NCBI GenBank assembly: GCA_004524725.1
Contig: SDNW01000001.1
Coordinates: 2,213 to 66,212, forward strand
From: Promethearchaeota archaeon
Lineage (GTDB): Archaea > Asgardarchaeota > Lokiarchaeia > Sigyniarchaeales > SOKP01
Length of the DNA stretch: 64,000 nt
Direction of reading: 5' to 3'
Shown here: one piece after another, positions 1 through 64,000 of the stretch
Numbering within the stretch: the stretch's first letter is position 1
Layout: the number at the start of each line of letters is the position of its first letter
Position numbers and translations under genes: made by a program
Notes under the pieces: generated by a model
The model's input: the letters and a program-made list of their open reading frames with translations, nothing else
What the model was told of the DNA's origin: nothing
Databases searched by the model: none

Positions 1-89
1 ACGTCATTTTTATCTAACCAGTCTATGAGTGCATGGCAACGTGAACAATTTTCCTTAGTGATTATAATAGGGAGTTTAATTTCAGACAT
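1..89 (-). CDS. glutaredoxin/thioredoxin-fold protein, N-terminal fragment (gene runs off the window start)
   Basis: The reverse-strand ATG at 89..87 opens MSEIKLPIIITKENCSRCHALIDWLDKNDV. This is a beta-strand, a CxxC (CSRC) and a helix, as in Grx/NrdH N-termini. It is cut by the window edge and is too short for the ORF track. Confidence 0.4.
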   Translation of the reverse strand, partial: MSEIKLPIIITKENCSRCHALIDWLDKND

Positions 90-212
90 GATATTTTTAA
101 TATAACTATCAATTATAAAAAATTTTTATCTTCTAAATTATAAGTATATATTTGGTTATTATAGATAACCTATTTAACTAAATGTCATAAAAAAATTATA
201 GTTTTCAAACAT

Positions 213-1256
213 TTAAACCAACTGCTTAATCAACCATCGTAGAGCATTAATAAGTTTTTCATCTTCATTCAGTACATTGATTGAAAAATATTTAAGGACC
301 ATTCCACATTCTTCTAATTCGTCAATGTCGAAATTTTCATATATAAAATCAGGTCTTACCTCCTCCTTATCGTGAAATTTGTTCCCAATGATCATTATTG
401 GCATATACTCGCCTTTATCTAAGCATCTATTTAATACGAGTTGAAACATATCGATGGTATCTTTAATACTATTTCTATCTGATGCATTAAAAATTAATAT
501 GAAAGCTTCAGAGTTATCAAGGCAATAATCATATAGTCCTTTTTGTGTACCGTCAAAATCATTTTCGATGCACTCATAGGTTAGCAACTCAATATTATCA
601 ATAATAAAATCATATACTTTGTTTGTAAGATTCCTTTTTGCTTCACTATCTTTATAATTTAAAAATTGAATTACTTCTAAATTTTTCAATAAAGTCGTTT
701 TACCGGAATTACGAGGACCAAAGACATATATCTTTTTTAAATCTCCCTTACCAGTAATTGGAGTTGCGATATTAATCTTCGGAGTGATTTTCATATAATA
801 TTTATCAAAAACATCCAAGAAATGCTTTCTAAAAGATTTTGAAGCGAATTTCAACGGGTTTTTCCTATTCGAGGCATCCTCTTGAGAATGTAATAACGCG
901 GTTAACTCCTTATTGGATTTCAATTCAGATGCAAACTCCTGTAATTCACTTGATTTTGATAATAAATAATTATAGATGTCGGTAATTTCATCCCGATAAT
1001 ATGCCGCACGAATCATATACGATATCATCAGTAAATCTTTCCCTCCTCGAGCAATTTCTGAATCGATATAAAAGATATGGTTAATGGTCTGATATTTTCG
1101 ATACGCAAAGATGAAAGTACCCTCTTCCTCTTGGAATTCAAGTATTCTTCCTAAATCCGGGTGCTCATTTTTCACGAGGGGAGTATTACAATAAAATGTG
1201 TTAGGACCTAAGACTGTATCAAAATAACTCAAACAGAGAATTGATTCATCTGGCAT
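213..1256 (-). CDS. Ras-superfamily small GTPase domain (C-terminal) fused to an unassigned ~165-aa N-terminal alpha/beta domain
   Basis: The P-loop is GPRNSGKTT, the switch II-like segment is FDGTQKG, and the G4-like segment is IIGNKFHD. The N-terminal half (MPDESILCLSYFDTVLGPNTFY...) carries no nucleotide-binding motifs. Confidence 0.7.
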   Translation of the reverse strand: MPDESILCLSYFDTVLGPNTFYCNTPLVKNEHPDLGRILEFQEEEGTFIFAYRKYQTINHIFYIDSEIARGGKDLLMISYMIRAAYYRDEITDIYNYLLSKSSELQEFASELKSNKELTALLHSQEDASNRKNPLKFASKSFRKHFLDVFDKYYMKITPKINIATPITGKGDLKKIYVFGPRNSGKTTLLKNLEVIQFLNYKDSEAKRNLTNKVYDFIIDNIELLTYECIENDFDGTQKGLYDYCLDNSEAFILIFNASDRNSIKDTIDMFQLVLNRCLDKGEYMPIMIIGNKFHDKEEVRPDFIYENFDIDELEECGMVLKYFSINVLNEDEKLINALRWLIKQLV

Positions 1257-1599
1257 TTTGTATTAGAAGGATATAATTTTACTTAACTTATATAAAAGAT
1301 AGTATTAGTTTTATATTAAACTGTGAAACAAAGATAGTAATTTAATTTGTAAAATTTCCATTTCTACCAGGAAAAACGAAAGTGTGGTTCTTATTTGCCC
1401 TAATTTGGAGCATAGTTGGTGGTTTTATAGCTTTAGTTCTGTTTATAATTAGAAGATCTCAAAAAGAATAAATGTGGCTATAATTCTTAATACTTTAAAC
1501 AAAAACATCTTTTTTTTCATTTCTTTTTCTTATGCTTCAACGAAATATGTAATAATTTATAAAACGCAAATTTTAATTTTCTTACACTCTCTCAAAGAT

Positions 1600-2049
1600 A
1601 TGGATTCTAGTACTCAAAAGATAGATTTCAATAACGCAATAAAAAATTTATTCCATGGAGAATTAATGGAACGAGTTGCTGCAGCAAAACAACTTGGCGC
1701 TCTGAAGGATGGTAGAGCTACTAATTTATTAATAAAGGCCCTAAAATCAGAAAATGATGGAATTGTTGTGAATCGAATCATTGAAGCATTAGGAGATATC
1801 AAGAATGCAAAAGCGACCATCCCTATTACTGAATTCTTAAAGATCGAAACTCAAAAGCCAGAGGAGGAACAAGACAAAGCGAGAATATTTTTAATCATTG
1901 AAAGTCTAATGAAAATAGGAGATAAACGTGCTTTAGCTCACCTTGGCATATTATTGAATTCATGCCATAGCGATATCCAGAAATTAACAGAAGAAGCATT
2001 TGAGTGCATCGATCCCAATTGGAAAGATAATATTAAAAATGTGGTATAA
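1600..2049 (+). CDS. HEAT (PBS-lyase type) repeat protein
   Basis: HEAT-like units recur: ERVAAAKQLGALKDGRATNLLIKALKSENDGIVVNRIIEALGDI and GDKRALAHLGILL. The track ORF starts at 1474, but that hydrophobic AT-rich leader looks non-coding. The internal ATG at 1600 (MDSSTQK) is preferred. Confidence 0.6.
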   Translation: MDSSTQKIDFNNAIKNLFHGELMERVAAAKQLGALKDGRATNLLIKALKSENDGIVVNRIIEALGDIKNAKATIPITEFLKIETQKPEEEQDKARIFLIIESLMKIGDKRALAHLGILLNSCHSDIQKLTEEAFECIDPNWKDNIKNVV

Positions 2050-2084
2050 TCTAATAACCTATAGCTCTATGAAAGTGATTGTAA

Positions 2085-2408
2085 ATGAATGAATTCCCAG
2101 AGTTTATAAAAGAATTATTTGAAGAAGTTGACGGAAAAAACGATAAACAAGACGTTTCAATCTTTACCATTTCTACTTGCCAATGGTGTAAACGCTGTAA
2201 GGCCTACCTTAAAGATAGAGATATCAAGTATAAATATATCGATGTTGACAATATAAGTTTTGAAGAAAAGTCAAAAATATTACAATTTTTACGGGAGAAT
2301 TACAAACCTGATAGAATCGCTTATCCCTTCTTAGTCTGCGATGATAAATTCGTGGTGGGTTACGATCCAAACCAATATGAAGAATTAATGAAATCGGAGG
2401 AGAAATAA
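2085..2408 (+). CDS. glutaredoxin-like protein (CxxC = CQWC)
   Basis: VSIFTISTCQWCKRCKAYLKDRDIKYKYIDVD is a Grx fold signature. A GTGA lies 6 nt before the ATG. The stop is 1 nt from the next gene's ATG, which suggests translational coupling. Confidence 0.7.
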   Translation: MNEFPEFIKELFEEVDGKNDKQDVSIFTISTCQWCKRCKAYLKDRDIKYKYIDVDNISFEEKSKILQFLRENYKPDRIAYPFLVCDDKFVVGYDPNQYEELMKSEEK

Positions 2409-2409
2409 G

Positions 2410-2787
2410 ATGGATATGTCAACAAAAGAAGGAATGAAAGAGTATGTGGAGCGGGTAAGTAAGAAGAATGAATGGATTCTGAATATGGATACCAATACGT
2501 TCAACAACTTAATAGATGGTTTGGTTGAAAATTTCGAGAAATATGGATATCAATCTTGTCCTTGTCGTTTAGCATCAGGTAAAAGAGAATTAGACCGAGA
2601 TTTAATTTGTCCCTGTAATTATGCTCCTTTAGATGTCAAGGAACATGGCGCTTGTTATTGCAACTTATTTATGCGCAATGATTTTTATGAAACAGTTAAA
2701 AAAGATTATGTTATTGTTCCCGAACGCAGACCTATAGAAAAAGAAAATGCAGTTTTAGAATATTTTAATGAAAAAAATAAGGACTGA
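2410..2787 (+). CDS. ferredoxin:thioredoxin reductase catalytic-subunit-like protein (FTR/FDR family)
   Basis: The Cys pattern CPC-x16-CPC-x13-CYC (SCPCRLASGK...LICPCNYAPLDVKEHGACYCNLF) matches the FTR catalytic subunit 4Fe-4S/disulfide motif. It is paired with the upstream Grx-like gene. Confidence 0.8.
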   Translation: MDMSTKEGMKEYVERVSKKNEWILNMDTNTFNNLIDGLVENFEKYGYQSCPCRLASGKRELDRDLICPCNYAPLDVKEHGACYCNLFMRNDFYETVKKDYVIVPERRPIEKENAVLEYFNEKNKD

Positions 2788-2948
2788 ATTTTTAATTTTT
2801 TTTTATAAATCTATTTTTATTTCAATTTTTTATTAATAGTTAAGGATTGGTATCTCAATAATTGTTATGTTTTTTTCAGTTCTAATTTATTTTATATTTT
2901 CTAATAAGCGGTTTTACGGAGAGATTTTTTATTGATTAAAGAGATCAA

Positions 2949-2957
2949 TTTTAAATA
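2949..2957 (+). promoter_or_regulatory. candidate archaeal TATA box upstream of the rhodopsin gene
   Basis: TTTTAAATA lies about 26 nt upstream of the ATG at 2983, and no SD motif lies between them. This is compatible with a leaderless or short-leader transcript. Confidence 0.3.
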
Positions 2958-2982
2958 GTTTTGTATTTAGTTAGTCCATAAT

Positions 2983-3588
2983 ATGGAGGAAATAATTTTT
3001 TACATAGGAGCGGGGGTATTTACCCTCACCAGCATTACATTCTTTCTTTTAAAAAAAAAGAATCTTGAAGTTGCTTCCCTCAACATGATTGTAAATTTCG
3101 TAACTATTGCTTCATATCTTCTCATGGTGAGTGGATTATTTGTGGCTTCTGCGGTAAGTGGCGATTCGATATATTGGACAAGATGGGCATTCTATGCAGT
3201 AAGTTGTTCATTCTTGATGGTCGAAATTTCTATGCTTCTTAGTATAGATAAAAGCATTAAATTGGAAATTATTGTGTTTAACTGCTTGGTCATGATAACA
3301 GGATTGCTTGCCAGTGTATCGGAAGGGATTATTAAATGGCTATTTTTCACGCTGAGTTCTGTAGCTTATCTATATGTACTTTTTCAAATAATCAAACATC
3401 GATCCAATGAAAAATTTATTGTAGCTTTTGTCGCGATCTTTTGGTCTGGATTTCCAATAATTTGGATATTATCACCTGCGGGATTAATGCTAATAGATGC
3501 ATTTTGGACAGCCTTGTTTTACCTAGTACTTGACTTGATTACAAAGGTGTATTTTGGATACCATACAACGTTGAAATTTTCTAAATAA
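2983..3588 (+). CDS. microbial rhodopsin of the schizorhodopsin type (retinal-binding, 7-TM)
   Basis: The 201-aa protein has seven hydrophobic segments. Helix C, YWTRWAFYAVSCSFLMVE, gives R67, F70, S74 and E81 (an FSE triad in place of the bacteriorhodopsin DTD). Helix G, LVLDLITKVYFG, gives D184 and the Schiff-base K188 (AAG at 3544..3546). Confidence 0.85.
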   Translation: MEEIIFYIGAGVFTLTSITFFLLKKKNLEVASLNMIVNFVTIASYLLMVSGLFVASAVSGDSIYWTRWAFYAVSCSFLMVEISMLLSIDKSIKLEIIVFNCLVMITGLLASVSEGIIKWLFFTLSSVAYLYVLFQIIKHRSNEKFIVAFVAIFWSGFPIIWILSPAGLMLIDAFWTALFYLVLDLITKVYFGYHTTLKFSK

Positions 3589-3597
3589 AAATAATTC

Positions 3598-3607
3598 TTT
3601 TTTTTTT
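3598..3607 (+). terminator. oligo-T tract downstream of the rhodopsin gene (candidate archaeal terminator)
   Basis: A T10 run starts 10 nt after the stop codon. Archaeal RNAP terminates at oligo-T tracts. Confidence 0.3.
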
Positions 3608-3764
3608 AATTAATCATCATTAGCTACTATAAGATTAAGTGAGTTTCCATTCCCATATTCTTGTACAGATGTTTTATTTAAAAATTATGTTGAATCTTCT
3701 TCAGTAAGACATCTTTATAGAATATAAACTATACAGATAAATATCGCTTTTCAATACTACTTAT

Positions 3765-3923
3765 ATGCCAGATAATGAAATGACTGAAGAGGAGTTAGAA
3801 GAGGAGTTAGAAAAGGCTATTAAAGATAATGAACCGAAAAGAGATAATTGTGGCACTCCAATTCCAACCAATCGAGAAGTCGGCATACAAAGAACTGATG
3901 TTAAAATAAAAAAGGATCAATAA
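3765..3923 (+). CDS. hypothetical small acidic protein (52 aa)
   Basis: The ATG-initiated ORF reads MPDNEMTEEELEEELEKAIKDNEPKRDNCGTPIPTNREVGIQRTDVKIKKDQ in an otherwise empty 450-bp gap. It has no recognisable domain. Confidence 0.2.
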   Translation: MPDNEMTEEELEEELEKAIKDNEPKRDNCGTPIPTNREVGIQRTDVKIKKDQ

Positions 3924-4034
3924 TAATTTTTTTTATATTTTATTTTCAATTTATTATCGTTACTATTCTAACTTTTATAGGTGGTTTAAATAAAGCAGCG
4001 AATAGAAGGAAGAAAAAACTATCCTACAGATGAA

Positions 4035-4973
4035 GTGGATCCTAAGAATTTTCTCAGTGATGATGAAGTAAAAGCCTTAATTGAAAAAAAGGACGAGTTT
4101 GTTTTTCAGCAAGATGATTATTTTAAACTTTATAATTGTGTGCATTGTGGTGAATGTGATACTGAGATCGAACGGATGGAGTTAAAAGAAAAGTTTCTAA
4201 ATGATGGAAATACTTTTGAGGATCATAAAGCAATGGTAGAATGTTTTGAAAAATATCGTTCCCCTTATCCCACTAATGAAATGCGCATTAAAAAACCAGA
4301 TGGAATTCCAAAAGAATCTGATACACTTTTCTTTATGGGTTGCCTTTCAACAATCAGAATTCCAAGATATACTGAACACGCATTGCAATATCTTTTAAAA
4401 GAAAATATCGATTTCACAATTCTTGATAAGGAAATATGCTGTGGCTGGCATCTAATTTCCTCAGGTTTAACTAAGGAATTTAATGTATGCAGACGAGAAA
4501 ATATTGAAATTTTTAAAAGATATAAAAAGATCATTTGCTTATGCCCGGCGTGCTATTTCTTGTTTAACAAATATTATAAAATAAAGATGAAAACCAGCAT
4601 TCAAATTGACTATATCAGTGATTATTTGAAACCTTCAAAAACAAAAAAAGAAGGGTCTGTTGCTATTCAACACTTATGTCAAATTAAGAACCGCGGAAGA
4701 GAGGGTGTTGATAGATTTGTAGAAAAGCTGTTGGAAAAGAGTGGATATTATGTAAAAAGCGTTCCCCACTGGTGTTGTGGAGGAGGAACTGGTTGGTTGA
4801 ATCGAACGGATGTTATTGAGGCAATTGCGAGAAAAAGGATGGGAGATTTCGATAATGCGGGAAGTGATTATGTAACAACTTATTGCCCATCTTGTTGGTG
4901 GATTTTATATAGATTTGGTAAGAAATGCAAGATAAAACCAGAAATTCGGGATCTATTTGAACTACTTCTTTAA
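4035..4973 (+). CDS. CCG-domain Fe-S oxidoreductase (HdrD/GlpC/LutA-like), copy 1
   Basis: There is a ferredoxin-like CVHCGEC motif and two cysteine-rich CCG-type motifs (EICCGW and HWCCGGGTG, plus CPACY and CPSCW). It is a paralog of the next gene. The reading frame is open back to 3990, where an ATA follows AGGTGG (see findings). Confidence 0.7.
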   Translation: MDPKNFLSDDEVKALIEKKDEFVFQQDDYFKLYNCVHCGECDTEIERMELKEKFLNDGNTFEDHKAMVECFEKYRSPYPTNEMRIKKPDGIPKESDTLFFMGCLSTIRIPRYTEHALQYLLKENIDFTILDKEICCGWHLISSGLTKEFNVCRRENIEIFKRYKKIICLCPACYFLFNKYYKIKMKTSIQIDYISDYLKPSKTKKEGSVAIQHLCQIKNRGREGVDRFVEKLLEKSGYYVKSVPHWCCGGGTGWLNRTDVIEAIARKRMGDFDNAGSDYVTTYCPSCWWILYRFGKKCKIKPEIRDLFELLL

Positions 4974-4983
4974 ATTTTAACCT

Positions 4984-5979
4984 ATGAGCGAAGATTATAA
5001 ATGTCCTTGTAAAGAGATCGACCCTGAAAATTTTCTATCAAATGAAGAGGTTCTTGAGTTATTATCTAAAAAAGATATTAATTTTAAAGAACAAGACTAT
5101 TATAAGATTTTCAATTGTATTCACTGTAACGCATGTGGCACTTCTGAGGAAAGATTTCTATTAAAAGAGAAATTTCTTAAACATGGATATAAGATCAAAG
5201 GTTTAAATCAAATCTTATCCAATTTTGAGAAATTTAAGAGTCCTTTTATTCATAATAAAAGTCGAGTTAAACTCATTGAGGGTATTCCTTCAGAAAGTAA
5301 TACTTTACTTTATCTAGGGTGTTTTACTACTGTCAAGACACCAAAATATGCCGAAAATATAATTAGATATTTATTAAAAGAAAAGGTTGATTTTTGTCTC
5401 TTAGAGGATGAGATTTGTTGTGGATATCCTATCCTATGCATGGGTAAAATGAGTGTATATAATAAATTTGTAAAAGAGAATCTGCAATTATTTAAATCTA
5501 AAGGATTTAAAAGAATCATTACTGTATGCCCTAGTTGCTATATGGTATTTAAAAAACATTATAGCGAACATGGAATCAAGGTGAATTACTTTACCGATTA
5601 TTTAAAACCTGCAGATCCTAAAAAAAAAGGAAATCTTATTATTCAACATGCATGTCCATTAAAGAATGGAGAAATTCCTGGAATTGCCGATGATCTAGAA
5701 CAATTGTATCGTGAAAGCGGTTATAATGTATTGGATGAAGTTCCAAGAGATTGTTGCGGATTTGGTGTCGGTCATCAATTAAGAGTGGATATATCTGAAG
5801 CTATTGCGATGAGGAGAATGAAAGATTTTACTGAGGAGAGTGGATATATTCAAAACTTAAAAGGTGTAGATAATTTTATTACAAGTTATTGTCCAGATGC
5901 TTTCTGGGTCTTGAGAGCTTATGGTCGAAAACAAAAAATCCCTTTCAAAGTTAAAGATATGTGCGATCTATTAATGTAA
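4984..5979 (+). CDS. CCG-domain Fe-S oxidoreductase (HdrD/GlpC/LutA-like), copy 2
   Basis: It has CIHCNAC, EICCGY, DCCGFGVG, CPSCY and CPDAFW, and is collinear with copy 1 along its full length (tandem duplication). Confidence 0.75.
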   Translation: MSEDYKCPCKEIDPENFLSNEEVLELLSKKDINFKEQDYYKIFNCIHCNACGTSEERFLLKEKFLKHGYKIKGLNQILSNFEKFKSPFIHNKSRVKLIEGIPSESNTLLYLGCFTTVKTPKYAENIIRYLLKEKVDFCLLEDEICCGYPILCMGKMSVYNKFVKENLQLFKSKGFKRIITVCPSCYMVFKKHYSEHGIKVNYFTDYLKPADPKKKGNLIIQHACPLKNGEIPGIADDLEQLYRESGYNVLDEVPRDCCGFGVGHQLRVDISEAIAMRRMKDFTEESGYIQNLKGVDNFITSYCPDAFWVLRAYGRKQKIPFKVKDMCDLLM

Positions 5980-6129
5980 TTCCAAATTTGTCATTTGAAA
6001 ATCTATTTTTTAAAATTAATTATGATATAATCAAGGTTTTACTATTATTTTTATAATTTAAACGAATAAATATTTTAAAAGTTCCTAGTCATATTGAAAT
6101 TAGATTAACCAGATTTGGGTGTTATTATA

Positions 6130-6822
6130 ATGTTATTTTCGAAAAATGAATTAAATAATGTTAAAAGAGAAATGAGTAAGCTAAAAAACAAAGTAGTCCT
6201 TAAACTGTTCACAGATTTCAAAACCCAAGAAGACGGTTCTAAGTTAAGAATGTGTATGTCCTGTGAAGGTACATATGAATTACTAAGATCATTAGAGGAA
6301 TTGTCAAATGGCAAATTATTTATCGAGGAATTATCAATAGAAGAAAATCTTGATGAGACAAAAAAGTATGATATTAAGAGGATTCCTGCAATTCTTTTTG
6401 TGGATGATGAAGGAAGAGAAATAATACGATACTCTGCTTATCCCACAGGATCGGAACTAGTCCCATTTTTAAATAGCATACAATATTTTTCTGGCATAAG
6501 ACCTTTTTATGCTGATCAGATACTTACACACTTGAAAAAAATAGGGAAGTCAAGCATGAAAATATTTATTACTCCTACGTGTCCCTATTGTCCAGCAACA
6601 GTCCCTGTTCTAACATTATTTGCAATAGTATCAAAGGGTAAAATATCAGCTGAAGTTATTGATGTTAATTTAAATCCGGATATCGCCATGAAGTATCAAG
6701 TCCAAGGCGTACCTCATACCATTATAAACGAAAAAGATCACATATACGGAATGTTCTCTCCACAAGATTTATTAGATAAACTTACGAAAGGAGAGAGAGA
6801 TTTTGGGGGAATGTATGCTTAA
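6130..6822 (+). CDS. protein disulfide oxidoreductase (two-thioredoxin-fold PDO, Pyrococcus/Sulfolobus type), copy 1
   Basis: The N-unit CxxC is CMSC and the C-unit is CPYCP. The length and the two-unit layout match archaeal PDO. ATG 6130 is preferred over the track's TTG 6115 because GGGTG lies 8 nt upstream and the N-terminus then aligns with copy 2. Confidence 0.75.
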   Translation: MLFSKNELNNVKREMSKLKNKVVLKLFTDFKTQEDGSKLRMCMSCEGTYELLRSLEELSNGKLFIEELSIEENLDETKKYDIKRIPAILFVDDEGREIIRYSAYPTGSELVPFLNSIQYFSGIRPFYADQILTHLKKIGKSSMKIFITPTCPYCPATVPVLTLFAIVSKGKISAEVIDVNLNPDIAMKYQVQGVPHTIINEKDHIYGMFSPQDLLDKLTKGERDFGGMYA

Positions 6823-6843
6823 TTTTTTGAGGTGATTTGATAG

Positions 6844-7527
6844 ATGTCCCAAGATGAGAAATATCGAGAAATAATTAAGAAAGAAATGACTAAGTTGACC
6901 AAACCTGTAAAGTTAAAAGTGTTTACCTCTCAGAGTGCAAAGCCAGACGGTACAAAAATACGCGCATGTATGGATTGTGAGCAGTTTATGTCATTATTGA
7001 GAATCTATGAAGAGAATTCTAACGGTTTATTAACTATAGAAGAACTCTCTATAGATGAAAATCCGGATTTTGCAAAAAAATATGATATACAGAGAGTTCC
7101 AACGATATTATTTATTGATAAAAATGGAAATGAACTTATCCGATATCTAGCTGCACCTCAAGGGGGAGAAATTCAACCCTTTATTCAAGCTCTTTTTACT
7201 TTTGCAGGCGCTCCTAACTATTATGAAGCGGCTATAAAACAGAATATAAGTAGAATATCCCCAGCCACTATTAAGGTTATGATTACAAACTCATGTCCAT
7301 ACTGTCCTCAAGTAGTATCTATCAGTAATCAATTTGCTCTAGCAGCCGAGGGAAAAATTCGAACAATCATTATTGATATTTTAACAAATCCGGATATTGG
7401 TCAATATTATGACGCTGCTGGAGTCCCTTATACCATCATAAACGATAAAAAGACATTAGCCGGTATGGTTGGTCCAAATGAGATAATAAGAGAACTTATT
7501 GGGAGCAACATCCGTATGCAATACTAA
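6844..7527 (+). CDS. protein disulfide oxidoreductase (PDO), copy 2
   Basis: The N-unit is CMDC and the C-unit is CPYCP. GAGGTGA lies 8 nt upstream of the ATG. It is collinear with copies 1 and 3. Confidence 0.75.
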   Translation: MSQDEKYREIIKKEMTKLTKPVKLKVFTSQSAKPDGTKIRACMDCEQFMSLLRIYEENSNGLLTIEELSIDENPDFAKKYDIQRVPTILFIDKNGNELIRYLAAPQGGEIQPFIQALFTFAGAPNYYEAAIKQNISRISPATIKVMITNSCPYCPQVVSISNQFALAAEGKIRTIIIDILTNPDIGQYYDAAGVPYTIINDKKTLAGMVGPNEIIRELIGSNIRMQY

Positions 7528-7544
7528 TTTATAAGTCTATTTAA

Positions 7545-8198
7545 GTGAAAGTGAGATCAGTGCCCGTTTCTTATATTATTGAAAAAATGATTAAGCAAGA
7601 ATTGGCGAAACTCAAGCAACCTGTTACGATAAAATTGTTTATTGATGAGAGTAAAGAATTAGAAACCAAAAAAACCTTATCAATTCTTAAAAGTTATAAA
7701 GAAAATTCGAATAATAAGTTAAATTTAGATATAATAACTTTAGGTAAAGGTACAGATCTTATAGAAAGATATCAAATTGAGAGATTTCCGACTATTTTAC
7801 TTATTGATGCTGAAGGAAATGAATGTATTCGATACCTAGCAGCGCCTCAAGGAAGTGAAGTGAAACCTTTTATTCAATCACTTCAAGTTTTATCTGGTAG
7901 AAAAAATTATTATGAAGAAACACTAAAAACAAATTTGGATAATACTAAGACTTCAACAATTAAAGTGATGGTCACAAAGTCATGTGCTTACTGTCCAGAA
8001 TTGGTCAATATGGTATCGCAGTTTGCATTGGGATCGTCCGGTAAAGTTAAGGCGGAAATAATTGATATCTTAGAAAATCCTGACATTGGTGATCACTATA
8101 ATATTGAAACTGTTCCTTATATTGTAATTAACAATGGAGAGCCATTAATAGGATTAATTAGCCCAAATGAATTATTGGAAAAAATTTTAAAAGTTTGA
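7545..8198 (+). CDS. protein disulfide oxidoreductase (PDO) paralog, copy 3, N-terminal CxxC lost
   Basis: The C-unit CAYCP is retained. The position equivalent to CMSC/CMDC reads KKTLSILKSY, with no Cys. The start codon (GTG 7545) is uncertain. Confidence 0.7.
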   Translation: MKVRSVPVSYIIEKMIKQELAKLKQPVTIKLFIDESKELETKKTLSILKSYKENSNNKLNLDIITLGKGTDLIERYQIERFPTILLIDAEGNECIRYLAAPQGSEVKPFIQSLQVLSGRKNYYEETLKTNLDNTKTSTIKVMVTKSCAYCPELVNMVSQFALGSSGKVKAEIIDILENPDIGDHYNIETVPYIVINNGEPLIGLISPNELLEKILKV

Positions 8199-8218
8199 AC
8201 AAAGAATGAGATGAAAAT

Positions 8219-9163
8219 ATGTTTAACATTGATATGGAAGGTATTGATTTAGAAAAGATATATGATCTTATAGTATTAGGAGGAGGTCCGACCGCAATTG
8301 GATGTGCAATATATGCTAAGCGTTTTGCCATGGAGGTTTTGATAGTTGGAAAAACCTTTGGGGGATTAATCGCTACAACCCATATAGTAGAAAATTACCC
8401 CGCTATATCTTCGATTAGTGGGCAAGGTCTAATGGAGTTGTTTAAGGAACATATGAATTCCTTAGAAATTCCATATATTTCAGATGAGATAAAAAACATT
8501 GAAAAAGTTAACGACCACTTTGAATTACACTCCTTTTTTCAAAATTTCAAAGCTTACTCGGTATGTATTGCAACAGGATCAGTAAGAAGAAAGTTAGGAA
8601 TTCCAGGAGAAGAAGAGTTTGCGGGGAAAGGAGTATCATATTGTGCAACCTGTGATGGTCCATTTTATAAGGATAAAGTTGTATGTGTTATAGGAGGTAG
8701 TGATTCTGCTGCAAAAGAGGCTTTATTTCTAGCACAAAACACAAAAAAGGTGTATATCATATATCGAGGCGAGGATTTACGAGCTGAACCAATAAATAAA
8801 AAACGAGTGCTCGAAAGTGATAAAATCGAGATTATCTATAACACAAATGTAGTTGAGATTATCGGAGAGGGGAAAGTAAAATCAATTGTTTTCGATAATG
8901 GAAAAAGATTAGATATTGATGGCGTTTTTATTGAAATTGGGTCAGTTCCTAACTCAGATATTGCAAAGCACATCGGAGTTGATATTAACGATCATAATGA
9001 AATTAAGATTAATCGTAAATCTGAAACGAATATTCCAGGCATTTTTGCTGCAGGAGATGTAGCTGATGCTCCCTTCAAGCAGGCTATTACAGGTGTAGCA
9101 GAAGGTGTAATTGCAGCTTATTCTGCTTTTGATTATGTAAAAGAAATGAATATTGAATACTAG
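8219..9163 (+). CDS. trxB: thioredoxin reductase (low-Mr, FAD/NAD(P)H)
   Basis: It has the FAD motif LVLGGGPTAIG, the redox-active CATCDG, the NAD(P)H motif VIGGSDSAAKEA and the C-terminal GIFAAGDV. Confidence 0.85.
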   Translation: MFNIDMEGIDLEKIYDLIVLGGGPTAIGCAIYAKRFAMEVLIVGKTFGGLIATTHIVENYPAISSISGQGLMELFKEHMNSLEIPYISDEIKNIEKVNDHFELHSFFQNFKAYSVCIATGSVRRKLGIPGEEEFAGKGVSYCATCDGPFYKDKVVCVIGGSDSAAKEALFLAQNTKKVYIIYRGEDLRAEPINKKRVLESDKIEIIYNTNVVEIIGEGKVKSIVFDNGKRLDIDGVFIEIGSVPNSDIAKHIGVDINDHNEIKINRKSETNIPGIFAAGDVADAPFKQAITGVAEGVIAAYSAFDYVKEMNIEY

Positions 9164-9214
9164 TGATTTTTCCAATTACTTCTATCCAATTTTTCAATAA
9201 AAAAAAGGAAGTTT

Positions 9215-9523
9215 TTATTGGATTGGTACATCTATAGCCCCTTCCATGTGATCCTTAAAAGTTACATCAACTTTCAATATCCCATTTTTATAAATTGCTT
9301 TAGATTTCTCAGCGTTCACCGGACAACATATAGCATATGAACCTACGTACACTGTATTATCAGTTTCACCCTTTATAAAGAACGAATCTTCATGCATCTT
9401 TAAAATTATTGTGTCTTTTTCTACTCCTGGCATTGTTATTTCAATATGATAATTATCATGCTCATCATCAGCCCATGCACAGATTTCTGGAGAGACTATA
9501 TATTTTTCTTTACTTTCAGACAT
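9215..9523 (-). CDS. small heat-shock protein (Hsp20/alpha-crystallin domain)
   Basis: YHIEITMPGVEKDTIILKMHEDSFFIKGE...YKNGILKVDV is alpha-crystallin-like. A perfect GGTGA lies 6 nt upstream of the ATG. Confidence 0.75.
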   Translation of the reverse strand: MSESKEKYIVSPEICAWADDEHDNYHIEITMPGVEKDTIILKMHEDSFFIKGETDNTVYVGSYAICCPVNAEKSKAIYKNGILKVDVTFKDHMEGAIDVPIQ

Positions 9524-9690
9524 TCCTTCTCACCTTCTAAAAAATAGTAATTTTATACTTAATATTAGCACTAAAAGAAGTGTTTTAAAGGTTTGTTTAA
9601 TGATTTGTAAGAATTCTTAGGTAATTCTTGTTTAAGAAGAAATTAATGTCAAGCTTTTTTTTTATATTATAAATTTTGGAATTAAGGTTA

Positions 9691-10365
9691 TTAAAATTCA
9701 CTTAATGGGATTTTTCCTTTATAATAAATCGTGCGACCATCGAAACAGAGTTGAATAGCGTAAATTGGGACTCCTCTCTTCTTCGCTTCTTTTATTTTAA
9801 TTGAAAAATCTCTATCGGTATCCCAATTAGGTTTGAACGAATTAGCTTTTCGAAATACTAAAAACATGATAATTCCCTTGTGATCAATTATTTCTTGTAC
9901 ATGGCGTGTTCCTCTTTTTGTTGGAGCATCGGGAAATAATGCAATACCGTTCTTAACTAAAGTCACCCCTTTTACTTCTAAAGGAACACCGTCCAACACA
10001 AAATCTATTCTACTATTTCCTATAGTTACCTCTTTTTCAATATTACTGACTCCTTTAAAATCATCAAGGTACTTGAATAGCTCTAATGCGATTTTTGAAT
10101 GAAGTGCAGTATCGATGATTATCCATTCATTTTCATGTTGTACTGCTTTAATATAATATTCCAATTTACCTCTTGAATCAGTAAACAAAACGGGAGAATT
10201 TGGTATTAATAATTCTGTTAATCGTCCTGGATCGTGTATATGAGCGGAATGGATATTATTTTTATATCGAATCTCGCTAAAAAATCTATTTGGACGATTT
10301 AAAAACGCACCTACTTTAAGATTCGTAAGTGACATAAGAGGAATTCTAGAGCTCTTCTTGATCAT
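9691..10365 (-). CDS. sfsA: SfsA-family nuclease-fold DNA-binding protein
   Basis: FLNRPNRFFSEI, HIHDPGRLTELL, NSRIDFVL, EVKGVTL and FPDAPTKRGTRHVQE are collinear with the SfsA family. Confidence 0.8.
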   Translation of the reverse strand: MIKKSSRIPLMSLTNLKVGAFLNRPNRFFSEIRYKNNIHSAHIHDPGRLTELLIPNSPVLFTDSRGKLEYYIKAVQHENEWIIIDTALHSKIALELFKYLDDFKGVSNIEKEVTIGNSRIDFVLDGVPLEVKGVTLVKNGIALFPDAPTKRGTRHVQEIIDHKGIIMFLVFRKANSFKPNWDTDRDFSIKIKEAKKRGVPIYAIQLCFDGRTIYYKGKIPLSEF

Positions 10366-10475
10366 GATTCTTTTAAGAGGATTATTTCTAATTAGAATTA
10401 TCCAAATAGAGATTAAAAAGAAATCTTTATATAATATAATCTATACACATAAAAACCATTTAATTTTTTATAATT

Positions 10476-10718
10476 TTGATTAATGCGATGAAAAAACAAC
10501 ATCATATTGAAAGTTATAAATTTCATCATATTGATACGGATAAATGTAAAAAATGTACTCATTTTTTTTGCGAGGACGCTTGTTTTAGAGGAATTTATCA
10601 AGTTATTAACAAAGATACTGAACCAAAATGCTCAATTGTACAGAAACGCGAAGACAGATGTGTAAAATGTCATATTTGTACAACAGCATGTAAGTTTAAA
10701 GCTATTACTATTGATTGA
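10476..10718 (+). CDS. small 2x[4Fe-4S]-type ferredoxin-like protein
   Basis: There are two Cys clusters, CKKCTHFFCEDAC and CVKCHICTTAC. The start may be the second ATG, at 10485. Confidence 0.6.
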   Translation: MINAMKKQHHIESYKFHHIDTDKCKKCTHFFCEDACFRGIYQVINKDTEPKCSIVQKREDRCVKCHICTTACKFKAITID

Positions 10719-10867
10719 GACTCAATCCTTAACCAAATTTACTGTTTAACTATTGAGATAATGTTTTTCTATTTTTTCCATGATCTACAAAACTTATAAA
10801 ATATAAATTTCACAATTAATTAGGAATAATTAGGATAAATAAATAATTCAATACCAAAGTTGTTATT

Positions 10868-11425
10868 ATGATCTCTCAAAAATTAAAATTAGACGATATT
10901 GATCGGAAAATTATTAGCTTAGTCCAAGAGGATCCCAATCTTACCCATACACAAATCGCAGAAAGAATAGACAGAAGCCAACCGACAGTGGGTATGCGAA
11001 TTAAGAAATTAGAAAAGGAAGGTATTCTTCAATTTCAACCAGGAATTAATTTTAAAAAAGTAGATCTATTTTTGGCTACTGTAGAATTAAAAACAAAATA
11101 TCCGGATGAAATTATCGATATGGCAAAATTTTGTCCATTTATGTTAAATGCGTTCCGCTTAAGTGGTGACCATAACATCAGCATCCTTCTTGCCAGTTCA
11201 AAACTAGAGAAACTAGATAACATTGTCAATTATCATTTTAGAAATAATCCTAGTGTTCAATCTGTTTCAATGGAAATTGTCACGCAAATTGCAAAAGATT
11301 TTATTCTTCCTATTGATTTTGATTCCGAAGAGCATAATCCCACATTAGAAGAGGGATGCGGAGAAAACTGTAAATATAAGTTGGGAGCATTACATGAAAA
11401 AGTTGAGCAATCCCATTTCATGTAA
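10868..11425 (+). CDS. Lrp/AsnC-type winged-HTH regulator with C-terminal Cys motif
   Basis: LDDIDRKIISLVQEDPNLTHTQIAERIDRSQPTVGMRIKKLEKEGIL is an HTH_AsnC signature. The C-terminal part has CGENC. Confidence 0.7.
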   Translation: MISQKLKLDDIDRKIISLVQEDPNLTHTQIAERIDRSQPTVGMRIKKLEKEGILQFQPGINFKKVDLFLATVELKTKYPDEIIDMAKFCPFMLNAFRLSGDHNISILLASSKLEKLDNIVNYHFRNNPSVQSVSMEIVTQIAKDFILPIDFDSEEHNPTLEEGCGENCKYKLGALHEKVEQSHFM

Positions 11426-11452
11426 TTAACACATATTAAAAAATATTGAGGA

Positions 11453-12022
11453 CTATTCTTCCTCTTCTATTTCATCAAATTGATATTTTGGAAGATTTAC
11501 GTTAAGATCGCAATCAGGTCCACAATTGGTAGAGTGCAAATCAAATTTTTCTATTTGAAAATCAATCGGGACGACAAAATCGTGAATGGAATCAATAATA
11601 ATATTCGTTTTAACATTGGTAACTTGTGGATCTTTTCTGAAACAAATATCTACTAACTTCTCAATAGTTTGAAGATCTGAGGCTGCGATAAAGCATAACA
11701 AGTTGAATTCACCAGAAATTTTAAAAGCGTGATTAACAAAAGCACATTTTTCGAGTTTATTCACTATACTATCAACATCCTTCGTAGAAATAAATACAAT
11801 CGCTGTTTTGATATCAACTTTTTTTATATTAAATCCCACTTGTTTAGTTAATAAATGTTTCCGTTCCAATTTTATTATTCGAGCACCCACAGCTGGTTGA
11901 GACTTTTCAATCTCAGCTGCAATCTGACTATGAGTAATATCTGGGTCTCGCTCAATCATTTCGATTATTTTATAATCGTCATCATCTATTCCTAGAATTT
12001 CCTTAAATGTTTTCTTTATCAT
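11453..12022 (-). CDS. Lrp/AsnC-type winged-HTH regulator paralog
   Basis: DDDYKIIEMIERDPDITHSQIAAEIEKSQPAVGARIIKLERKHLL is followed by a C-terminal CGPDC. It is collinear with the 10868 gene and convergent with it across a 27-bp gap. Confidence 0.7.
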   Translation of the reverse strand: MIKKTFKEILGIDDDDYKIIEMIERDPDITHSQIAAEIEKSQPAVGARIIKLERKHLLTKQVGFNIKKVDIKTAIVFISTKDVDSIVNKLEKCAFVNHAFKISGEFNLLCFIAASDLQTIEKLVDICFRKDPQVTNVKTNIIIDSIHDFVVPIDFQIEKFDLHSTNCGPDCDLNVNLPKYQFDEIEEEE

Positions 12023-12211
12023 ATCTTAGTACCTAGAGACGCTATTTTAATATAAATTTTGTTTCTATGAATATAAAATTTAGTTAGGTTTGATATTAAC
12101 AATTATGATTAGTTATGATTAAGTTCTTTTATTTTATAAATTATATAACTAATATTTGTTTAGTATTATAAGTTAGGAGATTTTATTTGCTTTAGGATCA
12201 ATCAAAAATTC

Positions 12212-13204
12212 TTAAAGAAGGTTCACGAAACTTGTGAACAACTCAAGAAAGAAAATCACTATAGTATATCCGACAAATCCTAGTATAAAATAAATCGGTT
12301 TTCCTTTTTCTTTTTCGGGTATTACTTCGCGCACAATTGTATAAAGAATAACTCCGGAAATGAAAGAATAAATAACATAAAAGAGCTCTATATCAAAAGG
12401 ATTAAAGGGGAATATGAGTTCGAGGATTAGTTTAACGAGAATACCTAGTATTGCTGCACTTGAGAGGATATACTTTTTCATCTTGTTGTCACCAATATTT
12501 AGGTTCTCGTAAATTTCAAGATCTGTAAAAATTATATGACTCTCAGACCTATTACTTATGATCGCTCTAGACCAAGCAAATATAAAAAAGAGAATTCCAG
12601 ATATGAATTCAATTGAAAGTAAACCTGCAAGTATTATTCCAATAAGAAAATGATAAGTGAAATTCGTAAAAAAACGCAATTGTGACAAATCTTCACTGAC
12701 ATGGTTCTGAATTTTTATCTTATAACGATTAATTTCTTCTAATATTTCCTCTTCTTGCAGATTTAGGCTGGTAATGGTTTGAGCTATGTCTCTCACTGCT
12801 GATTCGTCCAAGCTTTCTTTGGTCAGTTCTTTTGTAAGAATTCTTTCTATTCCCCTCTCTACTTCCTCTAAAGTCTTCTCTTTTTGAAGTAATTTGCGCA
12901 TTCTTTTTTGGGAGTTTGCCTCAACTTTCTGTAAAATTAATTTTTCGGAGACATGCACAAAAGAAAATCCAATTACTACAAAAAGATATTCAAAAATTAC
13001 AATTTCGAAAGGAATTACGGGAATTCCGACGGCGACTTCCGGAAGCAGTACAAGAAAGAAATATGCTAATGAAATTCCCGCAATAAGAGAAATATGGAGC
13101 TTAGGATGGGTATGCTCATAAAAATCTGCAACGAAAAAAAAGATACCTAAAACTAAAGACACTATCGCTACAATTAAAAAATTCTCTATCATTATTATTC
13201 TCAA
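12212..13204 (-). CDS. polytopic membrane protein, possibly a ZIP-like metal transporter, with a central charged coiled-coil loop
   Basis: There are multiple TM segments. LLPEV and REVIPEKE motifs at the two hydrophobic halves resemble ZIP/ZupT signatures. The functional call is weak. Confidence 0.4.
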   Translation of the reverse strand: MRIIMIENFLIVAIVSLVLGIFFFVADFYEHTHPKLHISLIAGISLAYFFLVLLPEVAVGIPVIPFEIVIFEYLFVVIGFSFVHVSEKLILQKVEANSQKRMRKLLQKEKTLEEVERGIERILTKELTKESLDESAVRDIAQTITSLNLQEEEILEEINRYKIKIQNHVSEDLSQLRFFTNFTYHFLIGIILAGLLSIEFISGILFFIFAWSRAIISNRSESHIIFTDLEIYENLNIGDNKMKKYILSSAAILGILVKLILELIFPFNPFDIELFYVIYSFISGVILYTIVREVIPEKEKGKPIYFILGFVGYTIVIFFLELFTSFVNLL

Positions 13205-13277
13205 GATTGAAAAAGTTTATAAAAGTTTTGTGGTAACAAATTAAAATTTAGAGTATACGCTCGAAATGTTGGTATAA

Positions 13278-14180
13278 ATGGAATTTCTGATAATTACATC
13301 TACAGAGGACAAAGCTTCAATGAATATTAGGAATAATTTATTGAATTCCAAATTATTCTACTTTAGAAAGTCTGAGAAAATATGGCATGAAAATCCCATA
13401 TATAACTTTGAAGGATTTATAGAGAAAAATAATCTAAATACTCCTTTAATTAATAATCAAATATATTTAGGGTTGACAGATGAACCGCTAATTTTCTTGA
13501 ATAATTTAAAATTAGACCAATTTAACATCAATCCTGATGCTATTATTTTTGCTAGTCGACATACGTCAAAAACAGCAAGACCAGCAATTTTAATTCACAC
13601 TACAGGCAATTGGAGCAAGGATGCAAGATTTGGAGGAGATCCTTGTCAATTATCAAAAACAAGTGCCTTATTACAAAAAGCGGGTTTTATATGTTTAGAG
13701 AAGCATTTAAACATGAAGAATTTACCTAATTTTACATTCGACATGGAAGTGACTCACCATGGTCCAACAAATCTGGAAATCCCTCTGGTGTATATGGAGC
13801 TTGGGAGTAGTAAAAAAGAATGGAATATAAAAGAGGCAGGTGAGATGGTCGGAAATGCAATTATAGATACCATCTTCAAATATCTTTCTTATAACAAGGA
13901 TTCTAATATAAAAATAGGTTTAGGATTTGGTGGTACGCACTATGCTCCAAATTTTAATAAAATTATGAGACTCCCCGAGATTGCATTGTCTTTTATATGC
14001 CCGAAATATTATATCCAACTGCTTAATCAGACCTTAATCACCCAAATGATAGAAAATACAACTGAAGCGATTGATTATTTTATAATCGATTGGAAGGGCA
14101 CAAACTCAGAAGATAAAAAGCATTTAACTTCACTTTTAGAGCATTATGAAATACCTATAAAGAAGACAAAAGAATTTTGA
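13278..14180 (+). CDS. dtdA: archaeal D-aminoacyl-tRNA deacylase (DTD2/DtdA family)
   Basis: The N-terminus FLIITSTEDKASMNI, then FASRHTSKTARPAILIHTTGNW and the metal motif EVTHHGP are typical of the tRNA_deacylase (DtdA) family. Confidence 0.7.
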   Translation: MEFLIITSTEDKASMNIRNNLLNSKLFYFRKSEKIWHENPIYNFEGFIEKNNLNTPLINNQIYLGLTDEPLIFLNNLKLDQFNINPDAIIFASRHTSKTARPAILIHTTGNWSKDARFGGDPCQLSKTSALLQKAGFICLEKHLNMKNLPNFTFDMEVTHHGPTNLEIPLVYMELGSSKKEWNIKEAGEMVGNAIIDTIFKYLSYNKDSNIKIGLGFGGTHYAPNFNKIMRLPEIALSFICPKYYIQLLNQTLITQMIENTTEAIDYFIIDWKGTNSEDKKHLTSLLEHYEIPIKKTKEF

Positions 14181-14191
14181 GGGATTAGCTT

Positions 14192-15049
14192 CTATTGATT
14201 TTCTTCATAATATTTTTTTAAATTCTCAAAAACGTAATGGCATGCCAAATAGCCTTGAGTCGCTGCTTTAGATAAGATCTTATTTAATAATTCGGGATTT
14301 TTGGCGCCCTCTGTAATGGTAACATTAATTTCTCTAATATTATAGTAACTTCTCCAAAAAAGAGTAGGCCAATCTACGAGGGGTCGTAATACTTGGTTAA
14401 ATTTCTTTTTACCCTCTTCAGATAATTCAATTTCTTTCGCTAATTTATAAATATTTTCCTTACCTTTCTTAGTTTTTGTAAGAAAACCGTCATCGACTAT
14501 TTCTTTAAGGAGTTTTCGTAACTCAGTTAAGGTTAAGTTAAGATTAATTTTTTTTAGATTTTCCTTAATTTCTTTATCGGTTTGTCCTTTTAATTTGATC
14601 ATTAGATATGATCTAGCCAAAATATTGTATTTTAAAGGTACCGATTCGTGTTCCAATTGATTATATTGGAATAAATTGCCTAAAATTTCTTTAGCTATAA
14701 AATACTTAAGTTCTAGTTGATCATTTTCTAAAAATTCTTGAGTAAATTTCGATGAATCATTGAAGTAATGGTTATAGAGAGTAGAAAGTAAAGATTTAAT
14801 TGAATGAAATCCATCATCAAAGGAAAGTCTGATAATATCCAGAATCTGAATCCGATAATTAACATCCTTAAGAAATTTATCTTTTTCCACAGAATATTGC
14901 CTTAATAGATGAGGATTTGGATTGAATTCTTTGAGTAATTCGTCCCATTCTTTTTTAAACCTATAGGTTTGAGTTTTTGAAATACCTGAGAGTTTATATA
15001 CAACTTCATATAATTTCATTAAAAATTGTTGTTCGTTTAGTTCAGTCAT
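14192..15049 (-). CDS. hypothetical protein with probable C-terminal winged-helix segment
   Basis: This is a long clean ORF of 285 aa. LRKLLKEIVDDGFLTKTKKGKENIYKL resembles a wHTH recognition helix plus wing. I recognise no other motif. Confidence 0.45.
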   Translation of the reverse strand: MTELNEQQFLMKLYEVVYKLSGISKTQTYRFKKEWDELLKEFNPNPHLLRQYSVEKDKFLKDVNYRIQILDIIRLSFDDGFHSIKSLLSTLYNHYFNDSSKFTQEFLENDQLELKYFIAKEILGNLFQYNQLEHESVPLKYNILARSYLMIKLKGQTDKEIKENLKKINLNLTLTELRKLLKEIVDDGFLTKTKKGKENIYKLAKEIELSEEGKKKFNQVLRPLVDWPTLFWRSYYNIREINVTITEGAKNPELLNKILSKAATQGYLACHYVFENLKKYYEENQ

Positions 15050-15280
15050 CTATTAAAGCAAAACCCTTCTTTGTATTAAACTATATAAATTAATATTTAT
15101 TAAAATCTAAAGATTTTTAAAGTTTCATTAGGATTTCGAATTGAAAAAATAGAGCATTAATAATTGTTTAAATATAAATGGAAGAAGTAGGTAAGAAAAT
15201 TTATTACCTTGATGAAAGGAATTTTTTATTGCCAAAACATTTAGTGATATTAACATTACATATTTTTAGGTGAAAATGAG

Positions 15281-15670
15281 TTGAAATTAGAACATATTGC
15301 TCTTGCTTCAAATTCAGAAGTAGAAAGTGATAAATTTTTCATGGATTTATTTGGGTTGGAAAAAATAAGATCTTTTACGGTATCGGATGATAAGATGAGG
15401 CAATTTTTTAATGTTAGCGAAGCGCATAATTTCATTCGTTATGAAAAGAATGAATTGTCCGTTGAGGTTATAATTACCAGTACAGCTGATAAAGTCAAGG
15501 ATAAATTCACTCACACTTGTATCATTGTGGAGGATGGTGTTAAGCTTATAGAAAAGGCAAAGGCTATGGGATATGATACTATTAAAGTCCCGAGAGATGA
15601 GAAAAAAGGGTTTTATTTATTTTTAAAAGATCCTTTTGGGAACCTATTTGAAATTAAAGGGATATCGTAA
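15281..15670 (+). CDS. VOC (glyoxalase/bleomycin-resistance/methylmalonyl-CoA-epimerase-like) family protein
   Basis: MKLEHIALASN...H(T)CIIVED...DPFGNLFEI is the paired beta-alpha-beta-beta-beta VOC pattern. The start is TTG, 7 nt after AGGTGA. Confidence 0.7.
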   Translation: MKLEHIALASNSEVESDKFFMDLFGLEKIRSFTVSDDKMRQFFNVSEAHNFIRYEKNELSVEVIITSTADKVKDKFTHTCIIVEDGVKLIEKAKAMGYDTIKVPRDEKKGFYLFLKDPFGNLFEIKGIS

Positions 15671-16529
15671 AATTTTTTTACAAAAAATTCTTTTTTATAA
15701 ATTTGAATCTGCAATAATTATCATTGAATCTGAATGGAGTGAATTAATCATTCCTAAATCTTACAAACTTAAAGTGGTATTAGGCGGGGCTCAAAATTCC
15801 GGGAAAACTTCGTTTATAGACGGGGATACTTTAAATGACAGCCCTATTGGAGTATCATTTAAACCAATAGAATGTTATGCTAATGGCTTAGATAACTATA
15901 AATTTATTATTTGGGATCTAAAAGATCGAGAGCGATTTCGTTTTTTATTCCCATATTTTTGCCGTGGAGCTTGTGCTGGTTTATTGTGTTTTGATTTGAC
16001 CAACCGAGATTCTTTTTTAGAACTAGAAAGTTGGATCAGGCTATTTAGAGATAATATTGGTGACATCCCTATAATTTTAATAGGAACAAGATATGATTTA
16101 GATAGCTTTAAGGTAACCGAAAAAGAGATTCGCGATTTTGTTAGAACAAATGGATTAAGCGATTTTTTTTTAAGTTCTGTATATGACGATATTGACACAA
16201 AAAAAGAAGTTTTTAAATTAATAGTTGAATCTATTGATCCAAATTATCCACTTAATAATTTTTCTCTTTTTACTCCTAAAGATTTTGATTCTGATGAGTT
16301 TAAAGAATTTGTCAGATATTTTTCGATTTGCCCAATATGTAAAAAAGAAAATCATTATGAATCTTTAAAGAGTATTTATATTAGCAATGAACCAGAATTA
16401 ATATTACTTCGACAACAGATATATAAGGCGATAGATTTCTCTCGAAATTTTAAATTAAATAAAAAAAGGAACTTGAAAGTCGGAATCCCTTGCTGTAATT
16501 GCTATAAAATCCTTTTTAAAAATAAGTAG
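15636..16529 (+). CDS. divergent Rab/Ras-like small GTPase with C-terminal 4-Cys zinc-ribbon extension
   Basis: G1 is GGAQNSGKTS. G3 is degenerate (WDLKDRERF versus WDTAGQE). G4 is GTRYD (versus NKxD). The C-terminal Cys pairs are CPICKK and CCNCYK. The track start at 15636 overlaps the previous gene. ATT 15750, 7 nt after GGAGTGA, would give a canonical GTPase N-terminus (see findings). Confidence 0.65.
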   Translation: MGTYLKLKGYRKIFLQKILFYKFESAIIIIESEWSELIIPKSYKLKVVLGGAQNSGKTSFIDGDTLNDSPIGVSFKPIECYANGLDNYKFIIWDLKDRERFRFLFPYFCRGACAGLLCFDLTNRDSFLELESWIRLFRDNIGDIPIILIGTRYDLDSFKVTEKEIRDFVRTNGLSDFFLSSVYDDIDTKKEVFKLIVESIDPNYPLNNFSLFTPKDFDSDEFKEFVRYFSICPICKKENHYESLKSIYISNEPELILLRQQIYKAIDFSRNFKLNKKRNLKVGIPCCNCYKILFKNK

Positions 16530-16654
16530 GAAATGTTAATCTAATTCTATTCTCTTATAAATTAGAAGAACTAAAGGGATGATTTAGAAAAGCTTTAGAT
16601 GGCTAAGATCAATGAAGCAGGTTTTAAAACACATTTTTATTCATAATCAAACTC

Positions 16655-17473
16655 CTATTCATCCCACACTGCTGAACTCAGGAGATGTTCTATACGTGTT
16701 CGTCTCGGTCGAATAAATTTGGTTCGACTTTTTCTGCGCTCTAATAATAAATGTTTCTCTAAATTATTAGAATGAACCATATATACTTCCAAATCACCCT
16801 TGTCCAGGAAAATATGATTAAAACTGGGTGTATCATCCGCTCGCACCTTTTTTGAGCTAGATGTACCACAATATAAAAAGATAGTATCCGTTCTGTTATT
16901 ATCAAATATATATGCATGTGGTACATGACGATGTCCCATTAACACTAAATCTATCTCAAATAACTGAGTAAATTCAATTATTTCACCTGCATCTCGAACT
17001 GTCGTGAATTTTTGTCCCGATAATGGAACGGGTATTAGATGATGATGGAGCGCAATAATTCGGTTTTCTAAATTTTTATTAAAACATCTACCCATCCAAT
17101 CTAATTGTTCATCACCTATCATTCCTTCACTCATATCGTCTCTTGCTGAGCATAAACCGACGATGATTGTATCCTTCTCTTCAATGATCATTCTTGATCT
17201 TCTTGGACCAATTAATCTCTCAAAAAAAATAAGGCCTGAATTTTTAGCACAATGATTTCCCGGGATCACCATCAATCTTGTCATGGCTTTTATTCTGTTA
17301 AGATAAGGGAGGATCTTCTCATATTGAACAACTCGTCCTTTATGAACAACATCCCCTGTGCATATTACGACATCCGGTTGTGCATCCTTTATGTATTCAA
17401 TGATGTTTTCTAAATATTCTGCAACAAATTCACTTCCATAATGCAAATCACTAATTTGTATAATTTCAACCAT
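16655..17473 (-). CDS. calcineurin-like metallophosphoesterase
   Basis: The ordered motifs ISDLHYG, GDVVHKG, GNHC, HHH and GHRHVPH are present. Confidence 0.8.
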   Translation of the reverse strand: MVEIIQISDLHYGSEFVAEYLENIIEYIKDAQPDVVICTGDVVHKGRVVQYEKILPYLNRIKAMTRLMVIPGNHCAKNSGLIFFERLIGPRRSRMIIEEKDTIIVGLCSARDDMSEGMIGDEQLDWMGRCFNKNLENRIIALHHHLIPVPLSGQKFTTVRDAGEIIEFTQLFEIDLVLMGHRHVPHAYIFDNNRTDTIFLYCGTSSSKKVRADDTPSFNHIFLDKGDLEVYMVHSNNLEKHLLLERRKSRTKFIRPRRTRIEHLLSSAVWDE

Positions 17474-17605
17474 GCTAATAGAACCATATCCATTATTTTT
17501 TTTTACCTAATAGGTTCTAATGTATGTTAAATTTTAAATTATATTAAACATGGAAAATAGTGCTATATTAAATCTAAAAGGTGATAGCAAATAATAAAAG
17601 CAGTT

Positions 17606-17767
17606 TCAGATAACAGTTTTAATATTAAAACAATTGTTTATCTTTCGGTTTTGTGCGATTTCATCTAAAATTAATTTATCTCTGCAATCTACACAAATTC
17701 CGCTTATTTTAAGCCAGCGGTCCTGGCCACAGCTCGGACATACAAATTTTTTATAAATAATTTTCAT
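17606..17767 (-). CDS. hypothetical small zinc-ribbon protein (53 aa)
   Basis: My manual translation gives MKIIYKKFVCPSCGQDRWLKISGICVDCRDKLILDEIAQNRK..., with CPxC-x12-CxxC. It sits in a 470-bp gap otherwise devoid of ORFs. Confidence 0.3.
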   Translation of the reverse strand: MKIIYKKFVCPSCGQDRWLKISGICVDCRDKLILDEIAQNRKINNCFNIKTVI

Positions 17768-17947
17768 TTTTTATTTCACTAATTTTGATAATTCTATTAA
17801 TTAATGTATAATTTTGAACATTTTAAGTAATTTCACCATATTCTATAAGCACTATATAGAGATATATAGGAAATTGAGACAATTTTTATGGAAAATAAGA
17901 CGATTTAATCAAATATGAGATTATTCTATATAGTTCTGTTTTAATTT

Positions 17948-20944
17948 TTATAATAAATCTTCTAATTCCTCGCGAATCATATGAATAAAATCAATTCCTT
18001 CGATTTGGCAGTCTTTAATGAAGCCTTGACCATAATCGATTGATCCTCCCCCTTTACCATTAAATGTTTCCGAAATCCGCCTTATAAATAAGCCCATATT
18101 AAGGTTGAGTTTGTTAGAAGGTAGTTGTCCCATCATACCAAGGAGAACCATCCCATTGTTTATGGTACTTATCAAAAAAGCAATGATATCCTCCGAATAT
18201 TTCATGATATTTTTCCCTAAGGAATTTAAATCTTTCTGAGAAACATTGTCAAAATATTTAAGAATTAATTTGAAACCATTAATTTTTTCAGCATCTTTAA
18301 TAACTTTTTCAATATAATCCTTGCTAAATATATTCTGGAGATCTTTTAGCTTTTTTTTTGCTTCTTCCCATTCAGAATAAAATTTTTCTATTCGGGATGG
18401 TATGAGATCTTTCGGAATTTTTTCCTCCTTCTTTGTTTTTAAGGTTTTTGTTAATTCGGATAGGATGTCCCCAGTTGATCTTTCCTTTGAATTCAATTGA
18501 AGGTCTTTTTCTTTCACTTTCCCGAATTTGAGTTGTTCGAGTGCCTTGTTCAATTTTTTCCATTTATTAAGTAATTCTTTTGTACGTCCTACAATAAATT
18601 GTCTATCTATACCAAATTTCTTTTCTAATTGCTGCAATATTTTTTCTTGTTTTTCCTCATACTTCTTTGTTGCTTCTCCTGCAGTAAAAGTTAATCTGAT
18701 GATTCCATCTTGAATTTTTCGTGATTTAGTTATCTTAATTCTGCCAGTTTCTGCAGTATTATTTAAATGTGTCCCTCCACAAGCTTCTACATCAACACCA
18801 GGAATTTCTACAATACGTATCATTTTGCCCGGAACAGCCCCACCTTGGTAAATTCTCATTCCATATTTTTTTTCGGCATCAGATCGAGGGATAAAAGATA
18901 AATTCAAATCGATACTTCTCTCCACAATTTCATTAGATAACTCCTCAATTTGCTTAAGCTTATCTGAAGGTATTTGTGCATAATGGGTTATATCTAAATG
19001 TGAATTCTTAAGGGTTTTTTTTGCGCCAGCTTGATTAATATGGTCGCCCAAGATTTCTCTCGCGGCTGCATTGACAATGTGAGTGGCAGTATGATGTTGT
19101 GATAGTTGATATCGCCAGTTTTTATCCACTTCAACTCTTACTTCATCACCTTCTTTAAAATGCGGAGATTCCTCTAGTACATGAATAATGTGATTTCCTT
19201 GTTTATAGACATTGTGAAATGATTGATCATTAATTCGTCCAATATCATGCAATTGACCCCCAGAAGTTGGATACGCAATTGTTTTATCCAATATTATATT
19301 TTTATCAATGATTTTCAGTACTTTTGCCTTATTAGATATATTTGTATAATCGTAATAATAAAGAGCTTGCGTCTCAGGTATTTTGTCCAAATCTAGTGCA
19401 ACCTCCTTAATCAGATCTTTTGCTTTTTCTTTCATTTCATGTTTTTCTACAACAAGGTTGTAAAAGTTATCAGGAATTTTAATTGAAACTCCAAACTTTT
19501 TCGCAGTTTTTTTGACTAAATCGGGGCTTATTCCTCTGGAATCATATAATTCTATAAGTGTTGCAACAGAAATATCTCCATCTTTGATGCGTCTTTCCAG
19601 AATTTTACTGGCTTTCTTTTTATTTTGATAATATTTTTGCTTTTCTACATCTAAAATCTCTCGAATTTCTCCCAAATGATCAGATAATTCTGGGAAAATC
19701 CCTTTTAATTCTTCAGCATGCCATATACAGACTTGTGCAAGATCGATATCCCATTGAAAAGTATCAATAAAAGATATTGCACGGCGAAAAATAACTCGTA
19801 AATTATACCCTCCTCCCATATTAGATGGTAATTTTCCATCATTTATCGCAAGCAATAACGTCCTCGAATGTTCTGCGATAGAATAGAGAGCAGTCATCGG
19901 CAAGATCTTTGCTTTTAATTCTAATACCGTACTTTCTAATTTATTTGCTACTTTTTGCCAGGCATTATCCATATCTTCAACTTCATCACTATTTAGGTAA
20001 GCTGAATATTTAGAAAAATTATTGTATAACTCTAGATCCAATTTAATATCAGTTAATTCTCTTAATTTTGAAATCACATAAGGAAATGTAGCTTCATAGA
20101 TATTTGGAGTTCCTTGCGAGAACCAAGCAACTCTTTCTTGACCCATACCCATATCAAGTACTTTTAGACCAAGTTCTTTAGGTCCTTCGCTAGTTTGTTC
20201 ATACATAGTATAGACTTGATTAAATAATTCTACCCCCCTACTGAAAAATTCAAGGCTACATCCAAATGATCCTCCACCAGCCCAACTATCCTCATGGATG
20301 GTAATTTCTTCCTTTGCTAAACCCACTCCAATATGAATAAAATCATGGATATCTTGGAACAATTGCCCTTGATTCCACTCCTCTGGCGTCCCAAAAAAAT
20401 GCTGCCCGATCATAGTAAAACCACTTAAATGAGCACCAGTTAAGCCTACATTCTCTATATCATTGAATCGTAAACAGAATTGGGGAATAATCAGTTTCTT
20501 TGCTGGAGGTTCGACCTCGCCTGTGATTACGTAAGGTTGAAAAGCAGATATTGACGCAATCGTGAATTCAGACGTAGGATTCCATCTCGCAACACACGGA
20601 TACCGGTTTATAGGCACGTATCCTCGGGGTTCTAGTACCTCAATCATTTTCTCCCATACTCCAATATATGATAATTTTATCCTTGCGGGATTCTTTTCAG
20701 TCACTTGAAAACCCCCAGAACACACTGGATCACCACAAAAAGTTCTTTCTTTGAGTTGAGTCCAAAAAAAAGTGCCACATTGTTCACATTGTTTTCTCAT
20801 ATATCCTAAGTTCCTTAACTCTTTAGTCGGAAAATATTTATCAGGATTTTTTGAAGCAATCTCTTTAAATGCTTTTTTAATTTCCTTATCGCTTTGTAAG
20901 TCTTTAAGATCTGTCAAATCATCATTAGAGGGCAACTTGATCAC
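17948..20944 (-). CDS. alaS: alanyl-tRNA synthetase, archaeal type
   Basis: The 998-aa protein has a class II core (FTMIGQHFFG, GMGQERV), the editing-domain HxxxH/CxxxH motifs (HHTATH, ACGGTH) and a C-terminal DHHA1-like tail (GKGGGS). Confidence 0.95.
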   Translation of the reverse strand: MIKLPSNDDLTDLKDLQSDKEIKKAFKEIASKNPDKYFPTKELRNLGYMRKQCEQCGTFFWTQLKERTFCGDPVCSGGFQVTEKNPARIKLSYIGVWEKMIEVLEPRGYVPINRYPCVARWNPTSEFTIASISAFQPYVITGEVEPPAKKLIIPQFCLRFNDIENVGLTGAHLSGFTMIGQHFFGTPEEWNQGQLFQDIHDFIHIGVGLAKEEITIHEDSWAGGGSFGCSLEFFSRGVELFNQVYTMYEQTSEGPKELGLKVLDMGMGQERVAWFSQGTPNIYEATFPYVISKLRELTDIKLDLELYNNFSKYSAYLNSDEVEDMDNAWQKVANKLESTVLELKAKILPMTALYSIAEHSRTLLLAINDGKLPSNMGGGYNLRVIFRRAISFIDTFQWDIDLAQVCIWHAEELKGIFPELSDHLGEIREILDVEKQKYYQNKKKASKILERRIKDGDISVATLIELYDSRGISPDLVKKTAKKFGVSIKIPDNFYNLVVEKHEMKEKAKDLIKEVALDLDKIPETQALYYYDYTNISNKAKVLKIIDKNIILDKTIAYPTSGGQLHDIGRINDQSFHNVYKQGNHIIHVLEESPHFKEGDEVRVEVDKNWRYQLSQHHTATHIVNAAAREILGDHINQAGAKKTLKNSHLDITHYAQIPSDKLKQIEELSNEIVERSIDLNLSFIPRSDAEKKYGMRIYQGGAVPGKMIRIVEIPGVDVEACGGTHLNNTAETGRIKITKSRKIQDGIIRLTFTAGEATKKYEEKQEKILQQLEKKFGIDRQFIVGRTKELLNKWKKLNKALEQLKFGKVKEKDLQLNSKERSTGDILSELTKTLKTKKEEKIPKDLIPSRIEKFYSEWEEAKKKLKDLQNIFSKDYIEKVIKDAEKINGFKLILKYFDNVSQKDLNSLGKNIMKYSEDIIAFLISTINNGMVLLGMMGQLPSNKLNLNMGLFIRRISETFNGKGGGSIDYGQGFIKDCQIEGIDFIHMIREELEDLL

Positions 20945-21143
20945 TAATAAATTGTTTTATTTTTTACAGTTCCAATAATTTGATAAATTTATGATTTCCT
21001 AAAATTTTTTGTATTTATTAAATTAAATTTCATGAAATACTATATTTGATAAGATATGGTCAGCTCGAGAACAATAGGTTTAAATAAAATAAAAGAAGAT
21101 TAGTATTATTAGTTAATCCATAATCATAAAGGAGTGATCTTAA

Positions 21144-21509
21144 ATGACTTTCCCATATTATGATCCATTTGGAGCATTTGGTGCAATCTTCGGGATAATG
21201 ATTATCGTTATTATTGCTTCATGCGTAATACAAATTGCTATTGCTGTATGGGTCTATAATGATGCAAAAAAGAGAAATATGGAACCTGCAATGTGGCTAG
21301 CAATAACTTTATTGGCGGGATGTATAGGTTGTATTATTTATTTAGTAGTAAGGGATCCTATTCCTACTGATACAATACCTATCGGTAATGAAGCTTATGA
21401 TACTCAAGATGTTAGGCCAAAATTAGAAAACGGTACTTTTTGTAGTAATTGTGGCAGTGAAATACCAGCTGGAGCTAAATTTTGTCCTTCATGCGGTAAT
21501 CCACGATAA
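21144..21509 (+). CDS. small membrane protein (PLDc_N-like two-TM module) with C-terminal zinc ribbon
   Basis: WVYNDAKKRNMEPAMWLAITLLAGCIGCIIYLVVR is followed by CSNCGSEIPAGAKFCPSCGNP. GGAGTGA lies 6 nt before the ATG. Confidence 0.6.
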   Translation: MTFPYYDPFGAFGAIFGIMIIVIIASCVIQIAIAVWVYNDAKKRNMEPAMWLAITLLAGCIGCIIYLVVRDPIPTDTIPIGNEAYDTQDVRPKLENGTFCSNCGSEIPAGAKFCPSCGNPR

Positions 21510-21511
21510 AT

Positions 21512-21970
21512 TTAGACATCTTCCAAATCCAATGATTGAAAACGAGAATATCCTAGCTTAATTAAATCATAATCTAAATATTCTATTTTATTTGGAATTA
21601 TTTTCAAAATAAGATTTCTTTTACCTCGTACAATTTTCTGAGCTTTTTCAAATTCTTGATCTCTTTCTCTCAAAAAAATCAGATTTTTTACTCCCATTGC
21701 GGTAATTTGCATTCCTTGAATTTTTCCGGAATCTAAAGGCGAATAAATACCGATACTAATAATAGGATTTTCTTCGATATTAGTTACTTTTCTTCCGGGA
21801 GCAAGTCCAACATATATATTGTAGTTTTCATCGTTATTTTCCATGTAAAAATCCATAGGAGTAGCACGGGGAATATTATTTGAACATGTACATAGAACTA
21901 GGACTTTTCTCTTTTTTAGAAATTTTCTAATCTCTTCTTCTAGAATAGATTTAGGCATTTTTTTCTTCAA
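21512..21970 (-). CDS. pyridoxamine-5'-phosphate-oxidase-like FMN-binding split-barrel protein (tentative)
   Basis: The size (152 aa) and the pattern KVLVLCT...PRATPMDFY...LAPGRKVTNIEENP resemble the PNPOx-like family. No catalytic assignment is possible. Confidence 0.45.
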   Translation of the reverse strand: MKKKMPKSILEEEIRKFLKKRKVLVLCTCSNNIPRATPMDFYMENNDENYNIYVGLAPGRKVTNIEENPIISIGIYSPLDSGKIQGMQITAMGVKNLIFLRERDQEFEKAQKIVRGKRNLILKIIPNKIEYLDYDLIKLGYSRFQSLDLEDV

Positions 21971-22068
21971 AATAAAGCACCAATTAATATCTAATTTTCA
22001 TCATTAAAAGGGGTTTTGATCGATTTTTAAATCCCCGGTCTTTTAAAGAAAGAATAGGATAAATGAAA

Positions 22069-23205
22069 TCAACGTAAATTACTATTTGGGAAATCGGTAT
22101 TATCTACTGCAGCACGGACATATGGTGAGATTGGTCCTCTTCCCAATGCCATAATCCGTATTTTTGAACCAAGAGAAGGGTTTAAAGCTGTTCCAAATTT
22201 TAATGATGCTTGTTTGGGAATTTCATTAGATATTGTAGAAATGATTTTATCCATCTTTGATAACGATAATTTGTGATCTCCTGAAACGGATACAATACAC
22301 TTATCGATTTTATTAGGATCAGGATCTAAAAGCGGGTTATTTAAGGCTAGATGCGCTTTACTGATTAAATCTTTCTCCTCACCTAATGATTCTGTTATGC
22401 CAATTAGCCCACTCGGATATAACCCAGATTTTTCAAGTACTTTTCTCACATCAGCGTAATCAATATTTATTAAACCACAATTGTTAATTAAATTCAAAAT
22501 TTCTTTTATGCTCCTAATTAACACTTCATCCATTATTTTAAATCCGGATAAAATTGGCAATTTTTCATTAAATTTTAATAAATTATCATTAGGAATGGGG
22601 ATTAATGTGTCGGTATTTTTCACGAGTTCCTTTAACCCCCTTTGAGCTCGTGATCTTCTCTCATTACCTTCTGAAGAAAAAGGTATCGAACAAAACGTAA
22701 CTACCGTTGCGTTATTCTTTTTTGCTTCTCTTGCAATAATGGGGGCTGCTCCCGTTCCAGTTCCTCCACCTAACCCGTATGTTAAAAATACAACATCAGC
22801 ATTCAAAGCCTCGGCTAATCTTTCAGCATCCTCTTCTGCTGCCGTTGCCCCAATTTCAGGATCATTACCTGAACCTAGTCCATTACAAGTTTCCTTCCCA
22901 ATTAATAATTTTTTAGTGGCATTGGAATAATAAAGGTCGTGAGCATCAGTATTAATATTGAGAGTTTCTACACAGTCTGTTTGAAATTCTTGCATTCTTG
23001 ATACTGTATTATTACCCGCTCCTCCAATTCCAACGACTATAGATTTAATTTTGAGGACTTTCAATAAATCAGATAAATATTTATCGCTATCTAAATTTGC
23101 ATTTTGATTATCTATTTTATTTTGACGTGCAATTTCATTAAATCTTGATCGTACCGATAATCGCGAATTTACCACTTTATTTAGATCAAATTCATCGTTT
23201 GTCAT
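22069..23205 (-). CDS. ftsZ: cell-division GTPase FtsZ
   Basis: It has GIGGAGNNTVSRM (G-box 1), the tubulin signature GLGGGTGTGAAPIIA and the T7-loop region NDNLL. Confidence 0.85.
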   Translation of the reverse strand: MTNDEFDLNKVVNSRLSVRSRFNEIARQNKIDNQNANLDSDKYLSDLLKVLKIKSIVVGIGGAGNNTVSRMQEFQTDCVETLNINTDAHDLYYSNATKKLLIGKETCNGLGSGNDPEIGATAAEEDAERLAEALNADVVFLTYGLGGGTGTGAAPIIAREAKKNNATVVTFCSIPFSSEGNERRSRAQRGLKELVKNTDTLIPIPNDNLLKFNEKLPILSGFKIMDEVLIRSIKEILNLINNCGLINIDYADVRKVLEKSGLYPSGLIGITESLGEEKDLISKAHLALNNPLLDPDPNKIDKCIVSVSGDHKLSLSKMDKIISTISNEIPKQASLKFGTALNPSLGSKIRIMALGRGPISPYVRAAVDNTDFPNSNLR

Positions 23206-23399
23206 TCACAACATCCATTTTGATAAATAGTGTGTTTTATAATATGAGTATTATATCCATATAATATAGCGTAGTAATATGCATGTAATATCATCAATAT
23301 TTAATTCGTATGTATATGCTCATTTTGAGCTAAGAGAAGAATTTAATTGAAATTACTAAAATTTATAAGAATAGATTTTCATGTTAAATATACTAGGGG

Positions 23400-23648
23400 T
23401 TGTTGGTCATGGAAATTGATATAAATAAAAAAAATGATGATAAAGCTTCTAGTGGGTCAAATGATGATAATTTGATTAATGTCAGAGTTATTATTAGTTG
23501 CCCTACAGGAGATTATAAAAAGAAATTCAGAAATCAATTTCCCAGAGATCAAATGGATTTATTTTTAGTTTCCGCTCGAGTTTTTGATTGGATGACTTGT
23601 CCTCGTTGTGGTGAACTTCTTAATTGTAACTTTGAATTTAATATCTAA
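23400..23648 (+). CDS. hypothetical small protein with Cys pair (CPRCG)
   Basis: This is an ORF only. The likely start is the ATG at 23409 (MEIDINKK). I recognise no family. Confidence 0.3.
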   Translation: MLVMEIDINKKNDDKASSGSNDDNLINVRVIISCPTGDYKKKFRNQFPRDQMDLFLVSARVFDWMTCPRCGELLNCNFEFNI

Positions 23649-23672
23649 GCTTGATTTTTATATTATACATTA

Positions 23673-24989
23673 TTAAACATCTAAATCAACTTTGATCGCT
23701 CCATAAGTTCCTCCACCACCAGGAGTATAACTAATCTCGCCATTTCGCATAGCCTCTATTATTTCACCAATGTTTTTATTATAATTTTTGATGGTCTCTG
23801 TGGGTAAATCAATTAAAATTTCATACTCGGGTCCCAATTGAGAAATTATCTTATCATAGGCATTTAAAACAGTCTTGCTAGTGCTACTTTTTATATTTTT
23901 GATTGAGCGAATAATATCGATTAATGGAATTGCATTGATATAGGGAGGACGATGACGGGGATGGGTAGATTTTTTATAGCTAGCGATAATTTCAATTCTT
24001 TCACTAACGCCCAACTTAATTTTATAGTTTTTATTCAATTTTTCCTTACATGCAGGACAGATCATTTTTCCCTTCGCAACAGTATTGATAAAATCCGTTC
24101 GTGCGCTTTTTAAGTCATTAGAATAATACTCAACGAATTCTGGTTTGATGCGGTATTTACTAAAAATCGAGCTAGAAGCCTTATCGGCTTTTTTAAAAAT
24201 TATTCGCCGCCTACATTTATAACAAAACATATTATAGTATTTCCCAAGTTTTGGATGCAAACCTACATTGAGTATAATTTTTCGCGAATTTTTTCTTAGT
24301 AACGCAGATTTTATTTCATCAAAAGAAGGATTATCTATTTCAATTCTGTTAAATTCTCTTCCCAAAGAGCGTGGTGATTGCGAATGAGCATCACTGTTAC
24401 TAAGAAAAGATATATCTTTTAGGCATTCCAAACGATCTGCTAAATTAGTATTCGCTGAAAGTCCCAATTCAATGAATGATACCTTTTTTAGAGCATCTTG
24501 GTAGCAATCTTCCAAATTACTATATTGATTTTGGCGGAAGATTGCTTTGAAAGGAGTAAAAGCGTGTGCGGGACCGATCATACCCCCTAAATCCGTAATT
24601 ATATCTACTAAATCAGCTGGAGTTAAATTAACCCTTGGTCTACCACCCCATTCATCAAATAAATTCTTGGAGTAACTATGGAGCTTTTTTTGAGCTTCAA
24701 CTACGCTTTTAAAATCAGGAAAAAGTACTACATGATGAATATTTTCCTTATCCTCGATTTCAGTTTGTAGGATGAAAAATATGTCATTATATTGATAAGA
24801 ACCATCGCTATTTTTCTGAAGGTTATGCTGCATGTATTTTAACCACTCTGGTTGTAAAATATCGCCAGTTCCTAGGACATGGAGTCCTTTTTGTTTACAG
24901 GTGTCAACCATGGTATCCAAATTCAGAGATTGTGATACTGCGATTGAATGAGGACTATGGATATGAAGGTCGGTATTATAAACTTGCAT
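23673..24989 (-). CDS. endonuclease Q-like PHP-domain nuclease with zinc finger
   Basis: DLHIHSPHS, GTGD, GPAHAFTP, ELGLSA, SNSDAHS, LGREFNR, the internal Cys pairs CYKCRR and CPACK, RPPY and the C-terminal PGGGGTYG are collinear with my recollection of the Pyrococcus EndoQ family. Confidence 0.75.
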   Translation of the reverse strand: MQVYNTDLHIHSPHSIAVSQSLNLDTMVDTCKQKGLHVLGTGDILQPEWLKYMQHNLQKNSDGSYQYNDIFFILQTEIEDKENIHHVVLFPDFKSVVEAQKKLHSYSKNLFDEWGGRPRVNLTPADLVDIITDLGGMIGPAHAFTPFKAIFRQNQYSNLEDCYQDALKKVSFIELGLSANTNLADRLECLKDISFLSNSDAHSQSPRSLGREFNRIEIDNPSFDEIKSALLRKNSRKIILNVGLHPKLGKYYNMFCYKCRRRIIFKKADKASSSIFSKYRIKPEFVEYYSNDLKSARTDFINTVAKGKMICPACKEKLNKNYKIKLGVSERIEIIASYKKSTHPRHRPPYINAIPLIDIIRSIKNIKSSTSKTVLNAYDKIISQLGPEYEILIDLPTETIKNYNKNIGEIIEAMRNGEISYTPGGGGTYGAIKVDLDV

Positions 24990-25049
24990 TAATCTAACAA
25001 TAATTCGATTTCCTTTAAAATTTAATTATTAAAATACTATCAGCTAATT

Positions 25050-26108
25050 TTATCGCAAATTAAGTTTAATTTGACGCCATTTTTTTAGATTTTTAACATC
25101 ATTTAATTTTTCATAGCAACTAATAAGAGTCTCAACAACATCTTGTTCATTCGAATTAAGATTGAATACCTTCTCGTAGTATTCAGCAGCAACGGTAAAG
25201 TTTTTTTTTTGGTATTGTATTTTAGCCACTTTTTTCAGAACATTAATAAATTCTGGATGTAAATCTAGTGCCTTATTGTAATATATCATTGCTTGAGAAT
25301 AATCTTGCAGTAGTTCGTAAGAAAAGCCAAGATTTTCATAAAGAATAGGATCTTTATCATTCAGAGTAAGTGCTTGATTAAAGGATTCAATCGCCTTGCT
25401 GCAATTTTCCTTAAATAAGTAGGATAATCCTATATAATTCCACGCTCTGAGAAGGTAGGGATCAAATTCTAAGGACTTTGAAAAAGAAGCGATAGCTATA
25501 TCATATTCTCTTGTTTCATAGGCAATTTCTCCGAAATCAAACCATAGATCTGGATTATCGGGAGCTAATTCTAATGCTTTTTTATTATAAAATATGGCAT
25601 TTGTGAAATCCTGTAAATCAAAATATATTGAAGCTAAATTATTGTATAATATTGGGTCATCTGGATTAATTTTGATCGCTTTTTCGTAGCTTCTAATTGC
25701 TTTATCATGTTGGTTGAGGTCTTTATAAAGAATTGCCATGTTATTTAGCGCATCGGTATAACTTGGATCAAATTCTAAAGATTTCTTATAGTATTTTAAT
25801 GCTTTATCATATTGTTCTTTCTCTTCATAAGCACAAGCAATATTATAATAAACTACGGCATCCTCAGGATCTAATTTGAGTGCATGAAAATAGGAATCAA
25901 TTGCATCATCTAATTCACCTTTCATCGAATAACTGAGTCCTAAATTATTCCAAATTTCTGAATAATATGGATTAATTTCAAGTGCTTTTTTATAACTATG
26001 TATTGCGTTCTCAAAATCATCTTTATCATAATAAGCATCTCCCAAATTAATCCAACTATCTAAATCATCAGGATCGTGCCTAAGCGATTCTTTAAATCGT
26101 TCGATCAT
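25050..26108 (-). CDS. tetratricopeptide (TPR) repeat protein
   Basis: About ten consecutive 34-aa units have the W/Y-x-N-L-G...A-x-x-Y...A-L-E-x-D/N-P consensus. Confidence 0.85.
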   Translation of the reverse strand: MIERFKESLRHDPDDLDSWINLGDAYYDKDDFENAIHSYKKALEINPYYSEIWNNLGLSYSMKGELDDAIDSYFHALKLDPEDAVVYYNIACAYEEKEQYDKALKYYKKSLEFDPSYTDALNNMAILYKDLNQHDKAIRSYEKAIKINPDDPILYNNLASIYFDLQDFTNAIFYNKKALELAPDNPDLWFDFGEIAYETREYDIAIASFSKSLEFDPYLLRAWNYIGLSYLFKENCSKAIESFNQALTLNDKDPILYENLGFSYELLQDYSQAMIYYNKALDLHPEFINVLKKVAKIQYQKKNFTVAAEYYEKVFNLNSNEQDVVETLISCYEKLNDVKNLKKWRQIKLNLR

Positions 26109-26173
26109 AATTCCTTAATATTAAAAATGCAAAATATCTAAAATCTTTTTGTAAAATCCATATTAATTGATTT

Positions 26174-27229
26174 CTATGGTATAACAATCATTTTATCAGT
26201 AATTTGATTCTCCAACACTATCCGAAAATATTCTTGTTGATGTTTAAATCGCACTTTTTCTAATTTACCATTTATAATGACAGTTTCATCTTCTATAGCT
26301 TGTTCACAATATCTTCCTCTGTAGGAACAGACTTCATTGATTCTTTCTATTCGAATTTTTTGGTCATTAATTGATGAAGATAATATCTTTAATGTTTCGA
26401 TTTTATAATTACAAGGTGTAAAAATAGAATCTGTAGCATCTTTGATTTTTGCTTTCAGATAAATTCTGCCAAGATTTTGAAATTGATAATCATAATAACT
26501 TCCTTTCCAATCTTCAGGGCTTTTAAGATATCTTATAAAAAAGTCAATACCCTTATATTTGCCTTGATGTAATTTTCTCCTTTCGGAGTAAAAAAATTTT
26601 TCATATGGAATATCAGAACCACCTGCACGCCAATTATAGTGTTTGAGATACTCTTGTTTATTATACATCCGACAATTATTTGGAGCTTTAAAAACTTTAT
26701 CTAAAGATTGTTGGAAATCTATACTATTTTTAGTACCATATATTACTAAATCAATATCTGATTCATTTTTATTTAAACCGACCATTTGGGAACCAGTTAT
26801 GCCAATTGCATCATCTGGTATACCTCCCTCCTCAATGAACAATTCGCACAAACCTTTCGAAGCTTTCTCAACTCGGGAGAGATTATTTCTATTATATAAT
26901 GACTTGAAATAGATTCTTGGAGAGTATATCTGTTTAATCTCCTCATTTTTGACTGCCTGTAATTCCAAATCCCATTCTTTAGAAAAAAATAGATATTGGG
27001 GATAATTTGCTTTTAAAAAAGAAGATCTTTCCTTAAGATCATAGATTTTTTTATATTTTGTACCATCCTTAACTCTATCGCCATCTGTACTAGGGTAAAA
27101 TCTAATAAAGCATATTTTTCTGTCATTCGGATGATGTACTCCCTTAACATCGAAAAAAAGGCGGGTTCTTTTAGATTCTATATAATCGCCCTCAATCCCT
27201 ATCGGAATTATCATGGAATTTCTAACCAA
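26174..27229 (-). CDS. predicted Pol-beta-superfamily nucleotidyltransferase with C-terminal beta-rich (OB-like?) domain
   Basis: GITGSQMVGLNKNESDIDLVIYG is the G[SG]-x(n)-DxD minimal NTase motif. The rest is unassigned. Confidence 0.5.
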   Translation of the reverse strand: MVRNSMIIPIGIEGDYIESKRTRLFFDVKGVHHPNDRKICFIRFYPSTDGDRVKDGTKYKKIYDLKERSSFLKANYPQYLFFSKEWDLELQAVKNEEIKQIYSPRIYFKSLYNRNNLSRVEKASKGLCELFIEEGGIPDDAIGITGSQMVGLNKNESDIDLVIYGTKNSIDFQQSLDKVFKAPNNCRMYNKQEYLKHYNWRAGGSDIPYEKFFYSERRKLHQGKYKGIDFFIRYLKSPEDWKGSYYDYQFQNLGRIYLKAKIKDATDSIFTPCNYKIETLKILSSSINDQKIRIERINEVCSYRGRYCEQAIEDETVIINGKLEKVRFKHQQEYFRIVLENQITDKMIVIP

Positions 27230-27237
27230 GAATAGTA

Positions 27238-28344
27238 TTATGAAGGTTTCTTTGATTTTATTTTAAATTTAGGAATATCATTTAATTTTCGTATTTGATT
27301 CTCAAATTCTTTCTTTTCTTTTAAAAATCGTTCTTTATCTCTTTCTAATTTATCTCTCTCTTTCCTAATTGTGTTTTTCTCATCTTCAATGGAAATTTTT
27401 TCCTTTTCAATTTTATCAAAATGATTTTGTAAACTTTTTAATTTATTCTCTAATTCTTTGATATTTCGCTCTAATGAATGATAGAAGCTTTCTGCTTTCG
27501 GAATTTTTTTGTTTAATTCTTTCAGTCTTTTTTCTTCATTTTTTCTGGATGTTTCTAAATTTCTTACCTCATCATCGACTTTGGCTCTAAATTTTTCTAA
27601 GTTTTTTTTTTTCTTATCAATATCACGAGCTTTTAGATCTAAACTTTTTTGCTTATATTTGATTTTATCTTTATATTCCTTTAAACGTCTTTTCTCATCT
27701 TCAATACGATTCCTTTCGTCTATGAGTTCTCTTTTCATATCATTAATCTTTTTATTTAGATTATCCTTCTCTCTCATCAGGTCCTTGATCTCATTTCTTA
27801 AGTCCATTAACTTGTCTTCGTGTTTTTCAATTGTCCTTTCCAAAGCATTTTCTCTTCTTTCCATACCTGGTATTTTTGTCTTAATTTTTTTAATATGATT
27901 TTCTGCTTTGCTTTTTTCTTCTTGTAAATTGGCTTTTTCTTTCTCTAAATCATCTCTAACAGTATTTAACTTATCTTGATATTGTTTTAAATCATTACTC
28001 TTTTGATTTAATTGCTTTTCTTTAATTTGAAGAGAAATTTTATGCTGTTTTATATCGTATCTCATTTTTTCTATATCATTTTTTATCTCATCGCGTTCTT
28101 TTAAGAGTTTTCGAACTTCTATTTCTCTCTCCTTTCTCTTCTTCTCAAGGCTCTCAATATCATCGCCATATTCTTCAATTTTTTTTAGAACTTTTTCCCA
28201 TTCAACTTTTTCTTTAATTAATTTAGCTTGTTCATCTTTTATTTTTTTAAGTAATTTTTGATTTGAACTTGTATCTATATCATTCTGGGGTGTTTTTTCT
28301 CGAATTTGGTATTTAGGAATAGATTTATCGTTCATAATAATCAC
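27238..28344 (-). CDS. K/E-rich coiled-coil protein
   Basis: The 368-aa protein is almost entirely heptad-like charged sequence (EKxxLxxExxKLKxE...). It has no TM segment and no enzymatic motif. Confidence 0.65.
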   Translation of the reverse strand: MIIMNDKSIPKYQIREKTPQNDIDTSSNQKLLKKIKDEQAKLIKEKVEWEKVLKKIEEYGDDIESLEKKRKEREIEVRKLLKERDEIKNDIEKMRYDIKQHKISLQIKEKQLNQKSNDLKQYQDKLNTVRDDLEKEKANLQEEKSKAENHIKKIKTKIPGMERRENALERTIEKHEDKLMDLRNEIKDLMREKDNLNKKINDMKRELIDERNRIEDEKRRLKEYKDKIKYKQKSLDLKARDIDKKKKNLEKFRAKVDDEVRNLETSRKNEEKRLKELNKKIPKAESFYHSLERNIKELENKLKSLQNHFDKIEKEKISIEDEKNTIRKERDKLERDKERFLKEKKEFENQIRKLNDIPKFKIKSKKPS

Positions 28345-28508
28345 AGTATTAATCTCACATTTTTAGTAAATAATAGTGATATACCTTCTAAAGTGTTTGT
28401 GATTTAATTTTAAAATTCTTTACTAAATGGGAGCTTATTTATATAATTTAAATTCTATTATTTTCATAATAAAATATTTTTTAAGCAAAGTTTAAGGGTG
28501 TTTGACTA

Positions 28509-28928
28509 ATGAATTTTGATGAGGATGAAGATTTGGATGAAGAATTCGAGGAAGATTTTGATGAGGAGTTAGATGAAGATTTGGATGATGAGTTTGAGGA
28601 ATTAAAAAAACCACCTTCCGATGATCTTACAACCAAAACTCCTAAAACTGCAATAACTCCTGAAGCTAAAAAAATATCCGTATATTTGATGTCAACTATA
28701 GGCCCGGGGGAAAAGAAGCAAAAATTATTAATGTATACAGGATACAAGATTAGGGATATCAAGGAGACGGTGGCAAATATCTTCGGTTTAGATCCCGCTG
28801 ATTTTCATTTGTCTACAGGAGGAGTTACTATGGAGGAAGGATTCACGCTGAATGATTATAATGTTGAAGACGGAGATGATATTTTATTAATTCCTGCTAG
28901 CACAGCAGGCATAGTTAGCATATTATAA
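28509..28928 (+). CDS. ubiquitin-like (beta-grasp) modifier precursor with poly-acidic N-terminal extension (UBL1)
   Basis: The C-terminal ~85 aa, KKISVYLMSTIGPGEKKQKLL...DGDDILLIPASTAG-IVSIL, is a paralog of UBL2. The N-terminal ~55 aa is rich in D/E/L/F. Confidence 0.75.
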   Translation: MNFDEDEDLDEEFEEDFDEELDEDLDDEFEELKKPPSDDLTTKTPKTAITPEAKKISVYLMSTIGPGEKKQKLLMYTGYKIRDIKETVANIFGLDPADFHLSTGGVTMEEGFTLNDYNVEDGDDILLIPASTAGIVSIL

Positions 28929-28961
28929 TTAGCAAAGACTCTTCCATATAAAATTAAGATA

Positions 28962-29741
28962 TTATTTTTTATTTCGTGGAATTAAAGCAATTTCATCATC
29001 ATCATCAATATTATAGTCCCTTACTAGGGAATCTTCACGTAATAATATTCCGCCAGTGGAGAGTAAAAAATCATCAAGATCATATCCAAAAAATATTGAT
29101 ATTTTTTCTTTTAGCTCTTTAATGAATTCTGAAGATTCAATTATTAAAATTTTAGTTTTCTCTCCAGGCTCCACTAAGGATCTCACATAGACGCGTATTT
29201 TATCTTGCATTCCAATTTTCATTTGAGGAGGATAATATACAACCTTTTCATCATTCTCTGCTTCCAACATGGATTCAATTAAATCTTTCCTTTCCTCGGC
29301 ATTATAATATAATAATTCTCTGAGAAAAAATATCTTATCCATTTTAGATAAATTTAACAGTTCTATCCTATCTAACTCTTCTGGATTGAATAATGAGAAA
29401 ATAAACTCATGAAGTTTTGGAATTTCTTCATATGAATCATCTGAAGTAGCATAATTATCAATTATAGGCATTGCTTCGAAATAATCATTTATAAAAGCGC
29501 CATAGTTTCCCTTAAACGTTCTTTTTTTAAAAGGGACTTTCTTCTTTAAAATTAGCTCATCAGGTTTTTTAGTTTCTATGATCGTATAGAGAGTAAAACT
29601 AGGTACAGCAATTACGCTACTAATAATAAGGATCGATTTTAGAAGGATATTATCAATTTTAAAGAATATAAAAATAAGATAGAGAAGAATAAAAAAAAGA
29701 TATAATATGGCTGTTCCAAATAATAAATATTTGTTTTTCAT
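28962..29741 (-). CDS. membrane-anchored protein (2 N-terminal TM helices) with C-terminal ubiquitin-like domain lacking a terminal Gly (UBL3)
   Basis: The C-terminus, DKIRVYVRSLVEPGEKTKILII...FGYDLDDFLLSTGGILL...DDDDEIALIPRNKK, aligns residue-for-residue with UBL1 and UBL2 but ends RNKK. The N-terminal hydrophobic helices are YLLFGTAILYLFFILLYLIFIFF and ILIISSVIAVPSFTLYTII. Confidence 0.7.
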   Translation of the reverse strand: MKNKYLLFGTAILYLFFILLYLIFIFFKIDNILLKSILIISSVIAVPSFTLYTIIETKKPDELILKKKVPFKKRTFKGNYGAFINDYFEAMPIIDNYATSDDSYEEIPKLHEFIFSLFNPEELDRIELLNLSKMDKIFFLRELLYYNAEERKDLIESMLEAENDEKVVYYPPQMKIGMQDKIRVYVRSLVEPGEKTKILIIESSEFIKELKEKISIFFGYDLDDFLLSTGGILLREDSLVRDYNIDDDDEIALIPRNKK

Positions 29742-29823
29742 AATTTTAATAATGCCTTCTTCTAAATTTTAAATGTTAAATTCATAATTTAAATTCCATT
29801 GGAATAAATTTGCAAATTCTCTT

Positions 29824-30495
29824 CTATTCCTCATTTATAAAATTTCTAACCTCAAAAAATTTATCTTCGTTTAAGCTAAATAATAGTTTTTTATTTTGCT
29901 TTTTTACGTTAATTAGTTTTAAACTTTGTAAAATCTTAAGATACTTTTTTATAGTATTATAATTTTTTTTCAACCTATTTGCAATTTCGGTTATTTTAAA
30001 GTCTTTTTTTTCCTCCAGCATGAAATTTATTATTTCTTTAATGAAATTCTGTCTTAAGTAGAAATAAAGTTCATCAAATTCTGGATTTAAATCAGAATTA
30101 AAGAACACCCTTTGATTATCAAATTTTCTAGATCGGACAAATTGAAATTTTTCTAAACAAGATAGATGCCATAGAGCCTGATTACTTCCAATGTCTATGG
30201 CGTTCATAATTTCATTAATGTTTGATGGAGTTTGCTTAATTAAATTAAAAATTTCATTTCTTACTGGATGTTCGATTATATTATTTTTCATTAATTTAGT
30301 CCCAGGTATAAGGATTCTTCTTTTGATAAGTTTTTTTATTATTTTTTCGATCTTATTTTTATTTATATCTGGGTTTAACTTTACTCTATTATTAATGAAC
30401 ACTACAATATCCTCTATTGAGAAGAAAGGTTTCTTTTTTAAGTATTCTTCAATTAATTCAAAAACAATATATTCAGCATTATTAGGAGAATTCAT
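29824..30495 (-). CDS. winged-HTH (ArsR-like) transcriptional regulator, probably two wHTH units
   Basis: RNEIFNLIKQTPSNINEIMNAIDIGSNQALWHLSCLEKFQFVRSRK is ArsR-like. A second similar unit is ITEIANRLKKNYNTIKKYLKILQSLKLI. Confidence 0.6.
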   Translation of the reverse strand: MNSPNNAEYIVFELIEEYLKKKPFFSIEDIVVFINNRVKLNPDINKNKIEKIIKKLIKRRILIPGTKLMKNNIIEHPVRNEIFNLIKQTPSNINEIMNAIDIGSNQALWHLSCLEKFQFVRSRKFDNQRVFFNSDLNPEFDELYFYLRQNFIKEIINFMLEEKKDFKITEIANRLKKNYNTIKKYLKILQSLKLINVKKQNKKLLFSLNEDKFFEVRNFINEE

Positions 30496-30747
30496 AAGAG
30501 TATACTTCTATGAGATTGAATGAAATTAACTTGTTAATCATTTCTTTAGTCTTAAATGATATCTCTCAATTAATATTATTTACTAACGATTTATTCAATT
30601 TATAAGTATATTTTCTAAAATTAATAAGGACATTATTATCTTAATTTATGAAATTTCAAAATTATGCCAATTGGTTTTATAATATCATTTTAGCATGTTT
30701 TTAGTAAGTTTAAAAATAAACTATTAAAAAAAAAGGAAGTGAATTAA

Positions 30748-31083
30748 ATGAGTTTTGAAAATGATTTTGATGAGGAATTAGAACCTTTAAAGTCTAAAAC
30801 GCCTACAAGTAAAACGCCTTCGGCAGGAAAGAAATTGACTCTATACTTTATGTCAACTATAGGTCCCGGTGAAAAGAAAGAAAAGTTAACTGTAAATGAC
30901 GCAAATCAAGTCAGTGATATAAAACAAACATTAGGAAACCTATATGGACTTGATCCTAATGAATTTCATTTATCTTCTGGTGGAGTTACCATGGAAGAAA
31001 ATAATCAATTAAAAGATTATAATGTAAACGATGGAGACGACATTCTATTGATTCCTGCGAGTACAGCGGGTAGACTTATATAA
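30748..31083 (+). CDS. ubiquitin-like (beta-grasp) modifier precursor (UBL2)
   Basis: KKLTLYFMSTIGPGEKKEKLTV...LYGLDPNEFHLSSGGVTMEE...DGDDILLIPASTAG-RLI. It is the first gene of the co-directional UBL-E1-E2-JAMM-RING run. GGAAGTGA lies 5 nt before the ATG. Confidence 0.8.
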   Translation: MSFENDFDEELEPLKSKTPTSKTPSAGKKLTLYFMSTIGPGEKKEKLTVNDANQVSDIKQTLGNLYGLDPNEFHLSSGGVTMEENNQLKDYNVNDGDDILLIPASTAGRLI

Positions 31084-31148
31084 TTTTCTATATAATTTAT
31101 AATTAGAAGGCACATGTCCTTCATTTATTTTTTTTATTAATAATTAAG

Positions 31149-32381
31149 GTGATAAGATTGGATAAACATTCAGATTTTTTTGCTAGAGAATTAACAGTGG
31201 AGGAACGAGAACTGTATGACCGCCAATTTCGTCTTGAGGGTTGGTCACAAAAGGTTGTAAAAAATTCGAGAGTACTTATTGTAGGTGTAGGAGGGTTAGG
31301 CTGTGAAATTGCAAAAAATTTAGCGATGTTAGGTGTGGGTCATCTCGATCTTGTTGATTTAGATATTATTGAACATTCTAATTTAAACCGTCAAATACTT
31401 TTTACTGGAGCTCAAATTGGAGAGTCAAAAGCGATTGTAGCAGCACGAACATTAAAGGATATAAATCCAAATATTATTATTAAAGGTTATTTTACCTCTC
31501 TAGAACGATTAAAACCTGAGATATATCAAGCTGCTGATGTCGTGGTTGGAGGTCTTGACTCAATGAATGCACGTTTAAACTTAAATTCCCAATGTATAAG
31601 ATTTAGAAAACCTTTAGTCGATGGAGGAGTATCTGGTTATCATGGACATTTCTATACGGTACTTCCCTATAAAAATGCTTGTTATGAGTGCAACCCATTG
31701 CCTATTGGTGAAAGTGATGAGATGGCAGCTTGTACTGTAGTTGGAATTCCTCGAAAAAGAATACATTGTGTTTTTAAAGGGGATATGGCTTTTAAAGAAA
31801 AATTTGATAGAGATCCAAATCCAAAAGATATGAATGATATTAAATATATTCAAAAGGTTGCGAATGAATTTGTTAATAAATATAATTTCTTACCAGAATA
31901 TACTGAAGATGATATCGTAAAAATTATAGATAGACATGATCCGGGAATAATTACAATTAATGCAGTTATATCTGCCTTCCAGTCTCATGAGACTGTAAAA
32001 ATTATTCATTGGAAGCAAGGACATAAAGGATTAGGACAACCCATAAAGGATTATGTAATCTTTAATGGTATTACAATGAAAATGTATCATATTGAAAAAA
32101 CAAGGAACCCAGAATGCTCTCAATGTGGAAAAAATGTTCGACGTGTCATTATAAAAATGAAACCAGATTCACTTTGCATGAATATTATAAAAATTTTAAC
32201 AAGGCATGGATATAAATTAGAGGAGGATTTTGAACCTGTGATTACACTATTGGATTTCAATGATATACAAGTTGTTGATTTAGAAAAGACCTTTATAGAA
32301 AATGAATTGCGTAATTTAGAATTTTTAACGATAGCTGGGTTTAAAGGTGGAGAAATTTATGTAACTCTAAAATTAAAATGA
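31149..32381 (+). CDS. E1-like ubiquitin-activating enzyme (ThiF/MoeB/UBA adenylation domain plus C-terminal extension)
   Basis: The protein has YDRQFRLEGW, the nucleotide loop VLIVGVGGLGCEIAKNL, DLDIIEHSNLNRQILF, the zinc pairs CYEC and CSQCG, and the candidate catalytic Cys in MAACTVVG. The track's GTG at 31149 lies inside a GGTGA motif, so TTG 31158 is an alternative start. Confidence 0.85.
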   Translation: MIRLDKHSDFFARELTVEERELYDRQFRLEGWSQKVVKNSRVLIVGVGGLGCEIAKNLAMLGVGHLDLVDLDIIEHSNLNRQILFTGAQIGESKAIVAARTLKDINPNIIIKGYFTSLERLKPEIYQAADVVVGGLDSMNARLNLNSQCIRFRKPLVDGGVSGYHGHFYTVLPYKNACYECNPLPIGESDEMAACTVVGIPRKRIHCVFKGDMAFKEKFDRDPNPKDMNDIKYIQKVANEFVNKYNFLPEYTEDDIVKIIDRHDPGIITINAVISAFQSHETVKIIHWKQGHKGLGQPIKDYVIFNGITMKMYHIEKTRNPECSQCGKNVRRVIIKMKPDSLCMNIIKILTRHGYKLEEDFEPVITLLDFNDIQVVDLEKTFIENELRNLEFLTIAGFKGGEIYVTLKLK

Positions 32382-32463
32382 ATTTATTATCAAAATAATT
32401 ATTTACAATAATTTTCTTGTTAAAAACTATAAAAATTAAAATAAAAAAAGGGATTAAGAAAAA

Positions 32464-32991
32464 ATGAGTATAAGAAGTAGTCGTATTTCCCGAGATTTTG
32501 CGGGCTTAAAAAAAATGTTAAAGAATGGATCTATAGTGCAATTAAAACCATTTAATCCAAATAAAAAAAGTATTGACCACTTAGCTATTACTATTAAGGG
32601 TCCAAAAGGCACAGCTTATGCAGGGGGTATCTTTAAACTAGAGATGAAATTCCCTGCTCAGTATCCTAAGCAACCGCCATATGTAAGACTTCATACCCCT
32701 ATTTGGCATCCAAATTTTTGGCCTAAACCAAGTGAATATAAAGGACAAAGAAATATATGCTTAGCATTGGTTGATCCTTCTTTGGTTGGTAAAAAAGGAG
32801 GTTGGAGTCCATCGAAAACAGCGGTCACTGTAGTACAAGCAATAATTGCTATGTTAAATACACGAGGAAAATATGTAAATCCAACAGATGTATTTAATAA
32901 AAAGGCAGCGATTGAAATGATCAAGGATCAAAAATTCTTTGAGAAAAAGGTCAAAAACCTAGTAAAGAAGTATGCAAATGAAAAGTGGTGA
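32464..32991 (+). CDS. E2 ubiquitin-conjugating enzyme (UBC fold)
   Basis: GGIFKLEMKFPAQYPKQPPYVRLHTPIWHPNF carries the HPN motif. It is followed by the catalytic Cys99 in RNICLALV (TGC at 32758..32760). Confidence 0.85.
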   Translation: MSIRSSRISRDFAGLKKMLKNGSIVQLKPFNPNKKSIDHLAITIKGPKGTAYAGGIFKLEMKFPAQYPKQPPYVRLHTPIWHPNFWPKPSEYKGQRNICLALVDPSLVGKKGGWSPSKTAVTVVQAIIAMLNTRGKYVNPTDVFNKKAAIEMIKDQKFFEKKVKNLVKKYANEKW

Positions 32992-32997
32992 AATATT

Positions 32998-33804
32998 ATG
33001 AAAAATGATGAAATCGCAAATGACCCAATTAGAGAAGCGATAAAACAAAAAATCAAAGCGAAAATCAAAAATGAATTACTTAAAGAAATATATTCAGAAT
33101 TACAATTAGAAGAAGAAATAACGGACGAGATAGCAAGTGAAATAATAAATGAACCTATCTTAGAGCATACAGAGTTTAATAAAGCTAATCTGGAGCCGAT
33201 TCCCTCGGAGATCATTAAAACCTCTTCGGGAAATGGTAAAAGTAAATCACCTATTATCATAAATGTAAAATCTTTTCTTAAGATTGCTAGTCATGCGTTA
33301 AAATATGCGCATTCAAAAATTCCGAGAGAAAGTTGGGTAGAAGTCATAGGGCTACTCGCTGGAAAAATTGATAAAGTTCATGATATTTTACTTGTTGAAG
33401 ACGTTTATCCAATGGGTCATGGAAATGCCGTATATGCTGAAATTAAAGACTATAAAAATTATGTAAGAGCATTTAAAGATATTAAAAAAAGTAGTTTGTT
33501 TATTTGTGGATGGTATCACTCTCATCCATCTTATGGATGTTTTATGTCTAAGGAGGATTTAGGTACCCAATCTAGATATCAGGCGTTATGGGACAAAGCA
33601 ATAGCACTTGTGATTGATCCTTATCAGATAAATGGAAAATCTATGGGTTTTGAAATTTATCGTGCGAACATTAAAAAAAGACAATGGTTTTCTGTACCCT
33701 TCGAGATTAAGGGAAATATAGATGTGCGAATGTTACCTGAAATTTTGGAGTTCATGAACCCCATTATTGAGGGGAAGGCTGCTTATTTAGAATATGATGA
33801 ATAA
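32998..33804 (+). CDS. JAB1/MPN/Mov34 (JAMM) metalloprotease, Rpn11-like deubiquitinase/UBL-processing enzyme
   Basis: The upstream Glu is in ESWVEVIGLLAG, and the JAMM motif is GWYHSHPSYGCFMSKED (HxH-x7-S-x2-D). GGTGA overlaps the E2 stop, 6 nt before the ATG. Confidence 0.85.
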   Translation: MKNDEIANDPIREAIKQKIKAKIKNELLKEIYSELQLEEEITDEIASEIINEPILEHTEFNKANLEPIPSEIIKTSSGNGKSKSPIIINVKSFLKIASHALKYAHSKIPRESWVEVIGLLAGKIDKVHDILLVEDVYPMGHGNAVYAEIKDYKNYVRAFKDIKKSSLFICGWYHSHPSYGCFMSKEDLGTQSRYQALWDKAIALVIDPYQINGKSMGFEIYRANIKKRQWFSVPFEIKGNIDVRMLPEILEFMNPIIEGKAAYLEYDE

Positions 33805-33824
33805 AAGAATTAGTTGATTAATCC

Positions 33825-34964
33825 ATGCTAAAAAAGAAATATCTAATAATATTTTTTTTTATATTAATTGGTTCTATCCATGGATTAATCTCAATTTCAC
33901 TAAATATCTTTTTAACTTGGGTATTTATCGGTTTATGGTTATTTTTCATAATAAAAGTTTTCGAAAACATTAAACAGCATCGTGAATTCAATTCCCCTTA
34001 CAATACCGCATTTTTTGTTATTCTGCCTCTATTTATTGGAATTTTTTATTCCATTTGGGGTTCCTATACGAGTTTATTGGGAGAAAATCTCATTATGGAC
34101 TCTAATTTCTATTTTAGTTTATGGAGTTTAATATTTGGACTTCCATTTGTTTTATATGGATCTTATTCATTATATCGTTGCTTTAAAAGATATAATGTGA
34201 TCTATTTTGGGAGAAGAGCCGTAAAAGCTAAAGTTGTAGGATATTTATTATCTTTCTTCATAATTTTTGGTATTATTCTTTATTGGATAATCTTTTACTC
34301 TATTTCGGAGTTATATAATTCTATATTAATACCATTTCGCTTCTCTTTAGATATAAATATTTTACTTTTATTTATTCTAACTATTTTAAATTTAATCATA
34401 TTTGGTTTTTTGAATACACAAAGACAATTATCTCCTTTAACTCGTGAATATATCACACAACGTACTCGAAGAATAAATTCTTTGACAAGACCTAGTAACC
34501 AAAATCAGAGAGTACAAACAACTAATCGATCTAGTCCTCCCTTATCCAGAACAGAGCCCCGATCAAGTCGTGCTTCTTATCATTCATCAAGAGTCACTTC
34601 AGCACCTCACAGCCACAAAACGAGAACGCCCAAAAATAGTCAAACGCAAAAAACTAAAACTAGTCATAAAATTCAAAATATAAATATTTATAAGCCTAAA
34701 GCAGCGTTTCTGACAGAAGAAGATTTCAAATGCATTTTCTGTTTTAAATTGCCTAAATTTCCAGAAGATAAAGGAAGAGGAATCATTTTATGTCCTAATT
34801 GTAGGTACCCTTCCCATGCAGATGAGTTTAAAGACTGGTTGAAAACTTCTAATTTGTGTTCTCGTTGTAGCGCACCTATTCCCCTTAATTTTAGGAGAAA
34901 TCCAAGAATTATTAGCATCAAAAATTATATTACTATCTATAGACGAATTTTAAAAATAAAATGA
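33825..34964 (+). CDS. polytopic membrane protein (~6 TM) with S/T/R/P/Q-rich linker and C-terminal RING-like zinc finger (candidate E3)
   Basis: Six hydrophobic helices are followed by the low-complexity stretch RPSNQNQRVQTTNRSSPPLSRTEPRSSRASYHSSRVTSAPHSHKTRTPKNSQTQKTKTSHK. The C-terminal finger is CIFC-x17-CPNC-x4-H-x13-CSRC (34731..34868). Confidence 0.6.
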   Translation: MLKKKYLIIFFFILIGSIHGLISISLNIFLTWVFIGLWLFFIIKVFENIKQHREFNSPYNTAFFVILPLFIGIFYSIWGSYTSLLGENLIMDSNFYFSLWSLIFGLPFVLYGSYSLYRCFKRYNVIYFGRRAVKAKVVGYLLSFFIIFGIILYWIIFYSISELYNSILIPFRFSLDINILLLFILTILNLIIFGFLNTQRQLSPLTREYITQRTRRINSLTRPSNQNQRVQTTNRSSPPLSRTEPRSSRASYHSSRVTSAPHSHKTRTPKNSQTQKTKTSHKIQNINIYKPKAAFLTEEDFKCIFCFKLPKFPEDKGRGIILCPNCRYPSHADEFKDWLKTSNLCSRCSAPIPLNFRRNPRIISIKNYITIYRRILKIK

Positions 34965-34979
34965 TTGAGTTGCAAAGAA

Positions 34980-35939
34980 CTATCTACTTTTTCCAATAAT
35001 TCTTCTTAATTCTCCGATAGTTGTTTTTAATTCTGAATATACATTATGGGGGTGAATGGATTCATAGCTTTCAATCGAAAATTTAATTTTACAATGATCC
35101 TCCAAATTTGGAAAATCGCTTAAGATAAAATTCTTTGCCATTTGCCTAACGACATCTTCAGAAAAGAGTGGATTTAGATGAGCAGTTCGCACGAGCTTTG
35201 CCTCTTCTGGTCTTTTTAAAACAGATTGCATTTTACCAGACATCGAGCCCTCAATTATATCAATTATATCTAAAACATCAATTTTATGATTGTTTAAATC
35301 TTTAATTTGAACAATGATAGTTCCTTTTGATCGTTGATTGTGAGAGCTAAAAGGTAAGATATTTAAAAGTTTCTTAATATCTTCTTCTCGCAAATTGATA
35401 TCCCTTCTATTTTTAATTATTTCTTCGGCATATTCTTGACTCATTTCTTTTGCGCAAGGACATACAGTCATACCTACAGCACTGGCACCGATATAATAAT
35501 TAAAATCAATTTCTCCAGATACGTTTTTAAAAGCTTTTACAAATGAACTGATCTTATATGACTTTTGGATATTTCTTTGTTGTTCATCTTTAGTTTGGAC
35601 CACTATTTTTCCTTCAAGTTTTACATGGACTTTTTTTGTATAGGGATGTTTTTTAAGAAGTTCTCGTGCTATTCTATCTCCTACAACTTCTACGGAGGGT
35701 GTTGGCTTGAAAATAACCTCATTTATAATTTCTTCAATTGTTTCAGAGGTGCGAGACATATGTATCCCTCGTTGTTTGGCAGGCAGAGAGATCAGAGCAG
35801 AGATCTTAGGATAAAAGGAATAGCGTTTATTTTCTTGAATGATATCGACTTTTTTTTCGACCCCTACGATTCCAACTTTATCAATCGGAATGTCGACTTT
35901 TGAGCCAGAATTCTGTAAATCTTTTTTAAAATGGCTAAT
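34980..35939 (-). CDS. mptA: GTP cyclohydrolase IV (MptA/FolE2 family)
   Basis: GMTVCPCAKEMS is present. Family-conserved N-terminal sequence (DIPIDKVGIVGVEK...LPAKQRGIHMSR) continues in frame upstream of the track's ATG at 35759 up to a TGA at 35948..35946. The only plausible initiator there is ATT 35939..35937 (see findings). Confidence 0.7.
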   Translation of the reverse strand: MSHFKKDLQNSGSKVDIPIDKVGIVGVEKKVDIIQENKRYSFYPKISALISLPAKQRGIHMSRTSETIEEIINEVIFKPTPSVEVVGDRIARELLKKHPYTKKVHVKLEGKIVVQTKDEQQRNIQKSYKISSFVKAFKNVSGEIDFNYYIGASAVGMTVCPCAKEMSQEYAEEIIKNRRDINLREEDIKKLLNILPFSSHNQRSKGTIIVQIKDLNNHKIDVLDIIDIIEGSMSGKMQSVLKRPEEAKLVRTAHLNPLFSEDVVRQMAKNFILSDFPNLEDHCKIKFSIESYESIHPHNVYSELKTTIGELRRIIGKSR

Positions 35940-36077
35940 TAAGTATCACGAACTTATATTAATTTTCCTATTTAATAAAAGTAGATATCTAATATAAAAA
36001 ATATTAATGACTAAGTTTGTTCTATTAAAGTTTAGAATTTAATTTATAAAACTATCATGCTTGTCTGATTTAGAAAA

Positions 36078-37247
36078 ATGGCGCAAAAGCATCTTTATTG
36101 TCGATTTGGGTTAATTGGAGAGAATTTAGAATTAAAACAAAATGTGAATCTATATTTCGACGAGGAAGGAATAATTACTGATTTTAAATTTGAAGAGATT
36201 GACACAGATATTACTCTTGATAGAATGCAAGAAAACTATCTTGTAATTCCTGGATTAATTAATTCTCATACTCATATAGGAGATAGTTTTGCTAAAGAAA
36301 AAGGTCACAATAAAGAATTAATTGAAGTGGTAAGTCCTCCTAATGGTATTAAACATCAACTATTACGTGAAACTGCTGAATCCGAAAAAATCAAGGGAAT
36401 AAAGTCCGCTATCCAGGAAATGATTTCGAATGGAATTACATATTTTATGGATTTCAGAGAAAATGGTGTCAAGGGGATTGAATCATTACAAAAAGCATTG
36501 AGAAATGAAAGCATTAGATGTTTAATCTTCGGACGATTTAATCAATTAGATGAAGTAAAAAAAGTTTTTAATAAATCAGATGGGATTGGACTATCTAGTT
36601 ATCATCAGCTTTCTGAAGAGTTAAAGACTGAACTTAGAACTATGAAATCATTTTCAAGTAAAAAATTAGCTTGTCATGTTGCTGAACTTAATCATGAGGA
36701 TTTTCTTTTTAAACAGATAATGGATGATGCTTTAGTAGATATAATGATCCATGGAACTCAATTAGAATCTAACGAGTTACGAAAAATTAAACAAAACAAT
36801 ATTAAACTAGTATTATGTCCGAGGAGTAATGGATATTTTGGACTTGGATATCCTCCTGTAAAAGACTTATTGGAACTAAGCATTCCCATTTCGCTAGGGA
36901 CTGATAATGTTATGGTTAATAATTTAAATTTATTTGAAGAAATGCGATATTTATATTATATTGCGAAAAACCAAATTAGAGATGATAAATCAATCAAAAT
37001 AATTGCTAAAAATATTTTTAAAATGGTAACTATTAACGCTGCAAAAAATTTTTATATTGAATCAAAGGTAGGCTCAATATCTTTGGGTAAGCTGGCTGAT
37101 TTAGTTATTATTAATTTAAATGATCCAAATTATTATTTTAATAATTTAGATAGAGATGGGTTTTTTTCATTACTTCTTCATAGGACTAATGGAAGGAATA
37201 TCAAAAGAGTATATATTGGAGGAAAATGTATATATGAAGGTAAATGA
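36078..37247 (+). CDS. metal-dependent amidohydrolase (chlorohydrolase/deaminase-like, TIM-barrel)
   Basis: It has PGLINSHTHIGDS (HxH metal site), an internal H (ACHVAE) and the late motif GTDN. The substrate is unknown. Confidence 0.7.
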   Translation: MAQKHLYCRFGLIGENLELKQNVNLYFDEEGIITDFKFEEIDTDITLDRMQENYLVIPGLINSHTHIGDSFAKEKGHNKELIEVVSPPNGIKHQLLRETAESEKIKGIKSAIQEMISNGITYFMDFRENGVKGIESLQKALRNESIRCLIFGRFNQLDEVKKVFNKSDGIGLSSYHQLSEELKTELRTMKSFSSKKLACHVAELNHEDFLFKQIMDDALVDIMIHGTQLESNELRKIKQNNIKLVLCPRSNGYFGLGYPPVKDLLELSIPISLGTDNVMVNNLNLFEEMRYLYYIAKNQIRDDKSIKIIAKNIFKMVTINAAKNFYIESKVGSISLGKLADLVIINLNDPNYYFNNLDRDGFFSLLLHRTNGRNIKRVYIGGKCIYEGK

Positions 37248-37902
37248 TAAGCCTTATATTATTTTAAGTGCCGCTATGACCATAGATGGAAAAATCGCCT
37301 CTAAACAAGGCGATACAGAGATATCTGATGATGAAGATTGGAAAGAAGTACATAAACTCAGAACCAAAGTTGATGCAATAATGGTTGGGAAAAATACCAT
37401 ATTAATCGATAATCCAAAACTTCATATCAAATTTTATTCGCATTCTGGTTATTATCGCATTATTGTAGATAGTAATTTAACGATACCAATAAACTCAAAT
37501 GTCATTACATATCAACCTGAAATATATCCAACAATCATTTGTACTACTGAGAAAGTTCCTATTGACAAAATAAATGAATATAAATCAAAAAATGTTAATG
37601 TTATTACTTCTGGCGATACTAAGCGTGTAAATATTAATTTTTTATTACCCAAGTTATATCAAATGGGTATTAGGTCAATCCTGTTAGAAGGGGGAGGAAA
37701 TCTAAATTGGAGTTTTATAAAAGAGAATTTAGTAGATGAAATAAGACTGACAATTGCTCCTTGGATTATTGGAGGAGAAGATGCGATTACCTTGGTTGAA
37801 GGAGAGGGTTTCTTACGCATGAAGGATGCACCCGGGTATCATTTATCTAAAGTTAAAACAAGAAAGAATTATCTTAAATTAAAATATTTAAAAGTAAAAT
37901 GA
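37234..37902 (+). CDS. 2,5-diamino-6-ribosylamino-4(3H)-pyrimidinone 5'-phosphate reductase (RibD C-terminal-domain family)
   Basis: YIILSAAMTIDGKIAS, VDAIMVGKNT and ILLEGGGNLNWSF are present. ATG 37234 is preferred to the track's 37156, because the 26 extra residues overlap the previous gene. Confidence 0.75.
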   Translation: MKVNDKPYIILSAAMTIDGKIASKQGDTEISDDEDWKEVHKLRTKVDAIMVGKNTILIDNPKLHIKFYSHSGYYRIIVDSNLTIPINSNVITYQPEIYPTIICTTEKVPIDKINEYKSKNVNVITSGDTKRVNINFLLPKLYQMGIRSILLEGGGNLNWSFIKENLVDEIRLTIAPWIIGGEDAITLVEGEGFLRMKDAPGYHLSKVKTRKNYLKLKYLKVK

Positions 37903-38987
37903 AAAAATCTTCCCAGAGCTTAGAAAAACTTAAATCTTTATCCTTACGTAAAATACGTCAAGAAGTAAATAATATAAATAAGGACAATAAAACTATAACT
38001 TATTCGAAGAATTTTACGATTTCACTTTCTAATTACTGTAGAAACAACTGTGGCTATTGTTTTTATAACCACCGAGTTCCAAAAGACAATGATAATGGCA
38101 TCATTGTATTAATTTCTAATTCGGATTTGGATTCATTAATTATAAAAGCAAAAAATTCCGACTGTAAAGAGGCATTACTTATGTCGGGGGAAAAACCCGA
38201 TAGTTTTGAAATTGTGAGAAATGAATTAAAAAAACGAGGTTTTAATTCATATATTGAGTTCTTGATCGAAATAAGTAACAATCTCTTAGATAATAGATTA
38301 TTACCACATACGAATATTGGTTTAATAGATTTCAAGGATCTAAAAGAGTTGAAAACTGTGAATGCCTCTATGGGATTGATGTTAGAAAGTACTTGTGAGA
38401 AATTATCAATGCAAGGAGGTGTTCATGAATTTTCTCCTGGAAAATTACCTAAAAAACGAATTCAATTTATTCAAAATGCAGGAAAACTTAAAATTCCCTT
38501 TACTACTGGTCTTTTATTAGGGATTGGCGAGGACGAAACCGATCGCATTAATGATTTATTATTAATATACAAAATCCATAAACAATATGGTCATATACAA
38601 GAAATTATATTACAAAATTATACAGAAAAACAAAATATAAAATATCACCCCATTAATCCTTTATCCATAGATGATATACTCAAAACAATCGGGATTGCTA
38701 AATTAATTATGGGAAATGAAATTGCAATACAAGTCCCTCCAAATTTATTAAAAGGCTATGAAAAAGAAGCAATATCAATGGGAATTAGCGATTTTGGAGG
38801 TATTTCTCCAGTTACAATCGATTATATCAATCCCCATCATCCATGGCCACAAGTCGAGTATTTAACAAAAATTTGTAAAAAAGAAGGATATGAATTAAAA
38901 GAACGACTACCAATATATGAGAAATTTATCAAAAAAGATGGGTTTTGCTCAGAAAAAATAAGATCTATAATTAAAAAGATAATATAG
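37899..38987 (+). CDS. cofG: FO synthase subunit 1 (radical SAM, CofG)
   Basis: ITYSKNFTISLSNYCRNNCGYCFY matches the CofG N-terminal radical-SAM motif. The ATGA start/stop overlaps the previous gene. It is adjacent to the CofH-like partner. Confidence 0.75.
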   Translation: MKKSSQSLEKLKSLSLRKIRQEVNNINKDNKTITYSKNFTISLSNYCRNNCGYCFYNHRVPKDNDNGIIVLISNSDLDSLIIKAKNSDCKEALLMSGEKPDSFEIVRNELKKRGFNSYIEFLIEISNNLLDNRLLPHTNIGLIDFKDLKELKTVNASMGLMLESTCEKLSMQGGVHEFSPGKLPKKRIQFIQNAGKLKIPFTTGLLLGIGEDETDRINDLLLIYKIHKQYGHIQEIILQNYTEKQNIKYHPINPLSIDDILKTIGIAKLIMGNEIAIQVPPNLLKGYEKEAISMGISDFGGISPVTIDYINPHHPWPQVEYLTKICKKEGYELKERLPIYEKFIKKDGFCSEKIRSIIKKII

Positions 38988-38993
38988 AGAAAA

Positions 38994-40118
38994 ATGATTT
39001 CTGAATACAAGCATATTGATCCAAAAGTTAAAGAAGTTCTCAAAAAGGCAGAGAACTCTGAGGAAATAACTAAAGAGGAGGCTTTAAAATTATTAAAAGT
39101 AACTGGTAAGGAATTTTTTGCACTCCAAAATTCTGCAAATAATCTCTGTCTTCAGAAGAAGAATGATGTTGTGACCTTTATAGTAAATCGTAACATTAAT
39201 TTTACAAATATCTGTTATCAAGGTTGTCGTTTTTGTTCTTTTAGTGTTACAAGTAAAGATGAGGATGCTTTTCTATTAAATCTTGAAGCAATCCGTGAAA
39301 AAACCCTCAAGGCCTATGAAGCTGGATGTACTGAATTATGTATTCAAGGGGGTATAAATCCAGAATTAAATTTTGAATATTACTTAAATATCTTAAAAAT
39401 CGTTAAAGAAGTGAGTAGCAATCTTCATGTTCATGCATTCTCGCCCCAAGAGATTTTCTATATGTCGAAATTACATGGAAATGATATTGAAGAAACCTTA
39501 AAGGAACTAAAGAAAGCGGGTTTAGATTCAATTCCAGGAACAGCAGCAGAAATTCTTGTTGATAAAGTACGAAAAATTATTTGCCCAAGGAAAATAAACA
39601 CATCACAATGGATTAATATTATAAAAATTGCCCATAATTTGAAAATCCCTACCACCTCAACGATGATGTATGGTCATATTGAGGACCTTACAGATCGTAT
39701 AGAACATTTAGATATTTTAAGGAACATTCAAAAGCAAACTGGGGGTTTTACTGAATTTGTCCCCCTACCTTTTGTAAACGAAAATCCCATTCTCTCAAGG
39801 TTACCAGACATCCCATTGAAGCCGCATTATGGTATGGGAGATCTTAAATTATTTTGTGTAGCACGTTTGTTTTTTAATAACTATATCGATAATATTCAAT
39901 GCTCTTGGGTAAAGCTGGGTCCGAAAATGGCTCAGATTTCATTGAATTATGGAGTAAATGATTTTTCAGGGACATTAATGGAAGAAAATATATCAAAATC
40001 AGCGGGAGCAGAATATGGAGAATATTTATCTCCACAAGAAATAATATCCATAATAAAAACTGCAGGAAAAAAACCTGCTCAAAGAGATACTGTATATAAA
40101 ATTTTAAAATACTATTAA
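38994..40118 (+). CDS. cofH: FO synthase subunit 2 (radical SAM, CofH)
   Basis: NINFTNICYQGCRFCSF is a CxxxCxxC motif. The length and collinearity fit the CofH/MqnC/MqnE clade, and the pairing with CofG supports CofH. Confidence 0.7.
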   Translation: MISEYKHIDPKVKEVLKKAENSEEITKEEALKLLKVTGKEFFALQNSANNLCLQKKNDVVTFIVNRNINFTNICYQGCRFCSFSVTSKDEDAFLLNLEAIREKTLKAYEAGCTELCIQGGINPELNFEYYLNILKIVKEVSSNLHVHAFSPQEIFYMSKLHGNDIEETLKELKKAGLDSIPGTAAEILVDKVRKIICPRKINTSQWINIIKIAHNLKIPTTSTMMYGHIEDLTDRIEHLDILRNIQKQTGGFTEFVPLPFVNENPILSRLPDIPLKPHYGMGDLKLFCVARLFFNNYIDNIQCSWVKLGPKMAQISLNYGVNDFSGTLMEENISKSAGAEYGEYLSPQEIISIIKTAGKKPAQRDTVYKILKYY

Positions 40119-40132
40119 TTATAAAATTCTAA

Positions 40133-42007
40133 TCATTTCCTTGCTTGTTCTTGAAGTAGATTAAGAATGAAATGTTGAGTGATAATATCGGAACTGATTT
40201 TACCAAGAACAATTCCCTCTTTTACTACCGGCATTGCAGAAATTTTGTATTGCTCAAGTTCTCTTACTATTTCTAACAAACTCAAATCAGGAGATGCTGT
40301 AATTACGTCCCTTGTCATAATATTTTCAAGGTTAGAAGCACTTATTCCCTCAGCAGTAGCTTTTGTTATATCCCAATCAGTTAATACCCCAATCAGTTTC
40401 TCGTTTGAAAGAACAGCAACGATTCCACTATTCTCTTTTATCATTAATTCAGCAGCTTGTTGCATATTATTTTGAACATCAATAACCGGAATAGAAACCA
40501 TGATATCTTTTGCGGTTCTTAAACTTTCCTTTCGAGAGAGGCGTTGGAGGCTTATTTGCTCAGCTGCTGCAGAAGGCAATATATCTTGATTAGCCGTCAG
40601 AATTTCAACTAATTCATTCATGTTATTCTGGATTACATTTTCTCTATATTCTCTTCCAGCTATTAATCGTTCCTTTGATAGTTTAGCAAATTGCTCGGCG
40701 TGATCCTTTAACCATTTCTCAACTTTGTCTGATTGTCCTAATATCTTTTTTGGTATTTGAAGATCATTTGGTGTTTTTATTATATGTTCTTGAGCTGCAA
40801 AAATTACACCTCCAGAATTAACTAGATAATCATTCGCAATCATTATCCCCTTTTCTCTATATACTACTTGTTCCATTACCGTTCTTGCTGCTTTCCTATT
40901 GGGATCAGGAGAATAGGTGTTTGCTCCTTCTACTATTAATGACCAATTACCTATGCGATTAACCGTCATTGAGGGGTTATCGATTTCACTTACTCCTAAA
41001 TAATTAAATATTGGTGCTGCTGGAACCATACAAAAAGCATTTTCAACAAGAAGATTATTAGGATTACTCGAATATTTAATAGGATGTTTATGACCTATTG
41101 GCATAATTTTGTTCTTAAAGTAATTAAGTGATACTATTTTTTCTTCCAACCATATATTAAATAGCTCTGCGATTGGTAAACCGCGTTTATCATAAAGATA
41201 GCCATCAATATCACTTATTCCAATAACTTTTGCTTTAGGAAGACGTTCTGTAAGTATTCTTGCAGCATGAGCCCCCACTGCCCCAAATCCTTGAATAATT
41301 AAACTAACTTCTTCTGGTTCTGGATTTTCCAATGTAGAAAATTGGGGTAGAATAGTTAGACGTGGCATTATTTTTAATAAAGTTTGTAAAGCGATCACGA
41401 CCCCTCCGGCTGCGGCACCAAGCTCATCAATCCTATTTCCTCCCATATCTGCAGTTTTAGATACTGCGCTATCAATTCCGTTTTCGATAGCAATGGTCTT
41501 CATATCCGCGTCGTTAGTTCCGACATCCGGACCAGGTACATATAGATTTTTATATCGATTGATTAATCGTGCAAAATGACGCACAATATCTGTATGTTGA
41601 TCTGAAGGAATATCTCGTTCTGCTATAATTCCAGATTTACCCCCTCCATAGGGAAGATTTGCTGCTGCATTTTTCAAAGTCATACCTCTTGCTAGGTTAT
41701 ATATATCTGAAGGTAATAAATCTGGAAGCATTCTAATTCCTCCCATACTTGGTTTACCCATCGATAAATTATCAACGACTAAATATCCACCTACTTCTAA
41801 TTTGGAGTTTTTATCCCATATACACGCTACGAGTTGGGGTCCTAATTTATCGCTTATAATCCCAATGCTGGAAAGTAGGTTTTCATCAGCCTTTGTGAAT
41901 TCTAAATAACATAAACCATTTTCTTCGAGAAGCCGGTTTTTAAGGATATTTTTAGGGAGATGTTCTTTCAGAAAGCGTTCCATATTTTTAGGAATCATTT
42001 TTACCAT
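40133..42007 (-). CDS. Glu/Leu/Phe/Val-family amino-acid dehydrogenase fused to a C-terminal CBS-domain pair
   Basis: It has the substrate domain MGGIRMLP...LARGMTLKNAAANLPYGGGKSGI and the Rossmann motif IQGFGAVGAHAA. The last ~125 aa carry two CBS repeats (VSIPVIDVQNN...GVLTDWDI and MTRDVITASPD...GKISSDII). Confidence 0.75.
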   Translation of the reverse strand: MVKMIPKNMERFLKEHLPKNILKNRLLEENGLCYLEFTKADENLLSSIGIISDKLGPQLVACIWDKNSKLEVGGYLVVDNLSMGKPSMGGIRMLPDLLPSDIYNLARGMTLKNAAANLPYGGGKSGIIAERDIPSDQHTDIVRHFARLINRYKNLYVPGPDVGTNDADMKTIAIENGIDSAVSKTADMGGNRIDELGAAAGGVVIALQTLLKIMPRLTILPQFSTLENPEPEEVSLIIQGFGAVGAHAARILTERLPKAKVIGISDIDGYLYDKRGLPIAELFNIWLEEKIVSLNYFKNKIMPIGHKHPIKYSSNPNNLLVENAFCMVPAAPIFNYLGVSEIDNPSMTVNRIGNWSLIVEGANTYSPDPNRKAARTVMEQVVYREKGIMIANDYLVNSGGVIFAAQEHIIKTPNDLQIPKKILGQSDKVEKWLKDHAEQFAKLSKERLIAGREYRENVIQNNMNELVEILTANQDILPSAAAEQISLQRLSRKESLRTAKDIMVSIPVIDVQNNMQQAAELMIKENSGIVAVLSNEKLIGVLTDWDITKATAEGISASNLENIMTRDVITASPDLSLLEIVRELEQYKISAMPVVKEGIVLGKISSDIITQHFILNLLQEQARK

Positions 42008-42125
42008 CCAAAAGCATTACTTAATTTAAAATATCTATTAACTATTATGAGTAGCTTGAATATAAAATTGATTAGTAACTATATAAGAAATCTATTAAAA
42101 ATTAAATTGATTTGAATAATTAATT

Positions 42126-44030
42126 ATGGGGAAAAATGAAAAAAAACTTCTTGTAATTGGTATCGATCAAGCCATTCCATATCTACTTCAGAAATTTTTG
42201 AAAGAAGGGAGGCTTCCCAATATTCAAAATTTAGTCGATAATGGGGTTATTGGGGAAGGATATTCTTGTCCTCCATGTGATACACCTACTAATTGGACAA
42301 CAATCGCGACTGGAGCTACAACAGCAATTCACGGAGTAACCAGCTTTTATATGCATATTCCTGGAGAACCTCTCGATTTAGGAATGAAGTATAGATCGAG
42401 AACCCAACTCTATAATAGTTGTAAAGCACAATATCTTTGGGATATTGCTGATAGAAATGGATATAAACCGTTTGTAATTAATTATCCTTCGGGTTGGCCA
42501 AGTGAATTTAAGAATGGTGTGATGAGTTTATTTACTTGGAATATCCCTAACTCCCTACCTAAAATGCTAATTTCTTCTGAAATTATTACCATCAATTCTA
42601 ATTCAGATATTCCACTGAATAACGAAGCGATAAAGAAAGCAATTAGTAATAATATTGAGAGGTTGACTCAAAATTTAGGCATGTCAATTGAAAATACAAA
42701 TCATCTTAATCAACAAATTGTTAATTTTAATTTGAATATTAGCAATTCAAATAAGCAAATCTATGATTCATTGCAAATCAGTGTTAATAATTCTAAGAAA
42801 ATAAAAACTGTAAAAGAAAGTGAATGGAGTCAATGGATATCCGTTCAGATAGCCTCAGAACAAGGTATTCTCCCATCTCTCTTCAGAATAAAACCATTAC
42901 AAATTGAATCAAACGGAAGATCTATAAAATTAGAACGTTCTGGAGTTTATAATACAAAAGGATGGTCGGTTCCCGATTCATTTGGGGAAAAACTCGTGAA
43001 AAATGTGTTTGAATACGATCTGCCTAAAAAAAGAGAAGTAGAATTTATGATATATGGAAAGATGAAAAACTATCTGAAATCAGCTAGAAGAGAGAGTTTT
43101 ACCTTGGTTCAAGCACTTCATTTTGGTAAAAGGGATTTTAATTGGGATTTTTGCTTCTTTCACTATCATCCTTTAGATACTATCAACCACGACCTTTTAG
43201 CCTATTTACATAAAGATTCACCAGTTTATACCGAAAAGAAAGCAGAAAAAGCATTGCAGAATGTTGAAACCGCCTATCGCATCGTCGATGAAATGGTAGG
43301 AGAATTAATGAAAAGGTGTATCGATAAACATACAATTACTTTATTCATATCCGATCATGGTGCGATACCTATATGGAAAGTAGCTAATATAACTAGAATT
43401 CTAGTTGAAGCAGGATTAGTAACTTATAAGTATAATCAGGCTCAAAAGAAAAAAATTATCGATTGGAAGAAAACATTGGCATTCCCTTATATGGAACCCC
43501 CTTTTGTCTGGGTTAACCTAAAGGGAAGAGATCCCCAAGGGATAGTGGGACGAAAAGAATACGAAATAGTGAGGGAGCGGATAATTGAAGCCCTTTCTGA
43601 GGCAAAAGAGCCAGAAACAAATGAAAAAGTAATAGATATGGCGTTAAGAAGGGAGGATGCAAAAGATATGGGATTAAACGGAGATAGAATAGGAGATGTA
43701 GTGTATTTCTTAAAACCACCTTATGGAGTATTTGATGGGGATTTAGATGCTTTAGACGCGTCAAGCTTATTATTAAATGCATATAATAAACCTTTGACTT
43801 ATAATACAAAAAGATTTTTTGGAGCACACGCATATTATACACCAGATACTGTTTTTGGAGACTTTTCAGTAAGTGTGCCTGTAATAATAAATGGTAGAGG
43901 TATAAAGAAAGGAGATACCTTGAACCAAGTCATCAATTTAACTGATATTGTTCCCACCTTATCACATTTACTTAGTATTCCTAAGCCCACACACGCACAA
44001 GGAAATATCGTATACGATTTTTTAGAATGA
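42126..44030 (+). CDS. alkaline-phosphatase-superfamily protein (type I phosphodiesterase/nucleotide pyrophosphatase-like)
   Basis: It has LVIGIDQA (metal Asp), PPCDTPTNWTTIATGATTAIHG (nucleophile Thr/TG...HG) and FISDHGA (DHG). Confidence 0.65.
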   Translation: MGKNEKKLLVIGIDQAIPYLLQKFLKEGRLPNIQNLVDNGVIGEGYSCPPCDTPTNWTTIATGATTAIHGVTSFYMHIPGEPLDLGMKYRSRTQLYNSCKAQYLWDIADRNGYKPFVINYPSGWPSEFKNGVMSLFTWNIPNSLPKMLISSEIITINSNSDIPLNNEAIKKAISNNIERLTQNLGMSIENTNHLNQQIVNFNLNISNSNKQIYDSLQISVNNSKKIKTVKESEWSQWISVQIASEQGILPSLFRIKPLQIESNGRSIKLERSGVYNTKGWSVPDSFGEKLVKNVFEYDLPKKREVEFMIYGKMKNYLKSARRESFTLVQALHFGKRDFNWDFCFFHYHPLDTINHDLLAYLHKDSPVYTEKKAEKALQNVETAYRIVDEMVGELMKRCIDKHTITLFISDHGAIPIWKVANITRILVEAGLVTYKYNQAQKKKIIDWKKTLAFPYMEPPFVWVNLKGRDPQGIVGRKEYEIVRERIIEALSEAKEPETNEKVIDMALRREDAKDMGLNGDRIGDVVYFLKPPYGVFDGDLDALDASSLLLNAYNKPLTYNTKRFFGAHAYYTPDTVFGDFSVSVPVIINGRGIKKGDTLNQVINLTDIVPTLSHLLSIPKPTHAQGNIVYDFLE

Positions 44031-44032
44031 GA

Positions 44033-45616
44033 TTATTCATCTTGGATGTAAGGTTTATTCAACTCTAAGCAAATCTGAGCTCTTTCGAGTTCTCTTCCTA
44101 AATAATTAAGATGTTCATTATTTTTCGTAAGTCCTAACTGGATAAACTTTTTGCATAACGCTTCAGCATTGGTACCAATAAGGGTTTTCAAAAGCACATT
44201 TTCGTTCGAATAAAATAGTAAATAGATTTTTTTAGCATATGGTTCAACATAGATTCGAAAATAGCCATTTACATCTGGATTGTAATTTGTATTTTTCGAT
44301 TTCACGTTTAAAGCATTTGTTAGATCGATTTTTGGTATCTTTTGGCGAGTCTTTCCTTTTGATTTAAAAATAGTAATACCTTGATTGATAGGAGGAGATT
44401 TTCGATAATGTGCTAAATAATTCAATTTTACACTTTCTTTTAATTCTGAGATCCCTCCCATTAATTTTACACTGTGTTCGACTGTAAAAAGTACACCAAT
44501 ACCTAATTCAATCGCGAAACTTGCTAAAAGACCATTTATTCCTACTGAATCGATGTCCATCAGTTCAACCACATTTGAAATTCCAAAGAATAATGGCAGT
44601 TTTAATGACTTATTGCTCTTTTCACCAACCATTTTATTATATAACATATAAGAATCTAAGGAATTGCAGATCCCTGGAGAGATTGGGGTCTCTAATAATG
44701 GATCCGCGATCAACTTTTGAAACCCATTATCTTGTAAAATTTGAGTTAATTTGAATAAATTTTCGACTCGTTCCTTAGGATTTTTAGGGAAATATGCTTT
44801 TTTCATGTCAGTTGGTAAAATAACTATTGGAATTGTTTTTGGAATGTCTAAAAAGTCTTTATAGTTGCCTAAATCAAAACTAAGAATCATATCAATATCA
44901 GCATTAATTGCAGCCATAATTTCCGATTTATCCATGGAATCAATACTTAATAATACATCAAAATTACGGCGAATAGTCTTAATAATAGTAGGGATTCTTT
45001 CAGGATAAGCATTATTTGAAACACATCCAATATCAATAATATCCGCACCAGATTCAACATAATGTTTTACCTTCTTGAGAATTTTATTCTCTGATCTTTC
45101 AGTACAATTAACTATTTCTGCAATAATAGGAGGAGGGAGGTAAGGAGAAATCATAACGTTTGTTTTCCTTTTATTTATATAAAAAGAATTGCTACTGATT
45201 TCTCGTTGTGCAAGTCTCTTTTGCTCTTCTAAAATATTAGTATATTCTTTTTCTCCTGAAATTTCAATCAATTTATTTGCAGGTAATTTCCCAGAAAGCG
45301 TTATATTTTCGAGATTTTTGAGAACAAAGGGCAAATCTGAGGCAAATTCTGGTCCCTTTTTTATCTCAACCTTAAATTTTTCTTCTATTTTATTTGTATC
45401 CCATTGTACAAATCCAGGTAATAATATTAAATCATAATTAGAAACAGAAATTTTCTTTAAGATATCAATCACAATATCTTTTGTTAGGAAAGCTGAAATT
45501 GTTATTGGCGCCTTAAATACATCGATCTTATAATTTTTAATTGGTTTAATTATTTTTGAAATAATAGAAAAACTACTTGTACCGGTAATAATTAAAATAT
45601 TCTTATCCAAAATCAC
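44033..45616 (-). CDS. dihydropteroate-synthase-like pterin-binding protein (long archaeal form)
   Basis: The central TIM-barrel signature is YVESGADIIDIGCVS. The ~150-aa N-terminal and C-terminal extra domains are unassigned. Confidence 0.6.
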   Translation of the reverse strand: MILDKNILIITGTSSFSIISKIIKPIKNYKIDVFKAPITISAFLTKDIVIDILKKISVSNYDLILLPGFVQWDTNKIEEKFKVEIKKGPEFASDLPFVLKNLENITLSGKLPANKLIEISGEKEYTNILEEQKRLAQREISSNSFYINKRKTNVMISPYLPPPIIAEIVNCTERSENKILKKVKHYVESGADIIDIGCVSNNAYPERIPTIIKTIRRNFDVLLSIDSMDKSEIMAAINADIDMILSFDLGNYKDFLDIPKTIPIVILPTDMKKAYFPKNPKERVENLFKLTQILQDNGFQKLIADPLLETPISPGICNSLDSYMLYNKMVGEKSNKSLKLPLFFGISNVVELMDIDSVGINGLLASFAIELGIGVLFTVEHSVKLMGGISELKESVKLNYLAHYRKSPPINQGITIFKSKGKTRQKIPKIDLTNALNVKSKNTNYNPDVNGYFRIYVEPYAKKIYLLFYSNENVLLKTLIGTNAEALCKKFIQLGLTKNNEHLNYLGRELERAQICLELNKPYIQDE

Positions 45617-46703
45617 TCATCTGTGTTTTATCAAACGGGATGTATATATCATCTAATATCGACCCTGCTGCTTCCTTTAATCTTAGATTATCAATAATAG
45701 GCTTAAATTCTCCATCTAGTAGACCATTCGCTATAAAAGCTGCTCCTTGCGCGGCCCGTTTTGATAATTGACTATAGGTTTTCATAACACGTACGGGAGC
45801 GATATCTTTTAAATTTGAGATAATTTTTTCCCTAAGGAAGGTCAAGTTTGCCCCTCTTCCAGCTAATAAAATTTCACGTATATTGGTTCTATTACTAAAT
45901 GAAGAGGAGATAGCATAAACCGCTTTCTTTACACTTGATATATAGGCATCAAGAGCAACCTTAGTTTGTTCATCCCTCTCAGCCAAAAGCATAATTTCAT
46001 GTAAACTCAGATCTTCGTATCCTGCAATATAGGAGACTCCTCCCTTGTAGATATTCTTCTTTTTAATAGTTTTGATAAGGTATGCCAATTCTCCATCTAA
46101 ACTTCCACAAGCTTTAAATCCCATTATATTAGAACCTCCTATTCCATCAATTATTTGTCCATCTTCAATAGCTAATACTGCAGTGAATCCATAACCTATC
46201 TCTACCATGATGAAATTAGTATTTTGGGGTAATATTTGAAAAGTTTCCATTTGATCTCGAATACCTGTGACAGCAGTACAGAGTTTATCCGCTGTTCCCA
46301 TATCAATTTTATTAATTTTCCTATACCGGGGTATGGTTGGTAAATGTTTTACACCAGGAACAATTATTCCTGGAATTTTTTCTGCCTTAATTAGGCGTAA
46401 TACCTCTCCTAAGCCTATCAATTTTTCCTTCTCTTCTTTTTTAAACTTTAAAAGAGTATAATGAATATCTTTTTCAGTTAAATCATCAACATATTTTAAC
46501 GGAAGGCCAAAACCACTTGGTGCAACCATTAAATCTATATTTTTCACAGAATTTATTATGGTAATTGCTTTTTGAGGTTCTTTAATTAACTCTTGGGAGG
46601 GTATAGACGTATCAAGAATAATTTTATCATTATGTAATCCAAAAAAATCCCAGCTTAATGATCCCGGATCAATTCCAATAACGCGAAACATATGAATGTA
46701 CAA
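45603..46703 (-). CDS. ASKHA-fold (acetate/sugar kinase-Hsp70-actin superfamily) protein, DUF1464-like
   Basis: The phosphate-1 motif is VIGIDPGSLSWDF. Later Gly-rich segments are VEIGYGFTAV and ILLAGRGA. Its stop overlaps the downstream DHPS-like gene by 14 nt. Confidence 0.5.
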   Translation of the reverse strand: MYIHMFRVIGIDPGSLSWDFFGLHNDKIILDTSIPSQELIKEPQKAITIINSVKNIDLMVAPSGFGLPLKYVDDLTEKDIHYTLLKFKKEEKEKLIGLGEVLRLIKAEKIPGIIVPGVKHLPTIPRYRKINKIDMGTADKLCTAVTGIRDQMETFQILPQNTNFIMVEIGYGFTAVLAIEDGQIIDGIGGSNIMGFKACGSLDGELAYLIKTIKKKNIYKGGVSYIAGYEDLSLHEIMLLAERDEQTKVALDAYISSVKKAVYAISSSFSNRTNIREILLAGRGANLTFLREKIISNLKDIAPVRVMKTYSQLSKRAAQGAAFIANGLLDGEFKPIIDNLRLKEAAGSILDDIYIPFDKTQMSDFG

Positions 46704-46861
46704 TATTTCTTCTATACTTATTAGTTTATAATTATTGCTAAAGAAATTTAATCGACTTTTAGTTCATAGTGATTAAATATTAATAATCTAAAAAACTCCT
46801 TTCCAAAAATTCTAAAATTGAAATAAATTAAGCTATAATTAAACAAAGAAAGGTGTAAAAA

Positions 46862-47392
46862 ATTACTGTTGTAGATGTTTTTGTATGTAAAATTTGTGGA
46901 GAGGCATATATTGGAGAAAAAATCCCAACTCATTGTCCCTTTTGCGGAGCTCATAAAAAATATTTAGTAAAAGCTCGAGATTATGATGATACAGGAGCTT
47001 GGGAAGTAGATCTAAATGAAAAGGATAGAAAAAACGCAGAGAAAGCGTTAGAGGTTGAAATTTCTAATACTATATTCTACAAATGCGCAAGCAAAAAAAC
47101 CCCAAGTTTAGAAGGGCAGAAATTATTTAAAATATTGTCTAAAGTAGAAAATGAACATGCTTCGGTTTGGAAAAAAATTTTAAAATTAGATAAAATTGAG
47201 CTTCCAAAATATGATGCGTGTGCTTCTGAATACGTCCCGAATCTGGAAGAATCTCATTCTCGAGAAGAAAGAGCTATTAATTTCTACAAGCAAGCAGCAT
47301 CAGAATCTGCAAATCCTCGAGTACGAGAAATTTTTCAAGCTTTTGTAGAGGTAGAAACCGATCATCTCAAATTATCTGAAAAAAGACTTTAG
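46862..47392 (+). CDS. rubrerythrin-family diiron protein with N-terminal rubredoxin-like Cys4 finger
   Basis: The frame is open from 46859. VCKICGEAYIGEKIPTHCPFCGA is followed by ferritin-like ExxH motifs (ENEH, ETDH). The track reports only the C-terminal 85 aa from TTG 47135. ATT 46862 lies 6 nt after AGGTG. Confidence 0.65.
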   Translation: MTVVDVFVCKICGEAYIGEKIPTHCPFCGAHKKYLVKARDYDDTGAWEVDLNEKDRKNAEKALEVEISNTIFYKCASKKTPSLEGQKLFKILSKVENEHASVWKKILKLDKIELPKYDACASEYVPNLEESHSREERAINFYKQAASESANPRVREIFQAFVEVETDHLKLSEKRL

Positions 47393-47487
47393 AAAATCCA
47401 ACTATTTTTTTTATTTATTTTTACAATATTTTTAATTAACTAAGAAGAATATATTTAATTAATTCATTTTTTAAGCTGCAATTATCA

Positions 47488-48210
47488 ATGGAAGTACAAT
47501 ATCAAGATCTTGGGATTAAAGATGGTTATTTGTATGAAATAATAGCAACAACTATTTCTTTCAAGAATGATAAAAAAATCCCAAATGCTTCATGTATGGG
47601 AATAAGAATAACTAATAATAAGGTAATCATCAAACCCTATCATAATACTCAAACATATAAAAATTTAAAAGACAATTCTTTAATTTGTATCAATTTTGTG
47701 AAAGAAATTAGTTTATACACTTTAGCAGCTTTAAAGGGACCGTATCTTTCAAAGAAATACGAAAGATTCCCTCAGAAATATTATGAATATTATCACATAA
47801 AAAATAACAATAATAGCCTGAAAACTCTAAAAATAAATCAAATCCCTTACCTTAGAGACGCATGGGCAATAATTATTTGTAGAACAAAAAAATCAATAAA
47901 AATTGATAAAGAGGACGTATTTGGGCCTGTCAATCTCACTGAATTTGAATTAGAAATGCTTTCTATAGTAAAGTTAAAAGATTCATTCAAACTTTTTAAT
48001 AGAGCCGAGAATTTAACATTAGAAACACTAATTTTAACGACTAGGCTTAAAATAGCCTTTGAAAAAAATGACTATGATCTAGTGAAGGATTATCAAAGTA
48101 AAATTGATAACGGTATTAAAGAAATTATCCACTTCAATAATAATTTAGAAGTATCTAAATCAATAAATCTTATTCAAGAGTATATTAGAAATTTAAAATT
48201 GGAATTTTAA
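47488..48210 (+). CDS. hypothetical protein, possibly DUF447-like (flavin-reductase-like fold seen in methanopterin gene clusters)
   Basis: The N-terminus GYLYEIIATTISFKN...PNASCMGIRI resembles DUF447. The context lies next to mptD and the RFAP synthase gene. The assignment is weak. Confidence 0.4.
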   Translation: MEVQYQDLGIKDGYLYEIIATTISFKNDKKIPNASCMGIRITNNKVIIKPYHNTQTYKNLKDNSLICINFVKEISLYTLAALKGPYLSKKYERFPQKYYEYYHIKNNNNSLKTLKINQIPYLRDAWAIIICRTKKSIKIDKEDVFGPVNLTEFELEMLSIVKLKDSFKLFNRAENLTLETLILTTRLKIAFEKNDYDLVKDYQSKIDNGIKEIIHFNNNLEVSKSINLIQEYIRNLKLEF

Positions 48211-48584
48211 GATATTTGTTCGATATACATAAGTGGATAATTTATATCTTCAATCCATTTTATCTTAGCTTTAACTTTTACTGATTCATATTCTAAATCA
48301 ATTTCTGCGTTAATAATTTCCCCCGATATATCATCGTAGGCAAATTCAGTTTTTTTATCTCCAATAATCTTGGCTTTATTAAGAAAAATTCTTACATTTT
48401 TTACATATGGTTGGCAAGAAATAGAAGCTTGAATCCCTTTCTCAATAGATTTTATGATATCATCATTTGAAGAGATCGGAATACCGCATAAAATATGATA
48501 AAGCGCTCCCAGCTTGATTCCCACTTCAAAGCAAGCTCTTTCTCTTTTAGAAAGATTTGCAGGAAAAAAGTTGTCTATTGACAT
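48207..48584 (-). CDS. mptD: archaeal-type 7,8-dihydroneopterin aldolase (MptD family), tentative
   Basis: The 125-aa protein has RERACFEVGIKLGALYHILCGIP, which resembles the conserved core of the archaeal DHNA family. It shows TAATG coupling with the upstream RFAP synthase gene. Confidence 0.55.
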   Translation of the reverse strand: MSIDNFFPANLSKRERACFEVGIKLGALYHILCGIPISSNDDIIKSIEKGIQASISCQPYVKNVRIFLNKAKIIGDKKTEFAYDDISGEIINAEIDLEYESVKVKAKIKWIEDINYPLMYIEQIS

Positions 48585-49645
48585 TAATCATCATCCAAAT
48601 ATTCGATTTTAGCCCCAAAATTGTTTGGCTTACAAATATATATGTGCCCTCCAGAACCACTTATCAGTTTTTGAACTTCTTTTAGTAATGCATTAGCCTC
48701 TTCATCTGATTCTGTTATTGCAACAACACTGGGTCCAAATGAAGACATGCCATAGGCTTTAACGTCACAGTCCTCAAAGAAATTCAAAATTTCTTTGACT
48801 ATTTCGTGTTGAAGATCAATTTCAATTCTTTTAAATCCAATAGATTGAATTCTTTTTAATCCTTCTCCAAAACAAACAATATCATTTTTAAGAATTCCAG
48901 GTATAATTTTCATTAATATTTGATGAGAGACCTCGTTTACTTCATTTTTAGGAATTGGAGCATGACTTTGGAAGATACTTACCTCCTCATCCCCGTACGC
49001 TCCTTTTTCCACATTAGGAATTACTAACACAAAACGCCAATGTTCCGGAATTGGATAGCTAAATAAAGTAAGGGCAGGATCCGCAGATGTGGAAGCAGAG
49101 GATGGCAGAAAAGTTTCTTTTTCTTTTCCAATCCCAAATTCATGGCCTCCATCGACAATGAATCCCCCACTCTCAAATCCTCTCCAACCTATACCCGAAG
49201 TACCACCACGTTCCATAAGTTTTGTTAACTTTTTTATTGAAATGTCATCAATTTGCTTTAATTTCATAATTGCAGTAGCAATTGCAAGCGATAATTGAGT
49301 TTTAGAACCTAATCCTACATGGCTTGGATAGTATCGTTTTAAAGAAAAATGAAAGTTTTTATTACTAATGTTAAAGGTTTTAAACACTTTAGAAGCTTTT
49401 TCATTGATAACTTCTATCGATTCCTTATAATATTTATGAGCCTCAATTTTAAATTCCTCAGCGTGATTTGAGGCTTCGAATACAACATTAGGGCGGTCTA
49501 ACATTAACCCAATGCCCCCATCGATTCTATTTGTGTAGCCATTCTCATCTATTAAGGATAGATGTATCCGACAGGGCGTTGTTATCCTTATTTTCATACT
49601 TATTATATAAGATAATTTTAAAGCTAAGATTATGAATTCTTTCAA
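48584..49645 (-). CDS. mptG: beta-ribofuranosylaminobenzene 5'-phosphate (beta-RFAP) synthase, GHMP-kinase fold
   Basis: RITTPCRIHLSLIDENGYTNRIDGGIGLMLDRP and GLGSKTQLSLA match my recollection of the beta-RFAP synthase family, which catalyses the first committed step of methanopterin biosynthesis. Confidence 0.7.
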   Translation of the reverse strand: MKEFIILALKLSYIISMKIRITTPCRIHLSLIDENGYTNRIDGGIGLMLDRPNVVFEASNHAEEFKIEAHKYYKESIEVINEKASKVFKTFNISNKNFHFSLKRYYPSHVGLGSKTQLSLAIATAIMKLKQIDDISIKKLTKLMERGGTSGIGWRGFESGGFIVDGGHEFGIGKEKETFLPSSASTSADPALTLFSYPIPEHWRFVLVIPNVEKGAYGDEEVSIFQSHAPIPKNEVNEVSHQILMKIIPGILKNDIVCFGEGLKRIQSIGFKRIEIDLQHEIVKEILNFFEDCDVKAYGMSSFGPSVVAITESDEEANALLKEVQKLISGSGGHIYICKPNNFGAKIEYLDDD

Positions 49646-49719
49646 TAATATAAACTTAATATATCAATATTTCTCAAAATATTGAGCGTTCTAAAAAAAT
49701 AGAAAAAAAAATAACAAAA

Positions 49720-50760
49720 TTATTTATAATTCTTTATTTTGATAATTCGATAAATATCCTCTATAGAAGTCAAACCCGCGATTATAGCAATAAAAATCAT
49801 CAGATTCCTTAATAATTCATAAAATTCGACACTAACTCCTTCATTTATCCACATGCCAGAAAATTCATCATAGTTAAACCATGGAAATATTTGTGGATTG
49901 AGAGCTAAAATGATTATAAACGGGATTACTGCGAATTTTAAAATAATCGTAATGCCATGAATTAGTTGATGGGTAGAGGGTTTATAGTTCCCAATTATTC
50001 CTCTGGAGATATCTAAGGCACTTTCTATGGTTAAAAACACACCGATTATTCGAATAATGAGACTAAATAACGGATCAAGTAATCCAACGAAAATTGGTTG
50101 AGTCATGAAGAAAATACCTACTATTAAGCCTATACCTCCACCAATAATTTCTTCCAATGGTTTAATGAAAGGTTTAAGTGGTTTTCCAGTTCTTTTCGAA
50201 ACGGGGTATCCCTCTGCACGAGCTTTCTCCATAAGTATTTTTTCCTTTTTTAATTCCTTTTTTGATTTAAAGTCTTCGGGAAAGTATCCTTCCATTGAAA
50301 GCACCACGAAAATAATGCTAATTACGGCAAAAGAACCTAAAAGCCCTAGTTGAATCCCTGATACTAGATTAGCAATTATAGTTCCAAATGATGGATTTTC
50401 GAAAAAGATACTCACAATCATCGCTATGACATTTAATAAAATTATTATAGCAAATACAATTGTTAATACTCGAAGATAGAGGGGCCACATTTCCTTCGTG
50501 ATGTAAACATGAGGTGTACCTCGTTGTTTATACTCTTTAGCAATAGCTTTCGGAGTTCCCATATGTTCAATAGCATCTTGTATCGACTTTGATGTAATCT
50601 CTCCTGTGTTTGATAATTCTTTAGCTTTTTCACGCAAATGCTCTTCAAGATCGGCTAATATTTCCTTATGTTCTTTCTTGTCTTTCAACCATTCAGGAAG
50701 AGCCTTTTTTACTTCCTTAAGATATTCTTTTATTATATTTTCACTTTCCAAATCACTCAT
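49720..50760 (-). CDS. membrane protein with N-terminal DUF1700/HAAS-like helical domain (PadR-associated sensor/anchor)
   Basis: The N-terminus is IIKEYLKEVKKALPEWLKDKKEHKEILADLEEHLREKA...MGTPKAIAKEY, followed by ~6 TM helices. It overlaps the upstream PadR gene by 8 nt. Confidence 0.55.
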   Translation of the reverse strand: MSDLESENIIKEYLKEVKKALPEWLKDKKEHKEILADLEEHLREKAKELSNTGEITSKSIQDAIEHMGTPKAIAKEYKQRGTPHVYITKEMWPLYLRVLTIVFAIIILLNVIAMIVSIFFENPSFGTIIANLVSGIQLGLLGSFAVISIIFVVLSMEGYFPEDFKSKKELKKEKILMEKARAEGYPVSKRTGKPLKPFIKPLEEIIGGGIGLIVGIFFMTQPIFVGLLDPLFSLIIRIIGVFLTIESALDISRGIIGNYKPSTHQLIHGITIILKFAVIPFIIILALNPQIFPWFNYDEFSGMWINEGVSVEFYELLRNLMIFIAIIAGLTSIEDIYRIIKIKNYK

Positions 50761-51274
50761 CTAAAAAACCTCTTGATTTTAATTCAAGATCAATCTGATG
50801 TCCACATACATCGCAGAAGCTGATATCTTTAATAGATAGATCAATTTTGTTAGCACAATTAGGACAATAAAAGTATTGATCTCTTTTAAGTTTCACATTT
50901 ACATCGAATAATGGTGCAATTGCTTCAGTAAGCTTAGAAAAGAATCCGGATAAGAAATTAAAAACTTTCTTCCCTTTTTCAGTAATGAAGTAAAATTTTC
51001 TTTTTCTCCCTGTTTTTTCTCGTTCGGCTTTTATTAATTCATCATCTTCTAGTTTTCTTAAAATAGGATAAAGTGTACCCTCTTCAATGATTAAAATTTC
51101 ATTTGTCTGTTCCTGTAAGTCTTTAGAAATCTGATACCCATGTACTCCCTCATCACCATATTGATTGATGATTGACATAATACATAATGTCGATATTCCA
51201 CGATTGATCTCCGATTCGAATTTTGATGCATAATCCATAAATTCGGGATCAAATCCTTTTACTCGTTTTATCAT
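50753..51274 (-). CDS. PadR-family winged-HTH regulator with C-terminal zinc ribbon
   Basis: LCIMSIINQYGDEGVHGYQISKDL...EEGTLYPILRKLEDDELIKAE is the PadR signature. The C-terminus has CPNC-x15-CDVCG. Confidence 0.8.
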   Translation of the reverse strand: MIKRVKGFDPEFMDYASKFESEINRGISTLCIMSIINQYGDEGVHGYQISKDLQEQTNEILIIEEGTLYPILRKLEDDELIKAEREKTGRKRKFYFITEKGKKVFNFLSGFFSKLTEAIAPLFDVNVKLKRDQYFYCPNCANKIDLSIKDISFCDVCGHQIDLELKSRGFLDE

Positions 51275-51477
51275 AGTTTTTTCCTTTTTGTTCAGTTTTA
51301 TTTTGATTTAAATGTGAATAGTATTTTTTCAATACTATACTAAGCATAGTATGGGATGAATCATATTTAAAGCTTTGGATCACCACTAAATAGATTAAAA
51401 TTTCTATTACATAATTACTACTATTTTCTCCGATTTTTTGTATTTTAAAAATAAAATTTATTACATTTTGAACCCTA

Positions 51478-52317
51478 ATGATTCTTAGAATAATAATGCA
51501 AATCTCTGCTGAACTTACCAAAAAGCTTGATCTGCTAAAATCATTTTTAAAAGAGAAAAAAATTATTGTTGCTTTCTCTGGAGGAGTGGATAGTAGTCTT
51601 TTAGCGTATCTTTCAAATCGATTTGCTAGTCAAACATTATTATTGACCGCAAAATCTATTTTAAATCCTATTGATGAAATTGAAGGCGCAAAGCAATTCG
51701 CTGATAAATTTAAAATACCTTATCGAGAAATTATTGTAAATCCTTTAAGAAATGAAGATTTTGTAAGAAATCCTAAAGATAGATGTTATATTTGTAAAAA
51801 AGAATTGTTCTCAAAATTTGTTGAGATTAAGCAAGATGAAAACTATGATATTGTAATTGATGGTTCCAATGTGGATGATCTAGTTGACTTCAGACCAGGG
51901 ATTAAAGCATTAGAAGAACTAAGAATAGTATCTCCATATATATCCTTGGATATAAATAAACAAGATATCCGAGATTTAAGTCAATACTTTAATTTAGAAA
52001 CATATTCAAAAACTTCAGAAGCATGTTTAGCTTCTAGAATACCTTATAGTCAGAAAATCAGTGAAGAAAAACTTCATATGATTAGTAAAGCCGAAAAATT
52101 TTTGAAAAAGCAATTTAACTTAACCCAATTACGAGTTAGATACCATGAGGATCGATTAGCAAGGATTGAGTTACTCTCCAATGAAATTTCAAAGATCTTG
52201 AACCAAAAAAGCCTGATAGAAATTAGAGAAAAATTGAAAGAATTAGGTTTCGTTTATGTTACAATTGATGTTGAGGGCTTTCGATCTGGCTCCTTAAATG
52301 AGACATTGAATCAATGA
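51478..52317 (+). CDS. PP-loop ATP pyrophosphatase of the LarE/TIGR00268 type
   Basis: It has the PP-loop VAFSGGVDSS, RCYICKK and EACLASRIPY, the position of the LarE sulfur-donating Cys. The start may be ATG 51496. Confidence 0.7.
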   Translation: MILRIIMQISAELTKKLDLLKSFLKEKKIIVAFSGGVDSSLLAYLSNRFASQTLLLTAKSILNPIDEIEGAKQFADKFKIPYREIIVNPLRNEDFVRNPKDRCYICKKELFSKFVEIKQDENYDIVIDGSNVDDLVDFRPGIKALEELRIVSPYISLDINKQDIRDLSQYFNLETYSKTSEACLASRIPYSQKISEEKLHMISKAEKFLKKQFNLTQLRVRYHEDRLARIELLSNEISKILNQKSLIEIREKLKELGFVYVTIDVEGFRSGSLNETLNQ

Positions 52318-53690
52318 GTGTTTATATATTTGATTATCTCTTTTCTTTTAATTAAAGCTTGTTCTGCGGCATGTTCGATACGTTCTTCCATATGTTTAAT
52401 TATATTAGGTGTTTCTTCACCAATTTCTTTTTTAATTTTAGTATAGGCTGATTCGCGAAATCTTGGTAAGATATCCTTTTTAATATTATCCTTGAAAATC
52501 AAGGATATTTGTTTTGAGTTATCAACAAATCCAATTTCAGCACATTTAATATCGTTGCTATTTAAATCTTGAATTATTTCTTCAGCATATTGCTCAGGGC
52601 AATATATCAAAAGTGCATCTAAGGAAACGCCAAGATAATCAACTCCAACGGCTTCTAACATTTTTAAAACTTTCGAATTGACTAAATTTCTTACTTGCTC
52701 TTCGTAAATAGTAACTCCACAATTCGCTTCATAATTAATTTCCCATAGATCTCCTCTCAAACCTCCATTCGTGACATCACACATCGCATGAATGTGATCC
52801 TTATAATCCGAATTAAGGATTAATTTACACGCTTTCAGGAACTTAATATTCATAGTTTCATTCACAACTTCATGATTTCCAGAATAAATAGCAGTAGTAG
52901 ATATTGTACCTCCACCAGCACCCTCAGTAAGAATTACTTTATCTCCTGGTTTTATATTTCTTCTTGCTAAAACGTTTTTTGTTTTACCCACTGCCGCAAT
53001 CCCTCCCACCAACCTATTCCCTATGACCATATCACCTCCTATTCTAAGAGTGGAACCTGCCGTTATAGGAACTTCTGCTAATTCTGAAATTGTAGATACA
53101 CCTGCCATAAAATCAAATAATTTCCCTACATCCGCATCATCACCTAAGTGTACATCCACCATCAATGAGATTGGTTTTGCTCCTTTTACATAAAGATCCC
53201 TTAAACAAGCTCGTGCGACATGAAAGCCACATATGAAAGGAAAATCACTTAAACGACTATGAATACCTTCCATTTTTGAAACGATGATTAAATCATCATT
53301 TTTATTTTCAGATATTTCCAATTTAACTGCTCCTGCATCATCAAGAGAACTAGGCGATAAGAAAGCCTTTTTATCCGTTTCAGCCAAGTTTGCAACTAGT
53401 TTGTGAACAAAAAAGTCTCCTGCACCTCTACATCCAACGCCTTGCTTTCCAACGGAAACATCAGCCTTTTTTATAGCTAACAAATCTTTTATGAAAGAAT
53501 TTGGGAGTATTGCAATATCGCTTTTTATGCATTCTTCAAATACTGCATTAGCTAATCGATTCGCTGTGTCTTTATCGATATCTTTAAAATCAAGATATTC
53601 TTGAACTAATCTTTGAGTAATTTCTTGCCGAGTTTTACCTTTTTCAATTAATTTTCTTGTTAACCCTTCTAGATCACTCAATTTACTCAC
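52311..53690 (-). CDS. AIR-synthase-related (PurM/ThiL/HypE superfamily) protein
   Basis: PurM-like N-domain elements are DDAGAV and HLGDDADVG. C-domain elements are DVTNGGLRGDL. An extra ~70-aa N-terminal helical region is present. Confidence 0.6.
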   Translation of the reverse strand: MSKLSDLEGLTRKLIEKGKTRQEITQRLVQEYLDFKDIDKDTANRLANAVFEECIKSDIAILPNSFIKDLLAIKKADVSVGKQGVGCRGAGDFFVHKLVANLAETDKKAFLSPSSLDDAGAVKLEISENKNDDLIIVSKMEGIHSRLSDFPFICGFHVARACLRDLYVKGAKPISLMVDVHLGDDADVGKLFDFMAGVSTISELAEVPITAGSTLRIGGDMVIGNRLVGGIAAVGKTKNVLARRNIKPGDKVILTEGAGGGTISTTAIYSGNHEVVNETMNIKFLKACKLILNSDYKDHIHAMCDVTNGGLRGDLWEINYEANCGVTIYEEQVRNLVNSKVLKMLEAVGVDYLGVSLDALLIYCPEQYAEEIIQDLNSNDIKCAEIGFVDNSKQISLIFKDNIKKDILPRFRESAYTKIKKEIGEETPNIIKHMEERIEHAAEQALIKRKEIIKYINTH

Positions 53691-53822
53691 TTTTTGTTTT
53701 TAATTCCTCTAACATAAGAAATTACTTTACCTTTTATTTAATTATCATAAGAAAAAATAGTTTATGGACAGTTATTTTTATTAAAAAAAGGAAAAAAAAT
53801 GCAAGTTAATGAAATATTTTAA

Positions 53823-54554
53823 TTATTCTTGGATCTCTTCTTTTCTAAGTTTTTGCAGAATAAGAATTGATAATGGGATTAACCATAGGAAGGCAGCAAA
53901 AAGCATCATCCATTCAAGAAAAGGTAGAGTTGTTGATGGTGGAGGAAATACAAATAAAAGTGCTATAGTAAGGGGGCCAACCATCATATATGCCCCTAAA
54001 AATCGTGGATAAATTGATTTCTTAATTACTATCGCAACACCATTAAAAAGAGCGCCTGTTGCCAATCCAGAAAATACTACAATAGAAAAAAAGTAATGGA
54101 GTCCCAATTCTGTGGTCCTGTCCTCACTAAACAGTCCTATTCCAAACAAACCTACTGCTGCGATTATAAGACATATTAATCCAATAACCACATTAATTGC
54201 CACAAAAAGATTCAAGACTCTTTTCAAAAGTGGCTTAGTTGAATCGAATATTATTTCTTTTTTTCCAGAAATTAATTTTTTATATGAATAAAGAAAAATT
54301 GGTAGAAGAAAAAACGCAGTAATCATTGCAATACTATCTAAGATAAATGGTGTTGGAGTGTAGCGAAAAGACCCTAAATCACTTATGTAATTATCTATTA
54401 TATTATATCCTTCTGGTCCAAAAAATACAGCAATAAGAGCACCTATCAAAAGCCCACTTAAAAAGAGTAAATTACTTACATAGATACAGATCTTAACTAC
54501 TTTTGGTTCGACAATTTTGTTAAAGATGCTGGAAATTGAATTGCGATCATTCAT
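53823..54554 (-). CDS. hypothetical polytopic membrane protein (DUF998-like?)
   Basis: It has about 6-7 hydrophobic helices and no catalytic motif that I recognise. Confidence 0.45.
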   Translation of the reverse strand: MNDRNSISSIFNKIVEPKVVKICIYVSNLLFLSGLLIGALIAVFFGPEGYNIIDNYISDLGSFRYTPTPFILDSIAMITAFFLLPIFLYSYKKLISGKKEIIFDSTKPLLKRVLNLFVAINVVIGLICLIIAAVGLFGIGLFSEDRTTELGLHYFFSIVVFSGLATGALFNGVAIVIKKSIYPRFLGAYMMVGPLTIALLFVFPPPSTTLPFLEWMMLFAAFLWLIPLSILILQKLRKEEIQE

Positions 54555-54611
54555 GTATTTCTTTAATATAACAATTACTTAAAAGTTAAGGAAAAAAAAA
54601 GAGAAAAAAAA

Positions 54612-55832
54612 TTAGTATTCTTTCTTTATTTTAGACAACTTATAGACTTTGGAGTAATTACTGATCATTCCTCCAATAGATCCTATGATGATTAAAATTA
54701 TTACCCAAAAGTAAATAATGAATTTTATGTCTGTTATATCATTAGGAATTGCAGGAATAATACCACCAGAGAACACATCGATCGGGAAGATTTCGGGGTG
54801 TTGTAGAAGGAACAATAGTAATGGAATATAACTTATATTATAGATAGTAGTGATTACGATAAGAATTTGCTGACCAGTATGATTTGAAACACCCACCGCT
54901 AATCGAATAAGACATAAGAGCCCATTGACAAAAACTAAAAGCCCAAAAATCGTTAACCATTCCAAAAAATCAATATTGAATAAACCAAGAACGGAAAATG
55001 GTTGTAAAATTAATATCAATCCAAAGATGATTCCCGCAACCGCTCCAAAGATTAATTCTCCTAGATTAACAGGTTCTTTCTTCTTGAGAGCACGTTTTGC
55101 TTTTGCTTTAGCTAATTTTGCTTTTCTTAAAGCCTTTGCCTCGGCTAATTTTTCTTGGCGAAGGGATTTCCCTTCTTCTAATATCTCTACTCGTTGTTCT
55201 AAATGAGCTTTAACTTCAGCTAATTTCTCATCACGACGAATCTTAGCCTTCTCTAATGTTTGTTTTGTATATTGTCTCGCTTCTTCCATTTCTTCTTCCG
55301 TAAGATTAAATGGAAAAATTATCGCTAAGCGTTTTGGTATAATACCGAAATCTTCGGGTAAAAACCCTTCATAAGAGAAATATACGAAAATAACAGTTAT
55401 TACTACAGCAGATATCAGGCATCCAATCCATATACCCGAAAAAGCGCTTCCTAGAATTTCCCACCATGGATTAACAAATACTTGAAATACGGCAATAACA
55501 ATATTGACTAATATAATTATTCCCCAAAAGAAAAACAAAGTACGTAAATAAAACTCAAATAACTCCTCAGTGATAAAATATTTAGGTCTACCTCTTCTTT
55601 TGTAAAGCTTTGCTATACTTTCAGGAGATCCCATACGGGCTATAGCTTCTTGGAAATCATTGTTAGTTGGCTCGCTCCCCGCCGCGAATTGATTAGCTTC
55701 ATTAATAACTTGTCTTTCTAAATCATCTAATATATGTTGCAGTTGTTCTTCCTTCCATTTGAGCCATTCGGGCATTTTTTTCTTTACTTGGTTAATATAA
55801 TCTTTTAAAAGTTTATTCTCTGAAACACTCAT
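54612..55832 (-). CDS. membrane protein with DUF1700/HAAS-like N-terminal domain, paralog of 49720..50760, with inserted K/A/E coiled-coil loop
   Basis: The N-terminus LLKDYINQVKKKMPEWLKWKEEQLQHILDDLERQV...MGSPESIAKLY aligns with the 49720 gene. It also has the insert KLAEAKALRKAKLAKAKAKRALKK. No adjacent PadR gene is present. Confidence 0.55.
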   Translation of the reverse strand: MSVSENKLLKDYINQVKKKMPEWLKWKEEQLQHILDDLERQVINEANQFAAGSEPTNNDFQEAIARMGSPESIAKLYKRRGRPKYFITEELFEFYLRTLFFFWGIIILVNIVIAVFQVFVNPWWEILGSAFSGIWIGCLISAVVITVIFVYFSYEGFLPEDFGIIPKRLAIIFPFNLTEEEMEEARQYTKQTLEKAKIRRDEKLAEVKAHLEQRVEILEEGKSLRQEKLAEAKALRKAKLAKAKAKRALKKKEPVNLGELIFGAVAGIIFGLILILQPFSVLGLFNIDFLEWLTIFGLLVFVNGLLCLIRLAVGVSNHTGQQILIVITTIYNISYIPLLLFLLQHPEIFPIDVFSGGIIPAIPNDITDIKFIIYFWVIILIIIGSIGGMISNYSKVYKLSKIKKEY

Positions 55833-55965
55833 TTTTATTCACGTGTGTAATTTAATTTATCTGAAATTATATATTTTAATATAAGGTAATCATTTCCATT
55901 TATTAAAAAAAATGGAGACCAGTTTTCAGTACTAAATAGAAAAACTTGACAAAAAAATTTATTTT

Positions 55966-57411
55966 TTGTTGAAAAAGGATATGGCAAATAAGAATTCCCT
56001 TAAAGGAGACGAAAAAAGCAAGCGACGTGCGTTTGGCACACATATGACTTCAATAGATATTTTTATGGAATTCATATATCCAGAAGTAAAAGAAAAATTA
56101 AAGGACTATATTTGGGTTGATCTTTATGCGGGAGAGGGAAATTTAATATTACCACTACTAAACAATATTGATCCTGAAGAGAGAGAAGATTTCTTTCGTA
56201 ATCATATTTTCTTATTTGATATTCAAAAGAAAATGGTAAAAAATTGTATTAGCAACGCAACAAGATATGGAATTTCAGAATCTATAGCAAGAAGTAATAT
56301 CCAAGTAAGTGATAGTCTTGAAAGTTTTCCAGATTTCTTAAAAATGTTAAATAAACCCGTATATCATATCACAAATCCACCGTATCTTTATTTAGGATAT
56401 ATAAGTAAACATGAATCTACAAAAAATTTATTAAGGTACTTTAAAAAGAAAAATTCGGGATATCAAGACTTATATCAAATAGCAATGATGAATGATTTAC
56501 GAAATGATTTAAAAAATCTTATTTATATAATTCCCACTAATTTTTTGTATGGTGCTTCAGTCTCAAATAAATTTCGCACCAATTTCTTAAAATATTATAA
56601 TATTTGGAAAATGATAATTTTTGAAACAAGAATGTTTAGATTTACGGGTACCAATATTTGTATTGGGTTTTTTCAGAGAAAATCTAACCCTCAACATGAT
56701 ATTAATGCCTTTAATGGAATAAAGATATTCGCGAATGGTGAAAATTCTGAGAGAAGGTACGTTTTAGAACCAAAATTCAAATATCGTGCCGGTTCTGAAT
56801 TTATAACTTTTCTTAAAAAATTCAAAGCGACAAAGCCATTGAAAGTATCTTATTACTTATTAGCTGAAGAAGTTAATAAGAACTTAGGTGAAAATGAAGT
56901 TACTCTGTTGGACGCCAACAAATATAATAATGGTAACTATAAAAGATTGAAATGCAACGTTAATGAAAATCTGTATAAGAAAATAAATGCGAATATATTA
57001 TATGTAAGAACAGTTGATACCGGATCAAAAGACGGAAGAGTCGGATTGAACATTATCGAGGAAGATTTTAACGTTAATGGCATTTTAGTATCTGGAAATA
57101 CATATCGCACTCATCCTATTCATATATTTCTGACACCAGAAATCCCAATAGAAAAACAAATCCTATTAAAGAAGTACTTCAATTTCCTTTTAGAGTCATT
57201 CAGAACAAAGTTAGATAGTGAATTCTTAACTACCTACAAATATTCTAATGCATCCTACACTAGGAAATATTTGGGATTGAATCAAGTGAGAAATCTTATT
57301 GAGACTTTCCCATTTAATATGAATGAAATTGAAAAGTTAGAATTGAATAAAATTATTGATGATAATCAATTCCCAGAAACATTAAATTTTCTTGAGAAAT
57401 TACGCTTTTAG
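55966..57411 (+). CDS. SAM-dependent DNA (N6-adenine/N4-cytosine type) methyltransferase-like protein
   Basis: Motif I-like VDLYAGEGNL and motif IV HITNPPY are present, with an upstream FGTHMTSIDI reminiscent of gamma-class/Eco57I-like enzymes. The likely start is ATG 55981. Confidence 0.6.
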   Translation: MLKKDMANKNSLKGDEKSKRRAFGTHMTSIDIFMEFIYPEVKEKLKDYIWVDLYAGEGNLILPLLNNIDPEEREDFFRNHIFLFDIQKKMVKNCISNATRYGISESIARSNIQVSDSLESFPDFLKMLNKPVYHITNPPYLYLGYISKHESTKNLLRYFKKKNSGYQDLYQIAMMNDLRNDLKNLIYIIPTNFLYGASVSNKFRTNFLKYYNIWKMIIFETRMFRFTGTNICIGFFQRKSNPQHDINAFNGIKIFANGENSERRYVLEPKFKYRAGSEFITFLKKFKATKPLKVSYYLLAEEVNKNLGENEVTLLDANKYNNGNYKRLKCNVNENLYKKINANILYVRTVDTGSKDGRVGLNIIEEDFNVNGILVSGNTYRTHPIHIFLTPEIPIEKQILLKKYFNFLLESFRTKLDSEFLTTYKYSNASYTRKYLGLNQVRNLIETFPFNMNEIEKLELNKIIDDNQFPETLNFLEKLRF

Positions 57412-57414
57412 GTG

Positions 57415-58287
57415 TTAAATACTAGCGAATAAAAAAGCAATTAATCCTAAGAAGCATCCAATTTTTAAAAAAAGACTAATTCGCTTAAATTCTTCCTTTT
57501 TTTGGTCTTTTTTAAGCATAAGTATTATAACATAACCAACATCGGTTAATCCAATAATCATCGGGAACAAAAAATAGTATGGATTAATAATGGGAGTAAA
57601 ATAGGTTAAAATAAAGAAGAAAATCGCCATTATGGCAAAAATCGTTGAAAAGTATTTTGACTTTTTTATACCGATTCTTATTGCTAAGGTTTTTACTCCT
57701 TGCAGTTTATCTCCTTCAATATCTTCGCAACCTTTGATAACTTCTCGAGATAATAATAGAAAAAAGGATGTAAAAAAGAAAAAATAGATATATATCGGTA
57801 TAATTGAACTATTGAGAACTGCACCATATATTAAACCAATTGAAAAAGATATGCTCACTATGATATTTCCCAGAAACCCGCTTCTTTTACCCCATTTAGC
57901 ATATACCCATCCAATTAGTCCAAAAATGACTGCAATAATTATATTTGATATACCTAATATATTCAATGCGCTATTAAATACACTAGCTATGAGACCAACG
58001 GTTAAATATATGATGAATAGAAATTGTGCTTGTCCTATAGTTATTGAGCCTCGTGGAATGGGCCTTTGAGGTCTATTGATTCGATCAATCTCAATATCAT
58101 AGATATCGTTAATGACCATTCCTGAACCTGCTATAAAAATATAGGCTATAATTCCTAAAATTATATTTAATACAAATTTTTGGGGTAAAATACCAGTTCG
58201 CGTATTGAGTAATCCAATAATTACAGTAAGGGATCCCATTAAACAATTTATTGGTCTTAGAATTTCAAATGCATCTTTAATTTTCAT
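57415..58287 (-). CDS. digeranylgeranylglyceryl phosphate synthase (UbiA prenyltransferase family)
   Basis: The protein has VINDIYDIEIDRINRPQRPIPRG (NDxxDxxxD) and a second Asp-rich region EDIEGD, with ~8 TM helices. Confidence 0.8.
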   Translation of the reverse strand: MKIKDAFEILRPINCLMGSLTVIIGLLNTRTGILPQKFVLNIILGIIAYIFIAGSGMVINDIYDIEIDRINRPQRPIPRGSITIGQAQFLFIIYLTVGLIASVFNSALNILGISNIIIAVIFGLIGWVYAKWGKRSGFLGNIIVSISFSIGLIYGAVLNSSIIPIYIYFFFFTSFFLLLSREVIKGCEDIEGDKLQGVKTLAIRIGIKKSKYFSTIFAIMAIFFFILTYFTPIINPYYFLFPMIIGLTDVGYVIILMLKKDQKKEEFKRISLFLKIGCFLGLIAFLFASI

Positions 58288-58307
58288 AAAAATTTCGCTG
58301 ACTCAGA

Positions 58308-59117
58308 TTATTTCAATATGTAATTCTTTTTAAAATCTTTTGCTGTTTCTTTAATTTCGTCGATTATTGATTTTAGAGAATTTCCTTGATGTTTTAATAT
58401 ATTATTTTCTAAAAAACTTCCCATCACTATAATATCTGCTCCTGCTTCTACGAAAGTCCTCGCATCTTGCTTACAACTCACTCCTCCACCAGTAATAATA
58501 GGAATATTAAGGATTTTTGAACACATTTTTATGATATCTGGAGGGATACAATTTCCTCCAGATCCAGCTTCAAGATAGATCATTTTAAAGCCTAGCATTT
58601 CCGCTGCTAAACTATACGCGGCAGTAAGTTTTGGTTTATCCCGAGGGAGTAATTTTGCTTTTCCAATCCAACCAGCAGTAGCCCCAGGCGCCACTATTAA
58701 GTAGGCAGTAGATATATATTCAAGATTAGCCATCTTCACGGTATAACTCGCTAATGCTTGTTGGGTGATTATAAAATATGGATCTTCAGAATTAAGCAAC
58801 GACATGAATAATATCGCGTCTGCATACTTTGAGATATTGGTTATACCTCCCGGAAAAATAATTACTGGTACATTGACTTTTTCTTTTATTGCGGTAATAG
58901 TACTATCCACAAATATTTGATCAAAAACTGTACTCCCTCCAATTAGAATACCGTTTGTCCCAGCCTCCTCAGCATATTGCGCCATCTTTGCTGCTTTTTT
59001 AGGACTTTGGCGTATTGGATCGGGATCAATTAATGAAAAATGAAGAACACCTTCTTCATTAATTTTTTTAATCATATATTCATAAGTATTCTTCTTCTCT
59101 GGTCCAAAACTAACCAT
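58308..59117 (-). CDS. geranylgeranylglyceryl phosphate synthase (PcrB/GGGPS family)
   Basis: FSLIDPDP...GTNGILIGGST...YLEAGSG...PIITGGGV is the TIM-barrel GGGPS pattern. Confidence 0.8.
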   Translation of the reverse strand: MVSFGPEKKNTYEYMIKKINEEGVLHFSLIDPDPIRQSPKKAAKMAQYAEEAGTNGILIGGSTVFDQIFVDSTITAIKEKVNVPVIIFPGGITNISKYADAILFMSLLNSEDPYFIITQQALASYTVKMANLEYISTAYLIVAPGATAGWIGKAKLLPRDKPKLTAAYSLAAEMLGFKMIYLEAGSGGNCIPPDIIKMCSKILNIPIITGGGVSCKQDARTFVEAGADIIVMGSFLENNILKHQGNSLKSIIDEIKETAKDFKKNYILK

Positions 59118-59144
59118 AATTATTGATTACCTCTCTTAATATAA

Positions 59145-60539
59145 TTACTTTACTTTTTTGGGATTTATTAACATTTTTCGAACTTTATCATAAACTTGAA
59201 CTACCGACGATTTCCATTGCTCAAACTTAGAAATATCAATTGGGAATTTCTTGTAAAGCTTTGAAATCTCCTTCATTCTTATCCTGAGATAATTTAAGTC
59301 TAGTAATAGATTAGGATTAGAAATGCCTTTAAATGTTTTTACTGTCATATCTAATAAAGATAAATTTAAATCTCCAGAGGACGATATTTCTAATATTTCT
59401 TCTCCTGTTAAAAGATCTCGCTCTAAACCAAAATTTAATTCATCATTATTCAAGACTTGAAGCACCATCCTCAAAAGATCTAATGAGGCGAATTCCGCTC
59501 CAAAACTTGTCATTACTTCGTAATTATATGCCCACAAATTTTTGATAGACTCATCGCCTGCATTTATTGCGGACTTAGCACAATTAGCTGCTAAATATCC
59601 CGCTCTCATTGAAGGATCAATGCCTCCACCATGTAACGGATTTACTTGACAAGCAGCGTCTCCTACTAACATTATCCCATTATCCGCACAAGACCAAAGT
59701 GGTCTTCGAATAGGCACAGCACCGCCCCCCGAAGAAATTATCTCCACTTTAGAAGTTTTGATATAATTATTAAAAACAAATTTCTTATAAAGTTCTTTTA
59801 CTTGCCCTTTGTAATGCATAAATGCGCCTAATCCAATATTTACAGAACTCGAATCTTTAGGAAAATACCAAATATATCCGCCTGGTGCTTTTTCTTTATC
59901 TAAAATAATTGAGATATATTCAGGATCTTGTACTTTGAGATCTTGAGGTGAAAATTTCACTATTTCTCGATAGCACAATATAGCATCTTCTTTAGGTATT
60001 TCTTTTTCAATTAGAGCACTTTTTACTTTCTTTCTTAATGGAGAATAAAATCCAGACGCATCGATAACGATTTTTGAGTTTAGATTGGTTTTGATTCCAT
60101 TATCTAATTTAACTTGTACCCCACTGACTTGGTTATTATCATATAAGAGATCTAAAACCATGGTATTATCTAAAAACTGGGAGACTCCGCTGTCTAAAGC
60201 TTCATTTAAAAGGCGCTGGCCAAATTCCAATCGATTAACAATATAACCCGCTTGTTTCGGATCCGTTAAAGTGATACATTTTTGAAGGTTAGGAGTATAC
60301 AATTTAGCGCCTTTGATATGACAAGACAATTCTTCTCCTTTAGGGGGATCAATTTGGAGAAAATCGAATACTTCTGTTCCAATAGCATCACCGCATATTT
60401 TATCTCCAATTAATCGTTTTGGCTTTCGATCTATCAGGCACACATCTAAGCCCCCTTTAGTAGCAAAACGAGCGGCTGTACTTCCCCCAGTTCCTGCCCC
60501 AACAACTATTACATCAAACGATTTCTTTAACGATTCCAT
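59145..60539 (-). CDS. geranylgeranyl reductase family flavoprotein (digeranylgeranylglycerophospholipid reductase-like)
   Basis: It has FDVIVVGAGTGGSTAARFATKGGLDVCLIDRK (the FAD dinucleotide fold), a conserved Cys in KICGDAIG, and LVGDAA. Confidence 0.8.
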   Translation of the reverse strand: MESLKKSFDVIVVGAGTGGSTAARFATKGGLDVCLIDRKPKRLIGDKICGDAIGTEVFDFLQIDPPKGEELSCHIKGAKLYTPNLQKCITLTDPKQAGYIVNRLEFGQRLLNEALDSGVSQFLDNTMVLDLLYDNNQVSGVQVKLDNGIKTNLNSKIVIDASGFYSPLRKKVKSALIEKEIPKEDAILCYREIVKFSPQDLKVQDPEYISIILDKEKAPGGYIWYFPKDSSSVNIGLGAFMHYKGQVKELYKKFVFNNYIKTSKVEIISSGGGAVPIRRPLWSCADNGIMLVGDAACQVNPLHGGGIDPSMRAGYLAANCAKSAINAGDESIKNLWAYNYEVMTSFGAEFASLDLLRMVLQVLNNDELNFGLERDLLTGEEILEISSSGDLNLSLLDMTVKTFKGISNPNLLLDLNYLRIRMKEISKLYKKFPIDISKFEQWKSSVVQVYDKVRKMLINPKKVK

Positions 60540-60575
60540 GGTTTTAATATAATTAGAAAATAATTAATTAAAGTT

Positions 60576-61322
60576 TTAAAATAATAATGTAAGCAGAAAA
60601 ATTATTAGCGTAGTGAGGATTGGTACCGTCAGATCATCCCAAGTACTTGGAGAAAACATCTCAACTAATGTAGCCAATACTGAAGTGACCAAAGAGAAAA
60701 TTATAGCTGTTTCCAAGGAAATATGTTCTTGTGTTATGGGATTTGTTACACCAAATATAGTAAAAGCAATAAAACAGAGTATAAAACCACTTATTAAAAA
60801 CGATAATGATCCTTCTAAGGTTCGTTTTGAATTAGTCCACGGTAATTTGATAGAGATTTTACCATAACGTTTTCCTATTATCGATGCAAGAGTATCTGAA
60901 ATGATCATTAAAAGTATTCCAGCTACTGGAAAATACATCTGGGTTGGGGCAAAAATAACAAATACTAAAACCAATATAGTAATTGAGAGGCAATAATGAA
61001 AAGGACCTTGAAGGTAACCAACTTGCTCTTCTGCTTCCTCTCCGATTGATTCATAGAGTTCTTTTAACTGTTTTACCTTAGACTTTTTTGAACTTAAAAG
61101 TACCAAAAAAGTTAAAGAGCCAGAAATGATTACAGCCCACCATTTCCATTCAAAATAGGATACAGTTAGTACTGATAATCCAGCTAATAGATGGACTACT
61201 TTTCGAGCTTGGAATTTAGTGATTTTTCCGCGTTTCTTTAATTGAACAGGAATTAAAATAGTTATAAAGACGTATATATATGTAATTAACACAATTAATA
61301 AATCTAATAGTATATTCATCAA
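60576..61322 (-). CDS. CTP-dependent polyprenol (dolichol/phytol) kinase-family membrane protein
   Basis: It has ~7 TM helices, ARKVVHLLAG, MIISDTLASIIGKRYGK and KRTLEGSLSFL, the cytidylyltransferase-family 1/dolichol kinase pattern. It is the first gene of the lipid operon. Confidence 0.5.
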   Translation of the reverse strand: MMNILLDLLIVLITYIYVFITILIPVQLKKRGKITKFQARKVVHLLAGLSVLTVSYFEWKWWAVIISGSLTFLVLLSSKKSKVKQLKELYESIGEEAEEQVGYLQGPFHYCLSITILVLVFVIFAPTQMYFPVAGILLMIISDTLASIIGKRYGKISIKLPWTNSKRTLEGSLSFLISGFILCFIAFTIFGVTNPITQEHISLETAIIFSLVTSVLATLVEMFSPSTWDDLTVPILTTLIIFLLTLLF

Positions 61323-61501
61323 TATTCAACGAATTTAAATTTAATTATTAAATAAAATTCAATCAATTTATAAAATAAAATCCCATAATTAAGAATATTA
61401 AGTGAAGTAATAGTTAGAATGTTAAAAAGCTAACTAAATCTAGCGATTTACTACTTTTTTTACCATAAAAACCTTTCTAATTATACTGGATTTTTACGAT
61501 A

Positions 61502-63592
61502 GTGCAGAAAATTTTAATCATGAAACTTATTTCATATCAATTTTTCTTTTTGGTAACATTTCAGTATTTGGAATTAATCATGAAAGAGGATAATTCTTCA
61601 TTACCGTTTAGGAATTCTTCACTTAGGCTTGAAGAACGTGTCGAGGATTTATTAAATAGATTAACATTAGAAGAGAAGTTCAAAATCAGTTCGGGTAGAT
61701 TAATGTGGTTTACAAAGAAAATTAAAAGACTAGGTATTGATTCATTTGCAATGTTTGATGGACCACATGGAGTTCGTCCAGATTACAAAGGAGAACGCCC
61801 ATGCACTTACTTTCCATCAGCAATTTGTCGTGCTGCCACTTGGAATCCACAACTATCAGAGGAGTTTGGAATAGCAATTGCTGAAGAAGTGCGAGAATTA
61901 GGGGCACATATGATACTTGCTCCAGGAATTAATATTCAAAGAACACCGATGTGTGGAAGAACATTCGAATATCAGACAGAAGATCCATACTTAAATAAAA
62001 TATTGGCTGTGTCAGTAGTAAAAGGCGTCCAAAGCCAGAGAATTGCTGCATGTGTAAAGCATTTCGTATGTAATAATCAAGAAACTAATAGGTTTACCTA
62101 TAGTGCTGAGGTTGGTGAGCGAGCTCTTCAAGAGATTTATCTTCCTGCATTCAAAGCTACAGTAAAGGAAGCTGAAGCATGGTCTTTTATGAGTTGTTAT
62201 AATAAAGTAAATGGGGTGTATGGTTCTGAACACATCAATCTAATTCGTCAAACACTGATGAGTAAATGGGGATTTAGAGGGTTTGTAGTTTCAGATTGGA
62301 ATGCTACAGTTTATGCATCCACAGAGGGATGTGTAAATGCAGGGTTGTCTCTTGAAATGCCCATAGCAAATGTGTATAAAGTAAAGAAAATGCTGAAAGC
62401 ATTTGAAGAAGGGAAATTTAATATTGATGATTTGAATGATAACGTTAGAAGACTCTTGAGGGTAATGTTCCTAGTAGGATGTTTTGATAGTCAAGATTCT
62501 CTCCCAAAAGGGAGTAGAAATACTCCTAAACATCAGGCCTTGGCTCGTAAAATTGCGCAGGAGGGGATAGTTCTTCTAAAAAATGAAAATGAACTACTTC
62601 CATTAAATATTACAAGAATTAAAAAAATAGCCATTTTAGGACCTAATGCGAAATTAAAAACTTCGGTGGGAGGGGGAAGTTCTACTAATTTTCCACCATA
62701 TGAAATAACTGCTCTTCAAGGAATTAAAGAACGATGCAAAGATAAAATTGAGATTATAGATTCATCTATTGATCCTGATATTTCCATCCTATTTGTTGGA
62801 TTAAATCATGAAGAAAACATGGATGCTGAAGATACCGATAAAACTTCTTTCAAATTACCATCCGATCAAATACAATTAATTAAAGATACAGTAAAGCAAA
62901 ATACAAACACAATTGTGGTGTTAATAAGTGGAAGTCCAATTTCAATGGAAGGCTGGATTGATGAAATTCCGGTTTTGATTGAAGCGTGGTATGCAGGAAT
63001 GGAAGGTGGGCGAGCTATAGCGGATGTTTTATTTGGTGATGTAAACCCTTCTGGAAAACTTCCGATCACTTTTCCTAAAAAACTTTCAGATTCACCTGCA
63101 CATAAATCTGATAAGACTTATCCGGGAGATGAAAATGTTTTATATAATGAAGGAATTTTTGTGGGGTATCGTCATTTTGAGTATAATAATATTAAACCGC
63201 TTTTTCCATTTGGTTATGGTTTATCATATACCACCTTCACATATGATAAGTTACAAATGAATAATACTCGGGTATCGGATGATGAAATTATAAGAGTTTC
63301 TTTTGAATTAGAAAACACGGGCAATAGAGAAGGAGCAGAAGTAGTTCAATTATACATTCATGATGTAGAATCAAGTTTACCAAGACCACCTAAGGAGCTA
63401 AAGGGATTTAAGAAGATTTTTCTTAAGCCTAAGCAAAAGGAAACTATAATTTTCGAATTAAATAGTGAAGATTTAGCCTTTTTCAATGAAGAGTTAAATG
63501 ATTGGGTAGTTGAAAATGGCACTTTTAAGATTCTAATTGGGAGTTCATCGGAAGATATACGTTTAGAAATTGAGTTTAAATATATAAATTAA
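61502..63592 (+). CDS. glycoside hydrolase family 3 beta-glucosidase (BglX-like, with C-terminal Fn3-like domain)
   Basis: It has GPHGVR, KHFVCNNQE, the nucleophile motif GFVVSDW, PFGYGLSYT and a C-terminal beta-sandwich. The real start is probably ATG 61520 or 61580. Confidence 0.9.
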   Translation: MQKILIMKLISYQFFFLVTFQYLELIMKEDNSSLPFRNSSLRLEERVEDLLNRLTLEEKFKISSGRLMWFTKKIKRLGIDSFAMFDGPHGVRPDYKGERPCTYFPSAICRAATWNPQLSEEFGIAIAEEVRELGAHMILAPGINIQRTPMCGRTFEYQTEDPYLNKILAVSVVKGVQSQRIAACVKHFVCNNQETNRFTYSAEVGERALQEIYLPAFKATVKEAEAWSFMSCYNKVNGVYGSEHINLIRQTLMSKWGFRGFVVSDWNATVYASTEGCVNAGLSLEMPIANVYKVKKMLKAFEEGKFNIDDLNDNVRRLLRVMFLVGCFDSQDSLPKGSRNTPKHQALARKIAQEGIVLLKNENELLPLNITRIKKIAILGPNAKLKTSVGGGSSTNFPPYEITALQGIKERCKDKIEIIDSSIDPDISILFVGLNHEENMDAEDTDKTSFKLPSDQIQLIKDTVKQNTNTIVVLISGSPISMEGWIDEIPVLIEAWYAGMEGGRAIADVLFGDVNPSGKLPITFPKKLSDSPAHKSDKTYPGDENVLYNEGIFVGYRHFEYNNIKPLFPFGYGLSYTTFTYDKLQMNNTRVSDDEIIRVSFELENTGNREGAEVVQLYIHDVESSLPRPPKELKGFKKIFLKPKQKETIIFELNSEDLAFFNEELNDWVVENGTFKILIGSSSEDIRLEIEFKYIN

Positions 63593-63687
63593 ACTTGAAT
63601 TATTGGACAAGTTGCAGTTTTCACCAAACTTTTATAATTTTGATACGATTTAGATAATTATCCTTAGATTTAGGCTGGTGAATTAGG

Positions 63688-64000
63688 ATTTTAAGGGTAG
63701 GATTGATAGGCTGTGGAGATATAGCTAATTTAAATGTATTAGGATATTTATGCTCAAAAGATACAGAATTAGTTGCTGTTTGTGATACAGACATGGCAAG
63801 AATTGGAAAGAAATTGGAGAGATGGGGCTTACGTACTACAAACGTTTATACTGATTTTAAATTGATGATAGATCGTGAAGAACTTGACATTGTAGAGATA
63901 CTCACACCTCATCATCTACATTATCCAATGACTGAATACTGTGCTAGTGCGGGAGTACCAGGAATCTCGGTTCAAAAACCATTAGCTCACACTATTACGG
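63688..64000 (+). CDS. Gfo/Idh/MocA-family NAD(P)-dependent oxidoreductase, N-terminal part (runs off window end)
   Basis: It has (I)LRVGLIGCGDIANLNVLGYL, the Rossmann beta1-GxGxxG motif, and later EILTPHHLHYPM. The frame opens after TGA 63679..63681. The only canonical start (TTG 63703) would delete beta1. ATT 63688 lies 6 nt after GGTGA. Confidence 0.65.
   Translation, partial: MLRVGLIGCGDIANLNVLGYLCSKDTELVAVCDTDMARIGKKLERWGLRTTNVYTDFKLMIDREELDIVEILTPHHLHYPMTEYCASAGVPGISVQKPLAHTIT

Follow-up and report, generated by a model that had tools for sequence, protein, structure and literature searches.

The 64-kb stretch of DNA analysed here (the window) carries, near its start, a gene for a retinal protein of the schizorhodopsin (SzR) type, set among genes for thiol-redox proteins. 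This arrangement raises two questions, namely, which rhodopsin is encoded at this locus and whether its redox surroundings tell anything about its function.

Identity of the rhodopsin encoded at 2983-3588

An open reading frame starting with ATG extends over positions 2983..3588 of the plus strand and, in the ORF listing of the window, corresponds to 201 amino acids plus a stop codon. The product matches the Pfam family Bac_rhodopsin (PF01036) over residues 2-192, with E=6.2e-21 and a score of 75.3 vs a gathering score of 24.6. An AlphaFold2 model, for which a 14-sequence alignment served as input, has a pLDDT of 86.9 and shows seven helices (residues 2-25, 28-50, 65-85, 90-112, 115-138, 144-163 and 173-198); Foldseek returned 7e4g as its top match (TM 0.96, rmsd 0.9 Å). 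By direct count, the key residues are R67, F70, S74, C75, L78, E81, N100, V103, D184 and K188, where residue 67 begins the helix C stretch RWAFYAVSCSFLMVE and residue 184 the stretch DLITK. All ten are invariant in an alignment of 14 SzRs that are 61-86% identical to the window protein. Since the pocket and transport residues are invariant at such a limited overall identity, purifying selection for function is indicated. The observation of this ORF is confirmed, far beyond chance.

An exact-sequence look-up showed that the window protein equals GenBank TFG18381.1, with all 201 residues identical. This entry, 'MAG: hypothetical protein EU531_00040' of a Lokiarchaeota/Promethearchaeota archaeon, is encoded on an 84,359-bp contig. 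Among the genes synthesised by Inoue et al. (2020, Sci Adv, PMC7148096), their Methods section names 'TFG18381 (SzR1)', a protein also designated SzR AM_5S_00009. All residues named there for SzR1, that is E2, E3, W68, S74, S76, E81, W154, P158, W161, D184 and F191, are present in the window protein. Its identity to SzR4 is 71.9%, and that published for SzR1 and SzR4 is 71% (PMC7704677). Furthermore, the same protein with identical neighbours was found on a Logan contig of run SRR7615342. The window gene is the founding characterised schizorhodopsin, SzR1 itself; it is already known and not new. Nothing that would contradict this identity or the biochemical function was found here.

These data bear directly on the initial annotation, which had assigned the gene to the known schizorhodopsin family. 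The assignment stands, in the strict sense of sequence identity to SzR1. The described protein of 201 residues with seven transmembrane helices and R67, F70, S74, C75, E81, D184 and K188 agrees with the direct count, the Pfam match and the AlphaFold2 model, and the residue positions that it gave for characterised schizorhodopsins appear as the same list, verbatim, in PMC8040798. The proposed Asp counter-ion, four residues before the Schiff-base Lys in DLITK, corresponds to D184 and K188, both counted in the sequence and both invariant in the 14 SzRs. In helix C, Phe, Ser and Glu had been placed at bacteriorhodopsin (BR) positions D85, T89 and D96. Indeed, the published equivalences are F70=D85, E81=D96, D184=D212, R67=R82 and C75=position 90 (PMC8040798, PMC7148096), and S74 corresponds to T89 because the alignment of helix C is gap-free. 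The running text of PMC7148096 names the helix-C motif of SzR1 'FTE'; the motif 'FSE' of the initial annotation is correct, given Ser74 in the sequence and the alignment text of PMC7148096.

The placement within the rhodopsins is equally clear. A sequence search of the PDB gave SzR4 (7e4g) with E=2.6e-89 over the full length, Antarctic rhodopsin (AntR) with 1e-31 and type-1 rhodopsins with 1e-14 or weaker, and no heliorhodopsin was present among the best 60 PDB sequence matches, nor among the best fold matches. The 80 database relatives listed are all Asgard-type proteins of 200-209 aa, some of them named schizorhodopsin. The closest sequence relatives are SzRs, well apart from type-1 rhodopsins and heliorhodopsins, as the initial annotation had expected. 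The features typical of SzRs were all found in the window protein: the seven-helix fold, K188 with the single Asp D184, F70, and S74, C75 and E81 in helix C. Retinal binding and inward H+ pumping were reported for the identical sequence (PMC7148096). Two other families were considered and rejected. Xenorhodopsins (XeR) carry an Asp in place of BR D85 and a Pro in place of BR D212 (PMC8040798), where the window protein has F70 and D184. As for heliorhodopsins, the counter-ion position of helix C is occupied by Phe instead of Glu, and the C-terminus of SzR1 is cytoplasmic (PMC7148096), so that there is no inverted topology.

Published activity and transport mechanism of SzR1 and its relatives

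In E. coli supplied with retinal, SzR1 gives coloured cells and the external pH rises in the light, while SzRs in ND7/23 cells produce an inward current at every voltage from -80 to +100 mV (PMC7148096). Six of six pigment-forming SzRs caused large pH changes, exceeding those of PoXeR; the photocurrents of SzR1 were small (20-60 pA), which the authors blame on poor expression (PMC7148096). The purified protein has a λmax of 557 nm and is a trimer according to CD and high-speed AFM (PMC7148096). These published transport assays were carried out in E. coli and mammalian cells with retinal supplied. The reading of the gene as an inward H+ pump, offered in the initial annotation, is borne out by such assays of an identical sequence. 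The E. coli expression, absorption and light-driven pH measurements that it proposed have likewise been published for this protein (PMC7148096), since the protein is identical to SzR1. The rhodopsin itself is of little consequence here, its spectrum, oligomeric state, orientation, photocycle, transport direction and key mutants having all been reported.

According to the work on SzR1 and SzR4, K188 carries all-trans retinal as a protonated Schiff base and D184 is held at a low pKa. Green-yellow light (λmax 557 nm) drives transfer of the Schiff-base proton to the cytoplasm during M formation, and upon M decay the Schiff base takes up a proton straight from the extracellular side; the net outcome is inward H+ pumping by the trimer. 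Outward transfer is impossible, as F70 stands in place of the extracellular proton acceptor of outward pumps. In the SzR4 structure, D184 serves as the only counter-ion and forms salt bridges with the Schiff base and R67, and F70 points away, towards the membrane (PMC8040798). [quoted passage not shown] In SzR1, E81Q abolishes all transport and D184N yields no pigment (PMC7148096); in SzR4, transport is lost with S74A, C75A/S/T and E81Q (PMC8040798). In other published SzR mutants, strong impairment results from R67A or R67Q; F70A is tolerated, and neither F70D nor F70E reverses the pump direction. The window protein retains N34, L78, L85, T195, N100 and V103 and has Val at position 30.

At the protein level, the window gene product shows no difference from SzR1 (PMC7148096). 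SzR4 (TFG21677.1, PDB 7e4g; Higuchi et al. 2021, PNAS, PMC8040798) aligns with it gap-free over 199 residues at 72% identity and shares R67, F70, S74, C75, L78, E81, L85, N34, T195, N100, V103, T176, D184 and K188; the two proteins differ by 56 substitutions, including A168L and L30V, where L30 is one of the two residues shielding E81 in SzR4. AntR and the bacterial schizorhodopsins (PDB 9or2; E=1e-31, 37% identity) belong to the same SzR superfamily, with F, C, E, D and K at equal positions. AntR, however, represents a distinct bacterial subgroup, in which E81 is dispensable for transport (PMC8040798). The xenorhodopsins PoXeR and NsXeR are likewise light-driven inward H+ pumps, trimeric and with an M-dominated photocycle, but they are only ~16% identical to the window protein. 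Moreover, the proton is caught by a cytoplasmic Asp in XeR and leaves SzR untrapped (PMC8040798). The likeness of SzR and XeR is convergence, not common family membership.

The thiol-redox island and the position of SzR1 within it

The setting described in the initial annotation, inside a thiol-redox island, is readily recognised from Pfam matches on both sides of SzR1. Upstream lie a glutaredoxin gene (Grx; 2085-2408, plus strand, Glutaredoxin) and a gene for a ferredoxin-thioredoxin reductase catalytic-subunit-like protein (FTR-B; 2410-2787, plus strand, FeThRed_B). Downstream, all on the plus strand, follow two CCG-domain Fe-S proteins (4035-4973 and 4984-5979), three tandem Thioredoxin_3 or protein-disulfide-oxidoreductase-like (PDO) genes (6115-8198) and a thioredoxin reductase (TrxR; 8219-9163, Pyr_redox_2). 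An Arf-family-like GTPase with a long N-terminal extension (213-1256, minus strand) is the first gene of the redox island in ~14 loci. The start of the window (6-89, minus strand) falls inside the tail of a second glutaredoxin gene (98 aa). In two syntenic relatives (L002, 742-5207; L008, 2812-7320), the island runs further upstream with an FMN reductase, an HTH_10 (bacterio-opsin-activator-like) regulator, a 4Fe-4S protein and a hybrid-cluster protein (Prismane), which makes the region a wider oxidative- or nitrosative-stress island. The third Thioredoxin_3 paralogue finds only a 64% match in L008 vs 89-92% for the first two, and in SzR-less island loci the corresponding position matches PDO2 at 46-60% or is absent; judging from these identities, this copy is fast-evolving or lineage-specific.

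To compare contexts, we used the neighbourhoods of SzR homologues together with 11 SzR loci from species-representative genomes, all of Promethearchaeota, and the 18 proteins neighbouring SzR in the window as tblastn queries. The island was present only where SzR is at least 86% identical (L002/L003 and L008). Its genes are 64-97% identical in these loci, which amounts to plain vertical synteny. In 12 loci with SzR 62-72% identical, none of the 18 queries detected an island gene within 8-10 kb; these represent 10 independent loci, as L004 and L016 are on the same contig and L005 and L006 on near-identical contigs. No neighbour family is common to more than 4 of the 15 SzR loci.

The reverse comparison started from the CCG protein adjoining SzR, with which metagenomes were queried for islands; the 34 loci retained extend 2.5 kb or more beyond the 5' side of the first CCG gene (CCG1). 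Upstream island genes (HEAT, Grx, FTR-B) are carried by 26 of the 34, and the longer loci continue with CCG-CCG-PDO-PDO-TrxR, some of them to HSP20-SfsA-Fer4-HTH-AsnC, at 42-89% identity. SzR was found in one locus only (L019, SzR 84%). About 25 related metagenomic loci have the island Arf-HEAT-Grx-FTRB-smallORF-CCG-CCG-PDO-TrxR but no SzR. The order with SzR in the island is kept in at least four lineages (window, L002/L003, L008 and L019), where SzR is 84-100% identical.

The gap between FTR-B and CCG1 (2788-4034 in the window) was compared with that of L022, L028, L036, L037, L043, L050, L065-L067, L071 and L078. It measures ~400-500 bp in five lineages. In six other lineages and in L002/L003, it holds a minus-strand gene pair of ~350 and ~368 aa, for which no Pfam matches are on record in the L002/L003 copies, and in L066/L067 it holds other genes. 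With a content that differs by lineage (small ORF only, SzR, gene pair or other genes), the gap is a variable insertion spot.

The DNA flanking SzR1 suggests an autonomous unit. In an upstream alignment of three lineages (window, L002 and L008), the ~57 nt before the ATG (2926..2982, plus strand) are nearly invariant, and the distal intergenic DNA has diverged. Within this block, 26-34 nt ahead of the ATG, lies a TATA-like box, TTTTAAATA (2949-2957). Read in the light of general features of archaeal promoters, the block suggests that SzR has its own promoter and probably a leaderless or very short-leader mRNA. Downstream, a run of ten T read from the sequence (3598..3607, plus strand) begins 10 nt past the stop codon. 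It is a plausible oligo-T terminator of archaeal type, weakened by the fact that its position is not conserved in L002 or L008. A search around SzR for target-site duplications or mobile-element ends returned only a recurring T-rich terminator-like motif, which follows FTR-B (2812-2833) and again the small ORF (3936-3957), so that SzR alone is not bracketed. The GC content of SzR (0.342) is no outlier to the gene mean (0.316 ± 0.029), and there is thus no sign of recent transfer in the form of foreign base composition. A scan for sigma-70 promoters and hairpin terminators gave fewer sites than shuffled controls, the method being inapplicable to an archaeon.

Another gene of the gap deserves mention. 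An unannotated, conserved 52-aa ORF, MPDNEMTEEELEEELEKAIKDNEPKRDNCGTPIPTNREVGIQRTDVKIKKDQ, is located at 3765..3923 of the plus strand. Its N-terminal half is acidic, its single Cys, in D-x-C-G, is invariant, and an EVG-QRT motif is likewise conserved; a Pfam scan of a 47-aa version gave no match. By tblastn it was matched in 52 fetched loci and is intact in 49 of them, in 44 distinct versions, where both locus counts include repeat copies of some contigs. Its position, between the FTR-B-like gene and CCG1, is constant, and a promoter-like block (CTTTATAGAATATAA...) on its 5' side is likewise conserved. A role as partner of SzR was rejected, as the ORF is found in more than 40 loci without SzR. 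The ORF belongs to the ancestral set of island genes, unlinked to SzR, and its product may be a small redox partner protein.

Taken together, the comparisons argue for the following arrangement. In one Lokiarchaeal lineage, SzR was inserted into a widely conserved thiol-redox island, where it stands between FTR-B and the small ORF as a unit of one gene whose promoter-proximal block is conserved and its own. Across the SzR family, it has no conserved partner gene, and it would not be an operon member. An operon with the redox genes is argued against by synteny (26/34 loci have the upstream island and 1/34 SzR; 0/12 distant SzR loci have an island gene) and by the conserved promoter block. We consider it almost certain that the gene is SzR1 of a Lokiarchaeal MAG, with its published inward-pump mechanism, and that it stands in the redox island as a stand-alone, lineage-specific insertion. 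The gene-neighbourhood comparison given here does not appear in the SzR papers cited. The initial annotation had seen a point of interest in the redox-island context; this interest is not sustained, the island being widespread without SzR and SzR occurring elsewhere in unrelated contexts. Since the island usually lacks SzR and SzR lacks conserved neighbours, the context is no functional clue. The useful outcome is in this respect negative: the redox-island setting should not be taken as a pointer to SzR function.

On the other hand, SzR1 and its thiol-redox neighbours could act jointly, with proton import driven by light, or else a light signal, aiding disulfide reduction or a photo-oxidative-stress response within a co-regulated island. 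SzR does lie between the FTR-B and CCG genes in four close lineages, the island of syntenic relatives includes the hybrid-cluster protein, FMN reductase, second glutaredoxin and HTH_10 regulator upstream, and Bulzu et al. too noted HTH_10-type regulators near Lokiarchaeal SzRs. Furthermore, the physiological role of SzR is still called 'elusive' in a 2025 preprint, and a lineage-specific insertion alone leaves room for a regulatory link that arose after the insertion. Such coupling is nevertheless very unlikely in view of the ~25 related islands without SzR, many of them with a gap of only 400-500 bp, of the unrelated genes that fill the same gap in other lineages, and of the distant SzR loci, none of which has an island gene nearby. 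The promoter-proximal block that SzR has for itself and the two opposite-strand genes that stand between SzR and the CCG genes in L002/L003 point in the same direction. We give equally little credit to the more specific proposal that SzR1 was recruited in this lineage into an oxidative-stress/thiol-redox regulon comprising the hybrid-cluster protein, FMN reductase, HTH_10 Bat-like regulator, Grx, FTR-B, CCG proteins, PDOs and TrxR, with proton import or light sensing as part of a photo-oxidative-stress response. If this were true, inward proton pumps would gain their first physiological role.

Still less likely is a native role mainly as photosensor, in which the inward proton current would be a by-product of heterologous assays. 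Inward pumping dissipates the proton-motive force without obvious energetic benefit, the SzR1 photocurrents are small, and regulators do occur nearby, HTH_5/HTH_24 and AsnC-type at 10868-12022 and HTH_10 upstream in relatives. However, no transducer or signalling-domain gene adjoins SzR in any of the 15 loci compared. The magnitude of the pH changes in all six pigment-forming SzRs and the inward direction of the current from -80 to +100 mV (PMC7148096) also speak against a by-product, and the photocycle and the dependence on E81 match a transport cycle.

Retinal supply and further genes of the window

No Pfam match to carotenoid or retinal families (SQS_PSY, Amino_oxidase/CrtI, Lycopene_cycl, BCD/Blh, RPE65) was obtained among 63 ORFs of the 64-kb window. 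They were drawn from the 64 ORFs called at 70 aa or longer, to which one of 47 aa was added. An 80-aa Fer4 ORF (10476-10718) is represented by a 76-aa gene call in L001, a 90-aa ORF (51249-51521) was scanned 3 nt out of frame, and one short ORF was thus effectively outside the Pfam scan. Two hydrophobic ORFs without Pfam match, at 12212-13204 (330 aa) and 60576-61322 (248 aa), are not Blh-like on inspection. UbiA, PcrB and geranylgeranyl reductase (GGR) genes at 57.4-60.5 kb were considered as retinal genes and rejected as ether-lipid genes. The initial annotation had drawn attention to the lack of crt and carotenoid-cleavage genes. At the sensitivity of Pfam this holds true for the window, but it loses its weight as a point of interest, since the 64 kb cover little of the genome and an absence here says nothing about the rest. 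A literature search found no report of a retinal pathway or supply in Lokiarchaeia.

That the gene yields an apoprotein, non-functional in vivo in a host unable to make retinal, is the least likely reading: it would accord with the families missing from the window and with the lack of such a report, but the window is small, opsin genes are often unlinked to retinal genes (PMC12779958), even rhodopsin-bearing prokaryotes in which no known retinal genes occur are able to form functional pigments (PMC7734400), and the retinal-pocket and transport residues are invariant in SzRs of 61-86% identity.

Several other regions of the window merit a brief description. A eukaryote-like ubiquitin system cluster, typical of Asgard archaea, occupies 28509-33804 and comprises three ubiquitin-like genes (28509-28928, 28962-29741 and 30748-31083), an E1 ThiF gene (31149-32381), an E2 UQ_con gene (32464-32991) and a JAB/MPN deubiquitinase gene (32998-33804). 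A Ras/Roc-type small GTPase is encoded at 15636-16529 (plus strand) and an FtsZ/tubulin homologue at 22069-23205 (minus strand). Positions 34980-49645 hold a pterin or methanopterin-type cofactor cluster, with genes for a FolE2-type GTP cyclohydrolase, an amidohydrolase, two radical-SAM proteins (CofH/MqnC-like), Pterin_bind+DUF4346, DUF1464, DUF447, an archaeal dihydroneopterin aldolase and a GHMP kinase. Finally, a PadR-family regulator gene (50753-51274) adjoins one at 49720-50760 whose product spans the membrane several times and has a HAAS domain at its N-terminus, and another HAAS membrane protein is encoded at 54612-55832; by their domain content, these PadR and HAAS genes look like sensor and regulator modules.

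Follow-up and report, generated by a model that had tools for sequence, protein, structure and literature searches.

Putative ubiquitin-like modifiers with an Ala-Gly terminus in a conserved conjugation cassette of Loki-type archaea

Two genes in the 64-kb window (the whole stretch of DNA analysed here) are predicted to encode paralogous ubiquitin-type modifiers, UBL1 and UBL2, which form part of a conjugation cassette that is conserved throughout the Loki-type lineage. The explanation that we consider probable is that both proteins have an Ala-Gly (AG) reactive end, that the short tails behind it are products of stop-codon loss and are clipped off, and that the N-terminal extension is retained. 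Sequence, fold, conservation, synteny and tail origin, on which this explanation is built, were established directly; we infer that the E1 activates the AG end and that the JAMM protease cleaves after it. The cassette is already known as the Lokiarchaeal "Ub region", which is catalogued in PMC9192718, but neither the Ala-Gly terminus nor the conserved N-extension appears to have been described. No earlier description of the Ala-Gly end was found in the literature, where a mention, e.g. in the supplements of Lokiarchaeota genome papers, is possible. Neither PMC9192718 nor the paper on Helarchaeial ubiquitin (bioRxiv 10.1101/2023.07.25.550441) mentions the Loki terminus.

The conjugation cassette

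The cassette comprises the following genes.

28509..28928, + strand: UBL1, 139 aa; ubiquitin-type modifier, the paralogue with a long acidic extension
28962..29741, - strand: membrane protein with a C-terminal UBL domain, 35% identical to UBL2; ends LIP-RNKK
29824..30495, - strand: winged-helix (ArsR/TrmB-like) protein, syntenic in the cassette
30748..31083, + strand: UBL2, 111 aa; ubiquitin-type modifier with the E1 directly downstream
31149..32381, + strand: E1-like activating enzyme; ThiF domain 4e-59; closest solved structures Uba1, UBA3 and SAE2
32464..32991, + strand: E2-like conjugating enzyme; UQ_con 4e-26; HPN...C motif present
32998..33804, + strand: Rpn11-like JAB/MPN+ metalloprotease; JAB 1e-13; E...HSHPSYGCFMSKED motif intact
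33825..34964, + strand: polytopic membrane protein, 379 aa, with a C-terminal Cys-rich zinc-ribbon/RING-like module; syntenic

The order UBL1, membrane-UBL, wHTH, UBL2, E1, E2, Rpn11-like JAMM and membrane zinc-finger protein is kept in about 60 species-level genomes. As in archaeal ubiquitylation operons, the modifier is clustered with a ThiF E1 and a UBC-fold E2, and the Rpn11-like JAMM has an intact metal site (EVIG...HSHPSYGCFMSKED, corresponding to E...HxHx7Sx2D, as read from the sequence). In the PDB, the JAMM is matched best by 6fjv, the Rpn11 homologue of C. subterraneum (7e-17). The E1, whose alignment to UBA3 spans residues 36-353, matches UBA3 and Uba1 (1e-36) much better than UBA5 (5e-17) or ATG7 (1e-8). 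The genomic linkage to E1, E2 and JAMM points to a putative conjugation of the UBLs to lysine. At its C-terminus the 379-aa membrane protein carries a CxxC...CxxC...H...CxxC module, for which all Pfam matches are below threshold (Zn_ribbon_15 0.015, zf-RING_16 0.088, Prok-RING_1 0.34), and it may be regarded as a weak candidate for the E3.

UBL1 and UBL2 are 54% identical (E 2e-44), and their genes are single units rather than head-to-tail repeats. UBL2 matches the Pfam ubiquitin family PF00240 with 31.8 bits (E 1.2e-7), which is above the cut-off of 25.4, while UBL1 stays below it with 20.7 bits. A weak Pfam match to Rad60-SLD (22.6 bits) is below its cut-off of 23.8, and for ThiS or MoaD the Pfam search returned no match at E < 0.1 with either protein. 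AlphaFold2 predicts a confident beta-grasp for residues 29-103 of UBL2 and 55-129 of UBL1, with pLDDT mostly above 90. A Foldseek search of the PDB ranks C. subterraneum ubiquitin (6fno_D) first for UBL2, ahead of ubiquitin, ISG15 and NEDD8; the target-normalised TM-scores of the top matches are 0.77-0.88. The entries 8HM1-3 and 8YPT ("putative ubiquitin"), which had been considered as Asgard structures, are Bacteroides ubiquitin homologues and irrelevant here. The 64-kb window contains no Gly-Gly ubiquitin, and an Rfam scan of it gave zero matches.

The Ala-Gly terminus

The C-terminal arms and the residues that follow them are located as listed here.

28896..28910, + strand: UBL1 arm A-S-T-A-G, residues 130-134; putative reactive Gly codon GGC
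28911..28925, + strand: UBL1 extra tail IVSIL, unconserved; a stop codon is found here in 45/57 species orthologues
31057..31071, + strand: UBL2 arm A-S-T-A-G, residues 104-108; putative reactive Gly GGT; same length as ubiquitin R72-G76
31072..31080, + strand: UBL2 extra tail RLI (AGA CTT ATA); conserved UBL2-E1 intergenic DNA, now translated

A preliminary description of this DNA had given both termini as PASTAG plus a short tail, and the open reading frames read exactly so: UBL1 ends in ...DILLIPASTAG-IVSIL (Ala GCA at 28905-07, Gly GGC at 28908-10), UBL2 in ...DILLIPASTAG-RLI (Ala GCG at 31066-68, Gly GGT at 31069-71). In the BLASTP register V70 of ubiquitin corresponds to I102 of UBL2, so that G76 equals G108 and G75 equals A107. 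The putative reactive end would be the Gly of an invariant, uncharged I-P-x-S-x-A-G arm, which equals ubiquitin L71-G76 in length and has Ala for Gly75.

That Ala-Gly and not Gly-Gly is the conserved end, as had been proposed together with an alignment of orthologs as a check, was borne out. All 279 family proteins inspected, i.e. 240 close homologues and 39 members at the 50%-identity level, end in Ala-Gly where the ubiquitin family has Gly-Gly; the P2 residue is Ala in 279/279, and the terminus IP-x-S-x-A-G occurs in 240/240 close homologues as well as in all 39 others. This conservation is far beyond chance. All four Ala codons and all four Gly codons are in use at this end, which indicates that the protein rather than the DNA is under selection, and Ala-Gly can be taken as the selected terminus. 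UBL1 and UBL2 are, judged by their sequences, ubiquitin-like modifiers with a variant end rather than ubiquitin proper.

The stop codon lies immediately 3' of the Gly in 101 of 139 genes. Among species-representative genomes a tail is missing in 44/65 genes of the UBL2 type and 45/57 of the UBL1 type (about 70-80%). The genome scan was queried with eight close sequences and returned 80 loci, biased to Loki-type genomes. Since most orthologues terminate exactly at the Gly, this residue is understood as the mature reactive end, in agreement with the acceptor role first assigned to it, and in most species the protein would be ready to use as translated.

The source of the sequence is a metagenome-assembled genome, and AT-rich homopolymers can cause indels, which would allow the AG end or the tails to be sequencing errors. 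Identical AG termini are found in hundreds of independent assemblies (JGI, ENA, NCBI, Logan), however, and the same RLI tail occurs in at least 10 separate clusters. The probability of such an artefact is practically nil, and a Gly-Gly terminus appearing through resequencing is effectively excluded.

An internal control is provided by the membrane-tethered paralogue, in which the fold is kept through LIP and the AG is lost in 57/57 orthologues. From its sequence this protein appears to be a non-conjugatable paralogue.

Origin of the C-terminal tails

In the present genome UBL2 has gained three junk residues through a 1-nt deletion and UBL1 five through another kind of stop-codon loss. In the RLI and KLI tails a 1-nt deletion lets reading run into conserved intergenic DNA: tail-less orthologues read TAGACTTATA... 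or TAAACTTATATAA... at the position of the UBL2 RLI, and loss of the T of the ancestral TAG/TAA stop converts TAGACTTATATAA to AGA CTT ATA TAA. Over all tails, the first codon is one substitution away from a stop in 30/38 cases (background 0.35, P = 4e-8). Tail sequences are unrelated between lineages. By these signatures the tails are sporadic products of stop-codon loss and not a designed pro-peptide.

The preliminary description had regarded processing as obligatory. For this genome that view is kept, as the extra residues of both genes must go before the E1 adenylates the Gly. As a feature of the family it is not, given the tail-less majority in both gene types and the presence of the JAMM in 34 cassettes without tails. 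The corresponding alternative would be a programmed pro-peptide, in which the tails cap the modifiers functionally and keep them inactive until they are licensed by the JAMM in an obligatory regulatory step. It would fit that both UBLs of this genome are tailed, that tails of the RLI type are found again in P0001-P0010, the closest relatives, and that CsUb, the ubiquitin of Caldiarchaeum subterraneum (PMC5654768), and Helarchaeial ubiquitin (bioRxiv 10.1101/2023.07.25.550441) are also made with tails. Against it stand the tail-less orthologues and the conservation of the JAMM regardless of tails, the unrelated tail sequences with their enrichment in codons one step from stop, and the RLI DNA, which in tail-less species is intergenic, conserved and non-coding. 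We regard the pro-peptide as unlikely.

Stop-codon loss is a mutational accident, and the tailed UBLs could also be dead-end alleles that are never activated in this organism and serve as non-covalent ubiquitin-like domains only, or that are decaying. Untrimmed CsUb is refractory to its E1 (PMC5654768), and the cassette already holds one non-conjugatable UBL paralogue. The latter, however, lost its AG altogether, whereas the tailed alleles keep the IPASTAG arm and the remaining protein fully conserved across many independent assemblies and lineages; moreover, both paralogues, E1, E2 and JAMM are intact in this genome. Dead-end alleles are therefore a quite improbable explanation, and we return to modifiers whose junk residues would be clipped before E1 adenylation of the Gly.

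The JAMM protease and poly-UBL precursors

The enzyme most likely to do the clipping is the JAMM of the cassette. Its motif is intact and its relative CsRpn11 trims CsUb, which speaks for the role in tail processing first suggested for it; its retention in cassettes with nothing to trim does not. Of the complete cassettes 59/59 encode a JAMM, including 34 in which both UBLs are tail-less. Deconjugation, the removal of the tag from targets, is therefore probably the conserved role of this enzyme, together with the cutting of di- and tri-UBL polyproteins at STAG junctions in related lineages, and trimming of tails would be a side benefit. Being equally conserved where tails are absent, the JAMM is not specific evidence for tail trimming, and another cellular peptidase that removes 3-5 C-terminal residues could be a candidate alternative.

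Head-to-tail poly-UBLs with three units (P0241, P0391, P0392) or two units (P0242, P0393-P0400) are encoded in relatives, where the genes occupy the UBL2 position upstream of E1-E2-JAB. Each internal unit keeps IPxSTAG, which is followed by the acidic extension of the next unit. From this arrangement, cleavage after AG must presumably occur somewhere in the family. The automatic JGI name of the poly-UBLs, "molybdopterin converting factor small subunit", receives no support from the cassette context.

N-terminal extensions

Both UBLs begin with an extension in front of the first beta-strand.

28509..28670, + strand: UBL1 N-terminal extension, residues 1-54; D/E/F/L four-residue repeats, then KTP motifs
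30748..30831, + strand: UBL2 N-terminal extension MSFENDFDEELEPLKSKTPTSKTPSAGK, residues 1-28; disordered, strongly conserved; S-A-G at 30820-30828

The extensions noted earlier for both proteins thus comprise 54 and 28 residues, and AlphaFold2 leaves them unstructured (pLDDT 50-69 for residues 1-28 of UBL2 and below 50 for residues 1-50 of UBL1). The nucleotide repeat reported at the start of UBL1 is also real: TRF finds a 12-nt unit, GGATGAAGATTT, repeated 5.5 times in tandem at 28523-28588, and repeat periods of 24 and 36 nt reach 28601. The UBL1 extension is conserved in 120 orthologue clusters with varying repeat number. F3, D8, E9, K17-T18-P19, G27 and K29 are invariant or nearly so in both paralogue families, and strong purifying selection acts on the N-extension in every unit, including those internal to polyproteins. 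From this conservation and the polyprotein layout we infer that the extension (acidic F/L-D-E repeats, KSKTP...G-K-K) is retained in the mature tag and is not a leader peptide.

The preliminary description had speculated that the N-terminal S-A-G of UBL2 is a second cleavage site. Maturation would then require cuts after the C-terminal AG and after the S-A-G in front of K-K and strand beta-1, by which the extension is released or the tag activated. The G of G-K-K, two residues ahead of strand beta-1, is indeed nearly invariant (at least 90%) and often preceded by Ala or Ser; of 120 UBL2-type proteins 25 read PSAGK, and many di-UBL units have SAG or GAG. However, this site varies at P2, where UBL2-type proteins have T, A, S or G and about 85% of the UBL1-type have Glu, in contrast to the C-terminal Ala (279/279), and UBL1 of the window reads E-A-K-K without any Gly. 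The site is disordered and lies upstream of the fold that Rpn11-type enzymes grip, with no folded UBL in front of it (compare the CsRpn11-CsUb complex, PMC6043591), and the extension it would remove is under strong purifying selection. The second site is not supported, and we consider two-site maturation very improbable.

Implications

To our knowledge, Gly-Gly is the end of every modifier, those of the two archaeal systems reconstituted in vitro included, for which passage through an E1 of the Uba1/UBA3 type, a UBC E2 and a JAMM of the Rpn11 type has been demonstrated. An Asgard lineage with an invariant Ala-Gly would mean that this E1/UBC E2/JAMM architecture does not depend on a fixed di-glycine, and the Loki UBLs offer a natural test case for the reading of P2 by the pockets of E1, E2, E3 and JAMM. 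Loki-type archaea are now culturable. Proteomics based on the K-epsilon-GG remnant and GG-based search settings would miss Ala-Gly conjugates; in UBL2 no Lys or Arg lies between K89 and the Ala-Gly end, and trypsin would leave a remnant of 19 residues. Recombinant constructs are best ended at ...STAG and not at the end of the annotated full-length ORFs. The stop-loss tails also call for caution in treating all "pro-ubiquitin" tails as regulatory devices.

A wider reading, possible though on balance doubtful, is that of a separate pathway: P2 Ala and the uncharged A-S-T-A-G arm would form a specificity code, co-evolved with E1, E2 and JAMM, that insulates it from Gly-Gly systems (Urm1/SAMP, and GG-ubiquitin if present), the N-extension would be a functional module of the tag, for instance a handle for receptor binding or unfoldase engagement as in the disordered segment of Pup or the N-terminus of SUMO, and the ancestor of ubiquitin need not have been fixed for di-glycine.

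Comparison with known systems

A sulfur carrier of the SAMP/MoaD/ThiS/Urm1 type was rejected in view of the absent ThiS/MoaD match at E < 0.1, the presence of an E2 and the Ala-Gly end. The contrast to GG-type UBLs drawn in the preliminary description is correct as to the AG end itself but was overdrawn, since a single exposed Gly is already known from UFM1, ATG8 and ATG12, whose mature x-Gly ends resemble those of the Loki UBLs. The UFM1 precursor has a 2-residue tail that a dedicated protease removes. By inspection UFM1 (...IIPRDRVG) has the same spacing from Pro to Gly as ...LIPASTAG. Kinship to UFM1 was nevertheless discarded: BLASTP against human UFM1 gives E 0.14 with a misaligned match, the top 50 fold matches of UBL2 do not include UFM1, and the E1 is not UBA5-like. 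Unlike in the UFM1 system, the Loki E2 is a standard UQ_con protein and the protease a JAMM metalloenzyme instead of a Cys protease; only the design of a single Gly plus short tail is shared.

SUMO is a conjugatable beta-grasp protein with a flexible N-terminal extension that stays on in the mature form, as is proposed for the Loki UBLs, and the weak Rad60-SLD match points the same way, although it is below the Pfam cut-off. SUMO ends in Gly-Gly, however, and has a shorter extension that shows no sequence relationship to theirs.

With eukaryotic ubiquitin and NEDD8 the Loki UBLs share the fold and the arm length after strand beta-5, and the E1 is nearest to Uba1, UBA3 and SAE2; the head-to-tail precursors of the relatives recall polyubiquitin. 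The Ala at the position of ubiquitin R72 (BLASTP register) matches Ala72 of NEDD8 (PMC3731359). Differences from ubiquitin are the identity of about 21%, the arm A-S-T-A-G in place of R-L-R-G-G and the conserved disordered N-extension, which ubiquitin lacks. Eukaryotic E1s accept Ser, a small residue, at position 75, while in eukaryotic cascades a non-Gly residue there blocks the transfer from E2 to E3 (PMC3731359).

The C. subterraneum operon (CsUb, E1, E2, the RING E3 srfp, CsRpn11) likewise encodes a beta-grasp modifier with E1, E2 and an Rpn11-like JAMM. CsUb ends in Gly-Gly plus a 9-residue tail, which CsRpn11 removes before the E1 step (PMC5654768, PMC6043591), and has no long N-extension, whereas the Loki proteins end in Ala-Gly with sporadic tails. 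The Loki cassette further differs in having two free UBL paralogues besides a membrane-tethered one, and a candidate E3 that is a polytopic membrane protein with a weak RING assignment. The ESCRT-linked Helarchaeial ubiquitin, reconstituted in vitro with E1, E2 and RING E3, is an Asgard modifier whose pro-form also has a tail (four residues, SPKN). The characterised relatives of the Loki JAMM and E1 all act on Gly-Gly ends, those of CsUb and of Helarchaeial ubiquitin (bioRxiv 10.1101/2023.07.25.550441); in contrast to this di-glycine, Ala-Gly is found in every Loki-type member examined.

Ubiquitin-like proteins with an Ala-Gly terminus

The conjugation cassette of this Loki-type Asgard archaeon comprises two paralogous genes for free ubiquitin-like modifiers (UBL1 and UBL2) and a third paralogue, which is part of a membrane protein:

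28509..28928: UBL1, 139 aa, C-terminus …DILLIPASTAG-IVSIL, Gly codon GGC at 28908-28910
30748..31083: UBL2, 111 aa, C-terminus …DILLIPASTAG-RLI, Gly codon GGT at 31069-31071
28962..29741, minus strand: membrane protein with N-terminal hydrophobic helices and the third UBL paralogue as C-terminal domain

Re-reading of the sequence returned the UBL1 and UBL2 reading frames and their termini exactly as in the preliminary description. UBL2 is 100% identical to a Promethearchaeota MAG protein and shares 54% identity with UBL1. Both match the ubiquitin family of Pfam; the score of UBL2 exceeds the curated cut-off, and that of UBL1 falls just short of it. In AlphaFold2 models based on family alignments a beta-grasp fold is predicted confidently for residues 29-103 of UBL2 and 55-129 of UBL1, while residues 1-28 of UBL2, 1-50 of UBL1 and those past the C-terminal Gly are of low confidence and unstructured. 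The solved structure most similar to the UBL2 model is Caldiarchaeum subterraneum ubiquitin (CsUb), followed by ubiquitin, ISG15 and NEDD8. The BLASTP register pairs V70 of human ubiquitin with I102 of UBL2, so that the arm beyond the last strand has the length of that of ubiquitin, and R72/L73/R74/G75/G76 correspond to A104/S105/T106/A107/G108.

The Ala-Gly end noticed in the two window proteins turned out to be far more strictly conserved than two sequences could reveal. The motif IPASTAG is found in 120 of the 120 clusters closest to UBL2, counting one IPSSTAG variant, and IPAS[T/V/I]AG in all 120 closest to UBL1. Among the 50%-identity representatives all 39 family members carry IP-x-S-x-A-G. 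The residue directly before the Gly (P2) is Ala in 279/279 retrieved family proteins, without exception. All four Ala and all four Gly codons are used at this site, which indicates that the constraint acts on the protein. We infer that Ala-Gly is the reactive end of UBL1 and UBL2, which would be activated by the E1, released by the JAMM protease of the cassette and conjugated. Neither this terminus nor the conserved N-terminal extension was found described in the searchable literature, whose coverage is incomplete.

The membrane-UBL domain shares 35% identity with UBL2 as far as L-I-P and ends in a basic RNKK without Ala-Gly. In 57/57 orthologues a basic S-R-K-x-K tail, likewise lacking Ala-Gly, closes the protein, and the gene is always located between UBL1 and the winged-helix (wHTH) gene. 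It is a putative membrane-tethered, non-conjugatable UBL domain and can be regarded as an internal control: Ala-Gly persists only in those paralogues for which one would expect a free end capable of conjugation.

C-terminal tails

The residues encoded after the Gly had been taken as a sign of obligatory processing. Tails do exist in the window, but the comparison argues against an obligatory or designed feature. Among the species-representative genomes 44/65 UBL2-type and 45/57 UBL1-type genes are tail-less, and in 101 of 139 genes the stop codon directly follows the Gly. Where present, tails comprise 1-9 residues (1-7 in species-representative genomes) and are unlike between lineages (YF, K, KLI, RLI, CFE, TFK, KINRNI and others). 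Their first codon is a single substitution away from a stop codon in 30/38 cases; codon usage would lead one to expect 35% (binomial P = 4e-8). Past UBL2 the species share a conserved intergenic sequence. In tail-less UBL2 genes the Gly codon continues into it as GGx TAG ACT TAT A… or GGx TAA ACT TAT ATA A…. In the window and in its closest relatives the T of the stop codon is missing from this sequence, which gives GGT AGA CTT ATA TAA, so that RLI is translated from what used to be intergenic DNA. As a whole, tails are best read as tolerated mutational accidents due to stop loss and not as conserved pro-peptides.

The intergenic DNA between UBL2 and E1 (31072..31148; …ACTTATATAATTTTCTTCATAAATTATAAT…) is also conserved at the nucleotide level across the species of loci L001-L080 from the genome scan. 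TATA-box-like elements lie in it about 65-75 nt before the start of E1, and it may therefore be the promoter of E1-E2-JAMM. The RLI codons overlap this putative promoter region.

The JAMM protease and poly-UBL precursors

In C. subterraneum the E1 cannot activate full-length pro-ubiquitin before the Rpn11 homologue has cut off nine residues (PMC5654768, PMC6043591). By analogy the tailed forms would not be activatable, and the tails in the window genome would need removal. The best candidate is the only protease of the cassette:

32998..33804, plus strand: Rpn11-like JAB/MPN+ protease (JAMM)

Among solved structures the Rpn11 homologue of C. subterraneum is nearest to it, and the metal-binding motif is intact. 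The enzyme is thus the likely agent of tail removal, as had been presumed. Trimming can however hardly be its conserved function, because JAMM is present in 59/59 complete cassettes, 34 of which have no tail on either UBL. Deconjugation is the most plausible conserved function.

A second conserved substrate appears to exist in related lineages, where the gene that takes the place of UBL2, just before E1-E2-JAB, codes for two or three complete head-to-tail units (P0241, P0242 and P0391-P0400), the same design as in polyubiquitin:

L081, 10001-10690: poly-UBL gene
L083, 2960-3697: poly-UBL gene

Each internal unit ends in …IPxSTAG and is immediately followed by the acidic extension of the next; in P0397, which has two near-identical units, the last stops exactly at the Gly. 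These precursors are the strongest in-silico evidence that a peptidase of such systems would cut after Ala-Gly and largely disregard which residue comes next. With such low selectivity stop-loss tails could persist harmlessly. The JGI name of the poly-UBLs, molybdopterin converting factor small subunit, looks like a misannotation.

N-terminal extensions

The N-terminal extensions reported for both UBLs are real, disordered and conserved. The UBL2 type reads MSF-[DE]-x-DFDEELEP-x-KSKTP-x-SKTP-S-x-G-[KR]-K, and the UBL1 type consists of a variable number of [FL]-D-E-[DE] repeats followed by …KTP…E-G-K-K. F3, D8, E9, K17-T18-P19, G27 and K29 vary hardly or not at all in both paralogue families. 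The acidic stretch of UBL1 is, as proposed, a true tandem repeat (12-nt unit, 5.5 copies, 28523-28588), which also shows 24- and 36-nt periods and reaches 28601. A second short tandem repeat, AAAACTCCT, present three times at 28635..28661, codes for the K-T-P motifs in the extension of UBL1. Of the elements common to both types, K-[ST]-K-T-P is conserved best. To regard the TP sites as phosphorylation sites is pure speculation.

It had also been considered that S-A-G27 of UBL2 is a second cleavage site. In the di-UBL lineage this position often holds S-A-G or G-A-G. The residue before the Gly is nevertheless variable (T, A, S or G in the UBL2 type, Glu in most of the UBL1 type), quite different from the strict Ala of the C-terminus. 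UBL1 of the window reads E-A-K-K without any Gly, and no folded UBL lies upstream of S-A-G27 to which an Rpn11-type enzyme could bind. With the di-UBL sequences taken into account, the suggestion is unsupported and unlikely. Every unit of the polyproteins carries its own extension, which indicates that it belongs to the modifier unit and is no leader. SUMO is a precedent for a retained flexible N-terminus.

Genomic context and distribution

A scan of the species-representative genomes revealed 236 related stretches, and the gene order was read in the best 80, all of which are from Loki-type MAGs of various names. In about 60 genomes of these the order PHP, (TPR), nucleotidyltransferase, coiled-coil, UBL1, membrane-UBL, wHTH, UBL2, E1, E2, JAMM, membrane Zn-finger, FolE2 is kept. 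The cassette is the discrete Lokiarchaeota "Ub region" catalogued by Hatano et al. (PMC9192718), who do not discuss the UBL terminus.

17948..23205: AlaRS, PNPOx-like protein and FtsZ, upstream of the cassette
23673..28344, minus strand: four genes upstream of UBL1, co-conserved in most species
29824..30495, minus strand: winged-helix protein, cassette member
33825..34964, plus strand: syntenic polytopic membrane protein, 379 aa, with C-terminal Cys-rich module
34980..40118: FolE2-type GTP cyclohydrolase, amidohydrolase, RibD_C and two radical-SAM (CofG/CofH-like) genes, downstream of the cassette

The four upstream genes encode a PHP-like phosphoesterase with a weak RIG-I C-terminal-domain-like zinc module, a TPR protein missing in some species, a nucleotidyltransferase-fold protein and a 368-aa Lys/Glu-rich coiled-coil protein. 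No signs of mobile elements were seen in the flanks 17948..23205 and 34980..40118, and the context is ordinary chromosomal. The E1 (31149..32381; ThiF, 4e-59) is nearest to Uba1, UBA3 and SAE2, and the E2 (32464..32991) is UBC-type. The Cys-rich module of the 379-aa protein (CxxC-x17-CxxC-x4-H-x13-CxxC) has only sub-threshold matches to RING and zinc-ribbon domains; by eye several hydrophobic segments look transmembrane, and the linker is rich in Ser/Thr/Arg/Pro. If this protein were an E3, conjugation would happen at the membrane.

Fourteen of the best 80 (of 236) species-level loci are extra UBL2-like Ala-Gly genes without E1, E2 or JAMM within 10 kb (L022, L031, L034, L040, L056, L057, L062, L063, L065-L067, L069, L072 and L073), which suggests that in many Loki-type genomes a third free modifier is encoded away from the cassette. 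Among the 50%-identity representatives, four large, unrelated proteins of 180-570 aa (P0245, P0256, P0276 and P0244) bear an Ala-Gly-type UBL domain at the extreme C-terminus; by eye one looks P-loop-like and one vWA-like. Provided that such reading frames are genuine and no gene-calling errors, entire proteins could become conjugated via their own UBL end. P0404 (534 aa, one metagenome contig) is an apparent UBL2-E1 fusion, in which LLIPASTAG is lost after …GDDII and the E1 follows. A frameshift or an assembly error is the most probable cause, rather than a true fusion.

Comparison with known systems

Single-Gly modifiers are known from eukaryotes (UFM1, ATG8, ATG12), so that a single Gly alone has precedent. 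They rely, however, on non-canonical E1s and E2s and on Cys proteases. The cassette E1 is far more distant from UBA5 and ATG7 than from UBA3 and Uba1. A search for UFM1 similarity of UBL2 found none. Both biochemically characterised archaeal ubiquitins, CsUb and the Helarchaeial one with its SPKN tail, end in Gly-Gly (bioRxiv 10.1101/2023.07.25.550441). In phage display eukaryotic E1s strongly prefer Gly75 and accept Ser, and the later steps are less tolerant (PMC3731359). By this comparison Ala at P2 is chemically plausible in an E1 cascade and would imply co-adapted downstream enzymes. In fold, E1, E2 and Rpn11-like JAMM the cassette matches the eukaryote-like ubiquitylation operon of Caldiarchaeum and Asgard archaea, whose Gly-Gly end is however not shared by the Loki-type UBLs. 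As far as can be judged from the sequences, it looks functionally like that operon, with Ala-Gly in place of Gly-Gly.

Follow-up and report, generated by a model that had tools for sequence, protein, structure and literature searches.

A conserved Asgard-archaeal gene cluster that probably unites methanopterin-like pterin and FO biosynthesis

Genes at the locus

The window considered here is a 64-kb stretch of DNA from a Promethearchaeota (Lokiarchaeota) MAG, in agreement with the Lokiarchaeota affinity suggested by the preliminary description. Between positions 34980 and 49645, open reading frames and Pfam/NCBIfam searches place mptA, arfC, cofG, cofH, a DHPS-like gene of the TIGR00284 type, mptD and mptG together, and all seven enzymes (MptA, ArfC, CofG, CofH, DHPS-like, MptD and beta-RFAP synthase) score above curated HMM cut-offs. 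Interspersed with these are genes for DUF1464, DUF447, an amidohydrolase, a GDH-like-CBS fusion, an AP-superfamily enzyme and a rubrerythrin. Every gene named in the preliminary description was found at its position, and its family assignments hold at curated thresholds. Together with two flanking genes, the features are as follows (scores against cut-offs in brackets).

33825..34964, plus strand: conserved 379-aa protein (unk379), convergent with mptA
34980..35939, minus strand: mptA, GTP cyclohydrolase of the MptA/IB type, 319 aa (TIGR00294, 265.1 vs 220)
36078..37247, plus strand: amidohydrolase-superfamily deaminase-like enzyme, first in the FO operon (Amidohydro_1, 136 bits)
37234..37902, plus strand: arfC (TIGR01508, 196.7 vs 186.45)
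37899..38987, plus strand: cofG, FO synthase subunit (NF004884, 391.3 vs 209; TIGR03550, 371.4 vs 213)
38994..40118, plus strand: cofH, FO synthase subunit (NF005609, 468.6 vs 426; TIGR03551, 463.1 vs 374)
40133..42007, minus strand: ELFV-type amino-acid dehydrogenase fused to a CBS pair (GDH-CBS), 624 aa (Pfam ELFV_dehydrog_N, ELFV_dehydrog, two CBS)
42126..44030, plus strand: AP-superfamily (NPP/Phosphodiest) enzyme, 634 aa (PF01663, 109 bits)
44033..45616, minus strand: DHPS-like pterin-binding protein of the MJ0301/MptH type (TIGR00284, 293.7 vs 256.65)
45603..46703, minus strand: DUF1464, ASKHA-fold (butyrate-kinase-like) putative ATP-dependent enzyme (PF07318, 299 bits)
46862..47392, plus strand: rubrerythrin-like protein, 176 aa (tblastn with the L001 orthologue: 177 aa, 67% identity, single frame)
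47488..48210, plus strand: DUF447-family protein (DUF447_N, 44.6 vs 24)
48207..48584, minus strand: mptD, archaeal dihydroneopterin aldolase (PF04038, 110.5 vs 25)
48584..49645, minus strand: mptG, beta-RFAP synthase (NF040726, 335.3 vs 328; TIGR00144, 302.6 vs 113.5)
52311..53690, minus strand: AIR-synthase (PurM)-superfamily protein (Pfam AIRS, AIRS_C), beyond the 34980-49645 interval first described

Overlaps or very short gaps between genes indicate co-translation. The amidohydrolase gene overlaps arfC by 14 nt and arfC overlaps cofG by 4 nt, a 14-nt overlap couples translation of the DUF1464 and DHPS-like genes, and mptG and mptD share 1 nt in the TAATG at 48584 that had been pointed out before. 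The likely start of arfC is the ATG at 37234, with GGAGGA upstream and the overlap with the amidohydrolase stop, while the longest ORF begins at 37156; that of mptG is likely the ATG at 49597. Limited to its ATG, the mptA ORF (34980-35759) reaches 220.1 on TIGR00294 against the cut-off of 220, and 265.1 with the N-terminus extended up to the ATT at 35939; the full-length protein covers model positions 2-300 of 302, and the 60 codons upstream of the ATG ORF carry synonymous changes only relative to locus L003. As FolE2, MptA scores 134.5, under the cut-off of 215. The ATT start of mptA (35939-35937) is conserved in about 30 species. The rubrerythrin gene, given as 85 aa only by the ORF finder, in truth encodes 176 aa, with an N-terminal rubredoxin-type CxxC...CxxC motif; its start is an ATT that aligns with the ATG of orthologues.

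Family assignments

The earlier naming of mptG as a beta-RFAP synthase gene holds at the equivalog level (NF040726), marginally, with 7 bits to spare. Mutagenesis of MTH0830 has shown that residues D19 and R26 are required (PMC6787355), and the equivalents of both are kept here, as 'SLIDENGYTNRIDGG'. The DHPS-like protein has the domain order DUF6513, Pterin_bind and DUF4346, with a C-terminal domain that also matches MtrA; as a canonical DHPS it scores 36 on TIGR01496 (cut-off 162.6). Family profiles searched against the PDB lead from DUF1464 to butyrate kinase (E 1.5e-6) and from the DUF447 orthologues to 2ptf (MTH_863, E 5e-15), 2nr4 and 2iml. The GDH-CBS fusion retains the catalytic motifs 'MTLKNAAANLPYGGGKSG' and 'PGPDVGT', and the Lys for the glutamate gamma-carboxyl is replaced by Met ('PSMGGIR' vs 'PTKGGIR'); all curated GDH models stay far under cut-off (84 vs 620). 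The nucleophile region of the AP-like enzyme, 'CDTPTNWTTIATG', aligns with PafA.

Conservation across genomes

In a scan of species-representative genomes, identical gene order was found in 57 Asgard species. The clustering is not due to chance; this order is kept among orthologues that are just 43-78% identical. Neighbours were counted around DUF1464, over loci with enough flank among these 57 species-level genomes, giving cofH in 39/43, cofG in 37/42, arfC in 36/40, the amidohydrolase in 34/39, DUF447 in 34/47 and mptG in 27/39. DUF1464 itself has a median identity of 75% across Asgard species and adjoins the DHPS-like gene in all 54 of 54 loci; similarly, DUF447 adjoins mptD in 30/30 and the amidohydrolase adjoins arfC in 34/36. 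The interspersed genes had been put forward as pathway members, and conservation backs this for the amidohydrolase, for GDH-CBS (between the DHPS-like gene and cofH in 34/45 loci, median identity 69%) and for rubrerythrin (beside DUF1464 in 33/51). The AP-like gene, an occasional member at the equivalent position in 8/46 loci, is backed weakly.

Beyond these loci, linkage is confined to the pterin half (MptG, DUF1464, DHPS-like and MptA, with or without DUF447), namely in cultured Lokiarchaeia, Thermoproteota, some Chloroflexi and Caldisericota. The loci of MK-D1 and L. ossiferum hold AIRS-like, MptG, MptD, DUF447, DUF1464 and DHPS-like genes, and MK-D1 additionally carries an AfpA/DmrX-like flavoprotein. 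In Baldr, Jord and Thermoproteota the linked set is MptG, DUF1464, DHPS-like and MptA. In two Anaerolineae loci a FolK-MptA fusion is found with DHPS-like, MptG and DUF1464, and with DUF447 in one of the two; the Caldisericota locus matches them in gene content, with an equally long MptA homologue. Linkage of DUF1464 with mptG, mptA and the DHPS-like gene is seen in Asgard, Thermoproteota and Chloroflexi loci.

A candidate for the missing deaminase

ArfC is the archaeal 2,5-diamino-6-(ribosylamino)-4(3H)-pyrimidinone 5'-phosphate reductase, of the RibD_C type. The preliminary description took the reductase product to be the CofG/CofH substrate, which is incorrect: ArfC yields 2,5-diamino-6-ribitylamino-4(3H)-pyrimidinone 5'-phosphate, and one deamination and one dephosphorylation lie between this and the CofH substrate. 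The archaeal pathway is without an assigned deaminase or phosphatase (PMC5397151, PMC8305020). The amidohydrolase most likely fills the deaminase gap, acting on the ArfC product. It has the complete HxH, HxxE, H, D catalytic set of COG0402-type deaminases (guanine, isocytosine, MTA/SAH, 5'-deoxyadenosine), and these residues (H64xH66, H200xxE203, H225, D276) are invariant in 95% or more of the 40 orthologues from the loci and in 38/38 database homologues. Its AF2 model (pLDDT 91) also shares their fold, with adenosine/MTA, guanine and isocytosine deaminases as best PDB neighbours in Foldseek (TM about 0.8). The ring on which the isocytosine and guanine deaminases act is a 2-amino-4-oxopyrimidine, as in the proposed substrate. 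What sets the protein apart from COG0402-type deaminases is a gene context unique to the FO operon; no curated NCBIfam cut-off is reached, the closest model being PRK07213 'chlorohydrolase' (249, under the cut-off of 294). Two points count against a pathway deaminase: 5'-deoxyadenosine/MTA-type deaminases are also among the closest structural neighbours, and another candidate for the archaeal enzyme, 'PyrD' (MJ0699), is in the literature.

Proposed pathways

The region is, in all probability, a conserved Asgard-archaeal cofactor-biosynthesis supercluster uniting two GTP-derived pathways, one to a methanopterin-like pterin and one to FO. We infer cofactor production, and likewise substrates for the amidohydrolase, DUF1464, DUF447, the PurM-like protein, GDH-CBS, the AP-like enzyme and rubrerythrin. 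The first module would be the FO branch, a tightly packed operon of amidohydrolase, arfC, cofG and cofH. Here, ArfC would reduce the ribosyl-diaminopyrimidinone phosphate, and the amidohydrolase most likely strips the 2-amino group to give 5-amino-6-ribitylaminouracil 5'-phosphate. A phosphatase would then free the CofH substrate, a role in which the AP-like enzyme may serve where present, and CofH and CofG would form FO, the F420 chromophore, with tyrosine. The second module, with mptA divergent from the first, would be the pterin/arylamine branch: MptA and MptD are predicted to make the 6-hydroxymethyl-dihydropterin core and MptG the ribofuranosyl-aminobenzene phosphate, and the MJ0301-type DHPS-like protein would join the two. 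Three conserved partners, the ASKHA ATPase DUF1464, DUF447 and the PurM-like protein nearby, probably catalyse ATP-dependent or redox reactions of side-chain synthesis that have no assigned enzyme.

Pfam and NCBIfam searches of the 64-kb window gave no cofC/D/E, mptB, mptE or any H4MPT- or F420-dependent enzyme, and full pathways are therefore not demonstrated for the genome; of the F420 pathway the window covers only the section to FO, and of the H4MPT pathway only the early steps. Of the capacity for both cofactors claimed earlier, the early genes stand and the later ones are absent from the window. This capacity is already published for Asgard archaea (PMC8498797, PMC9982363), and the value of the cluster lies in its conserved genes as candidates for gaps in both pathways.

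Alternative explanations

Inherited synteny, as opposed to functional coupling, could account for part of the conservation. It is doubtful, if conceivable, that it is what mainly keeps the cluster together, with GDH-CBS, rubrerythrin, AP-like, PurM-like and LarE as housekeeping neighbours lacking a cofactor role. PadR, HAAS and unk379 have no plausible cofactor role and are conserved alongside, as is LarE, which also looks unrelated; the DUF447-rubrerythrin slot is often filled by an unrelated glycyl-radical-enzyme insertion, some genomes have other genes in the interval from cofH to the DHPS-like gene, and the AP-like gene is scarce. However, the order persists despite divergence of the proteins, it breaks just beyond the block (JAB is in only 2 loci), and DUF1464, DUF447 and the PurM-like gene adjoin mptG and the DHPS-like gene even in phyla that share nothing else, bacteria included. 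Somewhat less probable is that the amidohydrolase is a DadD-like 5'-deoxyadenosine/MTA/SAH deaminase clearing an inhibitory by-product of the radical-SAM enzymes CofG and CofH. In Foldseek it comes closest to MTA/adenosine deaminases (4gbd, 4dzh, 4dyk, 4f0r, TM0936), and one locus (L051) lacks cofG, cofH and the amidohydrolase alike, with arfC still in place. The NCBIfam 5'-deoxyadenosine deaminase model does match, but at 108 bits it is far under the cut-off of 522, and the protein forms a family of its own from which guanine deaminases are equally distant. It is also translationally coupled to arfC rather than to cofG/H (34/36 loci), which resembles the bacterial RibD deaminase-reductase fusion and would not be needed by a general salvage enzyme.

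It is quite unlikely that the product of the pterin genes is a folate-like carrier, or another pterin, in place of a methanopterin-type cofactor, as argued for haloarchaeal MptA/RFAP-synthase homologues. MptA and MptD serve folate and methanopterin synthesis alike, the MptG-like proteins of haloarchaea probably do not produce RFAP (PMC8305020), and the MptG score is marginal. Yet MptG meets an equivalog model, which is not expected of a 30%-identical haloarchaeal homologue, and is 70-83% conserved across these Asgard species with its D19 and R26 equivalents; the DHPS-like protein, with its MtrA-matching DUF4346, is of the TIGR00284/MJ0301 type and not FolP; and H4MPT-dependent Wood-Ljungdahl enzymes are reported from Lokiarchaeia (PMC9982363, PMC8498797). 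That CofG and CofH are truly the futalosine-pathway (menaquinone) radical-SAM enzymes MqnE and MqnC is extremely improbable. CofH, MqnC and MqnE are close paralogues, and CofH scores 378 on MqnC and 358 on MqnE, but both values are below the cut-offs (428 and 434), and the protein clears the two CofH models; CofG exceeds its own cut-off by about 180 bits, and the two genes share an operon with arfC. The CofG/CofH identity first proposed is borne out by these HMM scores.

Comparison with known systems

A methanogen precedent for pterin-FO linkage exists in MptA (MTH1196) and CofG (MTH1198; table in PMC3087415). The methanopterin genes of M. jannaschii (MptA MJ0775, MptD MJ0408, MptG MJ1427, DHPS-like MJ0301) belong to identical families, pass the same curated models and follow the same logic, in which a pterin core from GTP is condensed with an aryl-ribosyl phosphate by a DHPS-like enzyme. 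The Asgard genes differ in being clustered and joined to FO genes, in a non-methanogen, with MptB and MptE absent from the cluster and DUF1464, DUF447 and PurM-like as conserved partners there. ArfC, CofG and CofH are orthologous to those of FO/F420 loci (cofG/cofH, fbiC) and of the ArfA/ArfB/ArfC branch; unlike FO/F420 and archaeal riboflavin systems, the Asgard cluster lacks nearby arfA/arfB or cofC/D/E. The deaminase-like gene directly before the reductase recalls the RibD deaminase-reductase fusion, although it belongs to the amidohydrolase superfamily, whereas RibD and Rib2 have the cytidine-deaminase fold. Methylotroph H4MPT/methylofuran islands also include a DHPS-like gene. Unlike the Asgard cluster, they carry C1-transfer enzymes and methylofuran genes (MfnB/E/F homologues) and are without FO genes, and DUF1464 is not reported from them. 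These 'archaeal-like' islands are similar to the present cluster in grouping C1-carrier cofactor genes, including mptG (PMC8141765 and works cited there).

Flanking genes

The unk379 protein has no Pfam or NCBIfam match; its orthologue follows mptA in about 30 loci, with a median identity of 55%. On the other side, the AIRS-like protein meets no curated NCBIfam cut-off, and its family profile finds HypE in the PDB (5.5e-9). In many Asgard loci, those of MK-D1 and L. ossiferum among them, its gene is a neighbour of mptG, and relative to these the HAAS-PadR-LarE-AIRS block (49720-53690) is inverted here.

Gene content of the cluster

An open reading frame listing combined with Pfam and NCBIfam scans recovered every gene of the preliminary description where it had been placed.

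Genes of the cluster in the window, with model scores and, where given, cut-offs

34980-35939, minus strand: MptA; TIGR00294, 265.1 against a cut-off of 220
36078-37247, plus strand: amidohydrolase; Amidohydro_1, 136 bits
37234-37902, plus strand: ArfC; TIGR01508, 196.7 against 186.45 (equivalog level)
37899-38987, plus strand: CofG; NF004884, 391.3 against 209
38994-40118, plus strand: CofH; NF005609, 468.6 against 426
40133-42007, minus strand: ELFV-dehydrogenase domain with two CBS domains (GDH-CBS); Pfam
42126-44030, plus strand: alkaline-phosphatase-superfamily 'Phosphodiest' protein (AP-like); PF01663, 109 bits
44033-45616, minus strand: MJ0301-type DHPS-like protein; TIGR00284, 293.7 against 256.65
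45603-46703, minus strand: DUF1464; PF07318, 299 bits
46862-47392, plus strand: rubrerythrin
47488-48210, plus strand: DUF447; DUF447_N, 44.6 against 24
48207-48584, minus strand: MptD; PF04038, 110.5 bits
48584-49645, minus strand: beta-RFAP synthase MptG; NF040726, 335.3 against 328

The sequence bears out the TAATG junction described for mptG and mptD. Three further gene pairs overlap: DUF1464 and the DHPS-like gene share 14 nt, as do the end of the amidohydrolase gene and arfC when arfC is read from its likely ATG (37234, with GGAGGA ahead of it), and arfC and cofG share 4 nt. The MptA protein read from an ATT start matches TIGR00294 over model positions 2-300 of 302, while the ATG open reading frame scores 220.1 against the cut-off of 220; the score with the FolE2 model (134.5) is below its cut-off of 215. 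Enzymes of the MptA class are Fe(II)-dependent and yield 7,8-dihydroneopterin 2',3'-cyclic phosphate, as the window protein would be predicted to do. MptD matches its family over model positions 1-108 of 108 (gathering cut-off 25). The DHPS-like protein is not a canonical FolP (DHPS model TIGR01496, 36.2 against 162.6), and TIGR00284, which it does match, is a 'hypothetical equivalog' model.

The reading of CofG and CofH as FO synthase, as opposed to MqnE and MqnC, holds up. CofG exceeds the NF004884 cut-off by about 180 bits and also passes TIGR03550 (371.4 against 213.35). CofH passes a second model (463.1 against 374.1) besides NF005609, and stays below the cut-offs for both MqnC (378 against 428.1) and MqnE (358.3 against 434.55). 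In the same way, the gene resembling RFAP synthase can be called mptG. It passes its equivalog model, if narrowly, and the subfamily model TIGR00144 easily (302.6 against 113.5). Mutagenesis of MTH0830 from M. thermautotrophicus has shown that D19 and R26 are required for beta-RFAP synthase activity (PMC6787355). Both residues are retained here in the N-terminal motif 'SLIDENGYTNRIDGGIG', where D and R stand seven residues apart with the spacing of 'D...GERGRLDGG'; the retained pair, spaced as in MTH0830, can also be displayed as 'SLIDENGYTNRIDGG'. Within the 64-kb window, HMM scans found no cofC, cofD or cofE (or fbiA, fbiB or fbiD), nor were H4MPT- or F420-dependent enzymes (such as mer, mtd, mch, ftr or fwd products) found there. 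Searches of the window for Rfam families and tRNA genes gave no matches.

Conservation among Asgard archaea

The contexts of four amidohydrolase homologues have the same core gene set as the window. For a broader view, the DUF1464 family alignment was used to scan one genome per species (GTDB), giving 80 loci onto which all window proteins were mapped. In 57 species the DUF1464 protein shares 62-88% identity with the window copy; their metagenome-assembled genomes carry the labels Prometh-/Lokiarchaeota, Thor-, Hod-, Hermod- and Odinarchaeota. The gene order in these species is HAAS, PadR, LarE, an AIR-synthase-like (PurM-like) protein, MptG, MptD, DUF447, [rubrerythrin], DUF1464, DHPS-like, [AP-like], GDH-CBS, CofH, CofG, ArfC, amidohydrolase, MptA, and finally unk379, a conserved 379-aa protein without a family match.

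Presence of cluster genes (loci with the gene / loci with enough flank)

DHPS-like: 54/54
CofH: 39/43
CofG: 37/42
ArfC: 36/40
amidohydrolase: 34/39
GDH-CBS: 34/45
rubrerythrin: 33/51
DUF447: 34/47
MptG: 27/39
AP-like: 8/46

Since the orthologues have diverged from the window proteins to median identities of only 43-78%, and since synteny stops directly beyond the block, the arrangement is maintained and not simply inherited recently. GDH-CBS and rubrerythrin might be regarded as incidental insertions, an explanation that was set aside as insufficient because both recur in most loci. They may have a functional role, or may have been kept in place by inherited synteny.

Two slots in the block take up foreign genes. 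The slot between DUF447 and rubrerythrin often holds a glycyl-radical enzyme and its activase, and the slot around cofH holds other genes in some genomes. As an example of the former, locus L020 carries an insertion of about 6 kb (3112-8857) with a glycyl-radical (PFL-like) enzyme, a radical-SAM activase and two further genes, and insertions are found at the equivalent positions in L014, L015, L017, L027 and L083; the window has none. Window positions 49720-53690 encode a HAAS membrane protein, a PadR regulator, a LarE-like PP-loop ATPase and the PurM-like protein. This block adjoins mptG in many Asgard genomes, and its orientation in the window is inverted compared with most of them.

The pterin half in other lineages

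Outside the 57 species only the pterin half stays together; the union of the pterin genes with the FO operon characterizes a single large Asgard group. In Promethearchaeum syntrophicum MK-D1 and Lokiarchaeum ossiferum only the pterin half is present (PurM-like, MptG, MptD, DUF447, DUF1464 and DHPS-like), with DUF1464 proteins that are only 45-48% identical to that of the window. In MK-D1, a 190-aa AfpA/DmrX-like flavoprotein is encoded between DUF1464 and the DHPS-like gene (L065 11123-11695), with a score for TIGR02700, 'dihydromethanopterin reductase', of 137, under the cut-off of 251. Baldr-, Jord- and Thermoproteota loci contain MptG, DUF1464, DHPS-like and MptA. The same four genes are found in bacteria, in two loci from Anaerolineae (L076, L077) and one from Caldisericota (L080), with DUF447 also present in L076 and L080. 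In L076 (6596-8077) an HMM scan identified a FolK-MptA fusion (TIGR00294 308.9, folK 138.7), and the MptA homologues in L077 (4898-6406) and L080 (6510-7997) are of equal length. These loci suggest that Chloroflexi and Caldisericota acquired a methanopterin-type pterin pathway by transfer. In Methanothermobacter, MptA and CofG bear the locus numbers MTH1196 and MTH1198, respectively (table in PMC3087415), a hint at the same linkage of pterin and FO genes as in the Asgard cluster.

Apparent ATT start codons

No ATG, GTG or TTG stands at the true start of either mptA or the rubrerythrin gene, and their conserved N-termini begin at ATT instead.

Apparent ATT starts in the window

35937-35939, minus strand: mptA
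46862-46864, plus strand: rubrerythrin

For mptA this pattern recurs in about 30 Asgard species, for rubrerythrin in about 20 (loci include L003, L010, L012, L014, L016, L022, L023, L026, L030-L032, L063 and others). Often the ATT comes right after an in-frame stop codon; it has a Shine-Dalgarno-like GGTGA 6-9 nt upstream, and some orthologues have ATG at the aligned position. Judged from these sequences, both genes appear to initiate at ATT (Ile). Read-through of upstream stop codons, the alternative to initiation at ATT, was rejected because in several loci two or three stop codons lie directly upstream and no conserved coding sequence is found there. Standard gene callers shorten or miss such genes; they report MptA as 259 instead of 319 aa, and what had been an 85-aa 'rubrerythrin fragment' is actually the full gene with an ATT start. 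In the window as a whole, 3-4 of about 12 Shine-Dalgarno-led gene starts look like ATT or ATA. In L001 (16219-17787) the DHPS-like gene was called at 444 aa, and the stop-to-stop open reading frame, which abuts DUF1464, aligns over 99% of the 527-aa protein of the window; this is probably another mis-called start.

Candidate functions of the amidohydrolase

The preliminary description took the product of the reductase to be the substrate of CofH. This is wrong, as ArfC yields 2,5-diamino-ribityl-pyrimidinone phosphate, and one deamination and one dephosphorylation are needed to get from there to the CofH substrate. Guanine and isocytosine deaminases act on substrates that share the same 2-amino-4-oxopyrimidine ring. 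A confirmed deaminase and phosphatase are both missing from the archaeal riboflavin/FO branch (PMC5397151, PMC8305020); another deaminase candidate published for archaea is 'PyrD'/MJ0699. The amidohydrolase of the window has all the metal ligands and the HxxE proton-shuttle motif of COG0402-type amidohydrolase deaminases. H64/H66, H200-x-x-E203, H225 and D276 are kept in at least 95% of 40 locus orthologues, and the HxH, HxxE, His and Asp set is invariant in 38 database homologues. The AF2 model (pLDDT 91) has as its top structural neighbours in the PDB, at a TM score of about 0.8, COG0402-group deaminases and dechlorinases, including MTA/adenosine, guanine and isocytosine deaminases.

Based on this active site and these neighbours, on the missing archaeal deaminase, on co-translation with arfC and on the shared ring, we put the likelihood that the amidohydrolase is the pathway deaminase at slightly less than even. 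No named equivalog model reaches its cut-off, the best being PRK07213 (249.3 against 294); DadD scores 108 against 522 and guanine deaminase 79.9 against 375. A DadD-like 5'-deoxyadenosine deaminase serving CofG and CofH is the rival explanation, which we hold to be unlikely. A formamidase of the ArfB/BrbF type is also less likely, as the known ones are creatininase-family enzymes (PMC9478397) and the protein here has the deaminase HxxE motif.

Candidate functions of GDH-CBS, DUF1464, PurM-like and DUF447

For these four proteins, as for the amidohydrolase, substrates and roles are predicted. The dehydrogenase domain of GDH-CBS fails all glutamate dehydrogenase models (best 83.9 against 620). 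It retains the catalytic Lys and Asp motifs, and has Met in 'PSMGGIR' where glutamate dehydrogenases have Lys, and Ala in 'GGVIFA' where they have Ser. In structures of glutamate and leucine dehydrogenases, these Lys and Ser positions are the ones that bind the gamma-carboxyl group of glutamate in the former. GDH-CBS probably oxidizes or forms a non-acidic amino acid as a dehydrogenase and carries a CBS sensor pair; that it supplies tyrosine for CofH is a guess.

DUF1464 is of the ASKHA type. In a profile comparison it resembles butyrate kinase 1x9j only remotely (E 1.5e-6), and its score for the butyrate/acetate kinase model NF002834 (27.7) does not reach the cut-off of 222. Its AF2 model is of low quality (pLDDT 55) because the homologues used were all at least 75% identical. 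The family is small (522 clusters at 50% identity, E up to 0.001), and given that the pterin-half genes stay together elsewhere, DUF1464, DUF447 and the PurM-like protein behave as genes of the methanopterin-type pathway. DUF1464 could be thought to replace the pterin pyrophosphokinase (MptE/FolK). This is unlikely, since it adjoins the FolK-MptA fusion in L076, so that FolK already supplies HPPK activity in the bacterial cluster.

A family profile compared with the PDB places HypE, PurM and ThiL nearest to the PurM-like protein. In the chemistry of the PurM superfamily an oxygen is activated through phosphorylation and then displaced by an amine, and a phenol-to-aniline step has been reported for the arylamine branch of methanopterin synthesis; by analogy, the PurM-like protein would fit this step. 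DUF447 matches the solved proteins MTH_863, 2nr4 and 2iml, and the solved structures of the family are, we assume, FMN-bound.

Significance for archaeal cofactor synthesis

Taken jointly, the conserved cluster genes that have no assigned step may encode those reactions of archaeal cofactor synthesis for which genes are still missing, a reading that we consider rather doubtful as a whole. The pyrimidine deaminase of the riboflavin/FO branch, long missing in archaea, would then be the amidohydrolase. Methanopterin side-chain steps would fall to the ASKHA ATPase DUF1464, to the PurM-like protein and to DUF447; such steps include turning the phenol of ribofuranosyl-hydroxybenzene phosphate into an aniline at the expense of ATP, and reducing the ribofuranosyl group to ribitol. 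The non-glutamate dehydrogenase-CBS fusion would supply the pathway, for instance with tyrosine for CofH, or regulate it.

The interpretation in terms of H4MPT and F420 is not new: earlier work on Asgard archaea, including Lokiarchaeia, has described biosynthesis genes for both cofactors together with the matching Wood-Ljungdahl enzymes (PMC8498797, PMC9982363). In a literature search of incomplete coverage, neither the conserved joint cluster nor its accessory genes were found described. Metabolic models of Asgard archaea are built on the H4MPT-dependent Wood-Ljungdahl pathway and on F420, and we know of no chemical demonstration of either cofactor in these organisms. One conserved locus with the committed genes of both pathways offers a compact marker for cofactor capacity, and the supercluster is a practical target for heterologous expression. 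The more useful result is the set of conserved partners, which are concrete candidates for unassigned archaeal enzymes and narrow the search for the deaminase (and phosphatase) of the riboflavin/FO branch and for several methanopterin side-chain steps. Methanogens share these pathway gaps, and the scattering of their genes makes the search harder there.

Other genes in the window

The amidohydrolase has 100% identity to a protein (EU531_00220) of a 'Promethearchaeota archaeon' metagenome-assembled genome, encoded on an 84-kb contig, which confirms a lokiarchaeotal origin. Eukaryote-signature genes are found just upstream of the cluster (28962-33804) and also at 15636-16529.

Eukaryote-signature genes

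28962-29741 and 30748-31083: two ubiquitin-domain proteins
31149-32381: E1-like ThiF protein
32998-33804: JAB/MPN deubiquitinase-like protein
15636-16529: Ras/Roc GTPase

A 152-aa PNPOx-like split-barrel protein (21512-21970, minus strand) is conserved near the cluster in relatives, beside AlaRS and FtsZ; some members of this fold family use F420, with no sign of such use for the window protein. Between 2983 and 9163, a gene for a 201-aa rhodopsin-family protein (PF01036, 2983-3588) adjoins two HdrB-like CCG-domain proteins (4035-5979), and the region also encodes three thioredoxin-fold proteins and a pyridine-nucleotide-disulfide oxidoreductase. The open reading frame at 4035 has a possible alternative start at a Shine-Dalgarno-led ATA (3990). 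Finally, an archaeal lipid-synthesis trio made up of a UbiA-family prenyltransferase, PcrB (GGGP synthase family) and geranylgeranyl reductase is located at 57415-60539.

Follow-up and report, generated by a model that had tools for sequence, protein, structure and literature searches.

Probable translation of a Lokiarchaeia-type rubrerythrin-family gene from an AUU codon behind a Shine-Dalgarno motif, and candidate starts of the same kind in other genes

A gene for a rubrerythrin-family ferritin-like protein in the window (the whole 64,000-nucleotide stretch of Promethearchaeota archaeon DNA analysed here) appears to be intact and to be translated from an AUU codon at positions 46862-46864. 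Judging from sequence comparison, we put the probability of this reading at roughly 85%. The original prediction had proposed initiation at this ATT directed by a Shine-Dalgarno (SD) motif, and the proposal is supported by the alignment of the ATT with the ATG of orthologues, by the lack of alternative starts, by purifying selection and by independent assemblies. The positions that had been given for the AGGTG motif, the TAA, the ATT, the first Cys codon and the downstream TTG all match the sequence to the base. The features of the locus are as follows.

46851..46855, plus strand: Shine-Dalgarno motif AGGTG, read in the sequence
46856..46861, plus strand: 6-nt spacer TAAAAA, whose in-frame TAA (46856-46858) shuts the frame off from the upstream sequence
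46862..46864, plus strand: ATT, putative initiation codon (AUU, initiator Met-tRNA), aligned with ATG, ATT, ATA or ATC of the orthologues
46862..47392, plus strand: CDS of the rubrerythrin-family ferritin-like protein, 176 codons and TAG (47390-47392)
46880..46963, plus strand: rubredoxin-like Cys4 domain, CxxC...CxxC (Pfam PF21349), with Cys codons at 46886, 46895, 46934 and 46943
47039..47371, plus strand: ferritin-like four-helix-bundle (rubrerythrin) domain (Pfam PF02915) with two E...ExxH diiron motifs
47135..47137, plus strand: TTG, the first in-frame ATG/GTG/TTG, an internal Leu codon (Leu93) in helix 2

From the TAA to the first Cys, the codons are AAA ATT ACT GTT GTA GAT GTT TTT GTA, and the ATT at 46862 is the only codon of the open stretch that differs from ATG by a single base. 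Its distance of 6 nt from AGGTG lies within the spacing of about 5-8 nt that was taken as functional for an SD motif. The same geometry is found at ATG-started genes of the window: the GGTGA-6 nt-ATG at 32998 and at 9523 (minus strand) and the GGAGTGA-6 nt-ATG at 21144 are present as the original prediction had quoted them. The GTG contained in AGGTG is part of the SD motif rather than the start codon, as the TAA directly after it shows. This TAA is not reassigned, because TAA is the most frequent stop codon of the window, terminating 30 of 54 open reading frames (ORFs) of at least 150 codons. The first canonical codon, TTG 47135, lies 91 codons past the ATT and within helix 2 of the ferritin-like domain; initiation there would lose the Cys4 domain, helix 1 with its ligand E67, and part of helix 2. 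The G+C content of the window is approximately 30%.

The encoded protein is a rubrerythrin-family, predicted diiron ferritin-like protein of 'reverse' order, that is, with an N-terminal Cys4 domain. The Pfam profile Rubrerythrin (PF02915) matched residues 61-171 with 37.3 bits (cutoff 22.8), and RUBY_RBDX (PF21349) matched residues 8-35 with 30.2 bits (cutoff 26.5). The earlier identification as rubrerythrin therefore holds for the family, as both Pfam cutoffs were passed, but the protein falls outside the equivalog group of classical rubrerythrin: the NCBIfam model NF045767 scored 23.9 bits (cutoff 200), with the Cys4 part only. In an alignment of 37 homologues, all four Cys residues were nearly invariant, and E67, E97xxH100, E136 and E166xxH169, the predicted diiron ligands, were invariant. 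An AlphaFold model with a pLDDT of 95.7 placed a three-stranded Cys4 ribbon at the N-terminus, followed by a bundle of four long helices. The nearest solved structures in a fold search were ferritins and a mini-bacterioferritin with TM scores of 0.54-0.62, generic ferritin-like matches only, and a PDB sequence search with the protein gave no match at E <= 1e-3. Among 1138 database homologues, the best named ones belong to Promethearchaeota/Lokiarchaeota metagenome-assembled genomes (MAGs). Both classical and reverse rubrerythrin likewise combine a diiron four-helix bundle with a Cys4 rubredoxin-like domain. In classical rubrerythrin, however, the rubredoxin domain is C-terminal, while the window protein has the reversed order that we presume it to share with reverse rubrerythrin (revRbr) of Clostridium acetobutylicum. 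It further differs from these proteins in the unreached equivalog score for classical rubrerythrin, in having no PDB sequence match, and in the position of its gene, which sits within a conserved pterin-biosynthesis cluster.

The start region was compared between orthologous loci, using one genome per species and the best 80 of 129 loci, each anchored on the first Cys codon. Nearly all of these genomes are labelled as Promethearchaeota or other Asgard archaea (MAG taxon labels are those given by the submitters); MK-D1 and L. ossiferum are absent from the best 80 of the 129. In 30 of these 80 species, no in-frame ATG, GTG or TTG occurs between the upstream stop and the first Cys codon, and four species of the set (L033, L049, L061 and L063) have no canonical start in the whole 176-codon ORF. 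In some relatives, an in-frame GTG, located either just 5' of the first Cys codon or within the SD motif, is a possible alternative start. Comparing the starts of orthologous rubrerythrins, as had been suggested, showed that the ATT occupies the position at which other orthologues carry ATG, at an equal distance from GGTG(A). Among the 78 scorable orthologues of the best 80, the aligned start codon is ATT in 49, ATG in 20, ATA in 7, ATC in 1 and TTG in 1, counts that overstate the number of independent events as the species are related, and it is always located 5-7 nt past (G)GTG(A). A choice of start codon from the SD motif alone in 79 loci of the best 80 gave a similar picture (ATT 50, ATG 13, ATA 7, ATC 2). 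A rough neighbour-joining tree of the 78 orthologues with a scorable start implies at least ten switches of this codon between ATG and ATT, ATA or ATC (ATH). ATT accounts for 49 of the 57 Ile codons at the start position compared to 44% internally (binomial 8e-11); we did not rely on this bias as start evidence, as an internal Ile column shows the same degree of bias (46 of 57).

This alignment also bears on the choice of the ATT among the codons of the open stretch. The stretch holds eight more sense codons, and initiation might occur at another non-canonical codon (GTT, GTA or ACT; 46865-46885), which we regard as quite unlikely. Each of those codons is two positions off ATG and lies outside the 5-7 nt distance from the SD motif. 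Moreover, they vary between species as ordinary sense codons do, whereas the ATT column alternates with ATG, ATA and ATC, and in two further genes described below, those for MptA and the pterin-binding protein, the ATT is often the first codon past a stop.

In 70 aligned start regions, GGTGA at -11 to -7 is the only conserved block near the start, with the G at -10 present in 90%. The commonest arrangement reads (T)GG TGA AAA AAG ATT TTT GTT AAA GTA TTT GTA TGT, and in many species the GGTGA thus ends in an in-frame TGA stop, two codons 5' of the ATT. At the position of the window's TAA, relatives in its clade have TAA, CAA, GAA, TTC, AAA or AGA. This triplet varies freely and therefore resembles an untranslated spacer. 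A TATA-like string, ctataatt, lies approximately 25 nt 5' of the ATT and would be compatible with leaderless initiation. However, TATA-like strings 5' of the SD motif are not conserved and were set aside as a candidate leaderless promoter, while the GGTGA is conserved at -11 to -7, which fits an SD motif and not a promoter spacer, and its fixed distance argues for a leader. Recoding could in principle also yield the protein, either by readthrough of the TAA or TGA from a start further upstream or by a programmed frameshift that begins at an ATG in another frame, for instance the one at 46875 adjoining a T5 run. The frameshift was ruled out, as neither the ATG nor the T5 run is conserved. As to readthrough, the in-frame upstream sequence has more stops and no conserved ORF, and the TAA that would have to be read through is the main stop codon. 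Taken together, recoding and leaderless initiation are highly improbable compared with SD-directed initiation at the ATT.

The N-terminal region upstream of the canonical codons is under purifying selection. For the 32 codons spanning the Cys4 domain, we obtained a pS of 0.59 and a pN of 0.063 (pN/pS 0.11) in the 30 species without a canonical start; synonymous sites are thus near saturation and the protein has hardly changed. A pN/pS of this size upstream of the canonical starts excludes both a pseudogene and a product made from an internal codon only. That such an internal codon (TTG 47135 in the window, ATG or GTG elsewhere) gives rise to a truncated product without the Cys4 domain would be in line with the 143-aa forms annotated at NCBI (P0077 and P0085), which lack this domain. 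Nevertheless, this explanation is very hard to sustain. Helix 1 with an invariant Glu ligand would be missing from the product, the Cys4 domain is under purifying selection, and the distance from the first Cys codon to the first internal canonical codon varies between 26 and 155 codons among species, with no such codon at all in four species of the best 80 of 129 loci.

Close relatives were examined with regard to the possibility that the gene is broken in the window, either by a sequencing error or as a pseudogene in which the second codon behind a GTG start has mutated to a stop. The homologue P0001, which is 98% identical, has GGTG CAA AAA ATT, and its gene caller began at that GTG. GTG CAA in this homologue and GTG TAA in the window differ by a single C/T exchange, which would fit a broken gene. 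In contrast, a relative that is about 85% identical in protein again has GGTG TAA AAA ATT ACT in three separate NCBI assemblies, and its NCBI annotation covers no more than a 143-aa fragment without the Cys4 domain. As the same GGTG-TAA-AAA-ATT is present in both lineages, a sequencing error in the window can be ruled out. Both a read error, for which the original prediction had proposed a check, and a pseudogene are contradicted by the independent assemblies and by the pN/pS value. A pseudogene is further opposed by the 30 of 80 species that have no canonical start at all, by purifying selection across the region that would be untranslated, and by the hypervariable, spacer-like triplet past the GTG. 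A broken gene is about as improbable as the truncated product.

The in-frame GTG-TAA of the window, which also occurs in L004-6, L008, L009 and L023, allows a further explanation in which ribosomes initiate at GTG 46853-55, terminate at once on the TAA and then start anew three bases further on, at the ATT or close to it. A context of the coupling type exists in the pterin-binding gene of relatives, where the ATT overlaps the stop of the upstream gene (gATTAAa). However, the GTG itself is not preceded by an SD motif, and a large clade with GGTGA has its GTG out of frame with the TGA and still keeps the ATT start. This start-stop route would therefore be possible in one clade only, and even there the ATT would remain the start of the protein, with only the delivery of the ribosome differing. 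We judge it to be slightly less likely than a start at a neighbouring non-canonical codon and somewhat more likely than recoding, a broken gene or a truncated product.

Direct initiation at the ATT could proceed in the following way. The AGGTG six bases upstream would pair with the 3' end of the 16S rRNA and thereby set the AUU in the P site. The initiator Met-tRNA with its anticodon CAU would pair with the first two bases of AUU, and the mismatch at the third position would be tolerated, as in bacterial infC and pcnB. The N-terminus of the protein would then be Met-Thr-Val-Val-Asp... From the sequence context we infer the SD-16S pairing, Met as the first residue and a leader on the transcript; that Met-tRNAi decodes the AUU despite the mismatch at its third position is suggested by analogy. 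AGGTG is complementary to what we take to be the conserved 3' end of archaeal 16S rRNA (..GGAUCACCUCC). A search for the 16S 3' end (anti-SD) in the compared loci gave no match, and a tRNA scan of the window found no tRNAs.

The rubrerythrin-family gene is not the only one in the window with an apparent start of this kind. Three further genes have an ATT or ATA behind an SD motif.

34980..35939, minus strand: MptA/FolE2, putative start ATT 35939-35937, located 5 nt past GTGAT
63688, at the window's end: Gfo/Idh/MocA oxidoreductase, putative start ATT in TGGTGA-ATTAGG-ATT, followed by LRVGLIGCG
3990: CCG-domain Fe-S protein, putative start ATA, with TAG GTG GTT TAA followed by ATA AAG

In MptA/FolE2, the Pfam domain begins at residue 6 counted from the ATT, and the first ATG, encoding the Met of the HMSR motif, is located at about residue 60. 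Among 39 species, the corresponding codon is ATT in 31, ATC in 5 and ATA in 1, six bases past GGTG(A); in 8 of the 39, a stop codon lies directly 5' of the ATT, and two orthologues start with ATG and have no SD motif. For the Gfo/Idh/MocA protein, position 1 of the Pfam profile falls on residue 2. Its 46 metagenome orthologues read ATG TTA AGA GTA GG. without an SD motif, while the three nearest relatives of the window and L101 have an ATT at or beside that position together with a strong SD motif and no canonical start. The association of ATT with the strong SD motif is significant (Fisher p = 4e-7) and represents at least two events, as L101 is independent. Where the CCG-domain protein has its ATA, most orthologues have an ATG in the alignment (MKERIKGRKN versus IKQRIEGRKN in the window), and the genes of the nearest relatives have been called from the same GTG embedded in the SD motif.

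Two additional families display the arrangement in relatives. In the gene for a pterin-binding protein, TAA GTG ATT TAG is followed by ATT AAA ATT CTT ATA ATT ACT GGT. The ATT is the very first codon past the stop in 56 of 66 species, and the first canonical codon occurs 3-224 codons downstream. In the window's copy (44033..45616), TTG stands in place of the TAG and GAT in place of the ATT, which opens the frame to GTG/TTG. A response-regulator family in relatives has an SD-ATA start. Conserved families were screened for N-terminal extensions after removal of antisense 'shadow' ORFs. In this filtered syntenic set, the SD-ATH pattern occurred in 4 of 26 conserved families and never in the other 22. 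It is thus stably tied to particular genes and not noise.

The frequency of the arrangement was also compared with chance. In the window, we counted codons at GGTG-N6/7 that head an ORF of at least 100 codons and have an in-frame stop at most 4 codons upstream. This applied to 2 of 12 ATT, 2 of 11 ATG, 1 of 16 ATA and 0 of 7 ATC codons, and to none of 66 composition-matched control codons (TTT, TTA, AAT, TAT and AAA). In 1.35 Mb of related DNA, ATT located 6 nt after GGTGA opens an ORF of at least 100 codons in 45 of 72 cases, a number dominated by two gene families, and none of more than 50 other codons at this distance does so. The SD-ATT arrangement thus exceeds chance both in the window and in the related DNA.

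Based on these results, we lean towards the view that, in Asgard archaea of the Lokiarchaeia type, AUU (and also AUA and AUC) behind a strong GGTGA-type SD motif forms a regular, gene-specific and deeply conserved class of starts that would comprise roughly 5% of genes. This estimate is based on 4 of about 62 window genes and, for the syntenic set, on 4 of 26 families. The co-occurrence of a weak start codon with a strong SD motif suggests, speculatively, that the pair sets a particular, probably low, level of translation. Such starts may keep certain pathways expressed at a fixed level, which in this case would be the pterin cofactor cluster. One may also speculate that the weak codon makes these genes sensitive to the activity of aIF1.

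If the class is real, gene catalogues of Asgard archaea would systematically truncate or omit such genes. Gene callers take only ATG, GTG and TTG, so that the present protein is, in public data, cut to 143 aa, begun at the GTG of the SD motif or, where its ORF lacks any canonical start, uncallable. A systematic class of N-terminal errors matters because Asgard proteomes are intensively mined for eukaryote-like proteins; the study of the tubulin AtubA had already met an N-terminal annotation problem. A class combining a weak codon with a strong SD motif would in addition offer a new handle on start-codon fidelity in the lineage closest to eukaryotes.

An AUU start as such is of a known kind. 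Bacterial infC (encoding IF3), E. coli pcnB and Enterococcus faecalis ebpA (PMC4447247) likewise have an AUU initiator behind an SD motif, and in infC the AUU is conserved among orthologues as it is at the window gene. In the bacterial genes, the weak codon serves to limit or tune expression; infC autoregulates through the discrimination of IF3 against AUU. In contrast, the machinery of the window lineage is archaeal (aIF1, aIF1A and aIF2), and its AUU genes are metabolic or redox genes without a link to initiation factors, so that nothing points to autoregulation of the infC type. A comparative study found 'few' AUU starts in prokaryotes and better-conserved SD motifs at weaker start codons (PMC5622118). 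The occurrence of ATT with a strong SD motif at positions where ATG orthologues have none agrees with the latter, whereas the window lineage has at least four to five AUU families compared to the 'few' of the survey.

In eukaryotes, near-cognate initiation occurs because Met-tRNAi accepts a single mismatch to AUG, and mitochondria use AUU and AUA starts, with higher usage in AT-rich genomes. Whereas these systems rely on scanning and context or on a modified tRNA, the start in the window is apparently fixed by its distance from the SD motif.

We know of no biochemical demonstration of AUU initiation in any archaeon. In reviews of initiation in archaea, AUG, GUG and UUG are the only start codons listed (PMC7531240), and a 2026 review describes SD sequences as rare in Lokiarchaea (PMC12993045). 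Within the literature that we covered, which is incomplete, no conserved multi-gene AUU initiation in archaea was found, and the only Asgard case was AtubA of the Kariarchaeaceae (Heimdallarchaeia), for which a 'rare ATT start codon' with a ribosome-binding site was inferred (Sci Adv 2026, PMC13394414). This case concerns a single gene in a single MAG and was deduced from the completeness of the fold (PMC13394414). In contrast, the ATT described here is conserved over dozens of species, alternates with ATG and occurs in several unrelated families of another Asgard class. What appears to be new, as far as sequences can tell, is thus a conserved and recurrent class of start sites in Asgard archaea.

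Start regions relevant to initiation at codons other than ATG, GTG or TTG were compared among orthologues for the following genes of the window:

34980..35939, minus strand: MptA/FolE2-type GTP cyclohydrolase; ATT at 35939-35937, GTGAT at 35949-35945
44033..45616, minus strand: pterin-binding/DUF4346 gene; start region 45590-45630, compared with relatives L004-L086 (loci of related Asgard species)
3979-3992: start region of a CCG-domain (HdrB/GlcF-like) Fe-S protein; AGGTG 3979-83, TAA 3987-89, ATA 3990-92; CDS to 4973
63677-63690: start of a Gfo/Idh/MocA oxidoreductase; GGTGA 63677-81, ATT 63688-90; 3' part beyond the window end

Judged by its sequence, the MptA/FolE2-type gene would begin at ATT, 5 nt past GTGAT. 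The first canonical start is the Met codon of the HMSR motif, some 60 residues into the Pfam domain. ATT (or ATC) together with GGTG(A) is kept in 36 of 39 species, often with a stop codon immediately 5' of the conserved ATT/ATC. The ATT start of the pterin-binding/DUF4346 protein is the first codon past TAG/TAA in 56/66 relatives, where it overlaps the stop codon of the upstream gene (gATTAAa). In the window and in the related locus L007, TTG replaces the stop codon and GAT replaces ATT, making GTG/TTG usable as a start; this looks like a compensatory change of start type.

In the CCG-domain protein, ATA appears to be the start codon. The window ATA matches the ATG of most orthologues (MKERIKGRKN...) in the alignment. 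Annotation of the nearest relatives begins at a GTG within the Shine-Dalgarno (SD) motif; in the window, a stop codon lies between this SD-embedded GTG and the ATA. For the Gfo/Idh/MocA oxidoreductase, the ATT positioned 6 nt 3' of GGTGA is the predicted start codon. In 46 metagenomic orthologues, ATG occurs in place of ATT and the SD motif is missing; versions with ATT have acquired a strong SD.

Public annotations of the rubrerythrin-like family conflict (for example, the homologues P0001, P0023, P0077 and P0085). Annotated starts are located at the GTG inside the SD in some cases and at a GTG immediately ahead of the first Cys codon in others, and some proteins are annotated as 143-aa truncated versions. 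In four species (L033, L049, L061, L063), the open reading frame is entirely devoid of a canonical start codon, placing these genes beyond the reach of standard gene callers.

Upstream of the rubrerythrin-like gene, the divergent intergenic region of the window contains two AT-rich blocks:

46771-46795: AT-rich block (GATTAAATATTAATAATCTAAAAAA)
46718-46740: AT-rich block

These blocks are kept in many species (tttttaataatttaatcta... and ...cttatactaagttgtaag) and probably serve as promoter or operator for both the rubrerythrin-like gene and its divergent neighbour DUF1464, in which case the leader would be about 50 nt long. Locus L063 carries a tandem duplication spanning the entire start region (taataggaaaaaaattaattataaaagtagtgaaaaaaaATTtttgttaaa, two copies); it lies some 90 nt 5' of the rubrerythrin start. 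Among 70 orthologues, 90% of the rubrerythrin start regions have an A at -3 from the start codon, which is inconsistent among other ATT-start families and may be a mere effect of the A-rich spacer.

The rubrerythrin-like gene is located within a conserved pterin/methanopterin-type biosynthesis cluster (window about 34980-49663; also in the gene tables of L004-L006). The cluster comprises the pterin-binding protein, DUF1464, DUF447, DHNA/MptD and a GHMP-kinase-like protein, with MptA close by, and includes three ATT-start families. A single-domain response regulator adjoins the cluster (L004 5881, L013 13002, L021 12925, L032 11401); no canonical start precedes its conserved (I/V)xVLIVEDD N-terminus, and GGTGA-N6-ATA is present in some species. 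As pure speculation, the function of the diiron protein may lie in the pterin/methanopterin-type pathway rather than in peroxide removal.
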